NCBI GenBank assembly: GCA_032128875.1
Contig: JAVLKG010000010.1
Location: 128,001 to 192,000, forward strand
From: Candidatus Melainabacteria bacterium 17Bon1m
GTDB lineage: Bacteria; Cyanobacteriota; Vampirovibrionia; Obscuribacterales; Obscuribacteraceae
DNA: 64,000 nucleotides
Direction: 5' to 3'
Made by a program: the position numbers and the translations under genes. Below the pieces are notes generated by a model. The model saw nothing but the letters and a program-made list of their open reading frames with translations. It did no database searches and had not been told where the DNA came from. Below, piece after piece: positions 1 through 64,000 of the stretch; the stretch's first letter is position 1; every line of letters begins with the position of its first letter.

Positions 1-257
1 TATGGATACATCGAATAGCCGGCTTCGAATTCTTTGCGCCGGTCGATGAAGAGCTCTTGCCCTTTCAATTCTTCCTTGAGCTCGCCGAAATCAACATCTT
101 TGACGCGAGCATAATCTTCATCAGTAAGACCTACTGCCCAACCAGAGCAGCAACGACCACAACCCTGACAGTTGTATCGAATGTCCTCAGGAATGATGAG
201 AGGCAGTTCGTTCTCGCCGCCCTTATCGTCATTTTGAACTGTATTGCCGTATGTCAT
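1..257 (-). CDS. YkgJ-family (CxxCxxCC) cysteine-cluster protein, 3' end outside window
   Basis: Not in the ORF track. Manual translation from ATG at 257: MTYGNTVQNDDKGGENELPLIIPEDIRYNCQGCGRCCSGWAVGLTDEDYARV..., open to the window edge. CxxCxxCC motif is typical of the YkgJ/FliB family. Confidence 0.8.
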   Translation of the reverse strand, partial: MTYGNTVQNDDKGGENELPLIIPEDIRYNCQGCGRCCSGWAVGLTDEDYARVKDVDFGELKEELKGQELFIDRRKEFEAGYSMYP

Positions 258-264
258 GCCGCTC

Positions 265-1326
265 TCAAAACTCCGACTTTCCTGACTGAACCCATTCGCT
301 GAATGACGGCGGCTCACTGGTCGCCGATGCTTTCGAGGACCTGGACTCCTTACGCGTGAAGTAATCGGCCAGATGCCGATTGTAAGCCGCCATATCAGCT
401 TCTTCTGAGTCTACTTCGTCCTTCTCTGAATTGGTGGAAACCGCCATTGCTTCGCCATTCGTTCTTTTTGAAAGAACGCTCTGACCGCTCTTTGTCTCTA
501 CTTGATTGAGTTGCGCATCCGCGCGATTGCTTTGCGGCTCTGCTCGATTGAGGTGCGGCTCTGCTCGATTGTTCTGCAAATTACCAATCGGCGCAATTGC
601 TTTTATACGTTGAGGGGCAACAGATCGGCTCTGCTCCTCACCCTTTGTCTTGGGCGATTTGCCTTCCGCAAGCATTGGTGTGGTGACAGATTTTTTTTGT
701 GCAAAAAACAAAGCACAGATACTGCGAAGTTGCACAGCTTGAGCATGTTTTGAATAGCTAGGCAAAACCTTAATTAAGTCAGCCAGCGCAAACTGATAGT
801 TTTTATTCGCTGCAAAAACTTGAGCGCGCCTGAAAAACGCATCGCTAAAAAGCTCTGCTTCTCGTCCACTCAAAGAACCAAATCTCGACACATTCAAACG
901 ATCGGCAATCACAACCGCATCGTTTAGCTTATTTGCAGAAAGCGCATTTTCAAGATCTGCAGTTACTCCAAAGTAAAGCACGGAGCTAGATACAACCAGC
1001 ACCACCGCTAAACAAACACCAATAGAGACAAAGAGAAGTTTGCTGTTATCAGCAAGCACCGGAAGGAAAAACTCCGGCGACAGGCGCGACTGCTCTTCGA
1101 AGGCCGGTTGGACACCGCCACATTCCTGGCAAAACTTGTCGCCCAAAAATGTCTCGGACTCACAATGCGGACAATGCATTACGTGTTGGGCCGAACGAGC
1201 GACGGAAATCTCATCGCTGCAAATTGAGTCGCTGAGCATGATTGCTCGGATTTCCGAATCATCAACTTGGTTAGAAGTTGTACTCAGTCGTGGCAAATCG
1301 CCATCCCCACTTGACTTGCGCGACAC
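265..1326 (-). CDS. Hypothetical membrane protein with zinc ribbon, one TM helix and TPR-like helical segment
   Basis: 353 aa. CPHC...CQECG ribbon, hydrophobic stretch LLFVSIGVCLAVVLVVSSSVLYFG, and AFFRRAQVFAANKNYQFALADL (TPR-like). Confidence 0.65.
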   Translation of the reverse strand: MSRKSSGDGDLPRLSTTSNQVDDSEIRAIMLSDSICSDEISVARSAQHVMHCPHCESETFLGDKFCQECGGVQPAFEEQSRLSPEFFLPVLADNSKLLFVSIGVCLAVVLVVSSSVLYFGVTADLENALSANKLNDAVVIADRLNVSRFGSLSGREAELFSDAFFRRAQVFAANKNYQFALADLIKVLPSYSKHAQAVQLRSICALFFAQKKSVTTPMLAEGKSPKTKGEEQSRSVAPQRIKAIAPIGNLQNNRAEPHLNRAEPQSNRADAQLNQVETKSGQSVLSKRTNGEAMAVSTNSEKDEVDSEEADMAAYNRHLADYFTRKESRSSKASATSEPPSFSEWVQSGKSEF

Positions 1327-1508
1327 CCTTTATTGGCGGTCAGTTCAAGTTTAGCACCATCCAATCATTCGATGGTTATGCCGCAAGACCACTATCGGTG
1401 AGGGTTTTCGCGATGCAAAGATACACGTTATATACAATTCCACCACACGGAAGGTATCCAGTAGATGGGTGATAATATTATGGTCGTCGGCTTCAGAGGC
1501 GGTTTAGC

Positions 1509-1898
1509 GTGAGTCAAGAGTTGATCAAAGCGGAGCGTGCGGCGCTCATACAGTCAGTCAAAGCGCTGTATATACCGCTTTCTCTATTCATCGCCTGTGT
1601 CATATCGGCAGGCGGCATGTACATGGTCTTCTATACAGAAGATAAGACCCCGGGTTACGCCTTTCTCGCCGTAGCTTTCACAATCATCATCAGCGCATTT
1701 ATCGCGCTCATTCGCTTTCAAAACAACTACCGCGCCAAAGGTGTGATCGGACGAGCGGAAGCATCCGGTCAGAACGAAGTACAGGCTGAAGCTCAGGACG
1801 AATTTCAGGACGCGGCGCAGGGTGAAACGTCGATTCCTCGCTCAGAAGAGCCAACAGGCTCGGCCGGGACAGAAAGAACCCCAACCGCTGCCCGATAA
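1509..1898 (+). CDS. Hypothetical membrane protein (2 TM)
   Basis: 129 aa with two hydrophobic helices and an acidic tail. GAGG upstream of the GTG start. Confidence 0.7.
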   Translation: MSQELIKAERAALIQSVKALYIPLSLFIACVISAGGMYMVFYTEDKTPGYAFLAVAFTIIISAFIALIRFQNNYRAKGVIGRAEASGQNEVQAEAQDEFQDAAQGETSIPRSEEPTGSAGTERTPTAAR

Positions 1899-2251
1899 GC
1901 AGTTTTCGCCGCTGGGCCAAACTTCAAAAGCCAAGCCAGTCAAAGTTTTTACATTTGAAAACTTCTTGCCGGAAAGCGTTATTTTCAGCAACGACCTGAT
2001 CACGCAAAATCCCGCAAATCCAGTACCCCCAAGGGATTTGGGATTTCCAGGCTCAAAAATTATGTGATTCACTGTACATTTGTATAAGGAATCACTACTG
2101 TTGACTACCAAATTTTGGAATAGACTGAAATTGTCCCCTGAGATTTAGCGTGTCGATTCGCTAAAATGCGAATAAGGCCTCGGGCTTGCTGATTTCCAGT
2201 AATGGACAATTTACCAAAAGTAGTCGACACCTTATTGAGGTAGTAAAAAAA

Positions 2252-2383
2252 ATGGATCTCTCCTTATTTCAAAATCCTTGGGTTCTTGTTCCTGTTTTGA
2301 TCATGCCGGTAGTGATTATCGCGTTGGCAAAATCATGGAAGAACATCAAAGACAAATCAGCGAGCAAAGAAGCTCAAAGCTGA
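2252..2383 (+). CDS. Small single-TM protein (43 aa)
   Basis: MDLSLFQNPWVLVPVLIMPVVIIALAKSWKNIKDKSASKEAQS. GAGGT RBS upstream of ATG 2252. Confidence 0.55.
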   Translation: MDLSLFQNPWVLVPVLIMPVVIIALAKSWKNIKDKSASKEAQS

Positions 2384-2611
2384 GTCTTCGACTGGAATAG
2401 TTTTTTCCACCCGGCGATTGATCTGCGTGGGCATCAGAGAATTCGTTTTCCTCTGAATGGACGGCAGTGTCGAAACACGTCCGCATTTAAATAAAACACT
2501 GATTGTAGGCTGGGGTACGAGCACCTCTCTTACGTATTTCTGCTCGGCACGGCAGCGGTGGGGCACCAGCAATGGTGCCCTTCCGTCATTGGATTTTTTC
2601 AGCACGAATGC

Positions 2612-2641
2612 AAAAAAGACGGTGCCGAGGCACCGCCCTTT
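2612..2641 (-). terminator. Intrinsic terminator after rpsI
   Basis: Minus strand GGGCGGTGC-CTCG-GCACCGTCT hairpin followed by a T run, about 30 nt after the rpsI stop. Confidence 0.75.
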
Positions 2642-2672
2642 GAAATTCTGCAGTCGCAATTGGGGATTCGAA

Positions 2673-3071
2673 TTAACGCTTCGAGAATTGGAAGCGTTTG
2701 CGAGCTTTTTTGCGTCCATATTTCTTACGCTCTTTGACGCGGGGGTCGCGGGTGAGCAGACCTTCGACACGCAGAGCGGGACGGTTTTGCGGAGCGGCTT
2801 CAGCCAAGGCTCTTGCGATACCGTGACGGATAGCGCCAACTTGTCCGACAATGCCGCCGCCTCTGACGGTGACGATCATGTCGAAACGACCGGCAGCATC
2901 AGCTGCGGCGATCGGCGATTCAAAATTCTTCTTCAGACCAGGACGGCCACCAACATAGTCGTCCAAAGTGCGACCGTTGATCGCGACCTGACCTGTACCG
3001 GGAATAAGACGGACTCTTGCCGAAGCTGACTTTCTTCTGCCTGTGCCGTAATACTGAATAACGCTTGTCAT
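2673..3071 (-). CDS. rpsI: 30S ribosomal protein S9
   Basis: YYGTGRRKSASARVRL...RDPRVKERKKYGRKKARKRFQFSKR. Confidence 0.99.
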   Translation of the reverse strand: MTSVIQYYGTGRRKSASARVRLIPGTGQVAINGRTLDDYVGGRPGLKKNFESPIAAADAAGRFDMIVTVRGGGIVGQVGAIRHGIARALAEAAPQNRPALRVEGLLTRDPRVKERKKYGRKKARKRFQFSKR

Positions 3072-3148
3072 CTGTTTTTATCCTAACCGCTTAGTCTTTG
3101 GTGCCAAATTTGGGTTTCTTGGTTGGTTGCAACCTGGTCTCTTTTAAG

Positions 3149-3577
3149 TTACCAGGTCAATGCTTCCGGTTGCTGTGCTGCATGCGGATGCTCAGTACCG
3201 GCGTAAACTTTCAGCTTGGTGAATTGTCTGGCGCCGAGTCTGGTGTGGGGGAGCATTCCCTTAACTGCACGCTCGACGATTGCCGTCGGGCGACGCTCTC
3301 TCAAGGACTTCAAGGTTTCTTGCTTGAATCCGTGAGGGAAGCCGGAATGCCTCGAATAAACTTTTTGGGTTTCTTTCTTGCCGGTGACTCTGATCTTCTC
3401 GGCATTGATGATGATGACGAAATCACCCGTGTCAACGTTGGGAGTGAACTGAGGCTTATTCTTGCCTCTCAAGATGTCGGCGACTCTGGTGGCGAGACGG
3501 CCCAAGGTTTTACCTTCGGCATCTACTACGAACCATTTATCCGTTATGTCGCCGTCTTTGGCGAGATATGTCTTCAC
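3149..3577 (-). CDS. rplM: 50S ribosomal protein L13
   Basis: [15 protein letters not shown]...[13 protein letters not shown]...[17 protein letters not shown]. Start moved to GTG 3577 (GGAG RBS), giving 142 aa. Confidence 0.97.
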
Positions 3578-3620
3578 GAGCGGCTTCTCCAATTCTCTCT
3601 TCTGGGCTTCTCGATGCTGC

Positions 3621-4427
3621 CTACTTCGGCAGCCGGGGTTCCGAAAGGAACTCTTCAGTACTTTTTTCAAAGAGCCTGAGGCTCTCGGGGTATCTGACCA
3701 TTTGCAGGGTCAACCCTTGCGCCGGCGCGGTCGCACCGGACAGATTACGATCCCGTCCAGACAGAGCCTCGCTGAGGCTCTCTGGCGCCCGCTTGCCGAG
3801 CCCGATTTCCACTAGGGTCCCGACGATTATGCGCACCATATTGTACACGAAGTGATTGGCGCCAATCCAGAATTCAAGCTGCCCTTCACCTAATCTCAAC
3901 AATTGAACACGCTGAACCGAGCACAGGGGTGACGTCTCGTCTCCATTCGAAGCACGGAAGGAAGTAAAGTCATGTGTGCCCAAAAGGCACTGGGCGGCGC
4001 TTATCATCGCTTCTGCATCCAGAGGCGACCTGACAAGATAATGATTTGCCGCCAAAATAGGCGACCTTTGCTGGCGGTTAAGAATTCTGTAAACATAGAT
4101 ACGTTCTGTTGCACTGAAACGTGCATGAAAATCCGGCGGCACGATCTGCCCTTCGTAAGCGGATAAATCGCTCGGCAATATGCCGTTTAGTGCCCAGAGA
4201 AATTTGTAAAAGTCGCCATCAAATTCGTCGAGTTCAAAATGGACAACTTGTCCTTTTGCATGAACTCCAGTATCAGTGCGGCCCGAGAAGATCACCTTCA
4301 TGGGTCGACGGCACAAAACAGTAAGACCCTTCTCGAGCTCTTCCTGAACGGTGCGTACACCAATCTGGAATTGTGAGCCGTGGAAGAGTCTTCCTGAATA
4401 CTCGATTAAGAGCGCTATGCGAGGCAA
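3621..4427 (-). CDS. truA: tRNA pseudouridine(38-40) synthase
   Basis: [47 protein letters not shown] motifs. Confidence 0.97.
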
Positions 4428-4436
4428 TTAGCTAGA

Positions 4437-4862
4437 TTAGACCAGCTGGATGATCGCCATCGGAGTTGCGTCTCCGCGACGGATGCCCGCTTTGAGGATG
4501 CGTGTATAACCGCCCGGACGCTTCGCGTAGCGAGGTGCGACTTCATCGAAGACGCGCTTCACGACTTCACCATCGTAGATGAAGGAAGCGACTTGACGAC
4601 GCAGGTGAACTGCATGCGCAAGCTCTTTTGCTGCTTGTGCATCGCCTTTCTGTGCCTTTTCAGACAACGCTTTGTGATCGGCGATGAATCCTTTTTTGCC
4701 TTTGGTGATCAAGCGTTCCACTTCCGGACGCACTGCTTTAGCTTTGGCGAGAGTTGTGATGATCTCGTCGTGGCGCAGAAGTTCGGTCGCCAGAGAACGC
4801 AATACAGCCTTTCTTTGATCGGCTGGGCGGCCTAAACGATTTCCAGGTTTGCGGTGACGCAT
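4437..4862 (-). CDS. rplQ: 50S ribosomal protein L17
   Basis: MRHRKPGNRLGR...ITTLAKAK...RPGGYTRILK..RRGDATPMAIIQLV. Confidence 0.98.
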   Translation of the reverse strand: MRHRKPGNRLGRPADQRKAVLRSLATELLRHDEIITTLAKAKAVRPEVERLITKGKKGFIADHKALSEKAQKGDAQAAKELAHAVHLRRQVASFIYDGEVVKRVFDEVAPRYAKRPGGYTRILKAGIRRGDATPMAIIQLV

Positions 4863-4959
4863 AATTCCAAGTCCTTTTTATGTTTTTCCTGATTCTCTAT
4901 CCCAAATAGACTTGCTTAACTGAATGCTCAACAAGTTGTCTTCGGGTCCCGCTGACTAT

Positions 4960-5919
4960 CTATTTGTCTTTGGGAGTGTCGGCAAGAGTGAGTCCGAATT
5001 GACGCAGACGCTCGATGACTTCATCAGCAGACTTCTTACCGAAGTTCTTGATGTTCATCAGATCGTCGTAGGTCAGCTTCAGGAGCTCGCCGAGCGAGTT
5101 GATGTTAGCCCGCTTGAGGCAGTTGTAAGCGCGAACGGACAACTCGAGCTCTTCGATAGAGATGGAGCTGTGCTTTCCGTCTTGCTGAGTTGGTTGTGTC
5201 GCTGCCGGAACCATGGGCTTGCCCGAGAGTTCTGCAATCGGCACGAGGTGTTCGATGATTTGACGCGAAGCTTGTGAAATTGCTTCGGTTGCGTCGATAG
5301 AACCGTTGGACCAAATTTCCATGGTCAGCTTGTCGAAATCAGTCGACTCGCCTACGCGGGTTGGTTCAACCAAATAGCTTACTTTTCTTACCGGCATAAA
5401 TACTGCGTCGATCGGCAGTACGTCGATAGCTTGTTTGTAATGGCTGTGCGAATCGGCAGGTACATAACCGCGACCGCGCTCAACAGTGATTTCGGCACGG
5501 ATTCTGCCGCCTTCAGCCAATGTGCAGAGCTGCCAATCCGGATTGATGATCGTTGCATCAGCCGGGCAGATGATATCGCGGCCGGTGACTGCGCCGGTGC
5601 GCTCTACATCGAGGTGGAGGTATTGAGGATCGTTGCTGAAGGTCTTAACGACGAGACCTTTGAGGTTGAGCATTACATCGATTACATCTTCAACAACACC
5701 AGGAATAGTGGTGAATTCGTGGGTAATGCCTTCAATTCTTACAGCGCTAACTGCCGAGCCGTCCAGTGACGAAAGCAAAACGCGGCGAAGCGAGTTGCCG
5801 AGGGTAGTTCCGTATCCTCTTTCCAGAGGCTCGATTACGAATTTGCCGTAGATAGATCCATCAGCGCCCGTTTTGTTTTCGAGACACTTGATCTTCAGCG
5901 GTTCCATCAATTTTTCCAT
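4960..5919 (-). CDS. rpoA: RNA polymerase subunit alpha
   Basis: EPLERGYGTTLGNSLRRVLLSS; CTD IEELELSVRAYNCLKRANI...KNFGKKS. Confidence 0.99.
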   Translation of the reverse strand: MEKLMEPLKIKCLENKTGADGSIYGKFVIEPLERGYGTTLGNSLRRVLLSSLDGSAVSAVRIEGITHEFTTIPGVVEDVIDVMLNLKGLVVKTFSNDPQYLHLDVERTGAVTGRDIICPADATIINPDWQLCTLAEGGRIRAEITVERGRGYVPADSHSHYKQAIDVLPIDAVFMPVRKVSYLVEPTRVGESTDFDKLTMEIWSNGSIDATEAISQASRQIIEHLVPIAELSGKPMVPAATQPTQQDGKHSSISIEELELSVRAYNCLKRANINSLGELLKLTYDDLMNIKNFGKKSADEVIERLRQFGLTLADTPKDK

Positions 5920-6036
5920 TATTTTCTTCCTTGAGCAGCGTTGACTCTTTCTTGGGCGTTTTGTCCCTCACACGCTGATGTTTACACGCTTTATAAACAC
6001 CGGGTATTGGGCACCCAAACTTTTGAATTCTGTCTA

Positions 6037-6429
6037 TTAGACGCGACGGCGCTTAGGTGGTCTGCAGCCATTGTGCGGAATAGGAGTTACGTCTTTGATC
6101 AAAGTGATTTCCAAACCGGATGCTTGCAGAGCGCGGATTGCGGTTTCACGACCGGCTCCCGGTCCTTTTACCAACACTTCGACTTGACGCATGCCCTGGT
6201 CCATGGAGCGCTTCGCAACCGATTCAGCAGCTTGCTGAGCGGCGAACGGAGTGCCTTTCTTGGCGCCTTTAAAACCGACGGTACCGGCGGATGCCCAGGC
6301 GATAACCTGGCCTTGCGGGTCGGTAGAGCAGATGATCGTGTTGTTGAAAGTGCTCTGGATGTGGACAACACCCTGCAACACATAGCGTCTCTCTTTTTTC
6401 TTTGTCCTTGCTTTGGGCGACTTTGCCAT
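6037..6429 (-). CDS. rpsK: 30S ribosomal protein S11
   Basis: [11 protein letters not shown]...[14 protein letters not shown]...[18 protein letters not shown]. Confidence 0.99.
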
Positions 6430-6518
6430 GGTTTCTCTCTCTTAGTTTCGATATCTAGTTAGTTCGAGTGGGGATGCGACAGGCTCTTATCGAATGGCGA
6501 CAAGGTCCTTGTCAGCGA

Positions 6519-6902
6519 TTACTTGGCTGCGACTTTCTTGCCGGCAACCGTTACGCGCTTGCGACCACGACGGGTACGAGCGTTGGTCTTGGTACGCTGA
6601 CCACGGGTCGGCAAACCTCTTCTGTGGCGCTGTCCGCGGTAGCAGTTGATTTCAATCAAACGCTTGACGTTGAGACCTTCCATACGTCTCAAATCGCCTT
6701 CTACCTGGAGACCGCCCTTCTCAATTTCTTCACGCAGGCGGCTGACTTCATCTTCGGTCAGGTCATTAACACGGCGATCTTCTGTGATGCCGACCTTTTG
6801 ACAGACCTTCTGCGCTGTCGTGTGACCGACACCATAGATGTAAGTAAGTGCGATGTGTGTTCTCTTGCCTTTCGGCAGATCTATACCGGCGATGCGGGCC
6901 AT
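6519..6902 (-). CDS. rpsM: 30S ribosomal protein S13
   Basis: [10 protein letters not shown]...ALTYIYGVG...[14 protein letters not shown]. Confidence 0.99.
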
Positions 6903-6939
6903 TTGTCCTCCAGAATCAAAATCTCGTCAGTACCTGGGC

Positions 6940-7053
6940 TTAACCCTGGCGTTGTTTGTGTTTGGGATTTTCGCAAATGACTGCCACTCGGCCTTTACGG
7001 CGAATGACCTTGCACTTGTCGCAGATTTTCTTGACAGAAGCTCTAACTTTCAT
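6940..7053 (-). CDS. rpmJ: 50S ribosomal protein L36 (Zn-binding type)
   Basis: Not in the ORF track (37 aa). Manual translation [37 protein letters not shown]. Confidence 0.98.
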
Positions 7054-7223
7054 GAGAGTCTCGCTTTACGTTCTTATAGTGATAACCGGACCAGAGTCCT
7101 AACTAGTCACTGTACGGGGCATTTGCTCACGCACAGATTCCAGTTTCCGAGCAGACGGCTGCAAAACCCAAAGCAGGTTGAGTCAAACCGCTGGAGCTAC
7201 GGATACAAACGTCAGATTATATA

Positions 7224-7445
7224 TCAATCTTTGATTCTGTACGTGATTCTTCCGCGCGTTAAGTCGTACGGGGTGAGCTCTACGCGCACTCGATCGCCTG
7301 GAAGTATCTTAATAAAATTTTTGCGAATCTTGCCCGAGATATGGGCCAAGACCTTGTGACCGTTATCCAATTCAACCCGAAACATGGCATTGGGAAGGGA
7401 TTCCCGGATTATGCCTTCGAATTCAATTACACCTTGCTTCGTCAT
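7224..7445 (-). CDS. infA: Translation initiation factor IF-1
   Basis: [39 protein letters not shown]...RGRITYR. ATG overlaps the map stop (TGATG). Confidence 0.98.
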
Positions 7446-8224
7446 CAAATTACCTCGCTGGGACGTTGAGTGAGCACAATTGGCTCGCCTTCTGTCACCA
7501 GGATCGAATGTTCAAAATGCGCAGATGGCTTGTAATCTTGCGTAACAACTGTCCAACCATCTTGCTTGAGCCGAACGCGGTCGCCGCCCTGATTGAACAT
7601 AGGTTCAATCGCTATAACCATACCAGGTTTCAAACGCACCTTGCTACCGGTACGATAGTTGAAGATGAGCGGGTCTTCATGATAGTTAGGACCGATGCCG
7701 TGGCCGCCATAATCGCGAACGATTCCGTAAAGATTCTCCTTCGCAATGTCTTCAATGGCTCCACCGATATCATCGAGAGTAGCTCCGGCACGACAAACTT
7801 TGATGCCTGCATAAAGCGACTTTTGCGTGTCGTCAAGAAGTTTTTGCAAACGAGGATTGATCTCGCCGACTGCCACTGTCAAAGCTGTATCGCCGATATA
7901 GTCCATCTTTTTGCCGTTCTCGACTCTAAATGTAGCGCCGAGATCGATACTGATGACATCACCGTCTTTCAATACGCGATTGCGATTCGGAATTCCGTGC
8001 ACAACCTCTTCATTGATCGACACACAAATTGTTGCGGGAAATTTGCGATAGCCCTTGAAAGTTGGAATGCATCCGGCATCGCGGATCATCTTTTCGGCAA
8101 ACTCATCGAGCTCACCTGTCGAGATGCCTACCTTCACTAGTTTTGACGTCGCCTCAAGAACTTCACCAGCCAGCTTGCCGGCTTTTTTGAAATTCTCGAT
8201 TTCTACATCTGTCGTCACGATCAT
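7445..8224 (-). CDS. map: Methionine aminopeptidase type I
   Basis: [24 protein letters not shown]...[17 protein letters not shown]. Probable start is ATG 8224 (GGAG upstream); the track start 8275 lies within a palindrome. Confidence 0.96.
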
Positions 8225-8261
8225 TGCGGCGGAACTCCGATATTTCCTAGCTTGCTTCTGC

Positions 8262-8318
8262 AGGGGCGACGTCATGCGTTGCCCATAATGTGAGGGCGAC
8301 GCATCGCATCGCCCCTAC
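8262..8318. repeat. Pair of REP-like palindromes between adk and map
   Basis: AGGGGCGACGTCATGCGTTGCCC and AGGGCGACGCATCGCATCGCCCCTAC; the CTAC end reads GTAG on the minus strand. Confidence 0.6.
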
Positions 8319-8322
8319 AAGT

Positions 8323-8979
8323 TTACGCAGTAACCTTCAGCGATTGCAAAATGTTGTTGAAAATCACGTCTTGATCGCCTTCACCCTGGATGGTGACCAG
8401 GATTTTCTTTTGCGTGTAATAGTCGATGAGCGGCTCAGTTTGCTCGCGATAAGTATTCAATCGCGCCTTCACCAGCTCTTCTTTATCGTCGGCACGCTGG
8501 CTCAAGTCAGAACCGCAAACGTCACATTTGCCTTCTGCTTTGGGCGGTGCAAATTTGACGTGATAGACGGCCGCACAGGCTTTATTGCTGCAGGTCCAGC
8601 GTCCGCAGATGCGCTCGGTGAGAAGGCTATCATCAACTTCAAGATTGATAACAGTACTGAGATTGCTATTCAAAGAAGTAAGCAATTCATCGAGGCTCTT
8701 TGCTTGTGCCAAATTGCGCGGGAAACCATCGAGGATGTATCCGCCTTTGCAATCGGGCGAGCTGAGCTTTTCGCCAAACATTTTTATCAATACTTCGTCC
8801 GGCACAAGAACGCCTTTATCCATGAACTCTTTGGCAGAAACGCCGGCAGGAGTACCGGCCTTCACGGCTTCTCTCAAAAGATCGCCGGAAGACAAATGGG
8901 GCAAACTGAGTTTTGCCGCAAGGCGCTTGCATTGGGTACCTTTACCCGCTCCAGGAGCGCCGAGAAAAAGAATACGCAT
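8323..8979 (-). CDS. adk: Adenylate kinase (Zn-binding LID)
   Basis: GAPGAGKGTQ, HLSSGDLLR, LDGFPRN; LID with C-x4-C...CDVC. Confidence 0.98.
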   Translation of the reverse strand: MRILFLGAPGAGKGTQCKRLAAKLSLPHLSSGDLLREAVKAGTPAGVSAKEFMDKGVLVPDEVLIKMFGEKLSSPDCKGGYILDGFPRNLAQAKSLDELLTSLNSNLSTVINLEVDDSLLTERICGRWTCSNKACAAVYHVKFAPPKAEGKCDVCGSDLSQRADDKEELVKARLNTYREQTEPLIDYYTQKKILVTIQGEGDQDVIFNNILQSLKVTA

Positions 8980-8981
8980 GA

Positions 8982-10421
8982 CTAAATTTCCTTATTGCCT
9001 GATGGGAATAGTCCCTGCGCTTGATAGCGCGCAGAGAGGGCATGGGTTTTGATCTGCCTTTGCGTGTCGATTGCTACGCCGACAAGAATGATGAGGGATG
9101 TCGAGCCCAAACCTTGCAAAGTTTGTACGTAAGTCGCTTGCTCCACGTGAATCGGCAAAATAGCGATGATACCGACGGCGGAGGCCCCGATAAAAATGAG
9201 ACGGCTCAAAGTTTTCTCCAGAAATTCCGATGTCGGTCTGCCTGGGCGCACTCCGTGAATGGCGCGGCCACTGCGTCTCAAGTTTTCAGCAATATCTTTT
9301 ACTGGAATGACAATCGACGCATAGAAGAAAGCAAAGAAAAGGATGAGCGCGAAATAGAGAACCGAATGCTCCCAATGGTAGTAGGAAAAGCAGTTAGTGG
9401 CTTCTATAGAAATCCAGCTCCAGGCGTTTTGCACCCAGGCTTGTTTTGAAAAATCTACGAATCCAGGAATCGGTGTCAACAATTCATAGATAGCTTGGAA
9501 AGGGTTCTTTCCGCTCTGGGCGGCAAAGGACATAACTGTCGATGGGAACATCAAAAGCGATGAAGCGAAGATGATAGCCATCACACCTGAGGGATTGACG
9601 GGCAGATAAATCGAATCTTCCGGTGCGTTGAAGACCTGGCGGCCTACGTTTCGGCGCGCACCAAGCACTTGAACTTTTCGCACTCCCTGTTGCAAGCAGA
9701 CAATGAGCGCGATCAGTCCTAAGAAAACAGCACACAAAACAATTACGCCCCAAACCGGTGATTGTCCGGTCTGAACGGCTTCATACGTGTTTTTGATCAT
9801 GACGGGCAAACGCGAGGCGATACCCAAGAAGATCAAAAGCGAGGCACCATTTCCGACACCACGCTCGGTAATGATTTCGCCCATCCACATAACAAAGACT
9901 GCGCATGCAGAAAGAATGATGGTTGTAGAAACCATGAAAAGCGGGCCGGGTGTGATGACGACTGGTGGGTTTTGAATTTTGGTCAAAAGATTAGCCAGCA
10001 TCAATGATTGAAAAACGGCTAACCCAACGCAAGCAATGCGCGTGTATTGCTGCAATTGGCGGCGACCTTGTTCACCCGAATGCTTTTGCAGTTCTTCCAG
10101 TTTTGGAACAACCACCGACATCAATTGCATGATGATGGATGCTGTGATGTATGGTCCGATCCCCATTGAGAAGATAGACAATTTGTTCAAGGCGCCGCCG
10201 GTGAACAAGTCGATCATGCCGAGCAAGTTTTGCGCCAACTCAGGGTGCTTGGTGAAAGCAGACGGATCTACACCCGGGATAGGAATATGTACGCCGATAC
10301 GATAAATGGCGATGACTATGAGAGTGAAAAAGATTCGCTCTTTAAGGCCTGCTGCCGAGAGCATTTTGAGCAGATCTTCCGGACCGCCTATTTTGGTGCC
10401 GCGTCTGGATTGTGAATCCAT
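8982..10421 (-). CDS. secY: Preprotein translocase subunit SecY
   Basis: YRIGVHIPIPG, GIGPYITASIIMQL, GVGNGASLLIF, GVRPGRPT, STSLIILVGVAIDT. Confidence 0.99.
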   Translation of the reverse strand: MDSQSRRGTKIGGPEDLLKMLSAAGLKERIFFTLIVIAIYRIGVHIPIPGVDPSAFTKHPELAQNLLGMIDLFTGGALNKLSIFSMGIGPYITASIIMQLMSVVVPKLEELQKHSGEQGRRQLQQYTRIACVGLAVFQSLMLANLLTKIQNPPVVITPGPLFMVSTTIILSACAVFVMWMGEIITERGVGNGASLLIFLGIASRLPVMIKNTYEAVQTGQSPVWGVIVLCAVFLGLIALIVCLQQGVRKVQVLGARRNVGRQVFNAPEDSIYLPVNPSGVMAIIFASSLLMFPSTVMSFAAQSGKNPFQAIYELLTPIPGFVDFSKQAWVQNAWSWISIEATNCFSYYHWEHSVLYFALILFFAFFYASIVIPVKDIAENLRRSGRAIHGVRPGRPTSEFLEKTLSRLIFIGASAVGIIAILPIHVEQATYVQTLQGLGSTSLIILVGVAIDTQRQIKTHALSARYQAQGLFPSGNKEI

Positions 10422-10595
10422 TTAGTTTCTGTCCTCTCTTTTAGTCGATCTATTTGCTGCGTCTTTTATGGCGCCGTTTTGGAATTGACTTCCTAAGCGG
10501 ATACTATCGCAACAATCCCAAAGAATAACCGGCCTTTAGCAAAATTTCCGCCCCGGCCGGTTCATCTCATTTCTTCATTCGTGCAGGCAATTGAC

Positions 10596-11291
10596 CTACT
10601 TCTTCTTTGGAGGCTGCTTGGCGCCTGGTTTTGCGCCGCCCTTTGCATCAGCCTTCGGTTGCTTGGCTGCACCTTGCGGTGCATCAGCTTTCTTTTCTTT
10701 CTTAGCTTTCTTAGGAGCTTCTTCTTCGCCTTCAGCTTTTGGTTCTGGCGGCTTCGGAGCTTGCTTCACTTTCGGCGGCTTCGGTGCTTTTTTGCCTGGC
10801 TTTCTTGGTTCGGGTTGAATCACTTCAATAGATCCGCCGGCTGCTTCAATTTTTGCTTGAGCACCTTTGGAGAAGTGATGCGCCTTCACTTTGAGCGACA
10901 CTTTCAATTCGCCGTTGCCGAGAATACGAACGCTGTCGGACACTTTACGCATGAGACCGAGTTCGACAAGAGTTTGCGGTGAAACTTCGGAGCCGGACTT
11001 TGCAGAGTTCAAAGCACCTACGTTTACTTCCACCCAAGTTCTGGTGATAACTTCGTCAAAATTGTGGATCTTAGGCAGTCTACGGAAAAGGGGAGTCTGA
11101 CCGCCTTCAAAGCCAAAGCGCTTGGCTTCGCCCGAACGCTGACCTTGTCCGTTGTGACCGCGGGTAGATGTTTTACCGTGACCCGATGCACGACCACGAC
11201 CGACGCGCTTGCGCAAACGACGCGATCCAGGAGTTGGCTGGATATCGCCCAAATCCTTGATTTCTTCTACAACTTCTTTAGCCTTAGCCAT
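10596..11291 (-). CDS. rplO: 50S ribosomal protein L15 with K/A/P-rich C-terminal extension
   Basis: RVGRGRASGHGKTSTRGHNGQGQR, FEGGQTPLFRRLPK, KIEAAGG. Confidence 0.98.
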   Translation of the reverse strand: MAKAKEVVEEIKDLGDIQPTPGSRRLRKRVGRGRASGHGKTSTRGHNGQGQRSGEAKRFGFEGGQTPLFRRLPKIHNFDEVITRTWVEVNVGALNSAKSGSEVSPQTLVELGLMRKVSDSVRILGNGELKVSLKVKAHHFSKGAQAKIEAAGGSIEVIQPEPRKPGKKAPKPPKVKQAPKPPEPKAEGEEEAPKKAKKEKKADAPQGAAKQPKADAKGGAKPGAKQPPKKK

Positions 11292-11350
11292 ATGTTCTCC
11301 TCAGCCTTGCGCCGCTGTTTTGGACAGGCGACTCGGCAGTGTTTATTGAG

Positions 11351-11626
11351 TTAGTCTTCTTTTTTAGTTGCTGCTTTTTTAGCAGGTGCTTTTGCAGCAG
11401 GCTTCGCTGCCGGCTTTTTCGCCTTTGCAGCTTTCGAAGTGGTTTCGCCGCCTTCGACGGTTTCAACCTTGATGAGGTGGCTGACCTTTGTCACCATGCC
11501 GCGAATCGTCGGGCTGTCGGCATGTACGACAGAAGAGCCGTATTTGCCAAGCCCGAGGGCTTGTACAACCTTTTTCTGGGTTTCTTTCTTGCCCACCATT
11601 CCGCGGGTGAGAGTGATCTTTAGCAT
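11351..11626 (-). CDS. rpmD: 50S ribosomal protein L30 with K/A-rich tail
   Basis: LKITLTRG...VQALGL...DSPTIRGMVTKVSHLIKVE; lies between rpsE and rplO. Confidence 0.96.
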   Translation of the reverse strand: MLKITLTRGMVGKKETQKKVVQALGLGKYGSSVVHADSPTIRGMVTKVSHLIKVETVEGGETTSKAAKAKKPAAKPAAKAPAKKAATKKED

Positions 11627-11674
11627 TTTTCCTTACCTGAATTGTTCAAATAACTTTGAATGATTGGACGAAAA

Positions 11675-12295
11675 CTAAGCGAGCATTTGCTTGATGGTGA
11701 TACCACGCAAGCGAGCAGCTTCTTCGAAGGTTCTCAGATTCTTCAAACCATCTACGGTGGCACGTGCGACGTTTAGTGGAGCACGCGATCCCAAAGACTT
11801 GGAGAGGATATCGCCGACGCCTGCCAATTCCAGGATGGCGCGAGCGGCACCACCGGCGATGACGCCTGTACCTTTAGCAGCCGGCTTGAGCATGATGCGG
11901 CTGGAGCCTTGACGTCCCATGATTTGGTGAGGAACGGTGGTTCCGACCAGGGGCACTTTTACGAGGCTCTTCTTCGCATCGACAACGCCCTTTTGAATGG
12001 CGCTGATTACTTCGGAAGCCTTGCCGACGCCAATGCCGACTTGACCTTTACCGTTGCCGACGGCAACGACTGCGCGGAAGCTCAATTTCTTACCGCCCTT
12101 AACTACTTTGGTTACGCGGCGGACTTGAATAATTTTCTCTTCCCATTCGGATTGCTCGCGACGATCTTCCGGAGGCTTGCGCGGGCCGCCTTCGCGACCA
12201 GGACCACCACCACGACGACCACGGCGCTGATTACCGCCACTTTCTTGGTTGGCGTCTTCTGGCGAAGCGTTGACGTTTTTGTCTTCTCTATCCAT
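11675..12295 (-). CDS. rpsE: 30S ribosomal protein S5
   Basis: [39 protein letters not shown]. Confidence 0.99.
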
Positions 12296-12341
12296 TTGAG
12301 AGTTCTTCCTCTTCCTTAATTAGATGGTGATTCGTAAGTGA

Positions 12342-12704
12342 TTAGAAGTCTAGACCTGCTTCACGGGCAGCATCAGCTACTGCAGCGACACGTCCGTGAT
12401 AGATGTATCCACCTCTGTCGAAAACGACAGCGTTGATGCCTTTAGCTTTCGCTTTGTCAGCCACCAATTTGCCGACCGAACGGGCCGACTCGGTGTCCCA
12501 GCTCTTCTTGCCTTTCATTTCCGGATCCAGTGTGGATGCAGATACGAGAGTTTTTTGAGAGGCGTCATCAACGATTTGAGCGTAGATGTGTTTGTTGGAT
12601 CTGTAGACGCACAGTCTGGGACGTTCGGTCGTGCCAGTAAGGCGACGGCGAATGCGCATGTGGCGCCTTGCCCTCAATTCTTTTCTATCTGGTTTCTGAA
12701 TCAT
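12342..12704 (-). CDS. rplR: 50S ribosomal protein L18
   Basis: [20 protein letters not shown]...[14 protein letters not shown]...AREAGLDF. Confidence 0.99.
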
Positions 12705-12783
12705 TGCCTTATCTCTCCGAATTTCTCATGCCGATTTCTTTGTCACCGGCGGTAGTGCTTCTATCGTTATCAGTTTAAAAACG

Positions 12784-13329
12784 TTATTTCTTCTTACCAG
12801 CTGCTTTACCGGCTTTACGTCTGATGACTTCGCCTTTGTAGCGGACGCCCTTGCCTTTGTAGACTTCGGGTGGTCTCGTCTCACGTATTGCAGATGCAAG
12901 ATCGCCGACTGCTTGCTTGTCGATACCGGTAACTGTGATGACGTTACCCTTGCCGACTGCAATTGCCAGTCCTTTGGGCGGCTCGATTTCAATTGGGTGC
13001 GAATAGCCCAGAGCCATAACCAGCTTGGTGCCTTCCATTTGAGCACGGTAGCCGACACCGGTCATTTCGAGAGTCTTCTCAAAGCCATCCGAAACGCCTT
13101 TGACCATGTTGGCGACAAGCGTCCGGCTCAGACCATGCAGAGAGCGGGAGAGTCTGTCGTCATTTTTCTTGGTGAGAACGAGTTTGTCCTCTTCCATTTT
13201 GATCTCAATCTCCGGGCGAATGGTGCGCGTGAGCTCACCTTTCGGTCCTTTGACTTTGACATCGTTGCCCTTCAGGTCTACGGTCACACCTTTGGGTACG
13301 GTGATTGGTGCTTTGCCAATACGAGACAT
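12784..13329 (-). CDS. rplF: 50S ribosomal protein L6
   Basis: MSRIGKAPI...VKGPKGEL...RPPEVYKGKGVRY. Confidence 0.99.
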   Translation of the reverse strand: MSRIGKAPITVPKGVTVDLKGNDVKVKGPKGELTRTIRPEIEIKMEEDKLVLTKKNDDRLSRSLHGLSRTLVANMVKGVSDGFEKTLEMTGVGYRAQMEGTKLVMALGYSHPIEIEPPKGLAIAVGKGNVITVTGIDKQAVGDLASAIRETRPPEVYKGKGVRYKGEVIRRKAGKAAGKKK

Positions 13330-13369
13330 CTTTCTTCCCCTGAATTCTTATGCGTTATCCCTAGTTGAA

Positions 13370-13771
13370 TTACCAAACGTAGGCGACAACTTCTCCACCT
13401 GCATTGCTCTTGCGTGCTTGCCTGTCGGTCATGAGACCGGACGAGGTACTGACGATTGCCAGACCGAGTCCACCATAAACGCGCGGCAGTTTTTTAGCTG
13501 CGCGATACACTCTCAAACCAGGCTTCGAGACACGCGAGATGCCCTGTATAACCTGTTCTCCCTTAGGACCGTACTTAAGTACGATGCGCATTTTTTGCTC
13601 GGGAGAGCCGAGACCTTTGGTCTCGAATGAAGAGATGAACCCTTCATTGCGCAGAAGTTCGGCAAGCGCCACTTTCTGCTTGGAAGCAGGCATTTCTACC
13701 GCTTGTGAATGCACGCGCGAAGCATTTCTGATGCGCGTGAACATATCTGAAATCGGATCTGTAACCGGCAT
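13370..13771 (-). CDS. rpsH: 30S ribosomal protein S8
   Basis: DPISDMFTRIRNA...RVSKPGLRVY...GGEVVAYVW. Confidence 0.99.
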   Translation of the reverse strand: MPVTDPISDMFTRIRNASRVHSQAVEMPASKQKVALAELLRNEGFISSFETKGLGSPEQKMRIVLKYGPKGEQVIQGISRVSKPGLRVYRAAKKLPRVYGGLGLAIVSTSSGLMTDRQARKSNAGGEVVAYVW

Positions 13772-13781
13772 TTATACTCTC

Positions 13782-13988
13782 CTACCAGCTCGACTTAGTG
13801 AGACCAGGAATGACTCCTTCATGAGCCATCTTGCGAAGACAGCAACGGCACAAGCCGAAGTCGCGATAGTAGCCTCTGGGACGGCCGCAGATTTTGCAGC
13901 GGTTGTGGAGGCGCACCGAAGGATATTTGCCTTTGGCGGCAGCTACCCTGCGTTTGTGCTCTTTATCGATAAGTGAAGTCTTAGCCAC
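13782..13988 (-). CDS. rpsN: 30S ribosomal protein S14 (short Zn-binding type Z)
   Basis: [39 protein letters not shown]. Confidence 0.97.
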
Positions 13989-13990
13989 TA

Positions 13991-14536
13991 CTACCTCCTG
14001 AATGGCATTCCTAGTTCGGTAAGCAACGCCAGACCTTCCTGGTCGGTGCGTGCGGTCGTAACGATTGCTACGTCCATGCCACGGATGGCATCAATGTTTT
14101 CATAGTTGATTTCCGGGAAGATCAATTGCTCTTTGATGCCCAAAGAGTAATTTCCTCTGCCGTCAAACGACTTGTTGGACAGACCGCGGAAGTCGCGGAT
14201 ACGGGGCAGCGAAATGTGAATCAGCTTGGCGAGAAAGTCATGCATTCTCTTGCCGCGCAGAGTCACCGAAGTACCGACTGCCATGCCCTTTCTGACTTTG
14301 AAAGTCGCAATCGACTTGCGGGCTCGATTGATGATGGGCTTTTGACCGGTAACGGTAGCCAAATCCTTGACGCCGTTTTCGATCGCCTTGGAGTTGGATG
14401 CTGCTTCGCCAAGACCCATGTTCACAACGATTTTCTCCAGGCGTGGAACCTGCAGTTCGTTCTGATAGTTGAATTGCTTGGTGAGCTTAGGCACTACGTT
14501 TTTTTTGTAGTGTTCCTTTATGTCAATCACAGCCAT
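13991..14536 (-). CDS. rplE: 50S ribosomal protein L5
   Basis: [35 protein letters not shown]. Confidence 0.99.
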
Positions 14537-14643
14537 TGCTCGCTAACCTCTGATTTTGTCTCTATTTGTGGACGTTTCACTGCTTTATGCAGGGCGTCCA
14601 CCCCTTGTTTTTTTTGCGGCGATGCAAGCATCACCTGACACTC

Positions 14644-15105
14644 TTACTCAAGACCTTCGCGTTTTCTGAATTCAGCACGCACCGGTTTTTTCGATTGCGC
14701 TGAATACAGCATCACTTTGGAGGCGAAAATGGGGGCTTCTTTTCTGACCAGGGTCGACTTGCCGGCACCCATTTTTGGTTTGATTACGGTCGACAGCATA
14801 TTGACGCCTTCGACCAGAATTTTGCCTTGCTCAGGAAAAACGGCCATAACTTTGCCGGTCGTTCCTTTATAAGCATTGCGCTCGTCCAAACGCTTGGTGA
14901 CTTGAGAGTCGCGCTTGGGGTCTTTCTTCTTCGGTCCCGACATCAGCATGACCATGTCGCCGCGCTTCACGTGGATTTTCGGCGTCAGGTTGGTAGCCTT
15001 CGGTTTAACAAGAGCGCGAGACAAGACGGTGGTGCCGCCCATCTTCACTTTCTTGGAAACGGGACTGTTGGAATAACGTACTGAACTTCTCGATTGGCCT
15101 GCCAT
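14644..15105 (-). CDS. rplX: 50S ribosomal protein L24 (extended)
   Basis: HVKRGDMV...KGTTGKV...VEGVN...EAPIFASKV; lies between rplN and rplE. Confidence 0.93.
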   Translation of the reverse strand: MAGQSRSSVRYSNSPVSKKVKMGGTTVLSRALVKPKATNLTPKIHVKRGDMVMLMSGPKKKDPKRDSQVTKRLDERNAYKGTTGKVMAVFPEQGKILVEGVNMLSTVIKPKMGAGKSTLVRKEAPIFASKVMLYSAQSKKPVRAEFRKREGLE

Positions 15106-15106
15106 C

Positions 15107-15475
15107 TCACATTACCTCGGGTGCCAGAGAGATTATCTTGGTGAATGCCTTGTCCCGAAGTTCGCGAGCAATCGGTCCGAAAACGCGCGTTCCTTTTGGG
15201 TTGCCATCTTTGTTGATGATGACGGCGGCATTGTCGTCAAAACGAATCGTGGAGCCATCTGCACGCTTAACGTGGTTGCGGACTCTGACCACAACAGCTC
15301 TTACTACTTCCGATTTTTTGACCGGCATATTGGGGAGAGCATCTTTGACGGTAGCGACGATAACGTCACCAACCGAAGCGTAACGGCGGTTGCCTCCGCC
15401 CAGAACGCGAATGCAGAGAAGCTCGCGGGCGCCGGTGTTGTCGGCGCAATTCAAACGTGTTTCTTGCTGAATCAT
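15107..15475 (-). CDS. rplN: 50S ribosomal protein L14
   Basis: [16 protein letters not shown]...FDDNAAV...GTRVFGP...ISLAPEV. Confidence 0.99.
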
Positions 15476-15480
15476 TTGAC

Positions 15481-15753
15481 TTAGACCTCACTTCCCTTAG
15501 GCAGTGCGGAAATTGCTTTTTCAGTGATTTCCACTACCAGCCAGCGCTTTTCTCTGGACAACGGGCGGCATTCTTGAATGCGCACCTTGTCGCCGATGCC
15601 GCACTTGTTCTCGGCATCATGTGCTTTGAACTTGTGGGTTCTGGCAATTTGCTTTTCGTATTTTGGATGCGGAAAACGATTTTCAACAGCGACGACAACG
15701 GTCTTGTCCATCTTGTTGGAAACGACTTTTCCTACCAGTTCCTTTCTCGGCAT
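15481..15753 (-). CDS. rpsQ: 30S ribosomal protein S17
   Basis: [14 protein letters not shown]...HPKY...[18 protein letters not shown]. Confidence 0.99.
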
Positions 15754-15827
15754 TTTAATTGCGCTCCGTCCCTATCTAGACTTTCTATTTGCCGGCGCTT
15801 CGCGCCGATTCTCGCCAAACCAGCTGC

Positions 15828-16028
15828 CTAAGCAGTTTTTCCGGTTTCTTTTTCTGATTCGATTGTGAGCAAACGAGCAAGTTTTTTGCGCGCTGTTCTC
15901 AATTTTGCTGGGCTCTCCAGCTTTCTAATCGCCAACTGAAAGCGCAATTCGACAATCTCTTTGCGAGCTTCGACGATATGCGTTTTGATATCTTCGGCGG
16001 AAAGTTCTCTGATTTCTTTGGTTCTCAT
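15828..16028 (-). CDS. rpmC: 50S ribosomal protein L29
   Basis: EIRELS...ELRFQ...RKKLARLLT. ATG 16028 has an AAGGA RBS. Confidence 0.96.
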   Translation of the reverse strand: MRTKEIRELSAEDIKTHIVEARKEIVELRFQLAIRKLESPAKLRTARKKLARLLTIESEKETGKTA

Positions 16029-16061
16029 GGCCAATTCCTTTTTTAGTGCGGCTTCGCCGTA

Positions 16062-16472
16062 CTACGGATGTCTTGAAACTACACGGCACTTGATGGGCAA
16101 TTTTTGTGCTGCCAGCTCGAGTGCATGGTGAGCGTCTTTCTCGGCAACGCCGGACATCTCAAACATGATGCGACCTGGTTTGGTCACTGCTACCCAGAAT
16201 TCCGGTGCGCCTTTACCGGATCCCATACGGGTTTCGGCCGGCTTCTTCGATACTGATTTATCCGGGAAAATTCTGATCCACATTTGACCGCCCCGCTTAA
16301 CGGATCTGGTCATTGCTTTTCTGGCCGCTTCAATCTGTCTGGAGGTGATCCAGGCGGGTTCAAGAGCTTGCAGCCCGTATTCGCCGAATTGAACTTCGAC
16401 TCCGCGAGTTTCACAACCGGTCATCCGGCCTCTGTGATGCTTTCTATATTTTGTTCTTTTTGGCAACAGCAT
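16062..16472 (-). CDS. rplP: 50S ribosomal protein L16
   Basis: [11 protein letters not shown]...WIRIFPDK...RMGSGKG...KLPIK. Confidence 0.99.
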
Positions 16473-16477
16473 GATGA

Positions 16478-17224
16478 CTAACCTGCCTTCCTTGGTCTAC
16501 GACCGCCTCTTTGACCTGGTCTTTCACCAGGTTGCTCTCCTTGCTTACGATCACTGGAGGTCTTGATGTTGGGCGGAGACCATGTGCCTCTTTCCAATTC
16601 ACCTCTGAAAATCCAAACCTTGATGCCGATGATACCCATAACGGTATGGGCTTCAGCCAAGCCGTAATCGATGTCGGCTCTCAGTGTCTGCAGCGGAATA
16701 CGTCCTTCTTTGGACCATTCCGTACGGGCGATTTCAGCACCACCCAAGCGGCCTGCCACCATGATTTTGACGCCGATAGCACCGGCGCGCATGCAACGCT
16801 GGATGGCTTGCTTCATCGCTCTTCTGAAAGCAACGCGCTTTTCCAATTGTTGTCCGATTGATTCGGCAACCAATTGCGATTCGAGATCGACGCGGTTCAC
16901 TTCCAAGATATTGATTTTGATATTGAGACCTTGACGGTTCAGGAGACCTTTCACCTTTTGGTGAAGAGTTTCGATGCCTTGACCGCCCTTGCCGACAACA
17001 ACGCCGGGACGTGCAGTGTAGATATCGAGCTCGATGTGATCTGCCTTTCTGGAAATCTCAACTTTGGAAACGCCGGCATTCGTCAGCTCTTTTTTCAAGT
17101 AAGCGCGAATGCGGTGATCTTCCTCGATCAAGAACGGCACATCTTTCTTGGTGACGAACCAATTGGCGCGCCAGCCTCTGTGTACGCCGAGGCGGAAACC
17201 GTTAGGATTGACTTTCTGACCCAA
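16478..17224 (-). CDS. rpsC: 30S ribosomal protein S3
   Basis: [44 protein letters not shown]. Confidence 0.99.
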
Positions 17225-17250
17225 TGTCCTAGCTCCTTTTGATCGAGTTT

Positions 17251-17598
17251 TTAAACATCCGAGAGAACGAGCGTGATATGGCTCGAACGCTTCAGGATTG
17301 GATACCAGCGGCCGCGGGCTCTGGGCTGAATACGCTTCAGAGTCGGACCTTGGTCGGCATAAACTTCTACGATTTTCAAATCACCGGCTTCGTCTTCCGA
17401 AATCGGATTTTTGGCGGCATGCACGCGGTTGTACATGGCCGACTTCAATACCTTCTCTACTTCGCGAGCAGCCGAGTACGGCATGAAGCGCAGCATAGTC
17501 ACGGCATCAGCAGCGGATTTGCCGCGGATTTCATCCACGACACGACGCACCTTCCTCGGTGACATTCTCAACCATTTTGTATGTGCTTTACTCTGCAT
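17251..17598 (-). CDS. rplV: 50S ribosomal protein L22
   Basis: RMSPRKVRRVVDEIRGK...GPTLKRIQPRARGR...KRSSHIT. Confidence 0.99.
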   Translation of the reverse strand: MQSKAHTKWLRMSPRKVRRVVDEIRGKSAADAVTMLRFMPYSAAREVEKVLKSAMYNRVHAAKNPISEDEAGDLKIVEVYADQGPTLKRIQPRARGRWYPILKRSSHITLVLSDV

Positions 17599-17624
17599 GG
17601 CTATTTCCTTAGTGCTTTCTTTGA

Positions 17625-17906
17625 TTAACCGCGCTTGGCAGTCTTGTCGCCGCCGGCGTGTCCTTTAAACATTCTGGTGGGTGCGAATTCACCCAGTCTG
17701 TGACCAATCATTTGTTCGGTTACATAAACCGGAACGTGCTTCTTGCCGTTGTAGATGGCGATTGTGTGGCCGATCATTTCGGGAATGATCATGGAAGCGC
17801 GCGACCAGCACTTGATCACTTTCTTCTCGCCTTTCTTGTTCATGTCCTCGATTTTCTTGGCGAGGCTGGCATGAACGAACGGTCCTTTTTTTAGCGAACG
17901 AGACAC
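17625..17906 (-). CDS. rpsS: 30S ribosomal protein S19
   Basis: RSLKKGPFV...WSRAS...[11 protein letters not shown]. Confidence 0.99.
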
Positions 17907-17920
17907 GGATCAAATACCTC

Positions 17921-18748
17921 CTACTTGGTACGACGCTTGACGATATAACGATCGGACGGCTTGTTGCCCCGGCGAGTCTTGTAACCCATTGCCGGTTTGC
18001 CCCAAGGTGTTTGCGGCTTGCCACCGATAGGTGATTTGCCTTCGCCGCCGCCGTGCGGGTGATCGACAGCGTTCATAGCGACACCGCGGTTGGCGGGCTT
18101 GATGCCCATCCAGCGGCTGCGACCGGCTTTACCGATGCGCACGTTCTTGAAGTCGGGGTTGCCCAATTGGCCGATTGTAGCCAGACAATTGAGGCGTACC
18201 ATTCGCATTTCGCCTGATGGCAGGCGCAATGTGCACATTTCGCCTTCTTTAGCGAGAACTTGGATTTGGGTTCCGGCAGAGCGTCCGAGCTGTCCGCCTT
18301 TACCAGCAGTCAACTCTACGTTGTGCACCATGGTACCCAGAGGGATATTGCGGAGCGGAAGAGCATTGCCGTTCTTGATGTCGGAATTTGGTCCGCTCAT
18401 CAATTTGTCGCCGACTTTGATATTCAGTGGTCCCAAGATGTAGCGCTTTTCACCGTCTGCATATTGAACGAGGCAGATACGAGTGTTGCGGTTGGGATCG
18501 TATTCAATGGTTTTGACTACACAAGGAATGTCGAACTTATCGCGCTTGAAGTCGATGATGCGATAAGCCTGTTTGTGACCGCCGCCTTTGTGGCGCGAGG
18601 TCAAACGTCCTTGGTTGTTGCGGCCGCCGGTCTTCTTGAGCGGAGCCAAAAGCGAGCGCTCCGGCTTCTTCTCTGTAATATCAGAGAAGTCGTGCACCGA
18701 CATATTGCGGCGACCTGCGGAGGTTGGGTTGACTTTACGGGGAGGCAT
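17921..18748 (-). CDS. rplB: 50S ribosomal protein L2
   Basis: [35 protein letters not shown]. Confidence 0.99.
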
Positions 18749-18821
18749 TACTCTTGTCCTTTTTGTTCTGTCGATCTATTCCGGTTCAGAATCATTTACT
18801 GAACGACTCTTCGAGTCATTC

Positions 18822-18871
18822 GGTCGACGCATGGCATCGACCCTATATTCGACGACTGGCGTCGAGCCTAC
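18822..18871. repeat. Pair of REP-like palindromes between rplW and rplB
   Basis: GGTCGACGCATGGCATCGACCCTA and TCGACGACTGGCGTCGAGCCTAC; same family as the copies at 27959 and 44147. Confidence 0.65.
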
Positions 18872-18879
18872 AGCACTTA

Positions 18880-19188
18880 CTATTCAGCAGCGCCGTAGAC
18901 TGGAAGCGGATCACCACCGATGGTGACGATCGCTTTTTTGGAGTCCTTAGGATGGGCTCCATGCCGCTTGCGGCTACGGAAACGTCCACGGATTGCAGAC
19001 GTGTTGACGGCGGTAACCGTCGAGTTGGTTTTATAGACTTCTTTGATCAATTCTTCGATCGCTTGAGCAATCTCGATCTTGTTAGCATCACGAGTCACTT
19101 CAAAAACATACTGGTTGAGCATGTTGTGCTGAGCAGCTTTCTCAGTGAGGATCGGGCGAAGAATGATTTGCGAGTGGCGAGTGTTCAT
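18880..19188 (-). CDS. rplW: 50S ribosomal protein L23
   Basis: IILRPILTEKA...YVFEV...ANKIEI...VTAVNT...KKAIVT. Confidence 0.97.
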   Translation of the reverse strand: MNTRHSQIILRPILTEKAAQHNMLNQYVFEVTRDANKIEIAQAIEELIKEVYKTNSTVTAVNTSAIRGRFRSRKRHGAHPKDSKKAIVTIGGDPLPVYGAAE

Positions 19189-19221
19189 TTCTTTTACTCT
19201 TCAGATTCAAATGGTTTCTAA

Positions 19222-20031
19222 CTAGGACTCAGACTTCTTGGTGGTTTTCTTGGCCTTTGGAGCTTCGTCCTTGGCTTCTTTCGCTTTGGCTTCCTTAGCC
19301 GGCTTTTCAGCTTTGGCTTTTTTCTCACCAGCACTCTTTTTGGTTTCCGACTTGGCTGCTTTCGGCTTAGCTGGTGTTTGAGCTTCGCCTTTAGCTCCCT
19401 TTTGGAAACGCTTGTTGATGGTGTCCAAGCCCTTCTCGGAGAGCAGAACTACTTCCGCTTCGATCAAGTCTTTGACGTTCAAGTTACCGACATGAACGAC
19501 CTTCACCCACTCCATGTTGCGAGCAGAGCGCTCGACCAGGAGAGAATGCTCGTTCGAATATTCCATGATGAGGAGAACTTTCTTGTCGACCAACTTCGTT
19601 GATTTCAAAACTTGGGCGAACTCTTTGGTCTTCCCTTCTTTGATCGAATCGAAATTGTCGACGACAACGAGGTTGCCACTTCTTGCAGAGAGTGCGGACT
19701 TGACGGCAAGAACGCGCATCTTCTTGTTCAATTTCTTGGAATAGTCGCGCGGCTTAGGACCGAATGCGACACCACCACCTTCCCACAACGGCGAACGGAT
19801 GGAGCCGGCGCGAGCGCGACCGGTACCTTTTTGACGCCACGGTTTTTTACCGCCGCCGGATACTTCAGAGCGAGTCTTTGTATTGGCGGAGCCGGCGCGC
19901 GCATTGGCGAGCTGGCGAACGAGCGCCGTGTGCATCAAGCCCTTGTTGGGCGTCAAACCAAAGACGTCTTTGTCCAACTCTATTTCGCGGACTTTATTGC
20001 CTTTGTGATCTATGACTTGAGCGGATGTCAT
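19222..20031 (-). CDS. rplD: 50S ribosomal protein L4 with K/A/E-rich tail
   Basis: TKTRSEVSGGGKKPWRQKGTGRARAGSIRSPLWEGGG..FGPKPR. Confidence 0.99.
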   Translation of the reverse strand: MTSAQVIDHKGNKVREIELDKDVFGLTPNKGLMHTALVRQLANARAGSANTKTRSEVSGGGKKPWRQKGTGRARAGSIRSPLWEGGGVAFGPKPRDYSKKLNKKMRVLAVKSALSARSGNLVVVDNFDSIKEGKTKEFAQVLKSTKLVDKKVLLIMEYSNEHSLLVERSARNMEWVKVVHVGNLNVKDLIEAEVVLLSEKGLDTINKRFQKGAKGEAQTPAKPKAAKSETKKSAGEKKAKAEKPAKEAKAKEAKDEAPKAKKTTKKSES

Positions 20032-20077
20032 TTTTCGTTCTCTCTTATGTCGAATCTATGGATATCGTTGTTAGCTA

Positions 20078-20725
20078 CTAGTTCCACTTCGTTTGCGATG
20101 CGGTGATCTCGAGAAGACCGCCTTCGGCACCGGGAACAGCGCCTTTTACCAGCAAAATAGATTTGTCGGCGTCAACTTTCACAACAGTGAGTTTGCGAAC
20201 GGTGACGGTGATATTGCCCATTTGTCCAGGCATCGAAAGACCGCGGAAAACGCGACCCGGCGTGGTTCCTGCGCCGATGGAACCCATCGAGCGGTGGAAC
20301 TTGGAGCCGTGGCTCATTGGTCCGCGACCATGGTTGAATTTTTTGATGGTGCCCTGGAAACCTTTACCAATAGAGGTTCCACGCACGTCAATCTTCATGC
20401 CTTCCTTAAGGATGTCGGCAACCGGAAGCTTATCGCCTACGTTGTAGCCGGCAGCATCAGACACTCTGAATTCTTTGAGGGGCTTGAGGAAAGGCAAGTT
20501 GTTCTTTTTGAACGCGCCAGCAGCCGGCTTGTTGAGACGGTTTTCGTGTGTTTCGAAACCACCTACTTGCACTGCTGTGTAACCGTTCTTCTCCTTGGTG
20601 CGTGTGGCGGTGACCACATTGGCGCCCAATTTGACGACGGTAACTGGAACCGACAGACCCTTATCGTCGAAAACTTGGGTCATGCCGACTTTTCTGCCCA
20701 TTAAGCCTATTGTTTGTCCGGCCAT
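20078..20725 (-). CDS. rplC: 50S ribosomal protein L3
   Basis: GRKVGMTQVF, GKGFQG, HGSKFHRSMGSIG, VKGAVPG. Confidence 0.99.
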   Translation of the reverse strand: MAGQTIGLMGRKVGMTQVFDDKGLSVPVTVVKLGANVVTATRTKEKNGYTAVQVGGFETHENRLNKPAAGAFKKNNLPFLKPLKEFRVSDAAGYNVGDKLPVADILKEGMKIDVRGTSIGKGFQGTIKKFNHGRGPMSHGSKFHRSMGSIGAGTTPGRVFRGLSMPGQMGNITVTVRKLTVVKVDADKSILLVKGAVPGAEGGLLEITASQTKWN

Positions 20726-20744
20726 TACTTTCTTCCTTTAAGAC

Positions 20745-21095
20745 TTAAAGTTTGACTTCAATATCAACCCCTGCTGGCAGGTCGAGTCTCATCAGAGCAT
20801 CGGCTGTGGTTGGGGTGGGATCGTTAATATCAATGAGCCGCTTGTGAATGCGGATTTCAAAATGCTCGCGTGATTTTTTGTCGACGTGAGGGGAGCGCAA
20901 TACGCAATAAATGCGCTTTCTGGTCGGCAGGGGCACAGGGCCGATGATGGTGGCGCCGGTGCGTTTTGCTGTCTCGACAATCTGATCGGAAGACTTATCG
21001 AGCAGTCTGTGGTCGTAAGATTTCAGGCGAATGCGGATTCTCTGAACCTTGGAGGCTCCGGAAGCGTCTGTCTTTTGTTTTGTGGCACGTGCCAT
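20745..21095 (-). CDS. rpsJ: 30S ribosomal protein S10
   Basis: [15 protein letters not shown]...GPVPLPT...[14 protein letters not shown]...[11 protein letters not shown]. Confidence 0.99.
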
Positions 21096-21130
21096 TAGCT
21101 CAATTACCCCTTAGAGTTTGATCTCGTTCA

Positions 21131-21370
21131 AACAGCCTGTGTGAGGCTCTTACTCTCGCCGGACACCTGTTAAGGACCCCTTCCAGAGGTCCTTTCGGTC
21201 GGACCTATATAGAGGTCGATACCGAAGGCAGCCAAGCCAGACGACAGTCAGCCGTGACGGCTCTCTGTACTGGCGGTCAAAAGGCGCATCGCTACTTATT
21301 CAGTAGCAGCCTTTCCGACCGGCATTCCGACAAGCCCAACGTTTGTTAACGCCGTCTTATATTGGAATGC
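21131..21370 (-). promoter_or_regulatory. Putative structured 5' leader of the S10 operon
   Basis: Six back-to-back inverted repeats directly upstream of rpsJ (see findings). TAAAAT -10-like box at 21396-21401 on the minus strand. Confidence 0.6.
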
Positions 21371-22148
21371 GCCACAGAGTGACCGATCCAGCGGACGAAC
21401 CACACATTTTACTAATAGTAGCCAGTATGATTCTAAAAATTTATTTCACAATAAGCATTGGCCAGCAGATATAGAGCCGATATTGCGCGTTTCGCCCGCT
21501 TTAGCGATCATCATTAATTCATGCCGGAGCTCACCAGTTGCCTGTTTTGCGCTCTGCACAAAACAGCACAGAGCTTGACATCTACACAAAACCTTTAGTT
21601 TTCAGCAAGTACACAATATTAAACACAACGGTTGCGCACGATTTGACATCCTGCCAATTTTGAATTCTGTAATTCCGTACCTATATATGAGGTCAATCAC
21701 CCGAATGAGCGAGTGACCCGGATCGGGCCGAAAATGAAGTGTACGTGTGCGAAAAATCGGCTCATTTCATTCCGCACAAACCCCACAGGTTGGGCGTTTT
21801 GGGCTATGGCGACATTAGTTATACGTGTGGTTTACGTGTGCTTTTTGTAGGGAAAATGAAGCAAATCCCAAAACCCAAGGCTGACAAGTCTTTCCGGCGT
21901 CGCCATTTTTGAATCAGACTTCAAAGCCTCCGCCTGTGGACCCTTGACGGGATCTTGATACCGCCCTTATGTTGGTAATGTCACGAAGGCGATCGCCCAT
22001 TCAGGTGATATCAGTCAGTGACTTTTAAAAGAACTCTCGGGCAACCCCTCAAGCTCGAGCTCGTACCAAGTAAATCACTGAAAAGCTCAGCAGTACGGGT
22101 ATAAAGCTAAAAGCGCTTTTCTGGTTCGAAATTGGAGCTGATAGATAC

Positions 22149-22718
22149 ATGTATAGAAAGCAGTATAGAAAAAACAGAGGCACCTCAATCGCCGAATTGG
22201 GACCTGCATTGTTCTTGGTTCTTTTGATAATGGTTTTGCCAATGGCTTGTTTAGCAAGCTTAGGCATTCGTTATACACTTCTTTTCTACGCTGTGCGTCA
22301 GGCCGCGCGTGAAGCGGCTAAGAGCACTCAATTTCAGACAAATCAAAGTGCCCTTCAAAAATCCGCAATTAACAGAGCAAGAGAAGTGATGGCACTTTTT
22401 GCCAGTAGTGCGGGTGCCAATGGTCTCAAAGTTAATCCGACTGATGTGCATTGTTTTGTCGACATCATAAACATTGCATCCGGAACCGCCACGAGCCCCG
22501 GCATGGACCAAAGAGTTCCTGCTGGAACTCCAATTTCTACCACTCAAAACGTCTACAACGTGAGAGTGCAGGTTGATGGTACGGTTCGTCCACTGTTTGA
22601 GGCATCCGGGGACGGTGGAGGTTGGTTTGGAGTAGGGGTGCCTGGCCTCTCGCGGCCATTCCCCGTCCGCATGGTGTCAGCGGCCATGGCCGAGAGACCA
22701 GATGGGTTAGATAAATAG
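22149..22718 (+). CDS. TadE/TadF-like pseudopilin
   Basis: Basic leader, G|TSIAE prepilin-type site with Glu at +5, TM helix, then AVRQAAREAA. Confidence 0.8.
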   Translation: MYRKQYRKNRGTSIAELGPALFLVLLIMVLPMACLASLGIRYTLLFYAVRQAAREAAKSTQFQTNQSALQKSAINRAREVMALFASSAGANGLKVNPTDVHCFVDIINIASGTATSPGMDQRVPAGTPISTTQNVYNVRVQVDGTVRPLFEASGDGGGWFGVGVPGLSRPFPVRMVSAAMAERPDGLDK

Positions 22719-22772
22719 GTTTTTCAAAATCAGATTATTGAGACGCATACACCCGAAAGATAGGAAACGACC

Positions 22773-23276
22773 ATGCGGTTAATTAGACACATACCAAAAC
22801 ACCGTGATGAAAACGGAAGTTCATTTATTGAGGTGGGAATTGCCTCTGTAGCCATGGCGGTGATCGTATTTTTGGCTATGGACGCGTATGTATGGATGCA
22901 GGCTTTCATGCTTAACGACATCGCCTGCCGTGACGCCTGTAGAGCAGCTGCGCAATCGCAAGGAACGTCAAATACAGTTGCCTCGTATAAAACTGCAGCG
23001 CAGAATGCGGCTATCAGAGAGTTAACCCTACACTCCGTGACTCGTCCATACATTGGCAATCCTACATTTGTACCTAGTGGTTTCGTTTGGCAAGATTTCG
23101 GCGCTTCAAATGGTGGCAATATGCCACCATCACCACAAACACCGTTTGTGAGAGTGCAGTCATCAATGAACGTCAATCTGCCTGTTCCACTCAATGCTTT
23201 TGGTGGGTTGCAGGCTAAACCGCTCGTATTCCAGCGAAGCTACTCAATGCCCATTGTAAACATTCCTCCTCCCTAA
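22773..23276 (+). CDS. TadE/TadF-like pseudopilin
   Basis: G|SSFIE site, TM helix, ACRDACRAAA motif. Confidence 0.8.
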   Translation: MRLIRHIPKHRDENGSSFIEVGIASVAMAVIVFLAMDAYVWMQAFMLNDIACRDACRAAAQSQGTSNTVASYKTAAQNAAIRELTLHSVTRPYIGNPTFVPSGFVWQDFGASNGGNMPPSPQTPFVRVQSSMNVNLPVPLNAFGGLQAKPLVFQRSYSMPIVNIPPP

Positions 23277-23327
23277 ACAGAACAGAGCGGTCTCCAGGGA
23301 TTTCTCCCCAGTCACTAAAACAAACAA

Positions 23328-25127
23328 GTGGAAAAAGTCATGTTGAAAAATTTGCACTACCGAAGAAAATCCAAGGGTCAATCAATGATTGTATTGATTG
23401 TATTCTTGCTAGTCTTTTTCATTCTGCTGTTAGGCATGGCAGCGTTCGAGTTCGCTCGATATAGCCTGTGCTGCCAACAATTCCAACACTGTGTCGACAT
23501 CGCGGCACTTGGTGGTGCAGCAGGTCTGGCTTCGGCTCAGACCACCGACCAGGCGGTTGCGCAGGCATCGGCTTTGAACACTGCAAAGTGGATGATGGAA
23601 CAGAATTACATCCTCGATACATCATTGCTAAACAAAACCAACTGGACCACGGGTTCAACAATCCCAACGATGCCGCTCATCAAAAACACGGCAAACATGA
23701 ATTTCACTTGGGTTGACCCGGAAACAGGAAATCCGACTGCAGTAGCAGGCGATCAGAAAATTTTCCGTGTCTCCGGTGCTTATGCTTATCCCCCTCTTGT
23801 GGGCAGCTGGATTGGTCTCGGCAACAATGCTCTCGGCGCAGTAGTAGCCATCGGCAACGGTGGTGGCACTATGCTCGATGTGGTGTTGTGTTTTGACCTT
23901 TCAGGCTCGATCGATGATTCGACTAAGATCACCATGGTTGAGCGATACTCTCCCTCTGTGGGAAACACAATGTATCGCAAGGTCGCAGAAGGGACGCTTT
24001 ACACTGCCACAAACGAAACAAGTCCTACAGGCACAGGTTTCAACGCTCTCTATCCGTTCGCGATGAACGGCGCCAGTTATGGACAATTCAGCAGTCAAAG
24101 GCGTGGTCAGACACAGAACCAGAGAGCTCCGTACACTTCTCCTGCTGGTGGTCAGACGTTCACTGATGTAGTGGTCAACCTCGACGAGAACGACACATTT
24201 GCTGGTGGAACATTTGGAGGACTGTCCTTTCCAAGCTATCAAGTACTTGTCGAAGCGGCCAGAGGAAATCTGGAAAGCATAACAGTAGCAAACAATGCTA
24301 GCGTTCCGTATGCATCAATGGGAGTTACACCACAGACTGGCTATTACCGCACTTACTGGGAGCAAGCACAAATCCACAGACATCCTCTTTATGATGCACA
24401 AGCGTCATCAGCCAACTTCTTCCAGATCATCACAAATTCTACAAATGCACACTTGGGTTTAGTTGGTTTCTCTAGCGATGAGAATACTACATATAGTCAA
24501 CCGGCAATAGAATCCGGTGCTAATCACACTTTCCCAGTGCCCCCGGTTGCCGGTAACATTCCGACCTCTGCAAACGTCAGTTGTCCGATCCCATATGTCC
24601 AACTTGACCCAACACCGGGATCGGCCGGTAACAATCTAGCTGCCGTCAGCGCAAAACTCCCATTGCCTCCAACGTTACCTTCGACGGTCGTTCCACAACT
24701 GACTGCATACGGCTCGACTGACATTAACGGAGCCCTTAATCAGGCGATGAACATGCTAACGAGAAGTACGCCATCTTATTATAAAGACCCGACCTACTGG
24801 CCCACTAACAACAACCGTGCTCGGATCGGCGCACGCAGAGCGATCGTCTTGTTCACCGATGGACTGCCGACCACCAACACGGGTCCTCTTTACGGACAGG
24901 ACGGCTCAACTACGGCGCAAAAAGCAGGGCAATGTTCCATTCCAATTTACTGCATAGGACTCGCGCAGGTTTCTTCGCTGATTCCTGGGATGAATGCGAC
25001 TCTCGGAACAATTGCCACTAACTCCGGAGGAAAACTCTATGTTATTCCTCCAGGTGCAGGGCAAGCCGCAGCGCTCAACCGCGCATTTGCAGACATCGCC
25101 CGTTCGCTCGTTGCACTGGTTAGATAA
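23328..25127 (+). CDS. TadG-like pilus protein with vWA domain
   Basis: G|QSMIV plus TM; FQHCVDIAALGGA (Tad N-domain); MIDAS DLSGS, GSTDI, VLFTDGLP, IYCIGL. Alternative ATG at 23340. Confidence 0.85.
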   Translation: MEKVMLKNLHYRRKSKGQSMIVLIVFLLVFFILLLGMAAFEFARYSLCCQQFQHCVDIAALGGAAGLASAQTTDQAVAQASALNTAKWMMEQNYILDTSLLNKTNWTTGSTIPTMPLIKNTANMNFTWVDPETGNPTAVAGDQKIFRVSGAYAYPPLVGSWIGLGNNALGAVVAIGNGGGTMLDVVLCFDLSGSIDDSTKITMVERYSPSVGNTMYRKVAEGTLYTATNETSPTGTGFNALYPFAMNGASYGQFSSQRRGQTQNQRAPYTSPAGGQTFTDVVVNLDENDTFAGGTFGGLSFPSYQVLVEAARGNLESITVANNASVPYASMGVTPQTGYYRTYWEQAQIHRHPLYDAQASSANFFQIITNSTNAHLGLVGFSSDENTTYSQPAIESGANHTFPVPPVAGNIPTSANVSCPIPYVQLDPTPGSAGNNLAAVSAKLPLPPTLPSTVVPQLTAYGSTDINGALNQAMNMLTRSTPSYYKDPTYWPTNNNRARIGARRAIVLFTDGLPTTNTGPLYGQDGSTTAQKAGQCSIPIYCIGLAQVSSLIPGMNATLGTIATNSGGKLYVIPPGAGQAAALNRAFADIARSLVALVR

Positions 25128-25218
25128 TGCAAGGAATCCCAATAGTTACATTCAGCTAGGACAAAACTAAGCAGAAGGATGGTGCAATGCACCATCCTTT
25201 TGTTCAGAGGAAGGAAAT

Positions 25219-25779
25219 GTGCAAATGGTCTTCGAAAATTCGCGAGCAATTATGAGGCGAAGGTGGGCGATTGTACTTCTGACTATCCTTGCTATCCTTA
25301 CGACGCCTGCTCAATCGCTTGCGGTCAACAAAATCAGCGTAGTCATGCTTACTCAGGAAAGCATGCAAGAACACAACAGTGATGAACCCAGACGTCTGAT
25401 GTGTGACATTCTTCTTCAGGAATTCGCAAAAGGTGGTGTGATTCAAGTTGTGAATCAGGAGAACAGTCGCACACTCTCAAAGATTTACCATGCAAACTAC
25501 CATGTTGGTGCGAATCTAATCGCGTTCAGTTTCGCACCTAAAACCCCGATAAACGTTTCTATATCTGTCCAGCTGTTAGATAAGAAAACAGGCAATGTCT
25601 TTCTAACTTCTGACCGAGCAATGTTCATTGACGAGAACATCGTGGAAGCAGGACTCAAGTTGAACAAGTCAGAGTTCGACAACAGTGCATATGGAAAAGC
25701 GCTGACTGCTTTATCAAAGGCATCTGCCATTCAATTTCAAGAAAAGGTGCTGCACTTAAACCTACCGCCTCAAATTTAG
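25219..25779 (+). CDS. Hypothetical exported protein
   Basis: Signal-peptide-like MRRRWAIVLLTILAILTTPAQSLA; probable start at 25252. Confidence 0.65.
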   Translation: MQMVFENSRAIMRRRWAIVLLTILAILTTPAQSLAVNKISVVMLTQESMQEHNSDEPRRLMCDILLQEFAKGGVIQVVNQENSRTLSKIYHANYHVGANLIAFSFAPKTPINVSISVQLLDKKTGNVFLTSDRAMFIDENIVEAGLKLNKSEFDNSAYGKALTALSKASAIQFQEKVLHLNLPPQI

Positions 25780-25844
25780 GTATGGCTTTTGATCAAAGTA
25801 ACACCCAGCAAAGGCAAGCCAAAGTTATAGACTTCAAAAATCAG

Positions 25845-25874
25845 AAAAAGGGCGACGCATAACATCGCCCTTTT
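25845..25874. terminator. Bidirectional terminator / REP-like hairpin between convergent genes
   Basis: AAAAGGGCGA-CGCATAACA-TCGCCCTTTT. Confidence 0.6.
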
Positions 25875-25894
25875 GAAGTACGTCCGTTATGCCT

Positions 25895-25938
25895 AAAACA
25901 AAGAGGTGGAGCCAGAAGGCCCCACCTCAATTTTTTTT
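25895..25938. terminator. Terminator hairpin downstream of tuf
   Basis: GAGGTGGAGCC-AGAA-GGCCCCACCTC flanked by A-rich and T-rich runs. Confidence 0.65.
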
Positions 25939-25972
25939 GTTCGGACGATGCGTGGCATCGCCTCTACTTCAA

Positions 25973-27157
25973 TTACTCAGTAATCGAAGCAACAACTCCT
26001 GCGCCTACGGTTCTGCCGCCTTCGCGGATTGCGAAGCGCATACCTTGCTCGATAGCTACTGGCTGGATGAGTTCAACGTCCATTGCAACGTTGTCACCAG
26101 GCATAACCATTTCAACGCCTGCAGGCAGGGTGATGGAGCCGGTTACGTCAGTTGTACGGATGTAGAACTGCGGTCTGTAGCCAGGGAAGAATGGAGTGTG
26201 ACGTCCACCTTCTTCTTTCGAGAGGATGTATACCTCAGCTTTGAACTTGGTGTGCGGCTTGATAGAACCCGGCTTAGCGATAACTTGTCCGCGTTCGATC
26301 ATGGTCTTGTCGATACCACGAAGGAGTACGCCGACGTTGTCGCCTGCGATGCCTTCTTCCAAGGTCTTTTGGTACATTTCAATACCAGTGACGGTGGTCT
26401 TTTTGGTTTCGTGCAAGCCGACGATTTCTACTTCGTCGCCAACTTTGACTTTGCCGCGCTCGACACGGCCGGTAGCTACGGTTCCACGACCAGTGATCGA
26501 GAACACGTCTTCAACAGCCAGCAAGAACGGCTTGTCGACTTCGCGCTCAGGGGTCGGGATGTAGCTGTCTACTGCCTTCATCAAGTCAGCGATAACTGCT
26601 TCAGCAGCTGCATCGCCTTCGAGAGCCTTAACGGCAGAACCCTTGATGAAAGGAATATCGTCGCCAGGGAATTGATACTTGCTGAGCAATTCACGGGCTT
26701 CCATTTCAACCAATTCGACCAATTCCGGATCGTCGACGAGGTCGACTTTGTTCAGGAATACAACGATGTAAGGAACGCCTACCTGACGGGCGAGCAGGAT
26801 GTGCTCACGGGTTTGGGGCATCGGTCCGTCGTTGGCCGAGATAACCAGGATAGCTCCGTCCATTTGGGCGGCGCCGGTGATCATGTTCTTGATGTAGTCG
26901 GCGTGACCTGGGCAGTCTACGTGGCTGTAGTGGCGGTTGTCGGTTTCATACTCGACGTGCGCGGTATTGATGGTGATACCACGGGCTTTTTCTTCCGGAG
27001 CGGCATCGATTTCATCATATTTCTTGAATTTGGCTTTGCCTTGTTTAGACAATGCCAGTGTGATTGCGGCTGTCAGACTGGTTTTGCCGTGGTCGACGTG
27101 GCCGATGGTGCCGATGTTTACATTCGGCTTGTTTCTTTCAAACTTCTGGCGGGCCAT
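25973..27157 (-). CDS. tuf: Elongation factor Tu
   Basis: [54 protein letters not shown]. Confidence 0.99.
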
Positions 27158-27268
27158 CCTACAACTCTCCTTAACTGTTGGTTGACTGCTTACTTACTTG
27201 GTCCCTTCTACGCGCAGAACGCGTTTTCTTATTAGATTTGCGACGCTAGAAACGCGCTCTATAAAAAA

Positions 27269-27343
27269 TGGAGCCTATGGCCAGGATTGAACTGGCGACC
27301 TCCCCCTTACCAAGGGGGTGCACTACCACTGTGCTACATAGGC
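27269..27343 (-). tRNA. tRNA-Thr(GGT)
   Basis: GCCTATGTAGCACAGTGGTAGTGCACCCCCTTGGTAAGGGGGAGGTCGCCAGTTCAATCCTGGCCATAGGCTCCA; cloverleaf with encoded CCA. Confidence 0.96.
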
Positions 27344-27558
27344 ACGGGGCATATTCTAGCGCCCCTGAGAGGCCGTCCTATATAGAACTACCGCTCTTTT
27401 ACGTGCAACTTAACCATTTGTCCGATTCTATTCGGACTACGGATTCCATCTAAACAAATCGCGGGCTAGGCAAAAGTTCAGAAAGAACCGTTAAACCACC
27501 ACCATTCGGTATGGTTGCACGTCGCTTGCTCTCGAAACCATTCCCAGAAAGGGAAATT

Positions 27559-27641
27559 TGGGCGGAACTGGATTCGAACCAGTGTAGGCTTTCGCCAACG
27601 AGTTTACAGCCCGTCTCCTTTAGCCACTCGGACATCCGCCC
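27559..27641 (-). tRNA. tRNA-Tyr(GTA)
   Basis: GGGCGGATGTCCGAGTGGCTAAAGGAGACGGGCTGTAAACTCGTTGGCGAAAGCCTACACTGGTTCGAATCCAGTTCCGCCCA; long variable arm, CCA not encoded. Confidence 0.96.
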
Positions 27642-27645
27642 CAAA

Positions 27646-27717
27646 AGCCGGTGATGGGATTCGAACCCGCAACCTACGGTTTACAAAACCGTTGCTCTGC
27701 CATTGAGCTACACCGGC
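27646..27717 (-). tRNA. tRNA-Thr(TGT)
   Basis: GCCGGTGTAGCTCAATGGCAGAGCAACGGTTTTGTAAACCGTAGGTTGCGGGTTCGAATCCCATCACCGGCT. Confidence 0.96.
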
Positions 27718-27738
27718 ACGGGATGCAAGCGAGGGAAG

Positions 27739-27768
27739 ATCTTACTAGCTAAGCTTTAATCGTGTCAA
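27739..27768 (-). promoter_or_regulatory. Sigma70-type promoter for tRNA-tuf unit
   Basis: TTGACA-18 nt-TAAGAT about 20 nt upstream of tRNA-Thr(TGT). Confidence 0.55.
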
Positions 27769-27928
27769 ATAACTCTGGTTCTTCCGTCAAATAGCGACAC
27801 AATACCGAAATTATTTTTTCGCTAATGTTTTTCTCTCTGAGCGGAACCAAGAGCTGATGATGGTTTTCGCATTCTCTTTTCAAGCCGAGTTTTCAAGTCA
27901 CAAGATCGAATCGATACATGGCTTCTTT

Positions 27929-27983
27929 AAAACGGTCGACGCATGGCGTTTTCAAAACGGTCGACGCATGGCGTCGACCCTAC
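27929..27983. repeat. REP-like palindrome with partial tandem duplication at the rlmB stop
   Basis: AAAACGGTCGACGCATGGCGT occurs twice. The second copy completes GGTCGACGCATGGCGTCGACCCTAC and supplies the rlmB TAG. Confidence 0.65.
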
Positions 27984-28780
27984 AGGCTTTTGGTGCGCTT
28001 TTGCCTGACTACTTCAAATAAAACAATTCCGCATGCAACGGAAGCGTTGAGAGACTCAGTCTTGCCGGGCATCGGTATCTTGACATTGAAATCGCAATGT
28101 TCAGAAACCAGCCTGCTGAGCCCTTTTCCTTCAGCACCAACACAGATAGCAAGTGGTCTGACGAGATCAGCATCGAACAATTCTTCCCCACCGCGCACAT
28201 CCAGACCAACCACCCAAAACCCAGCTTTCTTCAAGTCTTCGACAGCATTAACGATGTTGTGCACGCGCACAATCGGAATGAAGGCAAGCGCACCGGCACT
28301 TACTTTCGACACAGTACCAGAAACTTGCGCCGACCTTCTTTGCGGCACTAGCACTGCTTTGGCGCCTGATGCCTCAGCAACCCGAACGATAGCGCCCAGG
28401 TTGTGCGGGTCTTCGATGCCATCAAGCAAAACGACGCAAGGGTTTTCACCCATCGCATCGCCCTTGAAGCGCTTGAGAAAGTCCTTCAGCTCTAGTTGCT
28501 TTACCGCGGAAAGCTGCCCGGCGACGCCCTGATGGCGCGCATCACGTCCCAGCATCATGTCTATTTTGCGTCGATCGCACACCGCAACGGGGATGCGCAG
28601 CCGTTTTGCTGCCGTCTCAATCTTGCTCAGTCGTGTGTCCGCATCCAAAGAATCAGCCAGAAAGACCTTCACAATCTCGGGTACATCGCCCGACGAGTCA
28701 GTTTCATCTAGCATGCGCTCTAGATAAACAAGCAGAGCATTGCGCCCGAATACAAATTCACCGTCCTGCCTGTCATTCAT
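27980..28780 (-). CDS. rlmB: 23S rRNA (Gm2251) 2'-O-methyltransferase, SpoU/TrmH family
   Basis: VFGRN, HQGV, LDGIEDPHNLGAIVR, KVSAGA, GAEGKG, IPMPGKTESLNASVA. Confidence 0.93.
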   Translation of the reverse strand: MNDRQDGEFVFGRNALLVYLERMLDETDSSGDVPEIVKVFLADSLDADTRLSKIETAAKRLRIPVAVCDRRKIDMMLGRDARHQGVAGQLSAVKQLELKDFLKRFKGDAMGENPCVVLLDGIEDPHNLGAIVRVAEASGAKAVLVPQRRSAQVSGTVSKVSAGALAFIPIVRVHNIVNAVEDLKKAGFWVVGLDVRGGEELFDADLVRPLAICVGAEGKGLSRLVSEHCDFNVKIPMPGKTESLNASVACGIVLFEVVRQKRTKSL

Positions 28781-28950
28781 CAATGCTTTCCTGTCGATGC
28801 TTATGTGTTGAAAACTCGCAACTGGCAGCAGTATAGCCCCTCATGGGCAAAGCACCATGGACACAAGGCTGCCGCTCTGGTTATCTCATAGTGAAGGTTC
28901 AGGTGTCTTTTACAGGACTTCAGGATTCAGACCAAAGGCAAATCAAGTCA

Positions 28951-29172
28951 ATGCTGTTCGACGTCTTCTTTTTTGGATTTCCCATCATCTTTGCGCTTTG
29001 CCTGGGCGCACACGCCATACGCGAAGAAGATGCACGCTTCTGGAGACCAGCTTTCAGCTTTTTTGCCTACTGCGCTTTTTACCTGGCTGGTGGTCGAGAC
29101 GTAATTCTTTATATTCTGTGCGGATTTATAATCGGTGGCTCGTGGCTGTCGGTCGGTAATATGCCGCTTTAG
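28951..29172 (+). CDS. Small hydrophobic membrane protein
   Basis: MLFDVFFFGFPIIFALCLGAH...AFSFFAYCAFYLAGG..VILYILCGFIIGGSW; about 3 TM segments; start uncertain. Confidence 0.45.
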   Translation: MLFDVFFFGFPIIFALCLGAHAIREEDARFWRPAFSFFAYCAFYLAGGRDVILYILCGFIIGGSWLSVGNMPL

Positions 29173-29203
29173 ACAAGCCTCGAAGGGTTGAGCCAAATAG
29201 CGC

Positions 29204-29455
29204 TTATGTGGCGCGACGACCTTTGGTAGGAGGCGTGACGACGGCGTGCCGGTTCTGCTGAGCCTCGGCAAGAGTGCGCATCGGAATGTCATGCTTCTTC
29301 AGCCATCGAGAAATCGTGTTTGGGTCACACCACTTATTTTCCGTATCGCGGTAGATTCGAGCGATCTCAACGGTGCTAAGCTTTTCCTTAACATACTTCT
29401 GTATGAGCCAGTCTCTATCCTGATACAGCTGTTTGGTTCTCAGTGTCTTTCCCAC
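29204..29455 (-). CDS. Small helix-turn-helix DNA-binding protein
   Basis: DRDWLIQKYVKEKLSTVEIAR...CDPNTISRWLKKHDIPMR; 83 aa. Confidence 0.7.
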   Translation of the reverse strand: MGKTLRTKQLYQDRDWLIQKYVKEKLSTVEIARIYRDTENKWCDPNTISRWLKKHDIPMRTLAEAQQNRHAVVTPPTKGRRAT

Positions 29456-29587
29456 ATGCCACCCCTTCTAAGGTTTTGAGGTTTCTGAAACGAGCCCGCC
29501 TGGTTGTCAGCCGCCGAGGTTACTACATATTCTAATTGTGTGTGTTTCTCCTCTATCTGACAAGCCCTTTGGCTTCAAGTTCAGCAA

Positions 29588-31111
29588 GTGAAAATGCCCG
29601 ATAAAATCCCGCCCCAAAGCGAAAAAGCAGACAAAAGAACAGAAATTCCTCAGGTTGACAGACTGCTCAACCACGAGAAATTAAAGAGTCTGGCAGGCGA
29701 AATAAGCCAGCCTGTGCTGGCTCAGCTGGTCAGGCAAGAATTGAATAGTTTGCGTGAAACACTTTTCAATGGCAAATCAGCTCAGACTGATAAGAATCGA
29801 GAATCTGATAATAAGAAGATTTCATCAGAAAAAAATTTAGCTGAAACCACTACTGCAGACACAAGCAGAGACGCCACCAACATCGATTCGCTGGCCGATA
29901 ACGTTGTGAGAAAAGTCCATCAATTGCTATCACCCGGCATCAAAAAAGTGGTGAACGGCACAGGTGTAATTCTCAACACCAACCTTGGGCGAGCGCCTCT
30001 GCCAGTGGGCATCGGCAAAAGAATAGAAAGCATAGCCGGCGGCTACACAAACCTAGAGCTCGATCTCGAAAGTGGCAAGCGAGGGGAGCGCGGAACCAAG
30101 TTGGAGCAGCTCTGCCGCACGCTTCTAAACTGCGAAAGGGCAATCGTGGTCAACAACAACGCATCCTCAGTGATGCTGGCTGTTGCGGCTCTGTCAGCGG
30201 GAAAAGAAGTCATCGTCTCGCGCGGCGAATTGATTGAAATTGGTGGCAGCTTCCGCCTTCCCGATGTAATCCAGTCAGCAGGCGGAATTCTCAAAGAGGT
30301 GGGCACGACGAATCGCACCAGAGCAAGCGATTACAAAAAAGCAATTAGCGCTAACACAGGCATGATTCTCAAATGTCATCGCTCCAATTTTGCCATCACA
30401 GGATTCACGGAAGAGGCATCAGTAAAGGAACTCGTGGAGATAGGCAAGGAAACGAACATTCCAATTTTGGAAGATCTCGGATCAGGCGCGCTTGTTGCGC
30501 TGCAATCACTTGGACTCGAAGACGAGCCCACCGTGCCGGATCGCATAGCTGCTGGTCTCGATGCATGCCTTTTCTCAGGCGACAAAATTCTGGGCGGGCC
30601 GCAGGCAGGTATTGTTGCAGGAAAGAAAGAAACCATAGAGAAGATGCGGAAGCATCCTATTTATCGTGCGCTCAGGGCCGACAAACTGACAATCGCATTC
30701 GTCGAAGAGGTGCTTACCCTCTACCTTTCAGGCGATCCCTTCAAAAAAATACCCGCCCTTATTCTTGCGTCGGCGAGTGCGGAAAGCATCAAAAATCGAG
30801 TGGAGGCGTTTATAAAACGAGAAGCTTCAACCATTGCCAATCTGCAATTAAGTGTCGCGCCAAGCCAGGCGACCATGGGTGGCGGCACCGTACCGGGCAA
30901 ATCATTGTCTAGCTTCGCGCTCGTTGTTGAGCCGAAAGCAGGGAGGAAAGCGACTGCAAAGGGCATCTCGGATCGAATTCGCAGCAACGAACCGCCGATT
31001 ATCGGAATCATTCAAGAAGAAAAACTGATGATCGACTTCAGAGCGGTCTTTGAAGATGATGAAAAGTATGTGTTAAAAGCTCTCAAAACCGTAAGTGATT
31101 CGCTTTTGTGA
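29588..31111 (+). CDS. selA: L-seryl-tRNA(Sec) selenium transferase
   Basis: IPQVDRLL, NGTGVILNTNLGRAPL, VVNNNA, SRGELIEIGGSFRLPDV, EVGTTNRT, EDLGSG, PLP-lysine motif FSGDKILGGPQAG. Confidence 0.96.
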   Translation: MKMPDKIPPQSEKADKRTEIPQVDRLLNHEKLKSLAGEISQPVLAQLVRQELNSLRETLFNGKSAQTDKNRESDNKKISSEKNLAETTTADTSRDATNIDSLADNVVRKVHQLLSPGIKKVVNGTGVILNTNLGRAPLPVGIGKRIESIAGGYTNLELDLESGKRGERGTKLEQLCRTLLNCERAIVVNNNASSVMLAVAALSAGKEVIVSRGELIEIGGSFRLPDVIQSAGGILKEVGTTNRTRASDYKKAISANTGMILKCHRSNFAITGFTEEASVKELVEIGKETNIPILEDLGSGALVALQSLGLEDEPTVPDRIAAGLDACLFSGDKILGGPQAGIVAGKKETIEKMRKHPIYRALRADKLTIAFVEEVLTLYLSGDPFKKIPALILASASAESIKNRVEAFIKREASTIANLQLSVAPSQATMGGGTVPGKSLSSFALVVEPKAGRKATAKGISDRIRSNEPPIIGIIQEEKLMIDFRAVFEDDEKYVLKALKTVSDSLL

Positions 31112-31193
31112 TGCCTTTTCCAGCAATTTCCACAAATCAAGGGGATATAATTTCGACCGTCGCTTGGACTTTCTATAGAATCGCGAGGCAAAT

Positions 31194-31526
31194 ATGGCTG
31201 ACGGCAGCTCGTTCGAAACAAGCATTGCGCAATTGAGTAAGAAAATCGATGAACAAGCACGTTTTACAAGAAGCGTCGTGATCATCTGCACCCTCACCAT
31301 TCTCGGTGTCGTCTTCTACACGATGACCGAAATGTTCAGCAGCATGCCCGCAAACATAGTGCTGCACTTCATGGGCAACATGGAAAAGATCGTCTACGAA
31401 TGGAAAGCCATCGAAGTCTCGATTTCGCACAGAGCGAAAAATCCACCGCCCGCACCAGCGCCCACACCGCCGGCAACTCCTGGCGCTGACAAAAGCAAAG
31501 AACCAGAAAAAGGTAAGGCTAAATAG
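31194..31526 (+). CDS. Hypothetical single-TM protein
   Basis: 110 aa, GAGG RBS, TM VVIICTLTILGVVFYTM, Pro/Lys tail. Confidence 0.65.
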   Translation: MADGSSFETSIAQLSKKIDEQARFTRSVVIICTLTILGVVFYTMTEMFSSMPANIVLHFMGNMEKIVYEWKAIEVSISHRAKNPPPAPAPTPPATPGADKSKEPEKGKAK

Positions 31527-31528
31527 GA

Positions 31529-31570
31529 AGCCAGTCCGATCAGAATTAGGCAGCCAGTCCGATCAGAATT
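31529..31570. repeat. 19-bp direct repeat x2
   Basis: AGCCAGTCCGATCAGAATT at 31529 and 31552. Confidence 0.8.
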
Positions 31571-31574
31571 TCGT

Positions 31575-31604
31575 GGGGGCGCGTTGCACGCGCCCTCTTT
31601 TTTT
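31575..31604 (+). terminator. Intrinsic terminator (REP-like hairpin)
   Basis: GGGGGCGCGT-TGC-ACGCGCCCTC followed by T7; near-identical hairpin at 44082. Confidence 0.7.
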
Positions 31605-31671
31605 GCTCTCTCTTTCACAATTCAGAAAGATGGCACGCTAAACAGCTACGGCAGGTTGATACAAAGTACCG

Positions 31672-32745
31672 TTAGGCGGAGCGAGATGGAAACCACTTAT
31701 CACGCAGTTTGAGCGTTGGATACTCGACCAGCTTGGACATACCGATGCCAACAACAAAGCTGGCAATGAAAAAGACAGCCAGCCTTCCCCATGCATTCAG
31801 GTGGAAAGGCCACCACTCGGAAGGCAGACTGCACAAGCCTGAAAAGGGCTTATGCCACAAGTAAATGGAATATGAGAATGTGCCGACAAGCGCGATTGTA
31901 GTAATGATTTTGTTTTCGGTTTTAAAATCAAAACACATCGCCACGGCCAATATCATGCCCCAGCCCATGTACAACGCTGTTAGCCCAGCCGTGTAGAGTA
32001 GCGGTTTTTCATAGCCCCAAATAGCGCAGGGCAGAATTAGCAAGCCACCAAATATGGTGATAACAGCAGCGTACTTTCGAATCTGATCTTTCAACGCATC
32101 GCCATAAAGTTTAAACAGACAAGAAATCAAAACCCCGAAGGCAAGCGCATCTATGCGGAACATTGTCGCAGTCTGAAAAGGCTTCTGATAAAACGGCAAA
32201 ATGCTGCTGATATAAATGCGCCCGCACAATGGAAGAATCAGAGTAATAATGCAAGCCCACATCAGGTACTTGATTGGGAATTTTTTCTTGCTCAGAATGA
32301 AAAATCCAAGCGCAAAAAGAATGTAGAAATGCTCTTCAATACACAAAGACCAGGTCTGTCCCCAGATATTATCGAAATAGTTGGAGACAAAAAATGCTTC
32401 ATTGATGAACTTCTGGAGCGTCACATGGTGAGGTATCCACATAACTGCAGGCAAAGACAGGAAGAGAAATAAGTAATAAGAAGGATAGATCTTAAAACCA
32501 CGGCGAATCAGAAAGTGAATTGCGTTGAAATCACCGTGTTTTTCGAATTCTCTGATTATCAGCCCTGAAATCAGAAAGCCACTCAATACAAAGAAGAGAT
32601 CAACGCCCATCCAGCCGACATAGCGAAATGCATCCATCGGCATTTTGAGAAACTGCGGCATATCAGGCGGCATTTCGCTCATATGGCGCCCGAGTACGAG
32701 CATTATCGCCAGTGCTCTTAGCAGGTCTAACTGCAGGTTTCGCAA
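31672..32745 (-). CDS. Acyltransferase family 3 (OafA-like membrane O-acyltransferase)
   Basis: LDLLRALAIMLV, GVDLFFVLSGFLI, RRGFKIYPSY, WSLCIEEHFY, FSYSIYLWH; multiple TMs. Confidence 0.92.
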   Translation of the reverse strand: MRNLQLDLLRALAIMLVLGRHMSEMPPDMPQFLKMPMDAFRYVGWMGVDLFFVLSGFLISGLIIREFEKHGDFNAIHFLIRRGFKIYPSYYLFLFLSLPAVMWIPHHVTLQKFINEAFFVSNYFDNIWGQTWSLCIEEHFYILFALGFFILSKKKFPIKYLMWACIITLILPLCGRIYISSILPFYQKPFQTATMFRIDALAFGVLISCLFKLYGDALKDQIRKYAAVITIFGGLLILPCAIWGYEKPLLYTAGLTALYMGWGMILAVAMCFDFKTENKIITTIALVGTFSYSIYLWHKPFSGLCSLPSEWWPFHLNAWGRLAVFFIASFVVGIGMSKLVEYPTLKLRDKWFPSRSA

Positions 32746-32784
32746 AAGGGCCTACCGATCTTTCTATATGTTTCTATCTATTCT

Positions 32785-35139
32785 CTACTTCTTAAGCAGA
32801 GCCTGACGGCGCTTCACTTCAGCTTCTACTTCATCTGGAGTAATGTTGTTGACTTGCATCGGTCCAGCACATATCTCGCGCCAGGGGGCACCAGCCAATG
32901 CCTGACGAACAATAACTTCAAACACTTGAGCGCGGACACCGCTGCCGTAGCTGCCCGGTCCGCCCACAAACGGTGTTGTTGCCGGCGCGCGCGGGATGGC
33001 TTGCTCTGCCTCGATAGCCGGAGGAGGAGGCGGCGGTGGTGGTGGAGGTGGTGGTGGAGGCGGCGGTGGAGCAGGTGTCGGTGCCGGAGCAGGGGCAGGA
33101 GCTGGCGCCGGAGCCGCGGGCTCTGGTGCAGCTGCAATCGGTTGTGTTTCGGCTGCAGGTTGTCCGGCTTGCAAATCTAGTGGTTTTGCCGGCGTCGTAT
33201 TGAATAGATTGCCAGGCGAGGCCGGCTGCGCAGGAGCAACATCGAAGAAGCTGTTGGTGCGCGGTGCTGTGGCTTGCGCCTGAGCCTGTTGGGCTTGAGC
33301 ATGTGCTTCTTCCGCTTTCGCTTTGGTCTCGGTCATTTGCTTTTGGAAATCCGCGACCATCTCTTTAGTCGAATCGCGTAGTTCTTCCAACTGCGCCTTC
33401 AATTGCGCGTTCTCGCTTTCTTTGCGAGACAATTCTTGTTCTTTGGCATCAAGCAATTGGTCGCGCTTGCTAAGGGTTTCGGAAAGCTCATCGTAGCGAG
33501 TATTGAACTCCTCCCAGCGAGAACCCAGGAGTTGTTTTTGCTCTTCCAATTCCTGATCTTTCGCATTCAGGATTTGCTCCATCTCGCGTTCGCGCTGCTC
33601 AAAACGACCAACGAGATCGTCTTGTGACTGGCGCATTTTTTCGAGTTCTGCAAGAACAGCCTCATCTTGAATACCACCACCACTGCCTGCGCTTTCGGCG
33701 CCACGTGAGCGGGGCGGAGCTTCGGCGCCCTGCACGGCATCATAGGCTGCTCTGAAAAGGTCTCCGGAAAGACGCTGACTGCCGAGCAGATCAACCAGTC
33801 GGTGCAACAAGTCGGCAGGGTGATCGGCAGGATAAACAGCCATGTAAGCGGCTTTGAAAGTCCAGGGATCAATTAGCCCGGCAGACAGCTGATCGGCTAG
33901 GCTCATTACGAGCTGTTCGGGACTCATCTTTTCATTGTCAGCCCCGCCTTCGCCCTTCGTCTCAAGGCTCTGCACGAGCTGATCGATGGCAGGAACTAGT
34001 TCTCCAACAGCCTTCATAGGCTCGAGAGCTGCTGATAATGAATCCATAAGACTGTTTAGCGTCAAATTGATTTCAGCAAAAGTCTGATTCTGCATGGTTT
34101 CTGACAAAGAACGCATCGTCTCAGTCTGCTCTCCTGCCAGCTTTTGAATCATTGAAAGATTCATCGCACAGGCTGTCAGACCCTGATCGATGTTGGTAAG
34201 AATTTCATTGGCCAGGTCGGAAACCGGTGCCAGAGACGCGGAAGGTATGGAGCCAATTGAGGAAAGAGAAGGGAAATTCTGCATGGGCGACTGGTCAGGA
34301 ATGCTCGCAGGTGCAGGCGAAGACTTCTCTTCTGATTTGGCTTCTTTCTTTGTAGATGCCGATTCCTTGACAGGTTGTTGCTCAGAAGGCGGCTCCGGCA
34401 GTTTGAGCTCAGGGGCCGGTTCTTCCTTTTTGGCTTCTGGTTTCGCTTCAGGCTCTGGCTTGGGCTCTAGCTTAGCCTCAAGCTTGCTCTCTGCAACCGG
34501 AGCGGGCTCAGGCAACGTCGCTATAGACTCTGCTTGCGGCTCGACCGCTGGAGCCGGTGCTGTGATGGCAGCCGCCAGAGAAGCCGCAGGGCTGGTATTT
34601 ACGGGTTCGGCAGTCGGTAGGATGTCTTGAGGCATGCTTACTGGTATCAAATCGGAGGTGGCTGTGGTGGACGGAACAGTGGGCAAATCTTCCAACCCGA
34701 AGGAATAATTCGGCGTCGAGTCTTTCGCGCCGACGGAGGCAGACGCACCACCTGAAGATTTAGCGCCTTTCCCGGCTTTAGGCACAAGCGAATCAAGGGT
34801 AGAGAGCGGTGAAGACGGCGGAGGTGCTACAGGAGCAGGGGCCGGGGCGCCAGAAGCTGGAACACCGTTAGTATCATCGTTGCCGGCAGAATGCCCGTCG
34901 CCATTTGTGCTTACGGGAGCTTGACCATTGGGTTCGGTAGGCATTTGAGCAGAAGACGTTGTGGATGGAGCCGGGTCTAGAGCGGTGACGGAATAGGGGT
35001 CGGGCGGCGATGCCGATTTTGACAGCGACCCTCTCAAGCGTGCGCGACGTGCCGAAAGGGACGAACCTTCTTCGTTCGCCTTGCCGGTCGCCGCATTGTC
35101 ATACGGGCCTACTGCGCTTCCCTTGTCCTCAGGACTCAT
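32785..35139 (-). CDS. Pro-rich disordered / coiled-coil hypothetical protein
   Basis: 784 aa: P/A/S-rich N-terminus, helical core, long E/Q/K coiled coil, 17-Pro tract, short helical C-terminus; AGGA RBS. Confidence 0.85.
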   Translation of the reverse strand: MSPEDKGSAVGPYDNAATGKANEEGSSLSARRARLRGSLSKSASPPDPYSVTALDPAPSTTSSAQMPTEPNGQAPVSTNGDGHSAGNDDTNGVPASGAPAPAPVAPPPSSPLSTLDSLVPKAGKGAKSSGGASASVGAKDSTPNYSFGLEDLPTVPSTTATSDLIPVSMPQDILPTAEPVNTSPAASLAAAITAPAPAVEPQAESIATLPEPAPVAESKLEAKLEPKPEPEAKPEAKKEEPAPELKLPEPPSEQQPVKESASTKKEAKSEEKSSPAPASIPDQSPMQNFPSLSSIGSIPSASLAPVSDLANEILTNIDQGLTACAMNLSMIQKLAGEQTETMRSLSETMQNQTFAEINLTLNSLMDSLSAALEPMKAVGELVPAIDQLVQSLETKGEGGADNEKMSPEQLVMSLADQLSAGLIDPWTFKAAYMAVYPADHPADLLHRLVDLLGSQRLSGDLFRAAYDAVQGAEAPPRSRGAESAGSGGGIQDEAVLAELEKMRQSQDDLVGRFEQREREMEQILNAKDQELEEQKQLLGSRWEEFNTRYDELSETLSKRDQLLDAKEQELSRKESENAQLKAQLEELRDSTKEMVADFQKQMTETKAKAEEAHAQAQQAQAQATAPRTNSFFDVAPAQPASPGNLFNTTPAKPLDLQAGQPAAETQPIAAAPEPAAPAPAPAPAPAPTPAPPPPPPPPPPPPPPPPPAIEAEQAIPRAPATTPFVGGPGSYGSGVRAQVFEVIVRQALAGAPWREICAGPMQVNNITPDEVEAEVKRRQALLKK

Positions 35140-35481
35140 CTAGTTTCCTTTCTCGAGAAAAGTGGCTTAGTCGCGACCACTTCTCTAGCCTTTCCATGCA
35201 CTCTGGGCGTCGATGGCAGGTTTCACGCACCCTACCGAGCCTTGACTAAGTTGCCGAAATACTTAGCTTACTAAGTAATGTACCCTCACCTTACAAACAA
35301 TACTCCAGCGCTACCCCGGAACGCTAAATTAAGCTCCGGACGCGGGTTTGCCTTAAGCGTCAGATAAAGAAATCCGACGATTTAATAATTGACGGTTACT
35401 GGCCGGCTCCCCTGGAAATTCGATCACCTACCACTTCCAGTATATATCCCAAATTGCTCAACTGGCCAAGAAATTTGGCGC

Positions 35482-35510
35482 TTGACAAGGAAGGGTTATA
35501 GACATAAGAT
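35482..35510 (+). promoter_or_regulatory. Sigma70-type promoter of the ATPase operon
   Basis: TTGACA-17 nt-TAAGAT about 135 nt upstream of the 1490-aa ORF. Confidence 0.7.
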
Positions 35511-35644
35511 CACGACGAAATCAGGTTTTTAAGCTGCCACTTACTATTGCAAACAGCCAAACAAGCGGCGAACGCCAATATCTGTCTTAATTAGCGCTAT
35601 CATCGAGATAGGCGCGGGGTATCTGCCAAAAGGAGCAGTGCCAG

Positions 35645-38600
35645 TTGGAAATCCTTATCTGTCAAACTTGCGGGCTGTTGTTGCGCGGCGAGATTAAAAG
35701 CTGCCAGTCGTGCGGAACTCCTGCGTCAAAATACTCTGCCACTGCATTGCCTATTATGTCTAACACGTCAGCTCCATTGGCAGTGGCAGTGGATCCAGAC
35801 CCGCTTGTTTTGGAAAGAGTCGTCACAGCCCGCCGCCTTGGTACTTATAAACTGAAAGAAGCCAATGGTTACGGCAATGGACATAATGGCGAAAACGGGC
35901 ACGGCAACGGAAATGGCAATGGTAACGGCAACGGCGATCACACGGGCAATGGACACAACGGAGAAAACGGCGGCTCCGTAGCTCCCGCTTCAATGAATCC
36001 TTCCAGCTCTCAGACAGGACTTGCAGCTCTCAGCCTGGGCTTTATGAGTGGCAGAAAGACTCAACCTACAGGTCCGTTATTTGCTGACAATCCATGGGGT
36101 GAAGCAGAAACAGCTGCCCCGCCAACCACACCCGACCCGGCTAGCGCTGGTGTTCCTCCTGCGATCAGTTCTGGTCAGTTCGATCCGATTAGCCAAGCTA
36201 ATCAAAGTGCGCCGGTGCAAGATCCAACAGGTTCCGCACCAGCAGCGCTTCCTAGCGATCCAGCGCAAGGAACATCGCCTTGGCTTACCCCAGCATCGCA
36301 AACTCCATTTTCGCCGAATTTAGATCCATTTTCGTCCGGTGCGCAAGCAGCACAAAACATGTTCCTTGGCACTCCCGATGCCGGTCAAGATACAACACAA
36401 TTTGGCGGCCTCGCACCGGCACCAACACCACTAGGTTTCGATCCAATGTCTCCCATGGGAGGTTTTGATCCAACTTCGCCTGTGGGAGGTGTCGCGCCAA
36501 CCTCTGCTAATGGAGGCTTCGATCCAATGTCTCCCATGGGAGGTTTTGATCCGGCCGCCCCCGTGACCTCGATACCTGAAGCGGCACCGCAGATGATGCC
36601 TGCACCACTGTCAGACAAACCGGTTGATCCATTCGCATTTGACAGCCAGAGCTCGTCTTCCCCTGCAGGAAATGGTTTCTTCGATCCGCCGCAGTCAGCA
36701 ATGAACCCGGATTTGGTAGAAGGTCCTGCCGGGCTCAACAGCGACGTATCGTCAGCATATGCCGTTGCTCCGGTGGCGCACGATCCAGGCTTTGACATAG
36801 TGACACCTATTCAGGCAGTACCTGTTGGCACCACGTCCGGTGACAACACCACTGCTATTGGAACAGCCTTGCAGCCAGTCGCAGAAGCTGCTCCAGGGAA
36901 TGCAGAGTCAGGAGGCGATCCGGTAGCAGGCGCGCCTCAAGCCGACAGCCAAGGCGGTTTTGGAGCTGGACAAACAGCAGCAATCGCAGCCGCCGCAGCT
37001 ATTGCCGGAGCTGCTGCAGGTGCCGCCGTCACCAACGCAATCCACAACCGAGCAGCTAATACGGTCGGAGGCGATTTCTTCGACACAGGCGCACCAGCCA
37101 CTCGCAACGATGACAATGCATCGGTGGGTTCAACTTCGACAACATCTGCAGATCCAATAGGTAGTTCGAGTTCCATGGATCCGGCAGATTCAGTTGGCGA
37201 AGAAGCAGCATTCGACCCGTTTGCACCTGCTGCATCAAAACCGGCGACCGGTTTTCCAACCGGTCCTGCTGACGATTTTTTCAGCGCTGCTCCCATTGGT
37301 AGACCAAAACGCGACGACGGCAGCGTAGACGATAACAATGATTCAGCTGATGCTTTCAACTTCGATTCCGGAAGAAAAACGCGAAATGACGACAATGGTT
37401 TTCCGGACGAAAGTAAAAATCGCGGCAGAAGAGATGAGTCATCTAAGATAGGCGACTCTGATGATGGTCGTCCAAAAATCGCTCGTCCACGCGGTTTTGC
37501 ACCAAACAAAGACAACAAAGATGCCAGCAAATCACAAGAGAAAGAAGATAAAACTGAGAAGGCCGACAAGGCCGAAAACCAAGATGATGATTTCTTCGCC
37601 GGAAGAAAGAACAAGAAAAATTCCGATGATGACCTAGATGATGAAGATTCTAAAAAGGAAACACCACCACCCAGAAAATCTTTTTCGGGCGGCTCTTCAA
37701 CTATAAAAAGACCTGGCGCGAAGAAAAGAGAAGTCGTCAAAGAGAAATCGAAAAAGGGCAAAAACAAGGACGAAGACAACGACGATCTCGATGACGATGA
37801 GAATCTGCCGTTCTTGGAGCGCGAAATTAGCCTCGGCGGCATGACTGTCAGCAACAAGTCGGCAATAATCCTTGGCACCATATGCGCCTTCATGACAGTG
37901 GTCGTGTTCAACACTTTCTGCACATTCTGCACATACCTTGCCGGCTCAATGCCCAAGAATGGCGCCGCTCAGGGTGGATTGCTGGGCGGTCTGGGTGGAC
38001 AAAAAGCCGTAGACATCTCCGGCATTTACAACGTCTACTACAAGACGCCGATGGAGAAGAACGGCAACTCCTTTAAAATGCAGCTCGGTCAACAAGGAAC
38101 TCAAATCTACGGACGCGGTGAAGATGTCGGTGGCCCCTGGATTTTGCAGGGCAACCTAGTGGCGCCGAATGGCATCGTCTTTAGAAAGTTCTATTTGAGA
38201 GACGGCAAACCTTTCGGCAAAGGGATCGAATATAAAGGTATGGTTGGCGTCACTGAAATAGGCCGCCCATACATGCAAGGTCAGCTTGCCTACGAAACCA
38301 AAATGGGTAAATTCTGGCGAGCGACAATTGCGCAAGTCACAGGCAATTGGAGAGCTGTTCAAACAGTGTCAGGCGCGGTCTTGGCAAATAGCGGACAGGC
38401 ACCACCGCCAATGCCAACCGTTGCTAGCTCACCAATGAGTCCGATGGGCGGAATGGGTGGCGGAAACAATCCGCTTGCCCTGTTGCAACCGAACGACACG
38501 CACAATCGCGGCGACATGTCGGCATTCTTCCTCAAGGTTGCATTCGGGTTAATCGGTATTGGTGTGTTGCTTGCGATGGGCGCGTTGTTCATCTTCGGAC

Positions 38601-40117
38601 CATCAGGCAAATTGAATATCATGGCGAAGCAAGAATACATTCCTTCGCAGTACAAAGCTCAGCACAATAAGATGATGCGCGAATGGTCCAAGCCCTATAA
38701 GAAAGGCGCCATGCCGCTCGGCACGCGTGTTGAGTGGAGATTCTGGAAGCCCTGGGTGCCCAGAGTTATGGCGATGCCGCCTGAGTCGCGAACCAACAAC
38801 CCACACATGATCGTGATGGGCGGCTCAGACAAAGGTAAGTCGCGTTTGCTGGCAAACATGATTTGCCACGATATCGAATCAAATGATCGCGCCGTCGTTG
38901 TAATAGACTCCGACGGAGAGCTCATCGATCTGGTCACAAACTGGACGGCTGCGCATGTAAAAGGCAAAGAATTAGCCAAGAGAATTGTCATTGTAGACCC
39001 GACCTATCGCGGCGGCTCAATGTCCTACAACCCGCTCGAACCGCTGGAAGACGTCAATTTCATCGACGCTGCTTCTGCCATTGTCCACGGTTTCAAAGCC
39101 ATTTACACCGAACCACCAGGCTCTCAAAGTCAGTGGAACCAACAAACTGCAAACATTTTGAGAAACGCAGCCATCTTGCTGATGGCTAACAATAAGACCC
39201 TTATCGACTTGCCAACACTTCTGCAAGACAACGATTTTAGAGACATCCTTTTAGAAGGCATTGAGAAGAAGAAGAAAGAACGCACCGAGTATTCGACTCT
39301 CATCGAAACATGGGGTCAATACAAACGATTGGCAAGAACAGATCAGTGGATCAACTGGGTAGAACCGATTCTCAACAGAGTCACGCCAATGCTCAGCGAT
39401 CCGCGCATCAGACCAATTCTCACCAAGCCGGTCGGCGACCTGCGACTGAAAGATTTGATCACAAGCAAGCAAGTGTTACTGGTCAGAATTCCTCAAGGAC
39501 AACTCGACCAGAACGCCAATCTTTTGGGCTCGCTACTTGTCACTGGTCTCAAGCAAGCGGCTTTAGGCTTGTCAGTTCACGACGAAAGCAAGCAACAACC
39601 ATGCGCTCTCTACCTCGATGAAATGAACAACTTCATTGAAAAAGAAACCATCGAAGCGCTGACGCAAGAAACCGACAAGTTCAAGATTGGCTTTGTCGGC
39701 TGCTGCAAGACGCTACAGCATTTACCGGAGGACTTCAGGAACCAAATCATCATCAACGTCGGCACGGTCTGCGCATTCGCCCTGGCGAAGAAGGACGGAG
39801 ACTTGCTTGGTCCGCAGATGTTCCGCGTTGACGGCAGAAAGGTAAAACACAGAACAATTCAAAACTTCTTCAACCAGGTCAACACCTCGCCTCAGTTCGA
39901 GCTAATTTCCGACGAAGAAAAGCTCAATATCGACAGAGTCGTAGGTCAAGAGACACGAGACTTCTTCTGCTACAGGGTAGGGACGGTCGCCGGCACATTC
40001 AGCCTGAAGACCCACGAGTTTGCAGACCCACCCAAGGCGAAAATAAAATCGAAGCTCATCGAGATGATGCATACCGGCTCTGGATCCAGCACCAACAAGA
40101 AACCGGACGTCGCCTAA
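35645..40117 (+). CDS. Membrane-anchored VirD4/TraD(TrwB)-like P-loop protein with N-terminal Zn ribbon and long disordered region
   Basis: CQTCG..CQSCG, about 700 aa low complexity, two TM helices, then HMIVMGGSDKGKS (Walker A), VVVIDSDGE, YNPLE, LYLDEMNNF (Walker B). Confidence 0.8.
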   Translation: MEILICQTCGLLLRGEIKSCQSCGTPASKYSATALPIMSNTSAPLAVAVDPDPLVLERVVTARRLGTYKLKEANGYGNGHNGENGHGNGNGNGNGNGDHTGNGHNGENGGSVAPASMNPSSSQTGLAALSLGFMSGRKTQPTGPLFADNPWGEAETAAPPTTPDPASAGVPPAISSGQFDPISQANQSAPVQDPTGSAPAALPSDPAQGTSPWLTPASQTPFSPNLDPFSSGAQAAQNMFLGTPDAGQDTTQFGGLAPAPTPLGFDPMSPMGGFDPTSPVGGVAPTSANGGFDPMSPMGGFDPAAPVTSIPEAAPQMMPAPLSDKPVDPFAFDSQSSSSPAGNGFFDPPQSAMNPDLVEGPAGLNSDVSSAYAVAPVAHDPGFDIVTPIQAVPVGTTSGDNTTAIGTALQPVAEAAPGNAESGGDPVAGAPQADSQGGFGAGQTAAIAAAAAIAGAAAGAAVTNAIHNRAANTVGGDFFDTGAPATRNDDNASVGSTSTTSADPIGSSSSMDPADSVGEEAAFDPFAPAASKPATGFPTGPADDFFSAAPIGRPKRDDGSVDDNNDSADAFNFDSGRKTRNDDNGFPDESKNRGRRDESSKIGDSDDGRPKIARPRGFAPNKDNKDASKSQEKEDKTEKADKAENQDDDFFAGRKNKKNSDDDLDDEDSKKETPPPRKSFSGGSSTIKRPGAKKREVVKEKSKKGKNKDEDNDDLDDDENLPFLEREISLGGMTVSNKSAIILGTICAFMTVVVFNTFCTFCTYLAGSMPKNGAAQGGLLGGLGGQKAVDISGIYNVYYKTPMEKNGNSFKMQLGQQGTQIYGRGEDVGGPWILQGNLVAPNGIVFRKFYLRDGKPFGKGIEYKGMVGVTEIGRPYMQGQLAYETKMGKFWRATIAQVTGNWRAVQTVSGAVLANSGQAPPPMPTVASSPMSPMGGMGGGNNPLALLQPNDTHNRGDMSAFFLKVAFGLIGIGVLLAMGALFIFGPSGKLNIMAKQEYIPSQYKAQHNKMMREWSKPYKKGAMPLGTRVEWRFWKPWVPRVMAMPPESRTNNPHMIVMGGSDKGKSRLLANMICHDIESNDRAVVVIDSDGELIDLVTNWTAAHVKGKELAKRIVIVDPTYRGGSMSYNPLEPLEDVNFIDAASAIVHGFKAIYTEPPGSQSQWNQQTANILRNAAILLMANNKTLIDLPTLLQDNDFRDILLEGIEKKKKERTEYSTLIETWGQYKRLARTDQWINWVEPILNRVTPMLSDPRIRPILTKPVGDLRLKDLITSKQVLLVRIPQGQLDQNANLLGSLLVTGLKQAALGLSVHDESKQQPCALYLDEMNNFIEKETIEALTQETDKFKIGFVGCCKTLQHLPEDFRNQIIINVGTVCAFALAKKDGDLLGPQMFRVDGRKVKHRTIQNFFNQVNTSPQFELISDEEKLNIDRVVGQETRDFFCYRVGTVAGTFSLKTHEFADPPKAKIKSKLIEMMHTGSGSSTNKKPDVA

Positions 40118-40327
40118 TAAGCTTTCGTGTCGAGCGCCTGGAGCATCTTGAAAGCGCCAGTACTTCCTATAAGTACTAAATTTCGACCTTTCAGGGCATG
40201 AATCAAATAAGCGGAAATCTGTCTTCGCGGCTCTTTCAGCCGTAGAAAGGCTACTTAAATGAGTATAATCAGGGTCAGCAGCTTTGCCGCTCTGACTGAT
40301 AAGTAAGGGAAACCCAGGACAAGCATC

Positions 40328-43300
40328 ATGGATGAAGGTCCACGCAATATATGGGAAGAGAAAATCGCCGACCTCAGGCGATATGACCTCGACGCGCTTG
40401 AATTAGACCCAGTATCGGGTGCCGACGTAGTCAGCTGGCCGGTTCCGGGGCTGACCTTCGTCCGCGTAGACGGTATCTTGCGCTCTTGGGATATCGAGGG
40501 GGAAAAGCAGCAGGCAAAACAGCAGCCGCAGCAAAACCAAGACCCCAACCAGGGTCCAAAGCGCATGTATTTGATGGAAGACGCGCTAACCGGTATGCAC
40601 AGTCAAAAAGCATATCTGGCTTTTTTGGTGCTCGGTGACAAAACCGGCGTTCAATATTACATGGGAGCATCCATCGCCAATCCCGGTGATCCTGGCGACG
40701 GCGGTGACAGCAGCACCATTTCCTTCAATACGCTGAAATCAATTTTGCACAGTGTCTATAACGGAGTCGACACCTACAAAGATCCATTTACGCTCGATCA
40801 GATGAAAGCGATGGTGGCACCGCTCGCCACGCATACTGGCATTATCACAGGCATCCCGGCGTTGAAGTCCACCGCCGGCGATACCATGGAGTCCGAACAA
40901 ATCGAACGTCTAGCCAGCGGTTTGCAAGGCAAAGACTTCGGCATGATGGTGCTGGCAGCACCGATTCCAAAAGCATATGTAACCAAAGAAGAGTTTCACG
41001 TCGTCGATCAAATTCAGCGTGCGCAAGAAAACGAAGACCCTGAAAAGAAACGACGCATCAAGTATTATCTCGAACTTCAAGATGCCTATCTAAAACACAT
41101 TCAGTTAGGTACGGCAATTGGAAGCTGGCAAGTCGGCACCTATTTCTTCGCGCCGGATCGCTCAGTTTTTGCTCGACTGCAATCTTTGATTCAAGCCACT
41201 TACGTAGATGAAACGAGCAGACCAACACCTCTGCGCACGCATGAAATCAAAGGTTTGCGTGAGCACGTAGCTCAATTCGGTTTGGTGAAAAACCAGAGAT
41301 CTGGCGAATCGTTCCAAACGTTGCTTGGATATCGTTTTCTCACTCCTCTCAATTCGCGTCTTCTTTCGGCTTACATCCATTTGCCAAAACGTGAGATGCC
41401 CGGCTTCCGCATCAAGCGCTCTGCGGAGTTTTCTCTTGCCAATATTCCACCCAAAGATCCGGTGCGCATCATAGCCATCGGCAACATCCTAGACCGCGGT
41501 GTAGATACGGGCAACCTTTATTACATCGACGTAGACGCGATGCAAAAGCACACCATCGTCTGCGGGGTAACCGGCGGCGGTAAAACCAACACTTGCTTCT
41601 ATCTGCTTGGGCAGTTGTGGAAGTTCAAGATTCCATTTATGGTTTGCGAACCGGCGAAATCAGAATATCGGCACATGATGCTGATGTCGGAAACATTCAA
41701 AGGCGTCGGTCAAGCATTCTCGTTGGGCGACGAAACAGTGTCGCCATTCCGACTAAATCCGTTTGAAATCATGAAAGGCGTGAAAGTACAGACACACCTT
41801 GACGCACTAAAGTCAGTATTTAACGCCAGTTTTGAAATGTACTCACCAATGCCTCAGGTATTGGAAAAAGCGCTCAACTCGATTTACTCTGTTCGGGGTT
41901 GGGACTTGGTGCAAAACAAATGCAGAAGATTGCCTCCGGGAGTCAATCTCGGCGATCCTGATTGTCCGCCGGAAATCTATCCTACCATGAAGGATCTCTA
42001 CGAAATTATCGAACCTATTACAGAATCGTTCGGATATTCGGAAAGAATCGGACCCGACGTACAAGCTGCGCTAAAAGCCAGAATCGGATCTTTGCTGATC
42101 GGCGGCAAGGGGCAAATGCTCAACACTCGCCGTTCTATCCCCATGTCCACGCTCTTCGGAAAACCAACCGTAATTGAGTTGAAGATGGTTTCTGAAGATA
42201 GCGAAAAATCATTCTTGATGGGAATGATCATGGTTTTCCTTTATGAATACCGCGAAGCATTAGGACCGCACGACAACTTGCAACACGTCATGCTCATTGA
42301 AGAGGCTCACCGTCTCTTGAAGAACGTGCCAACAGCGCAGTCCGGCGAATCAGCCAACCCTGCCGGTAAAGCGGTTGAATTCTTCACCAACATGCTGGCA
42401 GAAATTCGTTCTTACGGTCAGGGATTCATCATCGCGGACCAAATTCCGAACAAGTTGGCTCCGGAAGCATTGAAGAACACGAACTTGAAGATCATGCACC
42501 GTATTGTGGCGGTCGACGACCGAGACTCCATGGGCGGCGCGATGAACCTCGATGACATTCAAAAGAGGCACGTAACAGCGCTCGGACAGGGGCGTGCCAT
42601 TGTGTATGCCGAAAAGATGGAACAGCCTTATCACCTGGCCATCATGTTCGACAAAACAAAAGAAGTGCCACCACCCGAGACACCAGAAGAGTCCGATCAA
42701 ATCGTGCGCGATGCGATGAAAGGTCTGGATATCGTAGCTACTTTCGACAGGCATTTAGGTTGTAAATTCTGCTTGCACAGATGCGACTCGAATATTCTTG
42801 ATACAGCTCAAATGGTGGCAGATGACACGCTTTTCAGGCAAGTGTACAATCGCTATTTGCTTTCCACCCTCAAAGACTTGACGCAGTTAGTTCACTTCCG
42901 CGCACAAATCATCCACGAAATCCAACGGGTTATCGGGGGAAGAGCGCGTTCTGGCAACATAACCGGCATCACGTGGTGTGCACTCACCCAGGCAACCGAG
43001 CGTTATTTCGAAAGAAAAGGAGAGGAGAACTACTGGTTCTACGATCAGGTAAAAGAACAACATCTGCGTTGGCTCAACCTTCTAAGACCGGCATTCCAGC
43101 CCACCGAAGTGAACAGAAGATTGGACATCGCGGTCCTTCGACAGTGGCGTGACGACTTCCTTGAATTGCACAAACGCGACCAGGGTCCGCTCCCCACTTG
43201 CGGTCCCTGCACATCGAAGTGCTTGTATCGCTTCGAAGTTTCCGAAGTTGTCAGAGATCCGAAAATCAAGTTCGACTTCAACTCATCAATCAACAGAAAA

Positions 43301-43519
43301 GACACTCCGGCATCTGACTCTGCAGCTTGGTTCTGCCGGTTGCTGACAGAACGTCTGATTGGTCAAGGTGATGTTGACCTCGCCTACTGTCTTGCTGTTC
43401 ACCTGATCAAAGACCAGCAGCTTTCCACAGACGCTCAGTTGGTACTGCTACACAAAGTTCGCACCGCCCTCGAAAACTTCCAGAACGAGGCCGAGGCGGA
43501 GCAGCAGCAAAATGCCTGA
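40328..43519 (+). CDS. HerA/FtsK-superfamily (DUF87-like) ATPase
   Basis: KHTIVCGVTGGGKT, EPAKSEY, LNPFE, LIEEAHRL, AEIRSYG, IIADQIP, KNTNLKIMHR. Confidence 0.88.
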   Translation: MDEGPRNIWEEKIADLRRYDLDALELDPVSGADVVSWPVPGLTFVRVDGILRSWDIEGEKQQAKQQPQQNQDPNQGPKRMYLMEDALTGMHSQKAYLAFLVLGDKTGVQYYMGASIANPGDPGDGGDSSTISFNTLKSILHSVYNGVDTYKDPFTLDQMKAMVAPLATHTGIITGIPALKSTAGDTMESEQIERLASGLQGKDFGMMVLAAPIPKAYVTKEEFHVVDQIQRAQENEDPEKKRRIKYYLELQDAYLKHIQLGTAIGSWQVGTYFFAPDRSVFARLQSLIQATYVDETSRPTPLRTHEIKGLREHVAQFGLVKNQRSGESFQTLLGYRFLTPLNSRLLSAYIHLPKREMPGFRIKRSAEFSLANIPPKDPVRIIAIGNILDRGVDTGNLYYIDVDAMQKHTIVCGVTGGGKTNTCFYLLGQLWKFKIPFMVCEPAKSEYRHMMLMSETFKGVGQAFSLGDETVSPFRLNPFEIMKGVKVQTHLDALKSVFNASFEMYSPMPQVLEKALNSIYSVRGWDLVQNKCRRLPPGVNLGDPDCPPEIYPTMKDLYEIIEPITESFGYSERIGPDVQAALKARIGSLLIGGKGQMLNTRRSIPMSTLFGKPTVIELKMVSEDSEKSFLMGMIMVFLYEYREALGPHDNLQHVMLIEEAHRLLKNVPTAQSGESANPAGKAVEFFTNMLAEIRSYGQGFIIADQIPNKLAPEALKNTNLKIMHRIVAVDDRDSMGGAMNLDDIQKRHVTALGQGRAIVYAEKMEQPYHLAIMFDKTKEVPPPETPEESDQIVRDAMKGLDIVATFDRHLGCKFCLHRCDSNILDTAQMVADDTLFRQVYNRYLLSTLKDLTQLVHFRAQIIHEIQRVIGGRARSGNITGITWCALTQATERYFERKGEENYWFYDQVKEQHLRWLNLLRPAFQPTEVNRRLDIAVLRQWRDDFLELHKRDQGPLPTCGPCTSKCLYRFEVSEVVRDPKIKFDFNSSINRKDTPASDSAAWFCRLLTERLIGQGDVDLAYCLAVHLIKDQQLSTDAQLVLLHKVRTALENFQNEAEAEQQQNA

Positions 43520-44075
43520 CGAAAAGAATCAAAGAGACTTCACGCCACCGCCATCGTCGGGAACACCCCCGGCGCAACAAGACCCTCAAGGTGTTCAGGC
43601 CAATCAGGCACTTCCTCCCGATCAACTTCCATTAGTCGATGAACTAGGCATCGTGGATGTTGATGATCCGCTTGCCGGCGGGCGTGGCCGACTCTTTTCT
43701 GCTGCCGGTCGTTTTTCACCACTCATTGAATTCACTGACAAGCATGTAATTATGCATCCTCCGCAGTTACCGTTTTCAGAAGATGGTCCGGCAGAAGAAA
43801 TTGTCATGAAAGTCGATGAACGCGGCGTTTTGCTCGACGAGCTAGGTGTCGCAAAACACGTTGCCGGCGCGAGATTCAATGGTGAAGTACTTTGGTATCT
43901 CGGTGAACAATTGCCTGGCACAACGAAGTACTTGGTGTGCTGGTTCGACAAACAAGGCAAAGCGCACAAACTCTATGTCAATGAAGAACCGCTTACCGTC
44001 GACGTTGTATTCAGACTGAGAAACAAGACTCACGACGGCGAGCTTTCATTTTTCGCAGATGTGACGACGGACTAA
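43512..44075 (+). CDS. Hypothetical protein translationally coupled to the ATPase
   Basis: 187 aa; start overlaps the ATPase stop by 8 nt; beta-rich C-terminal two thirds. Confidence 0.75.
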   Translation: MPDEKNQRDFTPPPSSGTPPAQQDPQGVQANQALPPDQLPLVDELGIVDVDDPLAGGRGRLFSAAGRFSPLIEFTDKHVIMHPPQLPFSEDGPAEEIVMKVDERGVLLDELGVAKHVAGARFNGEVLWYLGEQLPGTTKYLVCWFDKQGKAHKLYVNEEPLTVDVVFRLRNKTHDGELSFFADVTTD

Positions 44076-44081
44076 AGCGTC

Positions 44082-44169
44082 GGGGTGCGTTGCACGCGCC
44101 CATTTTGCAGGGTTGACTCCACGCGCCGACCGTTTCTACTTATGCAGTCGACTCATGGCGTCGACCCTA
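44082..44169. repeat. Cluster of REP-like palindromes between convergent genes
   Basis: GGGGTGCGTTGCACGCGCCC, GGTTGACTCCACGCGCCGACC, GTCGACTCATGGCGTCGACCCTA. Confidence 0.6.
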
Positions 44170-44178
44170 ACATTAATC

Positions 44179-47100
44179 CTAAGCAGTTAAGCGCTTACCA
44201 GCGAGGAACTTACGGCAGTACTCTTGCCAGTTGGATTGCAAGTCGTTGTGAATAAGCTCTTGTGCAGCCGATGCAGGCAGATCGATTGGCATTGTTCTTT
44301 GCTTGCCGTCGGATGCAAACTCGTGGCGAACTGAAGTGTTTTCGTTGATCTCGTACGAGAGAATCGGAATCCAAACTTCTCCAGTCAGTACTTCAAGTTG
44401 AGTACGGATGCTGTTGCCGTCCGGCGATGTCGATTCGACAACGCGGCAATTCTCGCCGAGTTTTTCAATCAAGCTATTGAGGATTGTCTCTTCAACCCAC
44501 TTACGTTCAACAGGATCAAGATTTTCAGAAAGTACGTTGAACGAGTTGGCTTTGCCGCCCGTGACGACAGTATTATCGTCATCACCACCGTCCAGTGAAA
44601 TGGTGGACGCTTCACTGACATCTTCCTGAACAATACGAGGAACAGGCACAGCAGATGTAATGGTTGCCGTCTTCGTTGAGGCAGCAATGAGTGGTTGGTT
44701 CACAACTTCAACATCAACTTCTTTACCGATTCCATTGAACGAATATGTGCAACCGGGGCAACTGCTTGCTTCGGTTGTGGTCAGGCGATGGCATTGCGGG
44801 CACTGACGGCTGGCGGTTTCGAACTTGGAAGAACTCCAGCTTGTGATGCTTTCGCCTCTCATGCGATCGCGGTATTGGGCAATTTCTTCAGTCGTCGGCA
44901 GGACGATTTGTGTACCGCGTCGCAATGCAGCGGTCGGAACGCCCTTATGGTCCGTCGTCGTCGGCAAGCCGTTCTTCTCTGCCAGCAATTTCCAGAGAGT
45001 GACATCACCCAATTGCGGGTGCTTCATGGCGACGGAGCGCAGCGTATCACCCAGTCTGACGTTGTACTTCTGACTTGCGGTGTCGACAGCGTTGCCGATC
45101 TTGCCCAGCAATTTCTCAACATTGGCTCTGCGCTGATCGGCAGCAGCCTTGGCGTCGATAGAAACAACATTCTCGCCGGACGAATCTTGCGCAGTGAAGA
45201 GTTCCAATCGTTGTTGTTGACGGAATTCCCTGATTTGTCGGGGGCTCGGCAGAGTAAGGACGATGCCTTCTTTGACGACGTAAACTTTCTTGCCGTTGAC
45301 CATCTTGATCTCGATCTTGTCCTTGTTGATTTGATAAATCAAATCGGCAAGTTTTGGATCGCGCAGACGCTTGGCTGCAATCGACTCGATGGTATCGTTC
45401 GGGCGCACCAGGTATTTGGTTTGCTTGTTGTCCTGACGAACCTGTTCTTCTTTCTTCTGTTGTTCGGCCCAGAACGCATCCTGACGCGCCTTGGTGATAG
45501 CGTCGTTTTCGCGACGGTTTGCAAGCGCAGTAAGCATCGTGTCTGTGAGCTTTTTCGAATTCTCTTCGTCTTTCTCTTTCTTCTCGCGCTCGGCTTCATC
45601 GCGTTGCTTGTAGCCCTCCATCTCTTTCTCTTTGAGATCGGCAATGAGCTCGGCGTGGCGCCTGTAAGTATCGTCTTCGCGTTCTTTCGATTCGCGAATG
45701 TCTTCCGCGATATCGGCATACTTGCGATCTTCGGCTTGAACAGCTTCTTTGTAGTCGGTTTGACGTTCATCAGAGAGATGCTGGATGAGCGCATTAATAG
45801 CCGACTGCGTTTCCTGAGCCATTGCGATCGCTTCGGCATGGGAAACTTGGCTATTTTGATCGTTCTCGAAGCCTCGACCTTTCAGCCCCTCTGCACCGTC
45901 GTAATGAACGACATCTTGGTGCTCTCTGACGCGATTTTCGTAATCGCTAAGCAGGCTGCCTGAACTGTCCTTCGGATCTTCCTTCTCGTCAATGATGATC
46001 GGCTTGGGCTCAGCCTTCGGTTCAGCGTGTTCGGGGCGCATCGGCTCGAAATTGACATCGAGTTTGTTGGCGATGTCTTCCGGCTCTTCTTGCTTTTGCG
46101 CAGCAATCGGATTTTGCTGCGGCTGTTGTTGATGTGTTTGTTGAACAGGATTGAGCGGATCGCTTCCTGCCGCAGGAGCCGGTGCGGAAGGCGTGCTCGA
46201 AGTCGGCGCAACTGGCTCGAACGGCAAAGGAGGTGTCGGCTGCGGAGTGAAGTTGCCCGGAGCGTTCGGGTTCGGAACACTCGGGACATATGGATCGTTA
46301 ATCGGAGTGTTCGGATATCCGCCCGGGTTCAGTGGATCGCCATAGTTCACAGGAGGCTGCGTAGGCGTTCCATAATTAGGCACCGTGCCGACATAAGGGT
46401 CGGTCATAGGTGGCGTGATTGGCGGCGTTATAGGCACCTGTGTTCCACTATAGATCTGTCCACTATCGACAGGCGGAACGAAAGCCGGCGTGCTGCTATT
46501 GCCACCATATACGAGGCGAGAACCGTCGTCATTGTAAATGACGTTGGTACCGTCGGGAGTGACAGTCCTTACAATCTGGCCAATCGGGTCATACCAATGC
46601 TCTGCACCATAGGGGTCGACATAAGAACCGCTGTTAGTCGGGACAATGCCAGTGTTTGTCTGCTGTGGTGGCTGGTATTCAGGCGTGTAAGGATTCGGCT
46701 GAACCACCGGCACAGAGGTGGTGGGGGTTCCGCCACCAAAATCAATTCGTACAGGACCAAGACCAACGTGTACAGTCGGATCGCCGGTGTAAGGGTTGAT
46801 GCCGATGCCTACATTAACGTCGCCGTTGCCGATATTGATCGGGTATTGCGGTTGTTGCGTTTGTTGTGAACCATCGTAATTGGTCGGATACTGCACTCCA
46901 GTGGCGGGTACAGTTGTGAATGGGTCCGTCGTTGATGGTGCTTGCCCAGACTGCGTCTGAGTGGGCTGCTGTTGGGTACCTCCATTGGTCCCTGCGGCTG
47001 GTTGAACCTCCACAGTGCCAGTGCTTTGTGCCGGTGGCAGCAGATGTCCGTCGAGATCGGTCCACAGAACACTACCATTACCAGATGGCACGTTGGTAGC

Positions 47101-50100
47101 TGGTGTGCCGTCCGGATTGACGTAAGTGATTCTCGTGTTGCCACTAGAAGCTTGAGCTGCGGTCTCTGGATCAGCCATTATGACTGTAGTTCCGCCTTGC
47201 GGTGGCGTGTAGCCGGCAGGCACAACAAACTGGATTTCAAAGTCGCCGGCCGGAGTTTTGACACCAGCACCAAGACGAATTACAAGAGTTGAATCGGATG
47301 TTCCTTGCGGTGCACTACCAAGTTCAATTCTGAACGTGCCACCAGCTTGCGAACCGCTGCCAGAGCCGACGTTGAGTACAGGCGAGTCGCCAGGATTAAA
47401 TGTATAAGTTGGCTTTCCTGTCGTATCCGCAGCTACGGACCAAGTGCTTCCGCCGGATTTGGTGCCCGAATCAACAGGCAACGCGATAGGCGGTTTTACC
47501 TGAGAAGGATCGTAGACGAAACCATCGTTGGTTTGAGTGTATGTCTTGCCCGCTTCACCAGGAGCATATGTCGTGACGGAGATGACCTTGCCGGTCTGCG
47601 GATCATTGACAGTGCTGACCAACATACCAGTCTTCGTGTTGAACGCGATTGTTGTGACAACCCCGCCATTATTGTCTGTGGCAGTGGCGACAATTGTGCC
47701 GCTCTTGTCTGTCGTGACGGAATAGGTCGGTTGAGATGCGGAACTACTCGAACCCGCTGATACAGGTGCAGTCGTAACAACTTTGATGTTCGGATCGTTT
47801 GTTGGCGTTTGAACCTTCGACGGCTCTGATGTTGTTGGTTTTGTATTAGTAGGATCAGCCGTGCCAGTGCTTGCCTGTTTGGGAGCATTCGGATCAGCGC
47901 TAGCTGCCGCAGGCAATTGCTTAACTCCGGTCGGATCTGCAGTGGTGCTTGTGTTTTGTTTTTGCTCTTGAGTGCCACTAGAAGTGGTGCCGGCAGCAGG
48001 CTTACCTGACGGATCGCTGGTGACGGCTCCCGTGCCTGCAACAACCTTGCTTGGGTCGATAGAGACCGAAACACCCGTCTTCGGATCGGTGATAGTAACG
48101 GCGCCAGTCTTCGGATCCGCGGTGACAACAGGACCGGTCTTCGGATCTGTGGCAACGGGCGTACCAGTCTTCGGATCGGTCGCAACTGGAGAGCCAGTCT
48201 TCGGATCTTGAACTACGCTTCCAGTGTTGGAAGTTCCGCTTGCGGTGGTCGACTTGGCGGGATCTGTAGCTGTTGGTGTTGTCGAAGTCGTCGTTGTCGG
48301 CGACTTGGGATCGATGGAAGTGGTAGTCGTCGACGTTGTAGTAGTTGTCTTCGACGGGTCTTGAGAAACTGGCGAGCTTGTTTTCGGATCGGTTGCGATC
48401 GGTGCACCGGTCTTCGGATCCGTTGCGACTGGGGAGCCAGTCTTCGGATCTGTAGCGACTGGAGAACCAGTTTTCGGATCAGTAGATATGGAACCAGTTG
48501 TGGTGCTCTTCGCGGGGTCTGCGGAAACTGGAGTGCCAGTCTTCGGATCGGTTGCGATTGGTGCACCGGTTTTAGGATCCGTTGCGACTGGAGAGCCAGT
48601 TTTCGGATCGGTGGAAACATTGCCAGGTGTAGTGCTCTTCGCAGGATCAGCGGAAACTGGAGTGCCAGTCTTCGGATCGGTTGCAATCGGTGCACCGGTC
48701 TTTGGATCTGTCGCGACTGGAGTTCCAGTCTTCGGATCGTTCGCAACTGGTTGACCCGTCTTCGGATCTGTCGCAACAGGAGTTGTGCTCTTCGCTGGGT
48801 CAGCGGTGGTGGGCGTTCCCGTCTTCGGATCGGTCGCGACTGGTGTTCCAGTTTTTGGATCTGTAGCAACTGGTTGTCCAGTCTTCGGATCAGTAGCGAC
48901 TGGTGTAGCGTTCTTCGCCGGATCTGTTGCAACCGGCTGACCCGTCTTCGGATCGGTCGCGACTGGTGTTCCAGTTTTTGGATCTGTAGCAACTGGTTGT
49001 CCAGTCTTCGGATCGGTCGCGACTGGAGTAGCGCTCTTCGCTGGATCTGTTGCAACCGGCTGACCAGTCTTCGGATCGGTCGCAACTGGAGTTCCAGTTT
49101 TTGGATCTGTAGCAACTGGTTGTCCAGTCTTCGGATCGGTCGCAACTGGAGTTCCAGTTTTCGGATCTGTTGCAACCGGCTGACCCGTCTTCGGATCGGT
49201 AGCCACAACTGCACCAGTCTTCGGATCCGTAGCAACAGGAGCGCCAGTCTTAGGATCTGTTGCCGCTGGAACAGAGCTCTTCGCAGGATCGGCATTGGTT
49301 GTTGTACCGGTCTTCGGATCTGTGGTCACCGGAGCGCCAGTCTTCGGATCTGTCGCGACAACTGCACCAGTCTTCGGATCTGTAGTTACGGCCGTCCCAG
49401 TCTTAGGATCGGTCGCGGTGGCAGTACCAGCCTTCGGATCAGTCGTTACCGCCGCCCCAGTCTTAGGATCTGCTGTGGTGGCAGTACCAGCCTTCGGGTC
49501 TGTTGAAACGACGGCCCCAGTTTTAGGATCAACATGCGTCGTAGCGCTCTTAGGATCAACAGTAGTTGTTGTTCCAGCAGGTGCAGTGCCCTTAGCCAAG
49601 TCAACATTAGAGGTGGTGCCAGCCTTCGGATCGACATTGGTACCGGCGGTAGCAGTACCGCCCTTCGGATCGACATTGGTGCCGGCAGAGGCAGTAGCCT
49701 TAGGATCAGCACTCGTTCCAGTATTTGTGCCGGCCTTCGGATCAACGTTGGTTCCGGCATTTGGGCCAGCCTTCGGATCAACGGTGGTTCCAGCATTTGC
49801 TCCAGCCTTCGGATCAACGGCTGTTCCGGCATTTGCACCGGACTTCGGATCAGCGGCAGTACCTGTATTAGTGCCGTTACCAGTAGTGCCACCAGTGAGT
49901 ATCTTCGAAGGATCGATTGCGACAACACTGCCTGTTCCAGTGCCTGTTTTCAAAGGATCTTGAGTATTACCTGTGGTAGGCGGAACAACGATTTGCCCAC
50001 CCTGTTTAATGACTTCAGTATTAACCGGCACTGACGGATCAGTACGCAGTCCAAGCTGTGCAGCTTTGTCTGGAGGGAGCATCAACGCAAGCTCACCGAC

Positions 50101-53100
50101 CCGATCTTTCGGCATATTAGCGATAATGCCGCGGAGTTGATCAACAGACATGTTCGACAGTTCGTTGTTAGAAAGCGCTTTGCCATCAACAACCGTGATC
50201 TTGCCGTCAGCCGTTGTATAGTTACGCAGTTCGGCCGCCATAATCGGCTTACCTTGGGAATCTACAAGAACTTTACCGTCAGCTGTTGTTGCTTGACCTT
50301 GCGAATTGACACCAGTAATGGTGGCAGTAGTAACCTGGCCCGATGGGTTAAGAGGCATCGCCTTGATGTCTGTCGCACCCTTGATGTCTGTGGCACCCTT
50401 CACATCCGCACCAGTCACCACGTCACGCTGGTGCTCAGTATTGCCCGAGACTACAGGCTGTTTGACTACAACTGGCTCGCGGCGATCGGCTTCAACGACC
50501 GGCGCGCTAGCGGCAACTCTGATGTGTTCGATTTCAGCACGGATGGCTTGTGCTTCTTGCTCGTAGCGACCCGCGGCAGCGTTAACCTGCGTCTTGATGG
50601 TTTCAATTGGAGTCTGCTCTCTCAAAGCGGTATTGGCTTGTTCGAGGCGTTTTTCCGCAGCTACAACTGCTGCTTGCGCGGTTTCCACTTTCTGAGTTGC
50701 AGCAGTTACTGCATCTGACATTGTCTTGAGCTTGGCTTGCTCTGTCTCGAGGCGCGCGGTTGCGGCTTGCAATTTCTCTTCTGCCGCTTTCTTGTCAGCT
50801 AGTTGCTGAGCTGTTGGCTGAGTAGTTTGCTGTTGCTGTTGTTGCTTTTGCTGATCTAACGCGGCTTGGGCATCGGCTTTTGCTTTTTGAGCATCTGCAA
50901 CTTGTTTTGTTTGCTCGGCAAGTTGCTTGTTCGCTTGATCCAGTTTTTGAGCTTCACTGGTCGCCTGGGCCTTGGCAGTTTCAACAGCCCTTTGCTCGAC
51001 CTGACGTTGCGCTTGCAGTGCGTTGTTGTTTGCTTCAGCAACAGCCACTTTGGCTCGCTCGGCGAGCGCCGCATTCTCTTTAGACTCTGCCTGAACTTGC
51101 AGAATCGCTTGTCGGTACGATTCGGCTTGTGCGATTGCTTTCTGTTGCTCGACGGGGTTGGCCAGCTGATCTGCAACTCTTCTTTGTGTTTCTGCCACGA
51201 CACGCAATTCTTCAGCTTTCGCAATTTGCGTGTTGCTTTGAACTTGCAAGGCTTCTTGCCGTGAGCGTTCTGCGTCAGCAATTTTGCGCGTGATTTCAGC
51301 TTGACGCTGCACATCAGCGGTGCTGAGATCGCTTCTGCCTGCCAAAGCGGCAGCGTCGCGTCTCAATGTTTCCAATTGCTGATTGGCTAAAAACTGTTGA
51401 CTGCGAGCAAGGTCGAGACTTACTTGCGACGCTTCTACCTTTTGCTGTTGTTGTTGCAAAACAGTCGCTGCGGCATCTAGCTTAGCAAGATCAGTGTTAG
51501 CAGTCGTGAGTTTCTTAGCAGCTTCAACAGCAGCAGCATCAGCCGCGGCTTTTGCTTGATTACGAGCTTGCTCGAATGTAGGCACATCAGCCTGGGGACC
51601 ACCCGCGCGAACAGGAGTGACCGGTTGCTGATCCGCTGGAACACGTGCCAGTGCTTCTTGTCTGGCTTTAATTGATGCATCGACACCAGCCGGAACTGTC
51701 GCGGCACCATCCTTCTTGACCTCAACGGGCACGATTCCGCTGTTCGGCAGAGGAGTTGCTCCGCGATTGACGACAACTGGCTCGTTGCTCTTTGTGGTAC
51801 CAGCAATAGTGCCATCAGGATTTCTGACGACTGGTCCTTCATTTGTTTTACCGGTGCCAGGATTGAGCACGCCACCACCAAGCGGACCGCCTGCATTCAG
51901 ATTGACTTTCTCTGGCGCGACGACTGTTGGTGGCTTATCAGTGATGGAACCATTCATGTTCAGCTGTCTAGTCGCGCCGCCGGCGCCAGTGGTCGTGATT
52001 TCAGCTTGACCGACTGAGGTGGTGGTGTTGACTGTGATTTTGCCGTTCTGAACAATCGGGTTGGCGATGGATTCTGGGGTTTCAATGCCATTTTTGTAAG
52101 TGCGCGTCGTGAACTTATCGCTGTTCACGTCCTGATGCATAACAGTGGTTTGACCGGTTTTTGCATCATAGACTCTGACGTCAGTACCAGTTGGTCCAAC
52201 GGTTACGTCGCGTTTAACACCATTCACTTCTGCTTGAGAGTAAGTAGTTGTCTTGCCGTCAGCACTGATATGAATGCTCGAATTGTCGGTGTTGAAAATG
52301 GTCTTCTCGTTGTTGGCGTGGTCTATCTTGACCGGCTTGCCATCAGCTCCGACCCAGGTGCGATCGCCATTGGCCGCATTAACCTGCAGGGAGATTTTTT
52401 GATTTTCAGCTCCAGCAACAGCAACCCACTCGCCATTATTGTTGAGCTGAACCTTGCTCCATGTGCCGTCCTTATTCATCTGCATACCTTCGAATCCATT
52501 GGAAACGAAGGTCGGACCTGTTACGCCTTGTGGACGATCAGCAGCTGGTCTGGGATCGTCAAACTTGGTTGGAGTGGCTAAGAGACCAGCTTGAGTGCTG
52601 ATGATCTCGCCCTTTTCATTGCGATTGATAATTCGATCGGGGAAGATGTCCGCGATTGAACCTGTGGGAGCTGAAGTTCTGAACGATTCAGTCGAAGCGC
52701 CTGTGGCTTGTCTGACAGTCCAACTGCCATCTTTAAAGATGCTGACTGCACCTGTTTTCTCATCGACGAGAATAGAATTAGCTTTCTCATCCGTCGCTGT
52801 CCACTTCATGACTGGCAATTGGTTTTCACCAAGCTTCGGCTTGCCGGCCTCATCCAGCTCCATCGTGCCTGTCATTCTTTGCCAGCCGGTTACTTTGCCA
52901 TTCTCGACAGTGGCTTGCCAGCGCTCATTGCCTTTTGTCATGCCAATGATTTGGCCGGAAGAATCACGCTCGATCTGCGTGTAATTGTTGAGCATGTCAC
53001 CAGTATTGGTTCCAACAATTCCGCTCAGCTTACCTTGCTTATCCTTCATCAAGATCGAGCCGTCTAACTGCAATTCTGCAGTTCTTCCATCAACGAGCGT

Positions 53101-56100
53101 CATGCGCGGACGTCCGTTGTCACCGACGTTGAACTCGCCGACCTTCGTCTTCGGATCAAAATTTGCGTCTTTGTAAGCGACGTTGAGTCCATCTTCTTGA
53201 CGGACAAACAACTCCATCGGCTTTCCATTGACTAAGATCGGATTGCCTTGAGCATCTTTGACTGTGACATGCGACATTTCCGGCTTGGTCAGATTATTGT
53301 CTGGACCAGGCATGGTGTATTCGTATGAAATTTTCTTGCCGGATTGATCGATGGAGTCACGCAACACCTGCTGCATGCCGCCATCTTTATCTTTGTATGA
53401 GTCATAGTTGAGTACCATGCCATCGGGCTTGGTTACTCGCATCTTACCGTCACCCAGTTTTTCGATGGTGTCACCACCAATCATCTTTTGGGAGAATGAA
53501 TCTTTAGTTACCGTCAGTGTAAATGACGATTCAACTGGCTTGCCGTCTTTCTTGACAGGCTTGTCGGAGTACTCATCGACCAGGCTCCACTTTTGTCCAT
53601 CTGTTGTTTTCCAAATGCCGCGCTCGTCAGAAAAACGAGAGATGCCGCCAGGTATTTTGTCGTCGTACTCAAAGGTGTTGTAATTGCCAGAACCATCTTG
53701 CAGGCGTTCTACACGACCATAGCGATCAGTACTGATACTTCTGCTTGTGGTGTCATTGTGCGACTCGAGACGAGTAGCTCCGTCGGCCAGATATGTCTCG
53801 TAATGTCCATTTCCTGATATAGCCAGATAGCCGTCGTTAGCGGCAATGACGGACATTCCTGAACGCACAGTTTGTGGCTTAGTTCCTTTGTCCGTACCGG
53901 TCCAATTCTCGCCGTCAGTGGTCGTGTACTGAGAACCGTTTTGGAGCTTGAGCGTGGTTTGCTCGCCGATGACGTTGCCTTCGTCATCAGTGATTGGAGT
54001 GCGTGTGAAGGTATGGATATCACCATTGCCTTGTTTGATTTGCTCGAGCTGACCTTTGCTGTTCGAGATCGTTTCGGATCCATCACCGTTGTAGCGATAG
54101 ACTTGACCAGTAGACGCATCGGTATACTTGAGATTTCCGAGAGCCCAGCTCTTAGTCTGCTCGACATTTACATCTTTTACGACAGCCTTGCCATCGGTAT
54201 ATGTGCCGTCGTCTTGTCGTTTGAACTCACGACCGTCCGGCATCTTGAATGCAGTCAGATTGCCATCTTTGTCATGCGTGTACTCAAAGCGTTCGGCCGG
54301 TGAATCTTTCTTTTCACCGGGAGCATTAACAGCTTTCAAGTAACCATCGGTACCGACTTCAAGGGTGGTTCCGTCGTTGCGCTCAACAAATCGGCTTCCG
54401 TCGAGATGGGAAATGTCGCGCTTTCCGTTGAAATCGGTGAATATGACATCGCCGGTATGTTGGTCAACAGTTACGTTGCCACTGCGTGAATCGTCGGTTT
54501 TGTTGTTGGTCCAAATTCCGTCTTTGTTTGTCCAGGTCTTGCCTTGATAGTCCTTGAACTGAGTCGGGTTGCCATCTTTATCCCACGAGGTGAATTCAGT
54601 AGTCTCGCCTCTGGCATTTGTGACGCGAACGATTTGTCCATTGTCATTGCGTTCGATTGCGCCGGACAAAGTCGGATCTTCAATGCGCTGGGTGCCGTCG
54701 GTAAGCTCAGATACAGTGCCCCATTGTCCATTTTCAAGCTTCGTACTGTAGCTGTATTCGCCTCTGTCATTGACAGAAATCTTGCCGTCCCAGGTAATCG
54801 GCTGCCCTTTGTCATTGAGGACTGGCTTGCCGTCTTTCGTTCTAGTGTATGTACGACCATTGTCGCCTTCCGGCTTGCTCAAGTCGGTAGTCCACGTTCC
54901 TTCGCGGTTCGTGACGCTTTGAACTTCTAGTTTGCCGTCTGTCGTTCTGCCGTAAGTGAAGTCGAAATTCTTGCCGTCGGCCGTTGTGACGTGTGTGACT
55001 TTATCGACCTGGACCTGCTGTCCATTGACCATGTCAATCATTTGCTGGGAAGTGACGACAGAGCCATCAGTATTGCGGCGCTCGGTGACACCGTCTGCGA
55101 CCTTCACGGAATAACTACCGTCGTAGTTAATCTGCGCTTTGCCGTCGGCGCCCAACATCACATTGTCTTCAGGTCGCACCCACTTGCCGTCTACGTTGCG
55201 GTACTCACCAACTTGCTTCGCATCTTTGGCTTGGTGAACGAATATCGAAGAAGCTTCACCGGTCGCTGCATCATAGGTATATGTCGCAAGCGGCTTGTTG
55301 TTGGAGTCGAAGGTTTGAGTCGGACGACCCATCGCGTCGAGTTCTACTCTCGACTTATCGACGTTGACGACTTCACGGCTTCCGTCCTGGCGGACAGTAA
55401 CTTCTCTGCCGCCGGCGCTCGTGTAGGAGACATTACCTGTCGCAGCATCAAAGGTGAGCCTGCTGCCTGAATACTCGATGCCATTTTGGTCGGTGACTTT
55501 GTTGACGACGCCATCTGCGCGAGTGTCGACAGAGTAGCGAACATCGGTTCCTGGCACAGCAGGATATTCCGAGTGAGTCGTTCCGTCTGGTCTGTGAGTG
55601 ACACGAGCACCAGCAACTGCATTGGCGCCGTCACCTTCGAACTTGGTGAAAGTGACCTGACCGGGCTCTGGCTTGTCTGTTTCAATGCGACCGCGCCAGG
55701 TCTGCCCGTTGGCCAACGTGTACTCGTTGTAGGTTTCTCCGTTTTTGCCCACCAAACCTTGCTGGGAGAGCTTCATCGCAGCTTGGTCGCTGGTACCGGT
55801 CTTGAAGGCAGTTATTTCGCCGTCGGCGCCGCGCTCGAATGTGGTCGTGCGACCTTGGGCGTCGACAACTTTGGTCAGCTGCTGAGCATCGTTGCGTTCG
55901 ACCGAGCTTCCAGCAGTCGTACCGGCCGGGGAGGTTTTGTCTGGAGTGAATTTAGCGGGAAACTTCTGATCCGCGGCGGAATCAAACATTTCAGGTGTCG
56001 CACCGAACTGGGTGGGCACCTCAGTTTTGGTTTCCGGCGGCTTTTCCTTCAGGTACTGCAGGGGATCCAGCTGCGTGTCTTTCTCCGGAGCCGGCTTTTT

Positions 56101-56142
56101 AGGCTGCTCATCAACTTCTTTCTGTTTGATTGGCTCAGTCAT
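44179..56142 (-). CDS. Giant repeat protein: YD/RHS-like beta repeats, coiled coil, DPKTG repeats, two LysM-like domains, Zn ribbon, conserved C-tail
   Basis: 3987 aa uninterrupted. YTYDAATG/FEYTHDKDG/FEYDD-type repeats; YLVRPNDTIESIA and YNVRLGDTLRSVA LysM-like starts; CPQC..CPGC; no signal peptide seen. Confidence 0.9.
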   Translation of the reverse strand: MTEPIKQKEVDEQPKKPAPEKDTQLDPLQYLKEKPPETKTEVPTQFGATPEMFDSAADQKFPAKFTPDKTSPAGTTAGSSVERNDAQQLTKVVDAQGRTTTFERGADGEITAFKTGTSDQAAMKLSQQGLVGKNGETYNEYTLANGQTWRGRIETDKPEPGQVTFTKFEGDGANAVAGARVTHRPDGTTHSEYPAVPGTDVRYSVDTRADGVVNKVTDQNGIEYSGSRLTFDAATGNVSYTSAGGREVTVRQDGSREVVNVDKSRVELDAMGRPTQTFDSNNKPLATYTYDAATGEASSIFVHQAKDAKQVGEYRNVDGKWVRPEDNVMLGADGKAQINYDGSYSVKVADGVTERRNTDGSVVTSQQMIDMVNGQQVQVDKVTHVTTADGKNFDFTYGRTTDGKLEVQSVTNREGTWTTDLSKPEGDNGRTYTRTKDGKPVLNDKGQPITWDGKISVNDRGEYSYSTKLENGQWGTVSELTDGTQRIEDPTLSGAIERNDNGQIVRVTNARGETTEFTSWDKDGNPTQFKDYQGKTWTNKDGIWTNNKTDDSRSGNVTVDQHTGDVIFTDFNGKRDISHLDGSRFVERNDGTTLEVGTDGYLKAVNAPGEKKDSPAERFEYTHDKDGNLTAFKMPDGREFKRQDDGTYTDGKAVVKDVNVEQTKSWALGNLKYTDASTGQVYRYNGDGSETISNSKGQLEQIKQGNGDIHTFTRTPITDDEGNVIGEQTTLKLQNGSQYTTTDGENWTGTDKGTKPQTVRSGMSVIAANDGYLAISGNGHYETYLADGATRLESHNDTTSRSISTDRYGRVERLQDGSGNYNTFEYDDKIPGGISRFSDERGIWKTTDGQKWSLVDEYSDKPVKKDGKPVESSFTLTVTKDSFSQKMIGGDTIEKLGDGKMRVTKPDGMVLNYDSYKDKDGGMQQVLRDSIDQSGKKISYEYTMPGPDNNLTKPEMSHVTVKDAQGNPILVNGKPMELFVRQEDGLNVAYKDANFDPKTKVGEFNVGDNGRPRMTLVDGRTAELQLDGSILMKDKQGKLSGIVGTNTGDMLNNYTQIERDSSGQIIGMTKGNERWQATVENGKVTGWQRMTGTMELDEAGKPKLGENQLPVMKWTATDEKANSILVDEKTGAVSIFKDGSWTVRQATGASTESFRTSAPTGSIADIFPDRIINRNEKGEIISTQAGLLATPTKFDDPRPAADRPQGVTGPTFVSNGFEGMQMNKDGTWSKVQLNNNGEWVAVAGAENQKISLQVNAANGDRTWVGADGKPVKIDHANNEKTIFNTDNSSIHISADGKTTTYSQAEVNGVKRDVTVGPTGTDVRVYDAKTGQTTVMHQDVNSDKFTTRTYKNGIETPESIANPIVQNGKITVNTTTSVGQAEITTTGAGGATRQLNMNGSITDKPPTVVAPEKVNLNAGGPLGGGVLNPGTGKTNEGPVVRNPDGTIAGTTKSNEPVVVNRGATPLPNSGIVPVEVKKDGAATVPAGVDASIKARQEALARVPADQQPVTPVRAGGPQADVPTFEQARNQAKAAADAAAVEAAKKLTTANTDLAKLDAAATVLQQQQQKVEASQVSLDLARSQQFLANQQLETLRRDAAALAGRSDLSTADVQRQAEITRKIADAERSRQEALQVQSNTQIAKAEELRVVAETQRRVADQLANPVEQQKAIAQAESYRQAILQVQAESKENAALAERAKVAVAEANNNALQAQRQVEQRAVETAKAQATSEAQKLDQANKQLAEQTKQVADAQKAKADAQAALDQQKQQQQQQTTQPTAQQLADKKAAEEKLQAATARLETEQAKLKTMSDAVTAATQKVETAQAAVVAAEKRLEQANTALREQTPIETIKTQVNAAAGRYEQEAQAIRAEIEHIRVAASAPVVEADRREPVVVKQPVVSGNTEHQRDVVTGADVKGATDIKGATDIKAMPLNPSGQVTTATITGVNSQGQATTADGKVLVDSQGKPIMAAELRNYTTADGKITVVDGKALSNNELSNMSVDQLRGIIANMPKDRVGELALMLPPDKAAQLGLRTDPSVPVNTEVIKQGGQIVVPPTTGNTQDPLKTGTGTGSVVAIDPSKILTGGTTGNGTNTGTAADPKSGANAGTAVDPKAGANAGTTVDPKAGPNAGTNVDPKAGTNTGTSADPKATASAGTNVDPKGGTATAGTNVDPKAGTTSNVDLAKGTAPAGTTTTVDPKSATTHVDPKTGAVVSTDPKAGTATTADPKTGAAVTTDPKAGTATATDPKTGTAVTTDPKTGAVVATDPKTGAPVTTDPKTGTTTNADPAKSSVPAATDPKTGAPVATDPKTGAVVATDPKTGQPVATDPKTGTPVATDPKTGQPVATDPKTGTPVATDPKTGQPVATDPAKSATPVATDPKTGQPVATDPKTGTPVATDPKTGQPVATDPAKNATPVATDPKTGQPVATDPKTGTPVATDPKTGTPTTADPAKSTTPVATDPKTGQPVANDPKTGTPVATDPKTGAPIATDPKTGTPVSADPAKSTTPGNVSTDPKTGSPVATDPKTGAPIATDPKTGTPVSADPAKSTTTGSISTDPKTGSPVATDPKTGSPVATDPKTGAPIATDPKTSSPVSQDPSKTTTTTSTTTTSIDPKSPTTTTSTTPTATDPAKSTTASGTSNTGSVVQDPKTGSPVATDPKTGTPVATDPKTGPVVTADPKTGAVTITDPKTGVSVSIDPSKVVAGTGAVTSDPSGKPAAGTTSSGTQEQKQNTSTTADPTGVKQLPAAASADPNAPKQASTGTADPTNTKPTTSEPSKVQTPTNDPNIKVVTTAPVSAGSSSSASQPTYSVTTDKSGTIVATATDNNGGVVTTIAFNTKTGMLVSTVNDPQTGKVISVTTYAPGEAGKTYTQTNDGFVYDPSQVKPPIALPVDSGTKSGGSTWSVAADTTGKPTYTFNPGDSPVLNVGSGSGSQAGGTFRIELGSAPQGTSDSTLVIRLGAGVKTPAGDFEIQFVVPAGYTPPQGGTTVIMADPETAAQASSGNTRITYVNPDGTPATNVPSGNGSVLWTDLDGHLLPPAQSTGTVEVQPAAGTNGGTQQQPTQTQSGQAPSTTDPFTTVPATGVQYPTNYDGSQQTQQPQYPINIGNGDVNVGIGINPYTGDPTVHVGLGPVRIDFGGGTPTTSVPVVQPNPYTPEYQPPQQTNTGIVPTNSGSYVDPYGAEHWYDPIGQIVRTVTPDGTNVIYNDDGSRLVYGGNSSTPAFVPPVDSGQIYSGTQVPITPPITPPMTDPYVGTVPNYGTPTQPPVNYGDPLNPGGYPNTPINDPYVPSVPNPNAPGNFTPQPTPPLPFEPVAPTSSTPSAPAPAAGSDPLNPVQQTHQQQPQQNPIAAQKQEEPEDIANKLDVNFEPMRPEHAEPKAEPKPIIIDEKEDPKDSSGSLLSDYENRVREHQDVVHYDGAEGLKGRGFENDQNSQVSHAEAIAMAQETQSAINALIQHLSDERQTDYKEAVQAEDRKYADIAEDIRESKEREDDTYRRHAELIADLKEKEMEGYKQRDEAEREKKEKDEENSKKLTDTMLTALANRRENDAITKARQDAFWAEQQKKEEQVRQDNKQTKYLVRPNDTIESIAAKRLRDPKLADLIYQINKDKIEIKMVNGKKVYVVKEGIVLTLPSPRQIREFRQQQRLELFTAQDSSGENVVSIDAKAAADQRRANVEKLLGKIGNAVDTASQKYNVRLGDTLRSVAMKHPQLGDVTLWKLLAEKNGLPTTTDHKGVPTAALRRGTQIVLPTTEEIAQYRDRMRGESITSWSSSKFETASRQCPQCHRLTTTEASSCPGCTYSFNGIGKEVDVEVVNQPLIAASTKTATITSAVPVPRIVQEDVSEASTISLDGGDDDNTVVTGGKANSFNVLSENLDPVERKWVEETILNSLIEKLGENCRVVESTSPDGNSIRTQLEVLTGEVWIPILSYEINENTSVRHEFASDGKQRTMPIDLPASAAQELIHNDLQSNWQEYCRKFLAGKRLTA
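48050..49860 (-). repeat. Intragenic ~30-bp tandem repeat encoding (A/T)TDPKTGxPV
   Basis: About 55 DP(K/AK/SK) units counted in the protein; + strand core CCAGTCTTCGGATC. Confidence 0.95.
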
Positions 56143-56404
56143 TCGCCAGTGAACGTCCGGTGAAGTGGAGAATCTGGATTACTTGGTAAGGGACTCGTGA
56201 TAGCCTGGAAGTGGCTCAATGCTGACTTCTGCAACCGCCGCCGGGCTGATGAGGTCCTTTTGGCTGCGCGTTGTCAATGGTACTCCTATGCAGTAATTAT
56301 TACTGTCGTCTAATTTACATTTGCACCAAAAACACCGTCTTCCAACGCCAAATCAGGCATCGAAAGTGCTTAAATTTTGCTAATATGAAAAATGATTAAA
56401 CCGA

Positions 56405-59400
56405 TTAATCGATTGGTTTACCTAGAAATCGACTGCAATAACCCTTCCAATTGGAATTCAGGTCATTGACGGCAAGTTCACGCGCCGCTTGAGGCGGCAA
56501 ATCGATTCGTACCGAGCGTTTGCGCCCATCCTGAGTGAACTCATTGCGCATGGATACATCATCATAAATTTCATACGAAACAACCGGCTCCCAGCCGTTT
56601 CCTCGGGATACTTCCAGTTGGCAAACGACACCCTGCCCATCGCACTTAACAATGCGGCATTCGTCATTTAGCTGGTCCATGGTGTGATTGCCTGTCGTGA
56701 ATCGAGTCGGCGCATCCTCGTCGGCAACAGGTGGCTGTACGAAGACTGTTTTCGCATCTTCGAGCGAGGTGCTTACACCGCCTGATTGCGCGTGATGAGC
56801 TTGAACGGGTTGCGCTTGAACCGGTTGCGCTTGAACCGGCTGTGCTTGCTGCAACCGCACGGTATCTTGGTACGAACGATCTTGAGCCACTTCACGCGCA
56901 GCGGGTCGCACATTAGTGTCACCGCCTTCGCCGCCATCCCCACCGCAAACAGGTGCAAAAGCCGCCCCACAAGCGGGACAAATTGTTGCGCTGTTAACGG
57001 TCATACGACCACAGCCTTCGCATAGCTTGGTAGCAACTTCAGTTACTACCCCAGCAGTTCTGACACCACCAGTAGTGAGCACCGCATTTGGTGCACCAGC
57101 CAACTGAGCACGGTAGCCTTCCACATCAACATTGCTAGGTATCATGAGAATCGCACCGCGAGTCAAGGTTGCAACTGGAGCCCCCTTGCTATCGGTCTCT
57201 GTGGATATTCCGTTTACCTCTGCAAGCAGCTTCCAGAGATTGACGTCTTGCAATGCCGGGTGCTTCATCGCGACAGATTTGAGGCTGTCGCCCAGTCTAG
57301 CTATATACTTGATCCTGCCGTCAGCAGGCTTTGCCCGGCCTATCGGCCCCAGCAAGCTTTCGATATTGGCTCTCTTCTTCTGCGCGGCTTCCATAGCTGA
57401 TGCCGCCAGGGCCGCAGTCACTTCCGCCGATGTCGCTGGTTGAGAGCCAGGAACGGTTGCAGGTCCACCAGTTAGTCCGGGTACGACTGTCGCAGCTCCG
57501 CCGGTTGCAGGTGCACCGGTCGCGGGTCCGCCTGATCCTGTCTTGTTGCCTGACCAACCTGCGCCAAAGCGGGCAATAAGCTCTTCGTCGGCAGTCATTT
57601 TCTTGTCCGGCGTACCAGATGCTCTGGCGCCCGCCACACCGCCTTTCCTGAACTCTTCAATTTCAGTGGTCGACGGCAACCAGATAATCATCTTCGGCTT
57701 GAGATCCGGCACTTGTTTGCCGTTCTCGACACGCAGCAGGATGACTTCTTTGTTGATCTCGTAAATGAGCGGAGAAAGTTTGACATCGCGCAACTGAGTT
57801 GTGGCAATGCTTTGCAGAGTATCCTTTTCGCGCACGATGTAGCGACGGCGTTTTTCCCTGTCGCGCTGTTTGTCCTTCTCGTCTGACTTTTCCTTTTCCT
57901 TCTGCTCCTGCTCCAATTGCTTGCGTTTCTTCTCCGCCAGCGCAGCGAGCATAAGAGCATCGAGACGAGCCTTTTCTTCGCGCTTATGTTGGTCTTCCTT
58001 CTCGCGCTTCTCTTTCTCTTCTTCTTCCTTTTTCTCGCGCTTGGCTTTCTCGTCGAGGAATTTCTCGTCTTTTCTATCTAAGGGATTGAGAGCATCCGGG
58101 CGATCAGATTTTGCCTCAACTGTCTTGGAGCCAGGCAATGCGATGTCCTGTTGTCTCTGCGCTTGGATGGCATCAGGCTTGGCGATATTTGCTTCGGGCT
58201 TGCCTTCAGCTTTGACCAGGTCCGGTTTGACTTCAGGGCGATTAGAAATATCCATGCGTGCAGCGTTTTGCGCGGCCGCTTGAGCGGCATCCATGCGCGC
58301 CTGCGGTCCTTCAAAACGAGCGCCAGGACCAATTTCACGCCCAGCTTGCTGACCCTCCTGACCAGTTGGTCTGGTCGCCTGCTGAACGGGATCTTTTCCG
58401 GCTCTGAGATCGAGCATCTGACGAATCGCCATCTCTTGTGCCGGGGTGATTCTTGCCACCAGCGCCATTGCGTCTGCTCTCTCGTTCATCTGACGATTGA
58501 TGCCGTTTTGCTCCATTGCTGCAAGGCGTTCGCCTGGACGAGTAGGGTCGAGCTTTCTACCAAGAATGTCTTCGATCCTGAGTGCATTCTTGGAGCCGTC
58601 TACACCAAGCTGTTTATTGACGTCGCCCAGCATTTTGGTCAGGTCACTGAGCAAGCGCTGAGTATCTTTCGCGCTCAAAGTTTGATTGTTGATCGCATCC
58701 TTACTTCCCTTCATGAAGTCGTACAGGCGCTCCGTCGGGTTTTTCATACCATCGGACAAGCCCATCAGCTCTTTGACTCGAGCAGGATTGAACTTGCCGT
58801 CAGTCGAGCCCTCCGTCAAGAATTTGGTCAGGCGATCTGCTTTAGAAGGATCAAGGCCTTTAAAGATATCTTCTACTCTTTGGCCTTTAGTCATCTCGAG
58901 GCGCTTCATCGCGTCGGAAAGAAACTCGCGTGTCGCCTTGTCATTCATGTCAAAACCAGGAATTCCTTTCTGGTTCTGTCCACCTTTTATTGCATCGAGA
59001 GCGCGACTGGCTTGGTCGCCACCATCCTGACGCCCACGCATAGTGAGGTCACCGCCTCTGCCATCTTTATCGCGCGCCTCGGCCCATTTCTGTTGAAATT
59101 GAGCCAGCATTTCGGGATTGTTTTTGAATTTGTTTTCCCAGTTAGGTGGAAACGGCTGATCTTTGGGTTGACCCTTGAGCTCTTGAAGTTTTGCCCATTC
59201 AGCCTGGCGTTGGCCAATATCGAATCCGGGACGCGCTTCACCAGACTTGAGCCCAGGGGGATTGAATTGTTCGCTGCGCTCAACCATTCCTTTTATAAAG
59301 TCTGGGTTGTTGCGCGGATTGCGATCTCCACCTTCAATTGGATTGTGACGCGGATTGCGATCGCCACCATCTATTGGATTGCCGCCCGGCAATTTGACGT

Positions 59401-60565
59401 CCGCTACTTTGACGTCGGCTGGTTTGAAATCGGGGCCTTTGATATCGCGCACCTGCTCCGGCTTTGGAGTAAAGCGCGCTTGCAATTGCTCAGGATTGAA
59501 AGTCCCGTTATTTTCTCGCAATGCCAGCTTGGTCGAATTTGCGACCAGGCTTGCGCCTTCCGGGAACGCGCTTTGCAGTCCCCGTGCGGCTTCCTGGCGA
59601 ACCTTCGGGTCAACGCCTTTTGCCAACGAATCAGCGTATGTTTGAGCTGCTTGTCTCTGGTTTTCAGTCCACTGAGCTACAGGCGGAACAACAGCTTCAT
59701 TGCGGCGGCCGGGAACTGTATCGCGATCCTTACCTGTTCTTGGATCCGTAAGTGCGGCTGGTTGATCAGTCACGGCAGCAACCTTGCGCTCTGGAACTGC
59801 CGCAACAACAGGTCGTTCTCCGCCAGAAGTCGTTTGAACCGGTGCTTCGAGTCCGTTTGCTTTTCGCTGTTCTCTCCAGAAACTGTCTCTCTGATTTGCC
59901 GGCAACGCAGCAGCCTGTTCTGCGAGTTGTCTATATTGCTGCTGACCGACTTTCTCTCGCAGCTCATTCCTCTCAGAACCAGTGACACGCTTATCCGGCT
60001 GAATCGTTGGTTCGCCTTCAGTACGCTGACGCTTATTGCCTGGTTGAGGATCTGCAGAGCCGTCCGTGACAGTGCGTCGATTGGTAACACCTGCAGGTTG
60101 ATCGACCACGGGATCTGCCGTTCTGCGCCCATTTGTCGAAGTCGGATTATCGACGGTAGCACCGCGTGGCGTAGCCAAATTTACTTCCGGAGGCCGCACA
60201 CCATCTTTCGGTATACCAACCAGTCGAGGCGCCTCACCCTCACGACGCGGAGGGTCGATTCGATACTGTTGACCGTCTGTGGTAAAACCGAAAACCTGGT
60301 TACCCTTTACTACAGTATTGAGCTTGAGCTGCGTTCCGTCAGCCTGAGTGAAAGTCTTTTCAGTCACCTGTCCGGGCGCACGGTCGTTAAGTTGAATAGT
60401 CTTCGGTCGCTCGTCGAGTTGAGCACGAAACTGATCATGAGCCTCAAGAGGCTGCCCACCAGGAGCATCACCACCGGGATTTTGCTCGATTGGAGTTGTA
60501 GGCTTGACCAGCGTATCGACTTTTTCTTCGGCAGGTTGAGTCGTCTGGCGTGGCAACTGATTCAT
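56405..60565 (-). CDS. Large protein with two LysM-like domains, Zn ribbon and conserved C-tail (paralog of the 3987-aa protein C-terminus)
   Basis: 1386 aa; YIVREKDTLQSIA, YIARLGDSLKSVAMKHP, CEGC..CPAC, IDLPPQAARELAVNDLNSNWKGYCSRFL. Confidence 0.88.
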   Translation of the reverse strand: MNQLPRQTTQPAEEKVDTLVKPTTPIEQNPGGDAPGGQPLEAHDQFRAQLDERPKTIQLNDRAPGQVTEKTFTQADGTQLKLNTVVKGNQVFGFTTDGQQYRIDPPRREGEAPRLVGIPKDGVRPPEVNLATPRGATVDNPTSTNGRRTADPVVDQPAGVTNRRTVTDGSADPQPGNKRQRTEGEPTIQPDKRVTGSERNELREKVGQQQYRQLAEQAAALPANQRDSFWREQRKANGLEAPVQTTSGGERPVVAAVPERKVAAVTDQPAALTDPRTGKDRDTVPGRRNEAVVPPVAQWTENQRQAAQTYADSLAKGVDPKVRQEAARGLQSAFPEGASLVANSTKLALRENNGTFNPEQLQARFTPKPEQVRDIKGPDFKPADVKVADVKLPGGNPIDGGDRNPRHNPIEGGDRNPRNNPDFIKGMVERSEQFNPPGLKSGEARPGFDIGQRQAEWAKLQELKGQPKDQPFPPNWENKFKNNPEMLAQFQQKWAEARDKDGRGGDLTMRGRQDGGDQASRALDAIKGGQNQKGIPGFDMNDKATREFLSDAMKRLEMTKGQRVEDIFKGLDPSKADRLTKFLTEGSTDGKFNPARVKELMGLSDGMKNPTERLYDFMKGSKDAINNQTLSAKDTQRLLSDLTKMLGDVNKQLGVDGSKNALRIEDILGRKLDPTRPGERLAAMEQNGINRQMNERADAMALVARITPAQEMAIRQMLDLRAGKDPVQQATRPTGQEGQQAGREIGPGARFEGPQARMDAAQAAAQNAARMDISNRPEVKPDLVKAEGKPEANIAKPDAIQAQRQQDIALPGSKTVEAKSDRPDALNPLDRKDEKFLDEKAKREKKEEEEKEKREKEDQHKREEKARLDALMLAALAEKKRKQLEQEQKEKEKSDEKDKQRDREKRRRYIVREKDTLQSIATTQLRDVKLSPLIYEINKEVILLRVENGKQVPDLKPKMIIWLPSTTEIEEFRKGGVAGARASGTPDKKMTADEELIARFGAGWSGNKTGSGGPATGAPATGGAATVVPGLTGGPATVPGSQPATSAEVTAALAASAMEAAQKKRANIESLLGPIGRAKPADGRIKYIARLGDSLKSVAMKHPALQDVNLWKLLAEVNGISTETDSKGAPVATLTRGAILMIPSNVDVEGYRAQLAGAPNAVLTTGGVRTAGVVTEVATKLCEGCGRMTVNSATICPACGAAFAPVCGGDGGEGGDTNVRPAAREVAQDRSYQDTVRLQQAQPVQAQPVQAQPVQAHHAQSGGVSTSLEDAKTVFVQPPVADEDAPTRFTTGNHTMDQLNDECRIVKCDGQGVVCQLEVSRGNGWEPVVSYEIYDDVSMRNEFTQDGRKRSVRIDLPPQAARELAVNDLNSNWKGYCSRFLGKPID

Positions 60566-60925
60566 TCAGCTTCCCCTTGGCGGAAATGATAAGGAGGTCT
60601 TGGACTCCATCCCTTTGGCTTATATGACTAGCTTAGTAAGTTGGCCTGCGGACGCGTCCGGCAAAAGGCCGGGCGCCTTAATAATAAGTCTGCCTATTTG
60701 GGTTGTCAACAATTCGACACACCCGCCACATTTAATCTTTGCCGGTGTCTAGGGTCGATGCTGTCAAGGATAGATATCAACAAGGCTGGTTCGATTTTCT
60801 AGGCAAGCAATGCACCCAATGAATTTTATGCTCATTGTTGTCGGCTTTTCATCCGACGTTATTGCTCGTTTTCATAACTAGAACCAAAAGACGTTACTCC
60901 AACACCCAGGAAAACGGCAATTAGT

Positions 60926-63900
60926 ATGGATTCTGTCCTTTCAAGCAACACAAATGAGCAAGTAGTCGGCAAAAACGGCCAAGGCTCTCCTGAAAATCCA
61001 GATAAAGAACACGATGGTGACTTCGACGAAAGTCATCAGCGTTTGCTCTTTGGAGGAACGAGCGCGCCCGCTGGCGATGCGCAAAATGAAAGTACAATTG
61101 CCGCAGCACCCAAACCAGGGCAACCAGTATCGCGCGCACGCGAAAGCACAGACGATCTCAATCTTGTTGCAATTTCCGGAATTACAGCAAACGGAAAAGC
61201 AGACGTCAAACCTATTACGCCTACATACGAAGTCAGCCCTTCCAATCCCTTACCGGCCCTGGCAAAGACTGGTGTTGCCACCACTGTCAGTTTGCAAACA
61301 CCAACCACTGATAATGCTGTTCCATCCGGACGCCGCTCGGGCGCCACAGACAAAATTGCCGTTCAACTTACTGAAGATGCGACTCCAAAACCAATTATTT
61401 CTCAGGAAATCAGACTGGACCAATTGGATAAGGATACAAAACACAGAGTTGTCGCCGCCAGCGTCAACAGCTTGTTCGAGCGGCTTGGACAGCCGGTTCC
61501 GACGGGACAAGGCGACGACAATGCAAGACCGATCGTATCTCCTGCCACCGCTTCCAGAAAGGCAAATGGTAGCGGCGACGCTCAAGTGTTCAGCTCAAAT
61601 TCTCCAGCAACAATTGCGTCCGGACAAGCAGAAGCAAGGCTGCCAATCAATCAACCAGTCAGTTCAACCAAAGCCGCTCTGGATAGTTTAATACCAGCAA
61701 AACCAGCCGTAGAAGTGAAAGAAATAAACGCACCGGCGAGTCGTATCACTACTGATGTACGCGCGACCGGCAATGTAATTCAATCACCATTGTCAGAACC
61801 GATTAGCACCACCGCCGGTGCGCGAGTAAAATCCATCGCAGAACCAACAGGTGACAATTGTCCCGTACTGCCAAGGGTAATTGGTAGGCAAATTGTCGAA
61901 AACACAGGTACTCAGCTCCCTCCAGGAACTATTGCCGGAGACCTGGTTGGCGTGAACAGAGCGGCCACCAGCAATCGTGCCTTGATTCCTGACCAGCCGT
62001 TAACTGCTCCTAAATATCCCACACCGGTCGAAACTTCCATCGCACGCGCCAAATCAATCGACACATATGCTGGCGTTCCAACTCCCGCCGTGCCGGATTT
62101 GACAGGACAACGTCCGGCAGGAACAACAACGCCTGAAAAACTGATTGGAGACAACAGACTTCCAGTGGTCAAACCAACAGGCGTGATTAATGAAACTGGC
62201 GTTCTTCCCACAGTGATCAGCGGAAAAGATGGCGCTGTAATAGTACCTAGCCCAGCAGGCGAAAGAGATGTTCGTCGCAATGTGCTAAACATCTTGCCTG
62301 CCGTAACAGAACAAGTTGCCGTACAACTGGCTCCGCAAGTCAAAGCGGGTCTAAGAACCAATGCAGATGGAACACCAGTAAAAGTTGAAGGACCGTTGCC
62401 AATGCCCGTACCGGGTCCTTCCAACAAAATCGAAGCTCCGCAGACGGCACAGCCGGCCGCAAGAGTGGACATTCCGCTGCCCGGAGTAGAAATCAAAGTT
62501 GTCGGCTCGACAGTGACGATTACTGGTCCAAAATCGGAAGTCCAGCCTATTTTGCAAAATCCAGCGACTGCAAAACCTGAAGTCACAGGAAGAGTTCAGG
62601 ACGGGATCAAACCAGCGTCTCCCCTCGAAACCGTCAACCAAACCGTTGGAACTACGGCTGCTCGCGTAATTTTGCAAAATGCCGAACAGCTCTTGCAACC
62701 AAACAACAGCTTGCCGCGCACAGAAATACCGGCCAATGTAGTGCGCAACGGAGACCAGATCAACCCGCCAAGCACGCCTGGTGCTCGCCATGGCGAACTG
62801 CCAACTGGAGTAAAGACACCAGACGGCACAGTGGTCGACAGAACAGGCAAACCAATTGAGCCCGGAGCAACTACCGACAGAACCGGCGCAAAAATCTCCG
62901 ACAATCCTAACGCTACGCCTGGCACTACCAATGGTGCAATACAAGGAACTATCCCTGGAGCCGACAGAGGCTTGCCGACTGACAAATCATTGCCACGAGC
63001 TACTGATCCAACTATTGCAACTGACAAAGGAATTCCGAAAGCAGTTGACGGACGTCCTGGAGATGTCGCTCGCAGTGGAGAGCAAACTGTCCCTGGTGTT
63101 CGCAGTGGTGAGCAGGCTGTACCTGGTGCCCGCAATGGAGAACAAGCTGTTCCCGGTGCTCGCAACGGAGAGCAAACCGCCCCCGGTGCTCGCAATGGAG
63201 AACAAACCGCTCCTGGCGCTCGCAACGGAGAACAAACCACACCTGGCGCTCGCAGCAGCGAATCCACTCGCACCGCTGACGGTACCGTCAAAACTTCCAG
63301 CGAAGCGATGGCTCGCAAAGATGATAGCGCTTTCAAGACAGCCGATGCTATGCCCAAGCCAGTCGAAAGCGGCATGAAGTCCGGCGAATCAAACACCCGT
63401 GTTGTTGAATCGACATCTAAGGTTTCAGAGTCTGGCTCAAAAGTAGTAGCCGATGTACAAGTCAAAGCAAACGGAGAAGCTGTTGCCACTAACAAGCCTA
63501 TCGAACTGGCAGGTAAAGTAGCCAGCGAAATCGCATCCGCTCAAAAAGTTCAGGATGGTCAAGTAAAGTCGGCAGACGTTGTATTGAAAGGCACCGATGT
63601 TGCAGGTCGCAGCATTGAAGCAAACATCAAAGCGCAAGACCTCAGTGCAAACAACGGGCAGCCGATTTTAAACGACAAAAATGTCAGACTTTCAGATGTA
63701 ATCGTCAGAGCGGCTGAGCAAGCGATTATCAAAGGCGCAGAAATCAACCAAACTGCAAAACTTGACTCTAATGTAAGAGTTTCCGAACAAAACGTTCAAA
63801 ACTCGCATCTCGCACAAAACCTGCAAAATCTCCAAAACATTCAGAATGTTCAAAACGTAAATCCAGTAATTGCGAATCAACAGCAAAACAAGAACGACGT

Positions 63901-64000
63901 TGTCCGCAACGATGCAAATGCTCCTAAAGCCACAGACCAGAATCAAATTGTTCAAAATCAACTCGGTCTTCAAAACCAGATCGCGCAAAACAACATCGGA
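60926..64000 (+). CDS. Large low-complexity repeat protein, 3' end outside window (>1025 aa)
   Basis: Not in the ORF track. ATG 60926 gives MDSVLSSNTNEQVVGKNGQGSPENPDKEH...; the same frame was open in every segment I translated and ends ...LGLQNQIAQNNIG at the window edge. Confidence 0.85.
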   Translation, partial: MDSVLSSNTNEQVVGKNGQGSPENPDKEHDGDFDESHQRLLFGGTSAPAGDAQNESTIAAAPKPGQPVSRARESTDDLNLVAISGITANGKADVKPITPTYEVSPSNPLPALAKTGVATTVSLQTPTTDNAVPSGRRSGATDKIAVQLTEDATPKPIISQEIRLDQLDKDTKHRVVAASVNSLFERLGQPVPTGQGDDNARPIVSPATASRKANGSGDAQVFSSNSPATIASGQAEARLPINQPVSSTKAALDSLIPAKPAVEVKEINAPASRITTDVRATGNVIQSPLSEPISTTAGARVKSIAEPTGDNCPVLPRVIGRQIVENTGTQLPPGTIAGDLVGVNRAATSNRALIPDQPLTAPKYPTPVETSIARAKSIDTYAGVPTPAVPDLTGQRPAGTTTPEKLIGDNRLPVVKPTGVINETGVLPTVISGKDGAVIVPSPAGERDVRRNVLNILPAVTEQVAVQLAPQVKAGLRTNADGTPVKVEGPLPMPVPGPSNKIEAPQTAQPAARVDIPLPGVEIKVVGSTVTITGPKSEVQPILQNPATAKPEVTGRVQDGIKPASPLETVNQTVGTTAARVILQNAEQLLQPNNSLPRTEIPANVVRNGDQINPPSTPGARHGELPTGVKTPDGTVVDRTGKPIEPGATTDRTGAKISDNPNATPGTTNGAIQGTIPGADRGLPTDKSLPRATDPTIATDKGIPKAVDGRPGDVARSGEQTVPGVRSGEQAVPGARNGEQAVPGARNGEQTAPGARNGEQTAPGARNGEQTTPGARSSESTRTADGTVKTSSEAMARKDDSAFKTADAMPKPVESGMKSGESNTRVVESTSKVSESGSKVVADVQVKANGEAVATNKPIELAGKVASEIASAQKVQDGQVKSADVVLKGTDVAGRSIEANIKAQDLSANNGQPILNDKNVRLSDVIVRAAEQAIIKGAEINQTAKLDSNVRVSEQNVQNSHLAQNLQNLQNIQNVQNVNPVIANQQQNKNDVVRNDANAPKATDQNQIVQNQLGLQNQIAQNNIG
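63068..63256 (+). repeat. Intragenic 30-bp tandem repeat (ARNGEQxxPG x6)
   Basis: GCTCGCAA(T/C)GGAGA(A/G)CAA...CC(T/C)GG(T/C) units, in frame. Confidence 0.9.

Follow-up and report, generated by a model that had tools for sequence, protein, structure and literature searches.

A VirD4-like and HerA-like ATPase pair beside giant LysM and RHS/YD proteins in Obscuribacterales: a possible locus of T4SS-like protein export

Gene content and genomic setting

The window analysed here is a 64,000-nt stretch of contig JAVLKG010000010.1 (positions 128,001-192,000, forward strand) of Candidatus Melainabacteria bacterium 17Bon1m, a member of the Obscuribacterales. It carries, in this order, a coiled-coil gene (CC784), the genes of a VirD4/TraD-like ATPase (TraDl) and a HerA-clade ATPase (HerAl), a small gene (p187) and three genes for giant proteins (G1, G2 and G3), each lying where the original prediction had placed it (Table 1). 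The arrangement recurs in 19 loci, each from a different genus, and is therefore not due to chance. As predicted, the locus is chromosomal and non-conjugative: a ribosomal superoperon lies about 12 kb away, and HerAl is present in 98 of 107 Obscuribacterales genomes (38 of 39 high-quality genomes). Relaxase, integrase, VirB, NurA and Sir2 families had no match among 42 upstream ORFs and the seven cluster proteins; their predicted absence thus holds for the window, but not for the genome, which contains two VirB4-type clusters, a NurA gene that is not adjacent to HerAl, and two relaxase matches on contigs C17 and C27.

Table 1. Positions of the genes and sequence features of the ATPase/giant locus within the window
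Feature	Position (nt)	Strand	Description
CC784	32785..35139	-	784 aa; disordered, Pro-rich, coiled coil; divergent from TraDl
TraDl	35645..40117	+	1490 aa; Pfam TrwB_AAD_bind
TraDl ATPase domain (residues 1001-1490)	38645..40114	+	From alignment
HerAl	40328..43519	+	1063 aa; Pfam DUF87
p187	43512..44075	+	187 aa; translationally coupled to HerAl
Two GC-rich hairpins	44083..44167		Between convergent p187 and G1; read from the sequence
G1	44179..56142	-	3987 aa; YD/RHS repeats, two LysM, Zn ribbon, DUF7718-like C-tail
G1 C-terminal cassette	44182..45531	-	LysM1, LysM2, Zn ribbon, C-tail; from alignments
G1 C-tail proper	44182..44526	-	From alignment
G2	56405..60565	-	1386 aa; same cassette as G1
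G2 C-tail	56408..56752	-	DUF7718
G3	60926..64000, on to window-equivalent 65773	+	1615 aa; two LysM and C-tail

CC784 has no Pfam family in a Pfam search and shows weak, coiled-coil-type PADLOC matches to LmuB/JetC at residues 362-630. Its C-terminal ~50 aa are near-invariant between genera (83-90% identity over the C-terminal 47-71 aa), and a Zn-ribbon protein encoded at C4:750672-751430 has this domain too. The gene is present in 14 of the 19 loci of family f1, the remaining five having ended short of its position, and adjoins TraDl in family f40 too. The two hairpins between p187 and G1 are likely terminators; one of them is a repeat of a hairpin at 31576-31595. Assembly contigs branch at 31569-31603 and at 44147-44169.

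Two ATPases conserved across the order

TraDl comprises an N-terminal Zn ribbon (CxxC...CxxC), a low-complexity linker of ~700 aa, two hydrophobic transmembrane (TM) segments (residues 737-766 and 957-990) separated by a beta-rich loop of ~190 aa, and a VirD4/TraD-like P-loop ATPase domain. It matches Pfam TrwB_AAD_bind with 25.2 bits (cut-off 20.5) and NCBIfam NF045973 (VirD4-like, CD1115 family) at 6.8e-8, far under the cut-off of that model; source annotations name it 'type IV secretion system DNA-binding domain-containing protein', and a profile of its ATPase domain matched nothing in the PDB at E<=0.01, hence no solved VirD4. The ATPase domain is 58-72% identical between genera, with invariant Walker A (GKS/T) and Walker B (DE) motifs, and was found by profile search in 47 of 49 Obscuribacterales versus 0 of 151 other Vampirovibrionia. 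TraDl-type genes occur in the genome only on contigs C10, C4 and C9, the ATPase paralogues lying at C4:434991-437606 (83% identical) and C9:196123-198921.

HerAl matches Pfam DUF87 with 24.9 bits (cut-off 23.2); additional conserved regions flank its HerA ATPase core on the N-terminal (~1-380) and C-terminal (~790-1063) sides, and it has an invariant CxxCxxxC motif with a fourth Cys. Of the family profile, only the ATPase core matches HerA structures, namely 9x1l (5.8e-14) and 4d2i (4.9e-12). HerAl is 82-86% identical in five genera, a level comparable to that of RpoA (86-93%) and SecY (72-79%) in the same genera; the Obscuribacterales, non-photosynthetic relatives of Cyanobacteria, keep the motor pair as strictly as core housekeeping genes. 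It is absent from the 151 other Vampirovibrionia searched. Judged by profile matches, HerAl is a member of a large, undescribed family of ~1000-aa proteins (2703 representative proteins at E<=1e-30) whose usual partner is a Zn-ribbon membrane protein. Outside the order the family has a patchy distribution; its genes are plasmid-borne in one setting and adjoin those for integrase, transposase or TnsD in others, with further neighbours encoding Ser/Thr kinases, FHA, Hsp70-like, dynamin, DO-GTPase2 and nuclease-domain proteins.

Giant proteins, their C-terminal cassette and p187

From the N to the C terminus, G1 consists of YD/RHS-like repeats (YD_repeat_2x, NCBIfam, 28.2 bits; cut-off 15.8), a coiled coil, ~55 copies of a 10-aa TDPKTG unit encoded by tandem 30-nt arrays (48133-49856), a disordered stretch and the terminal cassette; its orthologues have RHS_repeat matches reaching 258 bits, and G3 contains 30-nt tandem units at 63067-63254. 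The shared cassette, predicted for two of the giants, ends all three, with a Zn ribbon in G1 and G2 but none in G3. The G1 cassette matches LysM with 22.5 bits (cut-off 20.9), DUF7718 and UPF0547; DUF7718 is above its cut-off in G2 (27.8 bits) and G3 (30.3 bits), and a scan of cassettes detected LysM in 13 of 19 and DUF7718 in 16 of 19. Stand-alone DUF7718 proteins also occur, in small gene pairs. The giants had been described as LysM repeat proteins; instead, each has two divergent LysM domains and no array, and the repetitive bulk consists of RHS/YD repeats and 10-aa tandem units. Neither an RHS core nor a toxin domain was detected in them with Pfam and NCBIfam.

The claim that the giants have no evident Sec signal agrees with a hydropathy check (a measure other than SignalP), which found no 19-residue window of hydrophobicity >=1.6, N-terminal or elsewhere, in G1-G3. 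All six Cys of G1 lie within its last 207 residues and none in the first 3780, and G1 orthologues (3539-6360 aa) have four to nine Cys outside the cassette. LysM domains, RHS/YD repeats and few Cys are usual features of exported, wall-bound proteins; on the other hand, a Cys4 Zn ribbon is unusual in an extracytoplasmic protein, and cytoplasmic LysM proteins such as E. coli Kbp exist.

The C-tail is conserved rather than polymorphic in alignments and occurs in 105 of 107 Obscuribacterales genomes, with one to six copies per genome; this genome has four, three of them at the ATPase locus, and second copies in other genera lie 10-20 kb from HerAl. The predicted synteny of ATPases and giants was found in 17 of 19 loci, but adjacency is weak evidence, since the whole region, selA and the ribosomal operon included, is syntenic across the family. 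Likewise, the C-tail co-occurs with TraDl (48 and 47 of 49 Obscuribacterales, respectively, versus 0 of 151 other Vampirovibrionia), but this match counts as one event because it involves a single clade. In family f40 the three components are on separate contigs.

Better evidence than synteny for a tie between ATPases and giants comes from the linkage of p187 to C-tail genes. p187 starts (ATG) within HerAl, with an overlap of 8 nt that includes the HerAl stop, and adjoins HerAl in 16 of 19 loci; where it lies away from the ATPases (genera g159 and g170), it is directly beside a LysM/C-tail gene in five of nine loci with no ATPase nearby, and has no C-tail gene within 10 kb in the other four. 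Genome G405 (97% complete, 10 contigs) lacks both p187 and a C-tail protein and keeps CC784-TraDl-HerAl at normal conservation, whereas in G404 and G406, of the same genus, the two genes are present and adjacent. In genus g149, p187 is found in none of three genomes, and C-tail matches are weak and away from the locus. Present as a single copy in 84 of 107 genomes and usually on the strand opposite to the C-tail genes, p187 has no match in Pfam, NCBIfam, PADLOC or the PDB; in view of its gene linkage, it may serve the C-tail domain as adaptor or partner.

A possible type IV-like exporter and its alternatives

Contigs C3 and C1 carry the two core clusters of VirB4 type. The VirB4-like protein on C3 matches P-loop_TraG (65.9 bits), the CD1110 VirB4-like family (193.8 bits) and, nearly full length, TraC and VirB4_CagE. 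Both clusters encode small 2-TM proteins and polytopic membrane proteins, a coupling protein was found in neither, and no VirB6, VirB8, VirB9 or VirB10 homologues were identified. The VirB4-like gene is present in 106 of 107 Obscuribacterales genomes, with no orthologue found in the 151 other Vampirovibrionia searched. The best NCBIfam matches of TraDl and the VirB4-like protein, CD1115 and CD1110, bear neighbouring names, and we take these families to be parts of one family of conjugative elements.

The ATPase pair and the giants seem to belong to a type IV-related secretion machine that has not been described. The VirB4 clusters elsewhere point to a variant T4SS (type IV secretion system) instead of a machine of two ATPases alone. 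We tentatively propose, at somewhat less than even confidence, that the locus encodes the coupling part and the cargo of a T4SS-like protein exporter that is chromosomal, dispersed, without a relaxase and order-defining for the Obscuribacterales. The proposal draws on the VirD4 plan of TraDl (two TM segments, then a TrwB/TraD-type P-loop domain), the VirB4-family clusters without a coupling protein, the restriction of the VirB4-like protein, TraDl, HerAl and the C-tail to the order among the Vampirovibrionia searched, the neighbouring CD111x names, giants that have no hydrophobic segment, are Cys-poor outside the cassette and carry LysM and RHS/YD, the clustering of C-tail genes at the ATPase locus, and p187, which overlaps HerAl yet sits beside C-tail genes when relocated and is co-absent with them in G405. 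From this we infer a route in which TraDl, as the VirD4-like ATPase, would be held in the inner membrane by its two TM helices, and the HerAl ring would act with it at the cytoplasmic face, perhaps docked through the N-terminal Zn ribbon of TraDl. p187 would pass the signal-less RHS/YD giants to the ATPases after binding their DUF7718-type C-tail, and the C3 and C1 clusters would supply the channel. Outside the cytoplasm, the two LysM domains would fix the giants to peptidoglycan, with the RHS/YD repeats and the 10-aa stalk displayed.

Several observations argue against this exporter: g149 does without p187, and four of the nine relocated p187 genes without a nearby C-tail gene; the synteny is region-wide, the phyletic match that of a single clade, and the f40 components are on different contigs; the cassette has a Cys4 Zn ribbon, and LysM proteins can be cytoplasmic; neither an outer-membrane component nor a link between the VirB4 clusters and the ATPase locus emerged; and the TraDl profile matched no solved VirD4. 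To our knowledge, HerA-clade ATPases are DNA motors and not protein exporters. The ATPases are also not solely a C-tail exporter, because G405 keeps CC784-TraDl-HerAl without p187 or C-tail.

The locus resembles a T4SS in its 2-TM VirD4-like ATPase, and the genome in its VirB4 clusters with small TM and polytopic proteins; DotL-IcmSW, in which cargo is recognised with a small adaptor, is an analogy for p187 and the C-terminal region of the candidate cargo. It differs in that the TraDl gene lies outside both VirB4 clusters and its product has a Zn ribbon and ~700-aa linker and is paired with a 1063-aa HerA-clade ATPase, of which we know no example in a described T4SS; in the candidate cargo of 1400-6400 aa with RHS/YD repeats and a folded LysM-ZnR-DUF7718 cassette; and in the missing VirB6 and VirB8-10 homologues. 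A relaxase-less chromosomal T4SS occurs in Patescibacteria and, in the accessible text (PMC12102498), is likewise chromosomal and lineage-wide, with loci devoid of relaxase; T4SS classes are set out in the accessible part of Guglielmini et al. 2014 (PMC4027160). With HerA helicases (HerA-NurA, HerA-Sir2, HerA-DUF4297), HerAl shares the RecA-like core, Walker A and B motifs and DUF87, but it is about twice as long, has the extra terminal regions and Cys cluster, has no NurA, Sir2 or DUF4297 adjacent, belongs to a family usually partnered by a Zn-ribbon membrane protein, and scores 17-38 bits against NCBIfam HerA equivalogs (cut-offs 800-970). Similarities to the T7SS (EccC/EssC) are a membrane-anchored FtsK/HerA-superfamily ATPase with two TM segments, substrates that have no signal and are recognised with the help of small partners, and FHA and kinase-type neighbours in the wider HerAl family; however, TraDl and HerAl have no tandem ATPase domains, the best family matches of TraDl are VirD4/TraD rather than FtsK/SpoIIIE, and WXG100 and LXG were not matched among the cluster proteins (Pfam). 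The Omnitrophota giants, in the accessible text of West-Roberts et al. 2023 (10.1101/2023.11.21.568195), also run to several thousand residues, have RHS-like beta structure, are encoded next to a conserved locus of secretion type and have a proposed surface or cell-wall role, but that locus is T2SS/T4P-like (gspD/E/F), these giants carry C39/S8 peptidase domains as well as predicted signal peptides, and LysM and HerA each occur zero times in that text.

A serious rival, though on balance an unlikely one, is that CC784-TraDl-HerAl forms core machinery of the cell cycle or the envelope (a septal DNA translocase or segregation pump in an FtsK-less lineage, for example, or a membrane/peptidoglycan remodelling motor), with the giants and p187 as mere inherited neighbours. 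The RpoA- and SecY-like conservation of HerAl, the fully syntenic core region and the retention of the trio in G405 are consistent with such a housekeeping role, and known HerA, FtsK and VirD4 relatives translocate DNA, but Pfam and NCBIfam revealed no domain for DNA binding in either TraDl or HerAl, apart from the family name. The genome has no real FtsK, its sole FtsK_SpoIIIE match (24.8 bits) being the VirB4-like gene, but this may not be special, as the control genome of Synechococcus elongatus has no such match either. In f40, genes for ARC6-like IMS and M23 peptidase precede one HerAl copy on its own strand, but this is a single case. That p187, though coupled to HerAl, tracks C-tail genes on moving, and that three of four C-tail genes are at the ATPase locus, also speak against mere neighbourhood.

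A conflict system, either a HerA-type defence module or an RHS-type toxin system with the DUF7718 C-tail as effector, p187 as immunity protein and the ATPases as regulators or dedicated exporter, is improbable. The patchy HerAl family near mobile-element and signalling genes outside the order would suit the former, but within the Obscuribacterales the locus is core, single and very slowly evolving, NurA, Sir2 and nuclease genes are not adjacent, and PADLOC gave only generic HerA-core matches of 40-60 bits and none for the partners, as expected from the claim that the ATPases fall outside known defence families. The RHS repeats and the stand-alone DUF7718 gene pairs would suit the latter, as would the placement of a small gene next to a conserved C-terminal domain, which resembles toxin-immunity pairs; RHS/YD polymorphic toxins, in the accessible part of Zhang et al. 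2012 (PMC3482391), likewise combine such repeats with peptidoglycan-binding accessory domains, a distinct C-terminal domain and a small neighbouring gene. Unlike those, the giants have a conserved C-terminal domain, no detected RHS core or toxin family and no PAAR, T6SS or signal-peptide trafficking domain, and p187 is single copy against one to six C-tails per genome, usually on the other strand. That a decayed integrative conjugative element left behind the VirD4-like and HerA-like genes, as the relaxase matches and the naming of TraDl as a conjugative DNA-transfer protein in source annotations could suggest, is very improbable and close to refuted: the window has no integrase, relaxase or tRNA-flank signature, its GC content (0.48-0.56 throughout) shows no compositional break, and the locus occupies the same chromosomal site in 19 genera, with near-universal presence and conservation at housekeeping level.

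Gene content and chromosomal setting

The locus lies on contig C10 (window C10:128001-192000) of a source genome (G000) of 7.55 Mb in 35 contigs (93% complete), where ribosomal, rpoA, SecY and selA genes lie nearby and the GC content is even across the window (0.48-0.56), which places it in the core chromosome. It comprises genes for a 784-aa coiled-coil protein (CC784), a Zn-ribbon/two-TM/VirD4-like ATPase (TraDl), a HerA-clade ATPase (HerAl), a 187-aa protein translationally coupled to HerAl (p187) and three signal-less RHS/YD giants (G1, G2 and G3). We tentatively interpret it as encoding the coupling functions and the cargo of a dispersed exporter resembling a type IV secretion system (T4SS); the gene-level facts were observed directly, whereas each contact in this scheme, as well as export itself, is inferred. 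In the proposed mechanism p187 would bind the C-terminal DUF7718-type domain of the giants (C-tail), TraDl and HerAl would energise transfer, the channel would be supplied by VirB4 clusters encoded elsewhere in the genome, and LysM domains would tie the RHS/YD giants to the wall.

Coordinates of the genes and elements discussed (window positions unless a contig or locus is named)
Feature	Position	Strand	Length or remark
rpoA, SecY, map and S10-spc ribosomal genes	~4,400-21,100		
Five same-strand ORFs	22149-27235		189, 167, 599, 186, 448 aa
selA	29588-31111		
GC-rich hairpins, two spacers	31576-31595; 44083-44102		
Further hairpin	44147-44167		
CC784	32785-35139	-	784 aa
CC784, last ~50 residues	32785-32940		
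TraDl	35645-40117	+	1490 aa
HerAl	40328-43519	+	1063 aa
HerAl CxxCxxxC	43199-43222		residues 958-965
HerAl fourth Cys	about 43388		residue 1021
p187	43512-44075	+	ATG overlaps HerAl stop by 8 nt
G1	44179-56142	-	3987 aa
G2	56405-60565	-	1386 aa
G3	60926 to window-equivalent 65773	+	1615 aa
VirB4-like gene, contig C3	G000:C3:884682-887516		945 aa
C3 cluster (L158)	G000:C3:871040-888608		
C1 cluster	G000:C1:790815-808895		
Protein with CC784-type C-terminus	G000:C4:750672-751430		252 aa
Kinase/TraD-like fusion	G000:C9:196123-198921		932 aa
HerAl loci of family f40 (genome G302)	L029:8747-16682; L039:4926-15167		
Wider-family HerA-like loci	L068:8983-13192; L078:3814-7772; L089:8833-12886		
Stand-alone DUF7718 genes	L144:1483-1818; L146:1183-1842; L148:1198-1869		111-223 aa

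The TraDl protein begins with a CxxC...CxxC Zn ribbon and ~700 low-complexity residues, after which TM/hydrophobic segments at residues 737-766 and 957-990 flank a β-rich loop of ~190 residues and precede the P-loop domain. This is the VirD4/TraD plan, a TM pair followed by a TrwB-type cytoplasmic P-loop domain: TrwB_AAD_bind scored 25.2 bits on that domain (Pfam cut-off 20.5), and orthologues carried precomputed PF10412 and PF02534 matches. In type IV coupling proteins (T4CPs) an all-α domain is inserted in the nucleotide-binding domain; here ~250 aa separate Walker A from Walker B. The curated T4CP families of NCBIfam reached 21-32 bits against cut-offs of 250-648, and the profile of the ATPase domain (alignment A4) matched no PDB entry at E<=0.01. 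Across genera this domain was 58-72% identical, with invariant Walker residues. T7SS EccC/EssC proteins carry two or three tandem FtsK/SpoIIIE domains, whereas each ATPase here has one; FtsK_SpoIIIE scored 16.5 bits on the cluster proteins, below its cut-off, and none of them matched WXG100/LXG substrates. Between genera, the last ~50 residues of CC784 were 83-90% identical and the remainder of the sequence drifts; the conserved ATPases may use this segment as a docking peptide. The same C-terminal domain also follows a Zn ribbon in a separate protein encoded on contig C4.

Near-identical GC-rich hairpins, GGGG(C/T)GCGTTGCACGCGCCC, occur in two spacers of the window. Contigs assembled from public runs branch exactly there, which makes it probable that the genome carries further copies of this element, as a terminator or REP-like unit. 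At E<=1e-5, no Pfam family matched any of the five ORFs that lie between a SpoU methylase gene and the ribosomal operon. Three public runs labelled RNA-Seq (X2-X4), compared on window positions 31000-50900, contained the locus; nearly all of their contigs were equal in length to those of the same sample's DNA run, and both strands and the spacers were covered at flat depth. Given these matching lengths and the flat coverage of both strands, the runs look like DNA and show no transcription.

Conservation and gene order in Obscuribacterales

The original prediction was of a non-conjugative translocation machine in which two ATPases export or anchor giant proteins, and the expected co-occurrence of ATPase and C-tail in relatives was borne out: in the class sample, the TraDl ATPase profile matched 47/49 Obscuribacterales genomes and the C-tail profile 48/49, and each matched 0/151 other Vampirovibrionia. 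Among 107 genomes of the order, HerAl was found in 98 (38/39 of high quality), the C-tail in 105 (1-6 copies) and single-copy p187 in 84, counts that overstate independence as genomes of one order are kin; p187 was found in 0/3 genomes of family f40 and in 0/3 of genus g149. In the phylum sample, a HerAl search of the largest other family (123 genomes) gave a single match, which was spurious. HerAl was 82-86% identical to the window copy in five genera, compared with 86-93% for RpoA and 72-79% for SecY in the same genomes, and selA was 45-51% identical in seven loci of family f1, three of them from the five genomes of the HerAl comparison. Identities across relatives were 37-57% for p187 and 23-47% for the C-tail. 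Judged by sequence identity, the motor is under housekeeping-grade constraint, whereas the putative cargo end evolves fast.

Within family f1, gene order was compared at 19 loci drawn from different genera, covering 8 kb each side of HerAl, with ORFs in the related loci called mechanically. A TraDl gene lay upstream of HerAl in every locus (19/19), accompanied in six by a second TraDl or by a 550-656-aa Zn-ribbon/TM/beta-domain protein; p187 followed HerAl in 16, CC784 was present in 14 (the other five end short of its position), and selA fell within seven. A LysM giant was located downstream of HerAl in 17 of the 19 loci, convergent in 16, with the C-tail in 15 of these. The anticipated synteny of ATPases and giants therefore holds, but carries little weight alone: selA and rpoA keep their order too (rpoA lies ~30-55 kb from HerAl in all five genomes checked), and adjacency could be inheritance because the whole region keeps its gene order.

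Several lineages break this order. In family f40, selA, CC784 and TraDl stay together, HerAl lies on another contig and the C-tail protein on a third. The three f40 HerAl copies are 58-61% identical to the window copy; two stand in tandem beside Ser/Thr kinases, and one, preceded by genes for an ARC6-like IMS protein, an M23 peptidase and a TIG-domain protein, is convergent with an ORF of 2878 aa that matched no Pfam family. In genera g159 and g170, p187 is located away from the ATPase locus; among nine such loci with usable context, none contained HerAl or TraDl, and p187 directly adjoined a 1143-1451-aa LysM/C-tail gene in five (L133, L134, L135, L139 and L142) and was not beside one in four (L136, L137, L138 and L141). 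G405, a g170 genome (97% complete, 10 contigs), is without p187 and without a C-tail protein and keeps CC784-TraDl-HerAl; in its congeners G404 and G406 the p187 and C-tail genes are adjacent. We read p187 as belonging with the C-tail proteins and, via its coupling to HerAl, as bridging them to the ATPases, while the invariant core of CC784, TraDl and HerAl can persist without this cargo module.

The retention of the ATPases in G405 also speaks for the main rival, which we regard as doubtful: a housekeeping motor that moves DNA or remodels the envelope, beside which the giants would have stayed by inheritance alone. The housekeeping-level conservation and the division-type neighbours of HerAl in f40 point the same way, as does the finding of no true FtsK/SpoIIIE in the source genome, where the sole FtsK_SpoIIIE match (a weak one, 24.8 bits) led to the VirB4-like gene on contig C3; a Synechococcus control also gave no match.

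Giant proteins, their C-terminal cassette and p187

Hydropathy, by which alone signal peptides were judged, revealed no hydrophobic segment anywhere in G1-G3. G1 contains YD repeats (YD_repeat_2x 28.2 bits versus 15.8) and decapeptides of the TDPKTG type, encoded by tandem units of 30 nt, and its six cysteines all fall within the last 207 residues; six other genomes encode orthologous giants (3539-6360 aa) that matched RHS_repeat with up to 258 bits and have 4-9 cysteines in all. The shared C-terminal cassette runs LysM, LysM, Zn ribbon (not in G3) and a C-tail of ~100 aa. LysM (PF01476) scored 22.5 bits on the G1 cassette (versus 20.9) and 23.8-30.4 bits on orthologous giants, and was detected in 13/19 cassettes at E<=0.01 (best 5.7e-7), both copies carrying insertions; the UPF0547 Zn ribbon was detected in 9/19. 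DUF7718 (PF24839; cut-off 25 bits) passed on G3 (30.3 bits) and G2 (27.8 bits), fell below on G1 (21.6 bits) and was found in 16/19 cassettes at E<=0.01. Across the 107 genomes the C-tail invariably terminated a long reading frame, the longest having 6362 aa. Its profile matched no PDB entry (best E 0.64), the literature searched yielded nothing on DUF7718, and p187 matched nothing in Pfam, NCBIfam, PADLOC or the PDB.

Outside Obscuribacterales, DUF7718 is rare and occurs as a small stand-alone protein, found in 4/200 other Cyanobacteriota searched and in a Thermus control; one such gene overlaps a following 84-aa ORF.

The RHS/YD repeats of G1 and its orthologues are shared with RHS/YD polymorphic toxins, so that a conflict or toxin-immunity system comes into consideration, although we think it quite improbable. 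Those toxins end in a variable C-terminal toxin, whereas the C-tail of the giants is conserved; their immunity gene lies on the same strand, whereas p187 is convergent in most loci; and no toxin family, PAAR or signal domain was detected in the giants.

A wider HerA-like family and VirB4-type clusters

On HerAl, DUF87 scored above the Pfam cut-off, and the family profile matched the HerA structures 9x1l, 4d2i and 8yho over the ATPase core only; to our knowledge, the HerA clade is known only for DNA work. NCBIfam HerA equivalogs reached 17-38 bits on HerAl against cut-offs of 800-970, and repair and defence HerA proteins measure ~500-700 aa, in contrast to the 1063 aa here. The ATPases lie, as had been foreseen, outside known HerA-NurA/Sir2 defence: a Pfam/PADLOC scan of the neighbours found no NurA, Sir2 or DUF4297 gene beside HerAl (the NurA of the genome sits on contig C2), and PADLOC gave no more than generic HerA-core matches to HerAl and to eight members of the wider family, and no match to six partners. 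A HerA-NurA or HerA-Sir2 defence system was considered and dropped, as was an ICE remnant, an extremely improbable origin.

The HerAl family comprises 2703 representative proteins at E<=1e-30 from bacteria and archaea, including Chloroflexota, Actinomycetota, Planctomycetota, Acidobacteriota, Bacillus and Paraburkholderia. Among the 150 matches listed, most are ~1000 aa long and 30-46% identical over nearly full length, and N- and C-terminal columns are conserved, CxxCxxxC included. This motif was invariant in 39 family members of many phyla, with a nearly invariant fourth Cys, and the cluster could form a Zn or Fe-S site within the C-terminal region. In wider-family loci on public contigs of other phyla (L066-L127), a Zn-ribbon motif was present in the same-strand gene directly upstream of the HerA-like gene in 14/35 loci and directly downstream in 1/37; TM segments and a small beta domain are further features of most of the upstream partners. 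Genes nearby encode Zn-ribbon Ser/Thr kinases, FHA, Hsp70-like, dynamin, DO-GTPase2, nuclease, integrase and transposase proteins. TraDl, p187 and the C-tail were absent from the wider-family loci examined, and BLAST found none of them adjoining HerAl paralogues or distant homologues. Because wider-family HerA-like genes usually follow a gene for a Zn-ribbon membrane protein, TraDl looks like a fusion of this usual partner with a VirD4-like ATPase; when the TM-loop-TM module of TraDl was compared by hhalign with the partners' small beta domain, no homology was detected (probability 4%). The wider family was undescribed in the literature searched, including an Aravind-lab conflict-systems paper, with a mention in Iyer et al. 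2004 (FtsK-HerA superfamily) possible.

PMC4027160 describes VirB4 as the only ubiquitous T4SS protein, and PMC12102498 describes a lineage-wide, chromosomal, relaxase-less T4SS in Patescibacteria. The original observation that no VirB core is visible in the window stood, as no VirB4 family was found there, but the genome has VirB4-type clusters on contigs C3 and C1. The C3 gene encodes a VirB4-family ATPase (P-loop_TraG 65.9 bits versus 25.8; VirB4-like CD1110 of NCBIfam 193.8 bits) that also matches AAA_10 and TraC_F_IV, with TraC and VirB4_CagE nearly full length; PF03135 and TrbL profiles had no match in the genome, PF03135 missing both VirB4-like genes. In the cluster centred on it, the genes share one strand and also encode a DUF2225 Zn-ribbon protein, a 2-TM protein of 133 aa, a 6-TM protein of 902 aa and a 4-TM protein of 1772 aa. 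The paralogous C1 cluster likewise combines a DUF2225 Zn-ribbon protein with a small protein of 2 TM and with very large polytopic ones, the polytopic proteins beside the two VirB4-like genes being of 902 aa (6 TM) and 1688-1772 aa (4-8 TM). The 2-TM and polytopic proteins, possible counterparts of the VirB3/6/8/9/10 parts that a T4SS encodes beside VirB4, matched no Pfam or NCBIfam family and no TrbL, and neither cluster contained a coupling protein.

A C3-type VirB4-like gene was present in 106/107 Obscuribacterales genomes (71-80% identity between genera) and, in the class sample, in 49/49 Obscuribacterales; 14 of the 151 other genomes gave matches, all of only 22-26% identity. With HerAl at 82-86% identity across genera, the apparatus therefore matters to the whole order, whatever is moved. 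As to a putative joint action of TraDl with the VirB4 machine, TraDl and VirB4-like proteins co-occur within one order, and their best NCBIfam matches bear neighbouring names (CD1115 and CD1110), families that we take to share one element type.

What the proposed exporter has in common with a T4SS is its ATPases of the VirD4-like and VirB4-family kinds; it differs in an architecture split over loci, a third ATPase of the HerA clade, the Zn-ribbon theme and a p187/DUF7718 module with RHS-LysM giants. The literature searched yielded no link of Obscuribacter to this locus and no system of HerA, VirD4 and LysM giants. A bolder, joint proposal, unlikely to hold in full, is that Obscuribacteria possess a lineage-defining protein translocase of housekeeping grade, in which a Zn ribbon docks a HerA-family ring ATPase to a membrane ATPase of VirD4-like type and, with p187 as adaptor, RHS-LysM proteins as long as ~6400 residues are threaded to the wall, and that the wider ~1000-aa HerA-like family (2703 sequence clusters) with its Zn-ribbon membrane partner is an undescribed class of membrane-associated translocases. 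If true, the exporter would be the route by which a poorly known, uncultured sister lineage of cyanobacteria brings giant signal-less proteins to its surface, a T4SS-like machine divided among several loci with a HerA-clade third motor added, and it would give a first functional handle on DUF7718, p187 and a large uncharacterised HerA-like family extending from Streptomyces to archaea. Two predicted partnerships, of p187 and the C-tail and of HerAl and the Zn ribbon, are directly testable.

TraDl-type genes in the source genome were found only on contigs C10, C4 and C9. In the C9 product a Cys-rich N-terminus and TM segments are fused with a Ser/Thr kinase domain and an ATPase domain distantly similar to TraD, and 4 kb downstream of the C9 gene lies one for a 1164-aa low-complexity protein with a LysM-like end.
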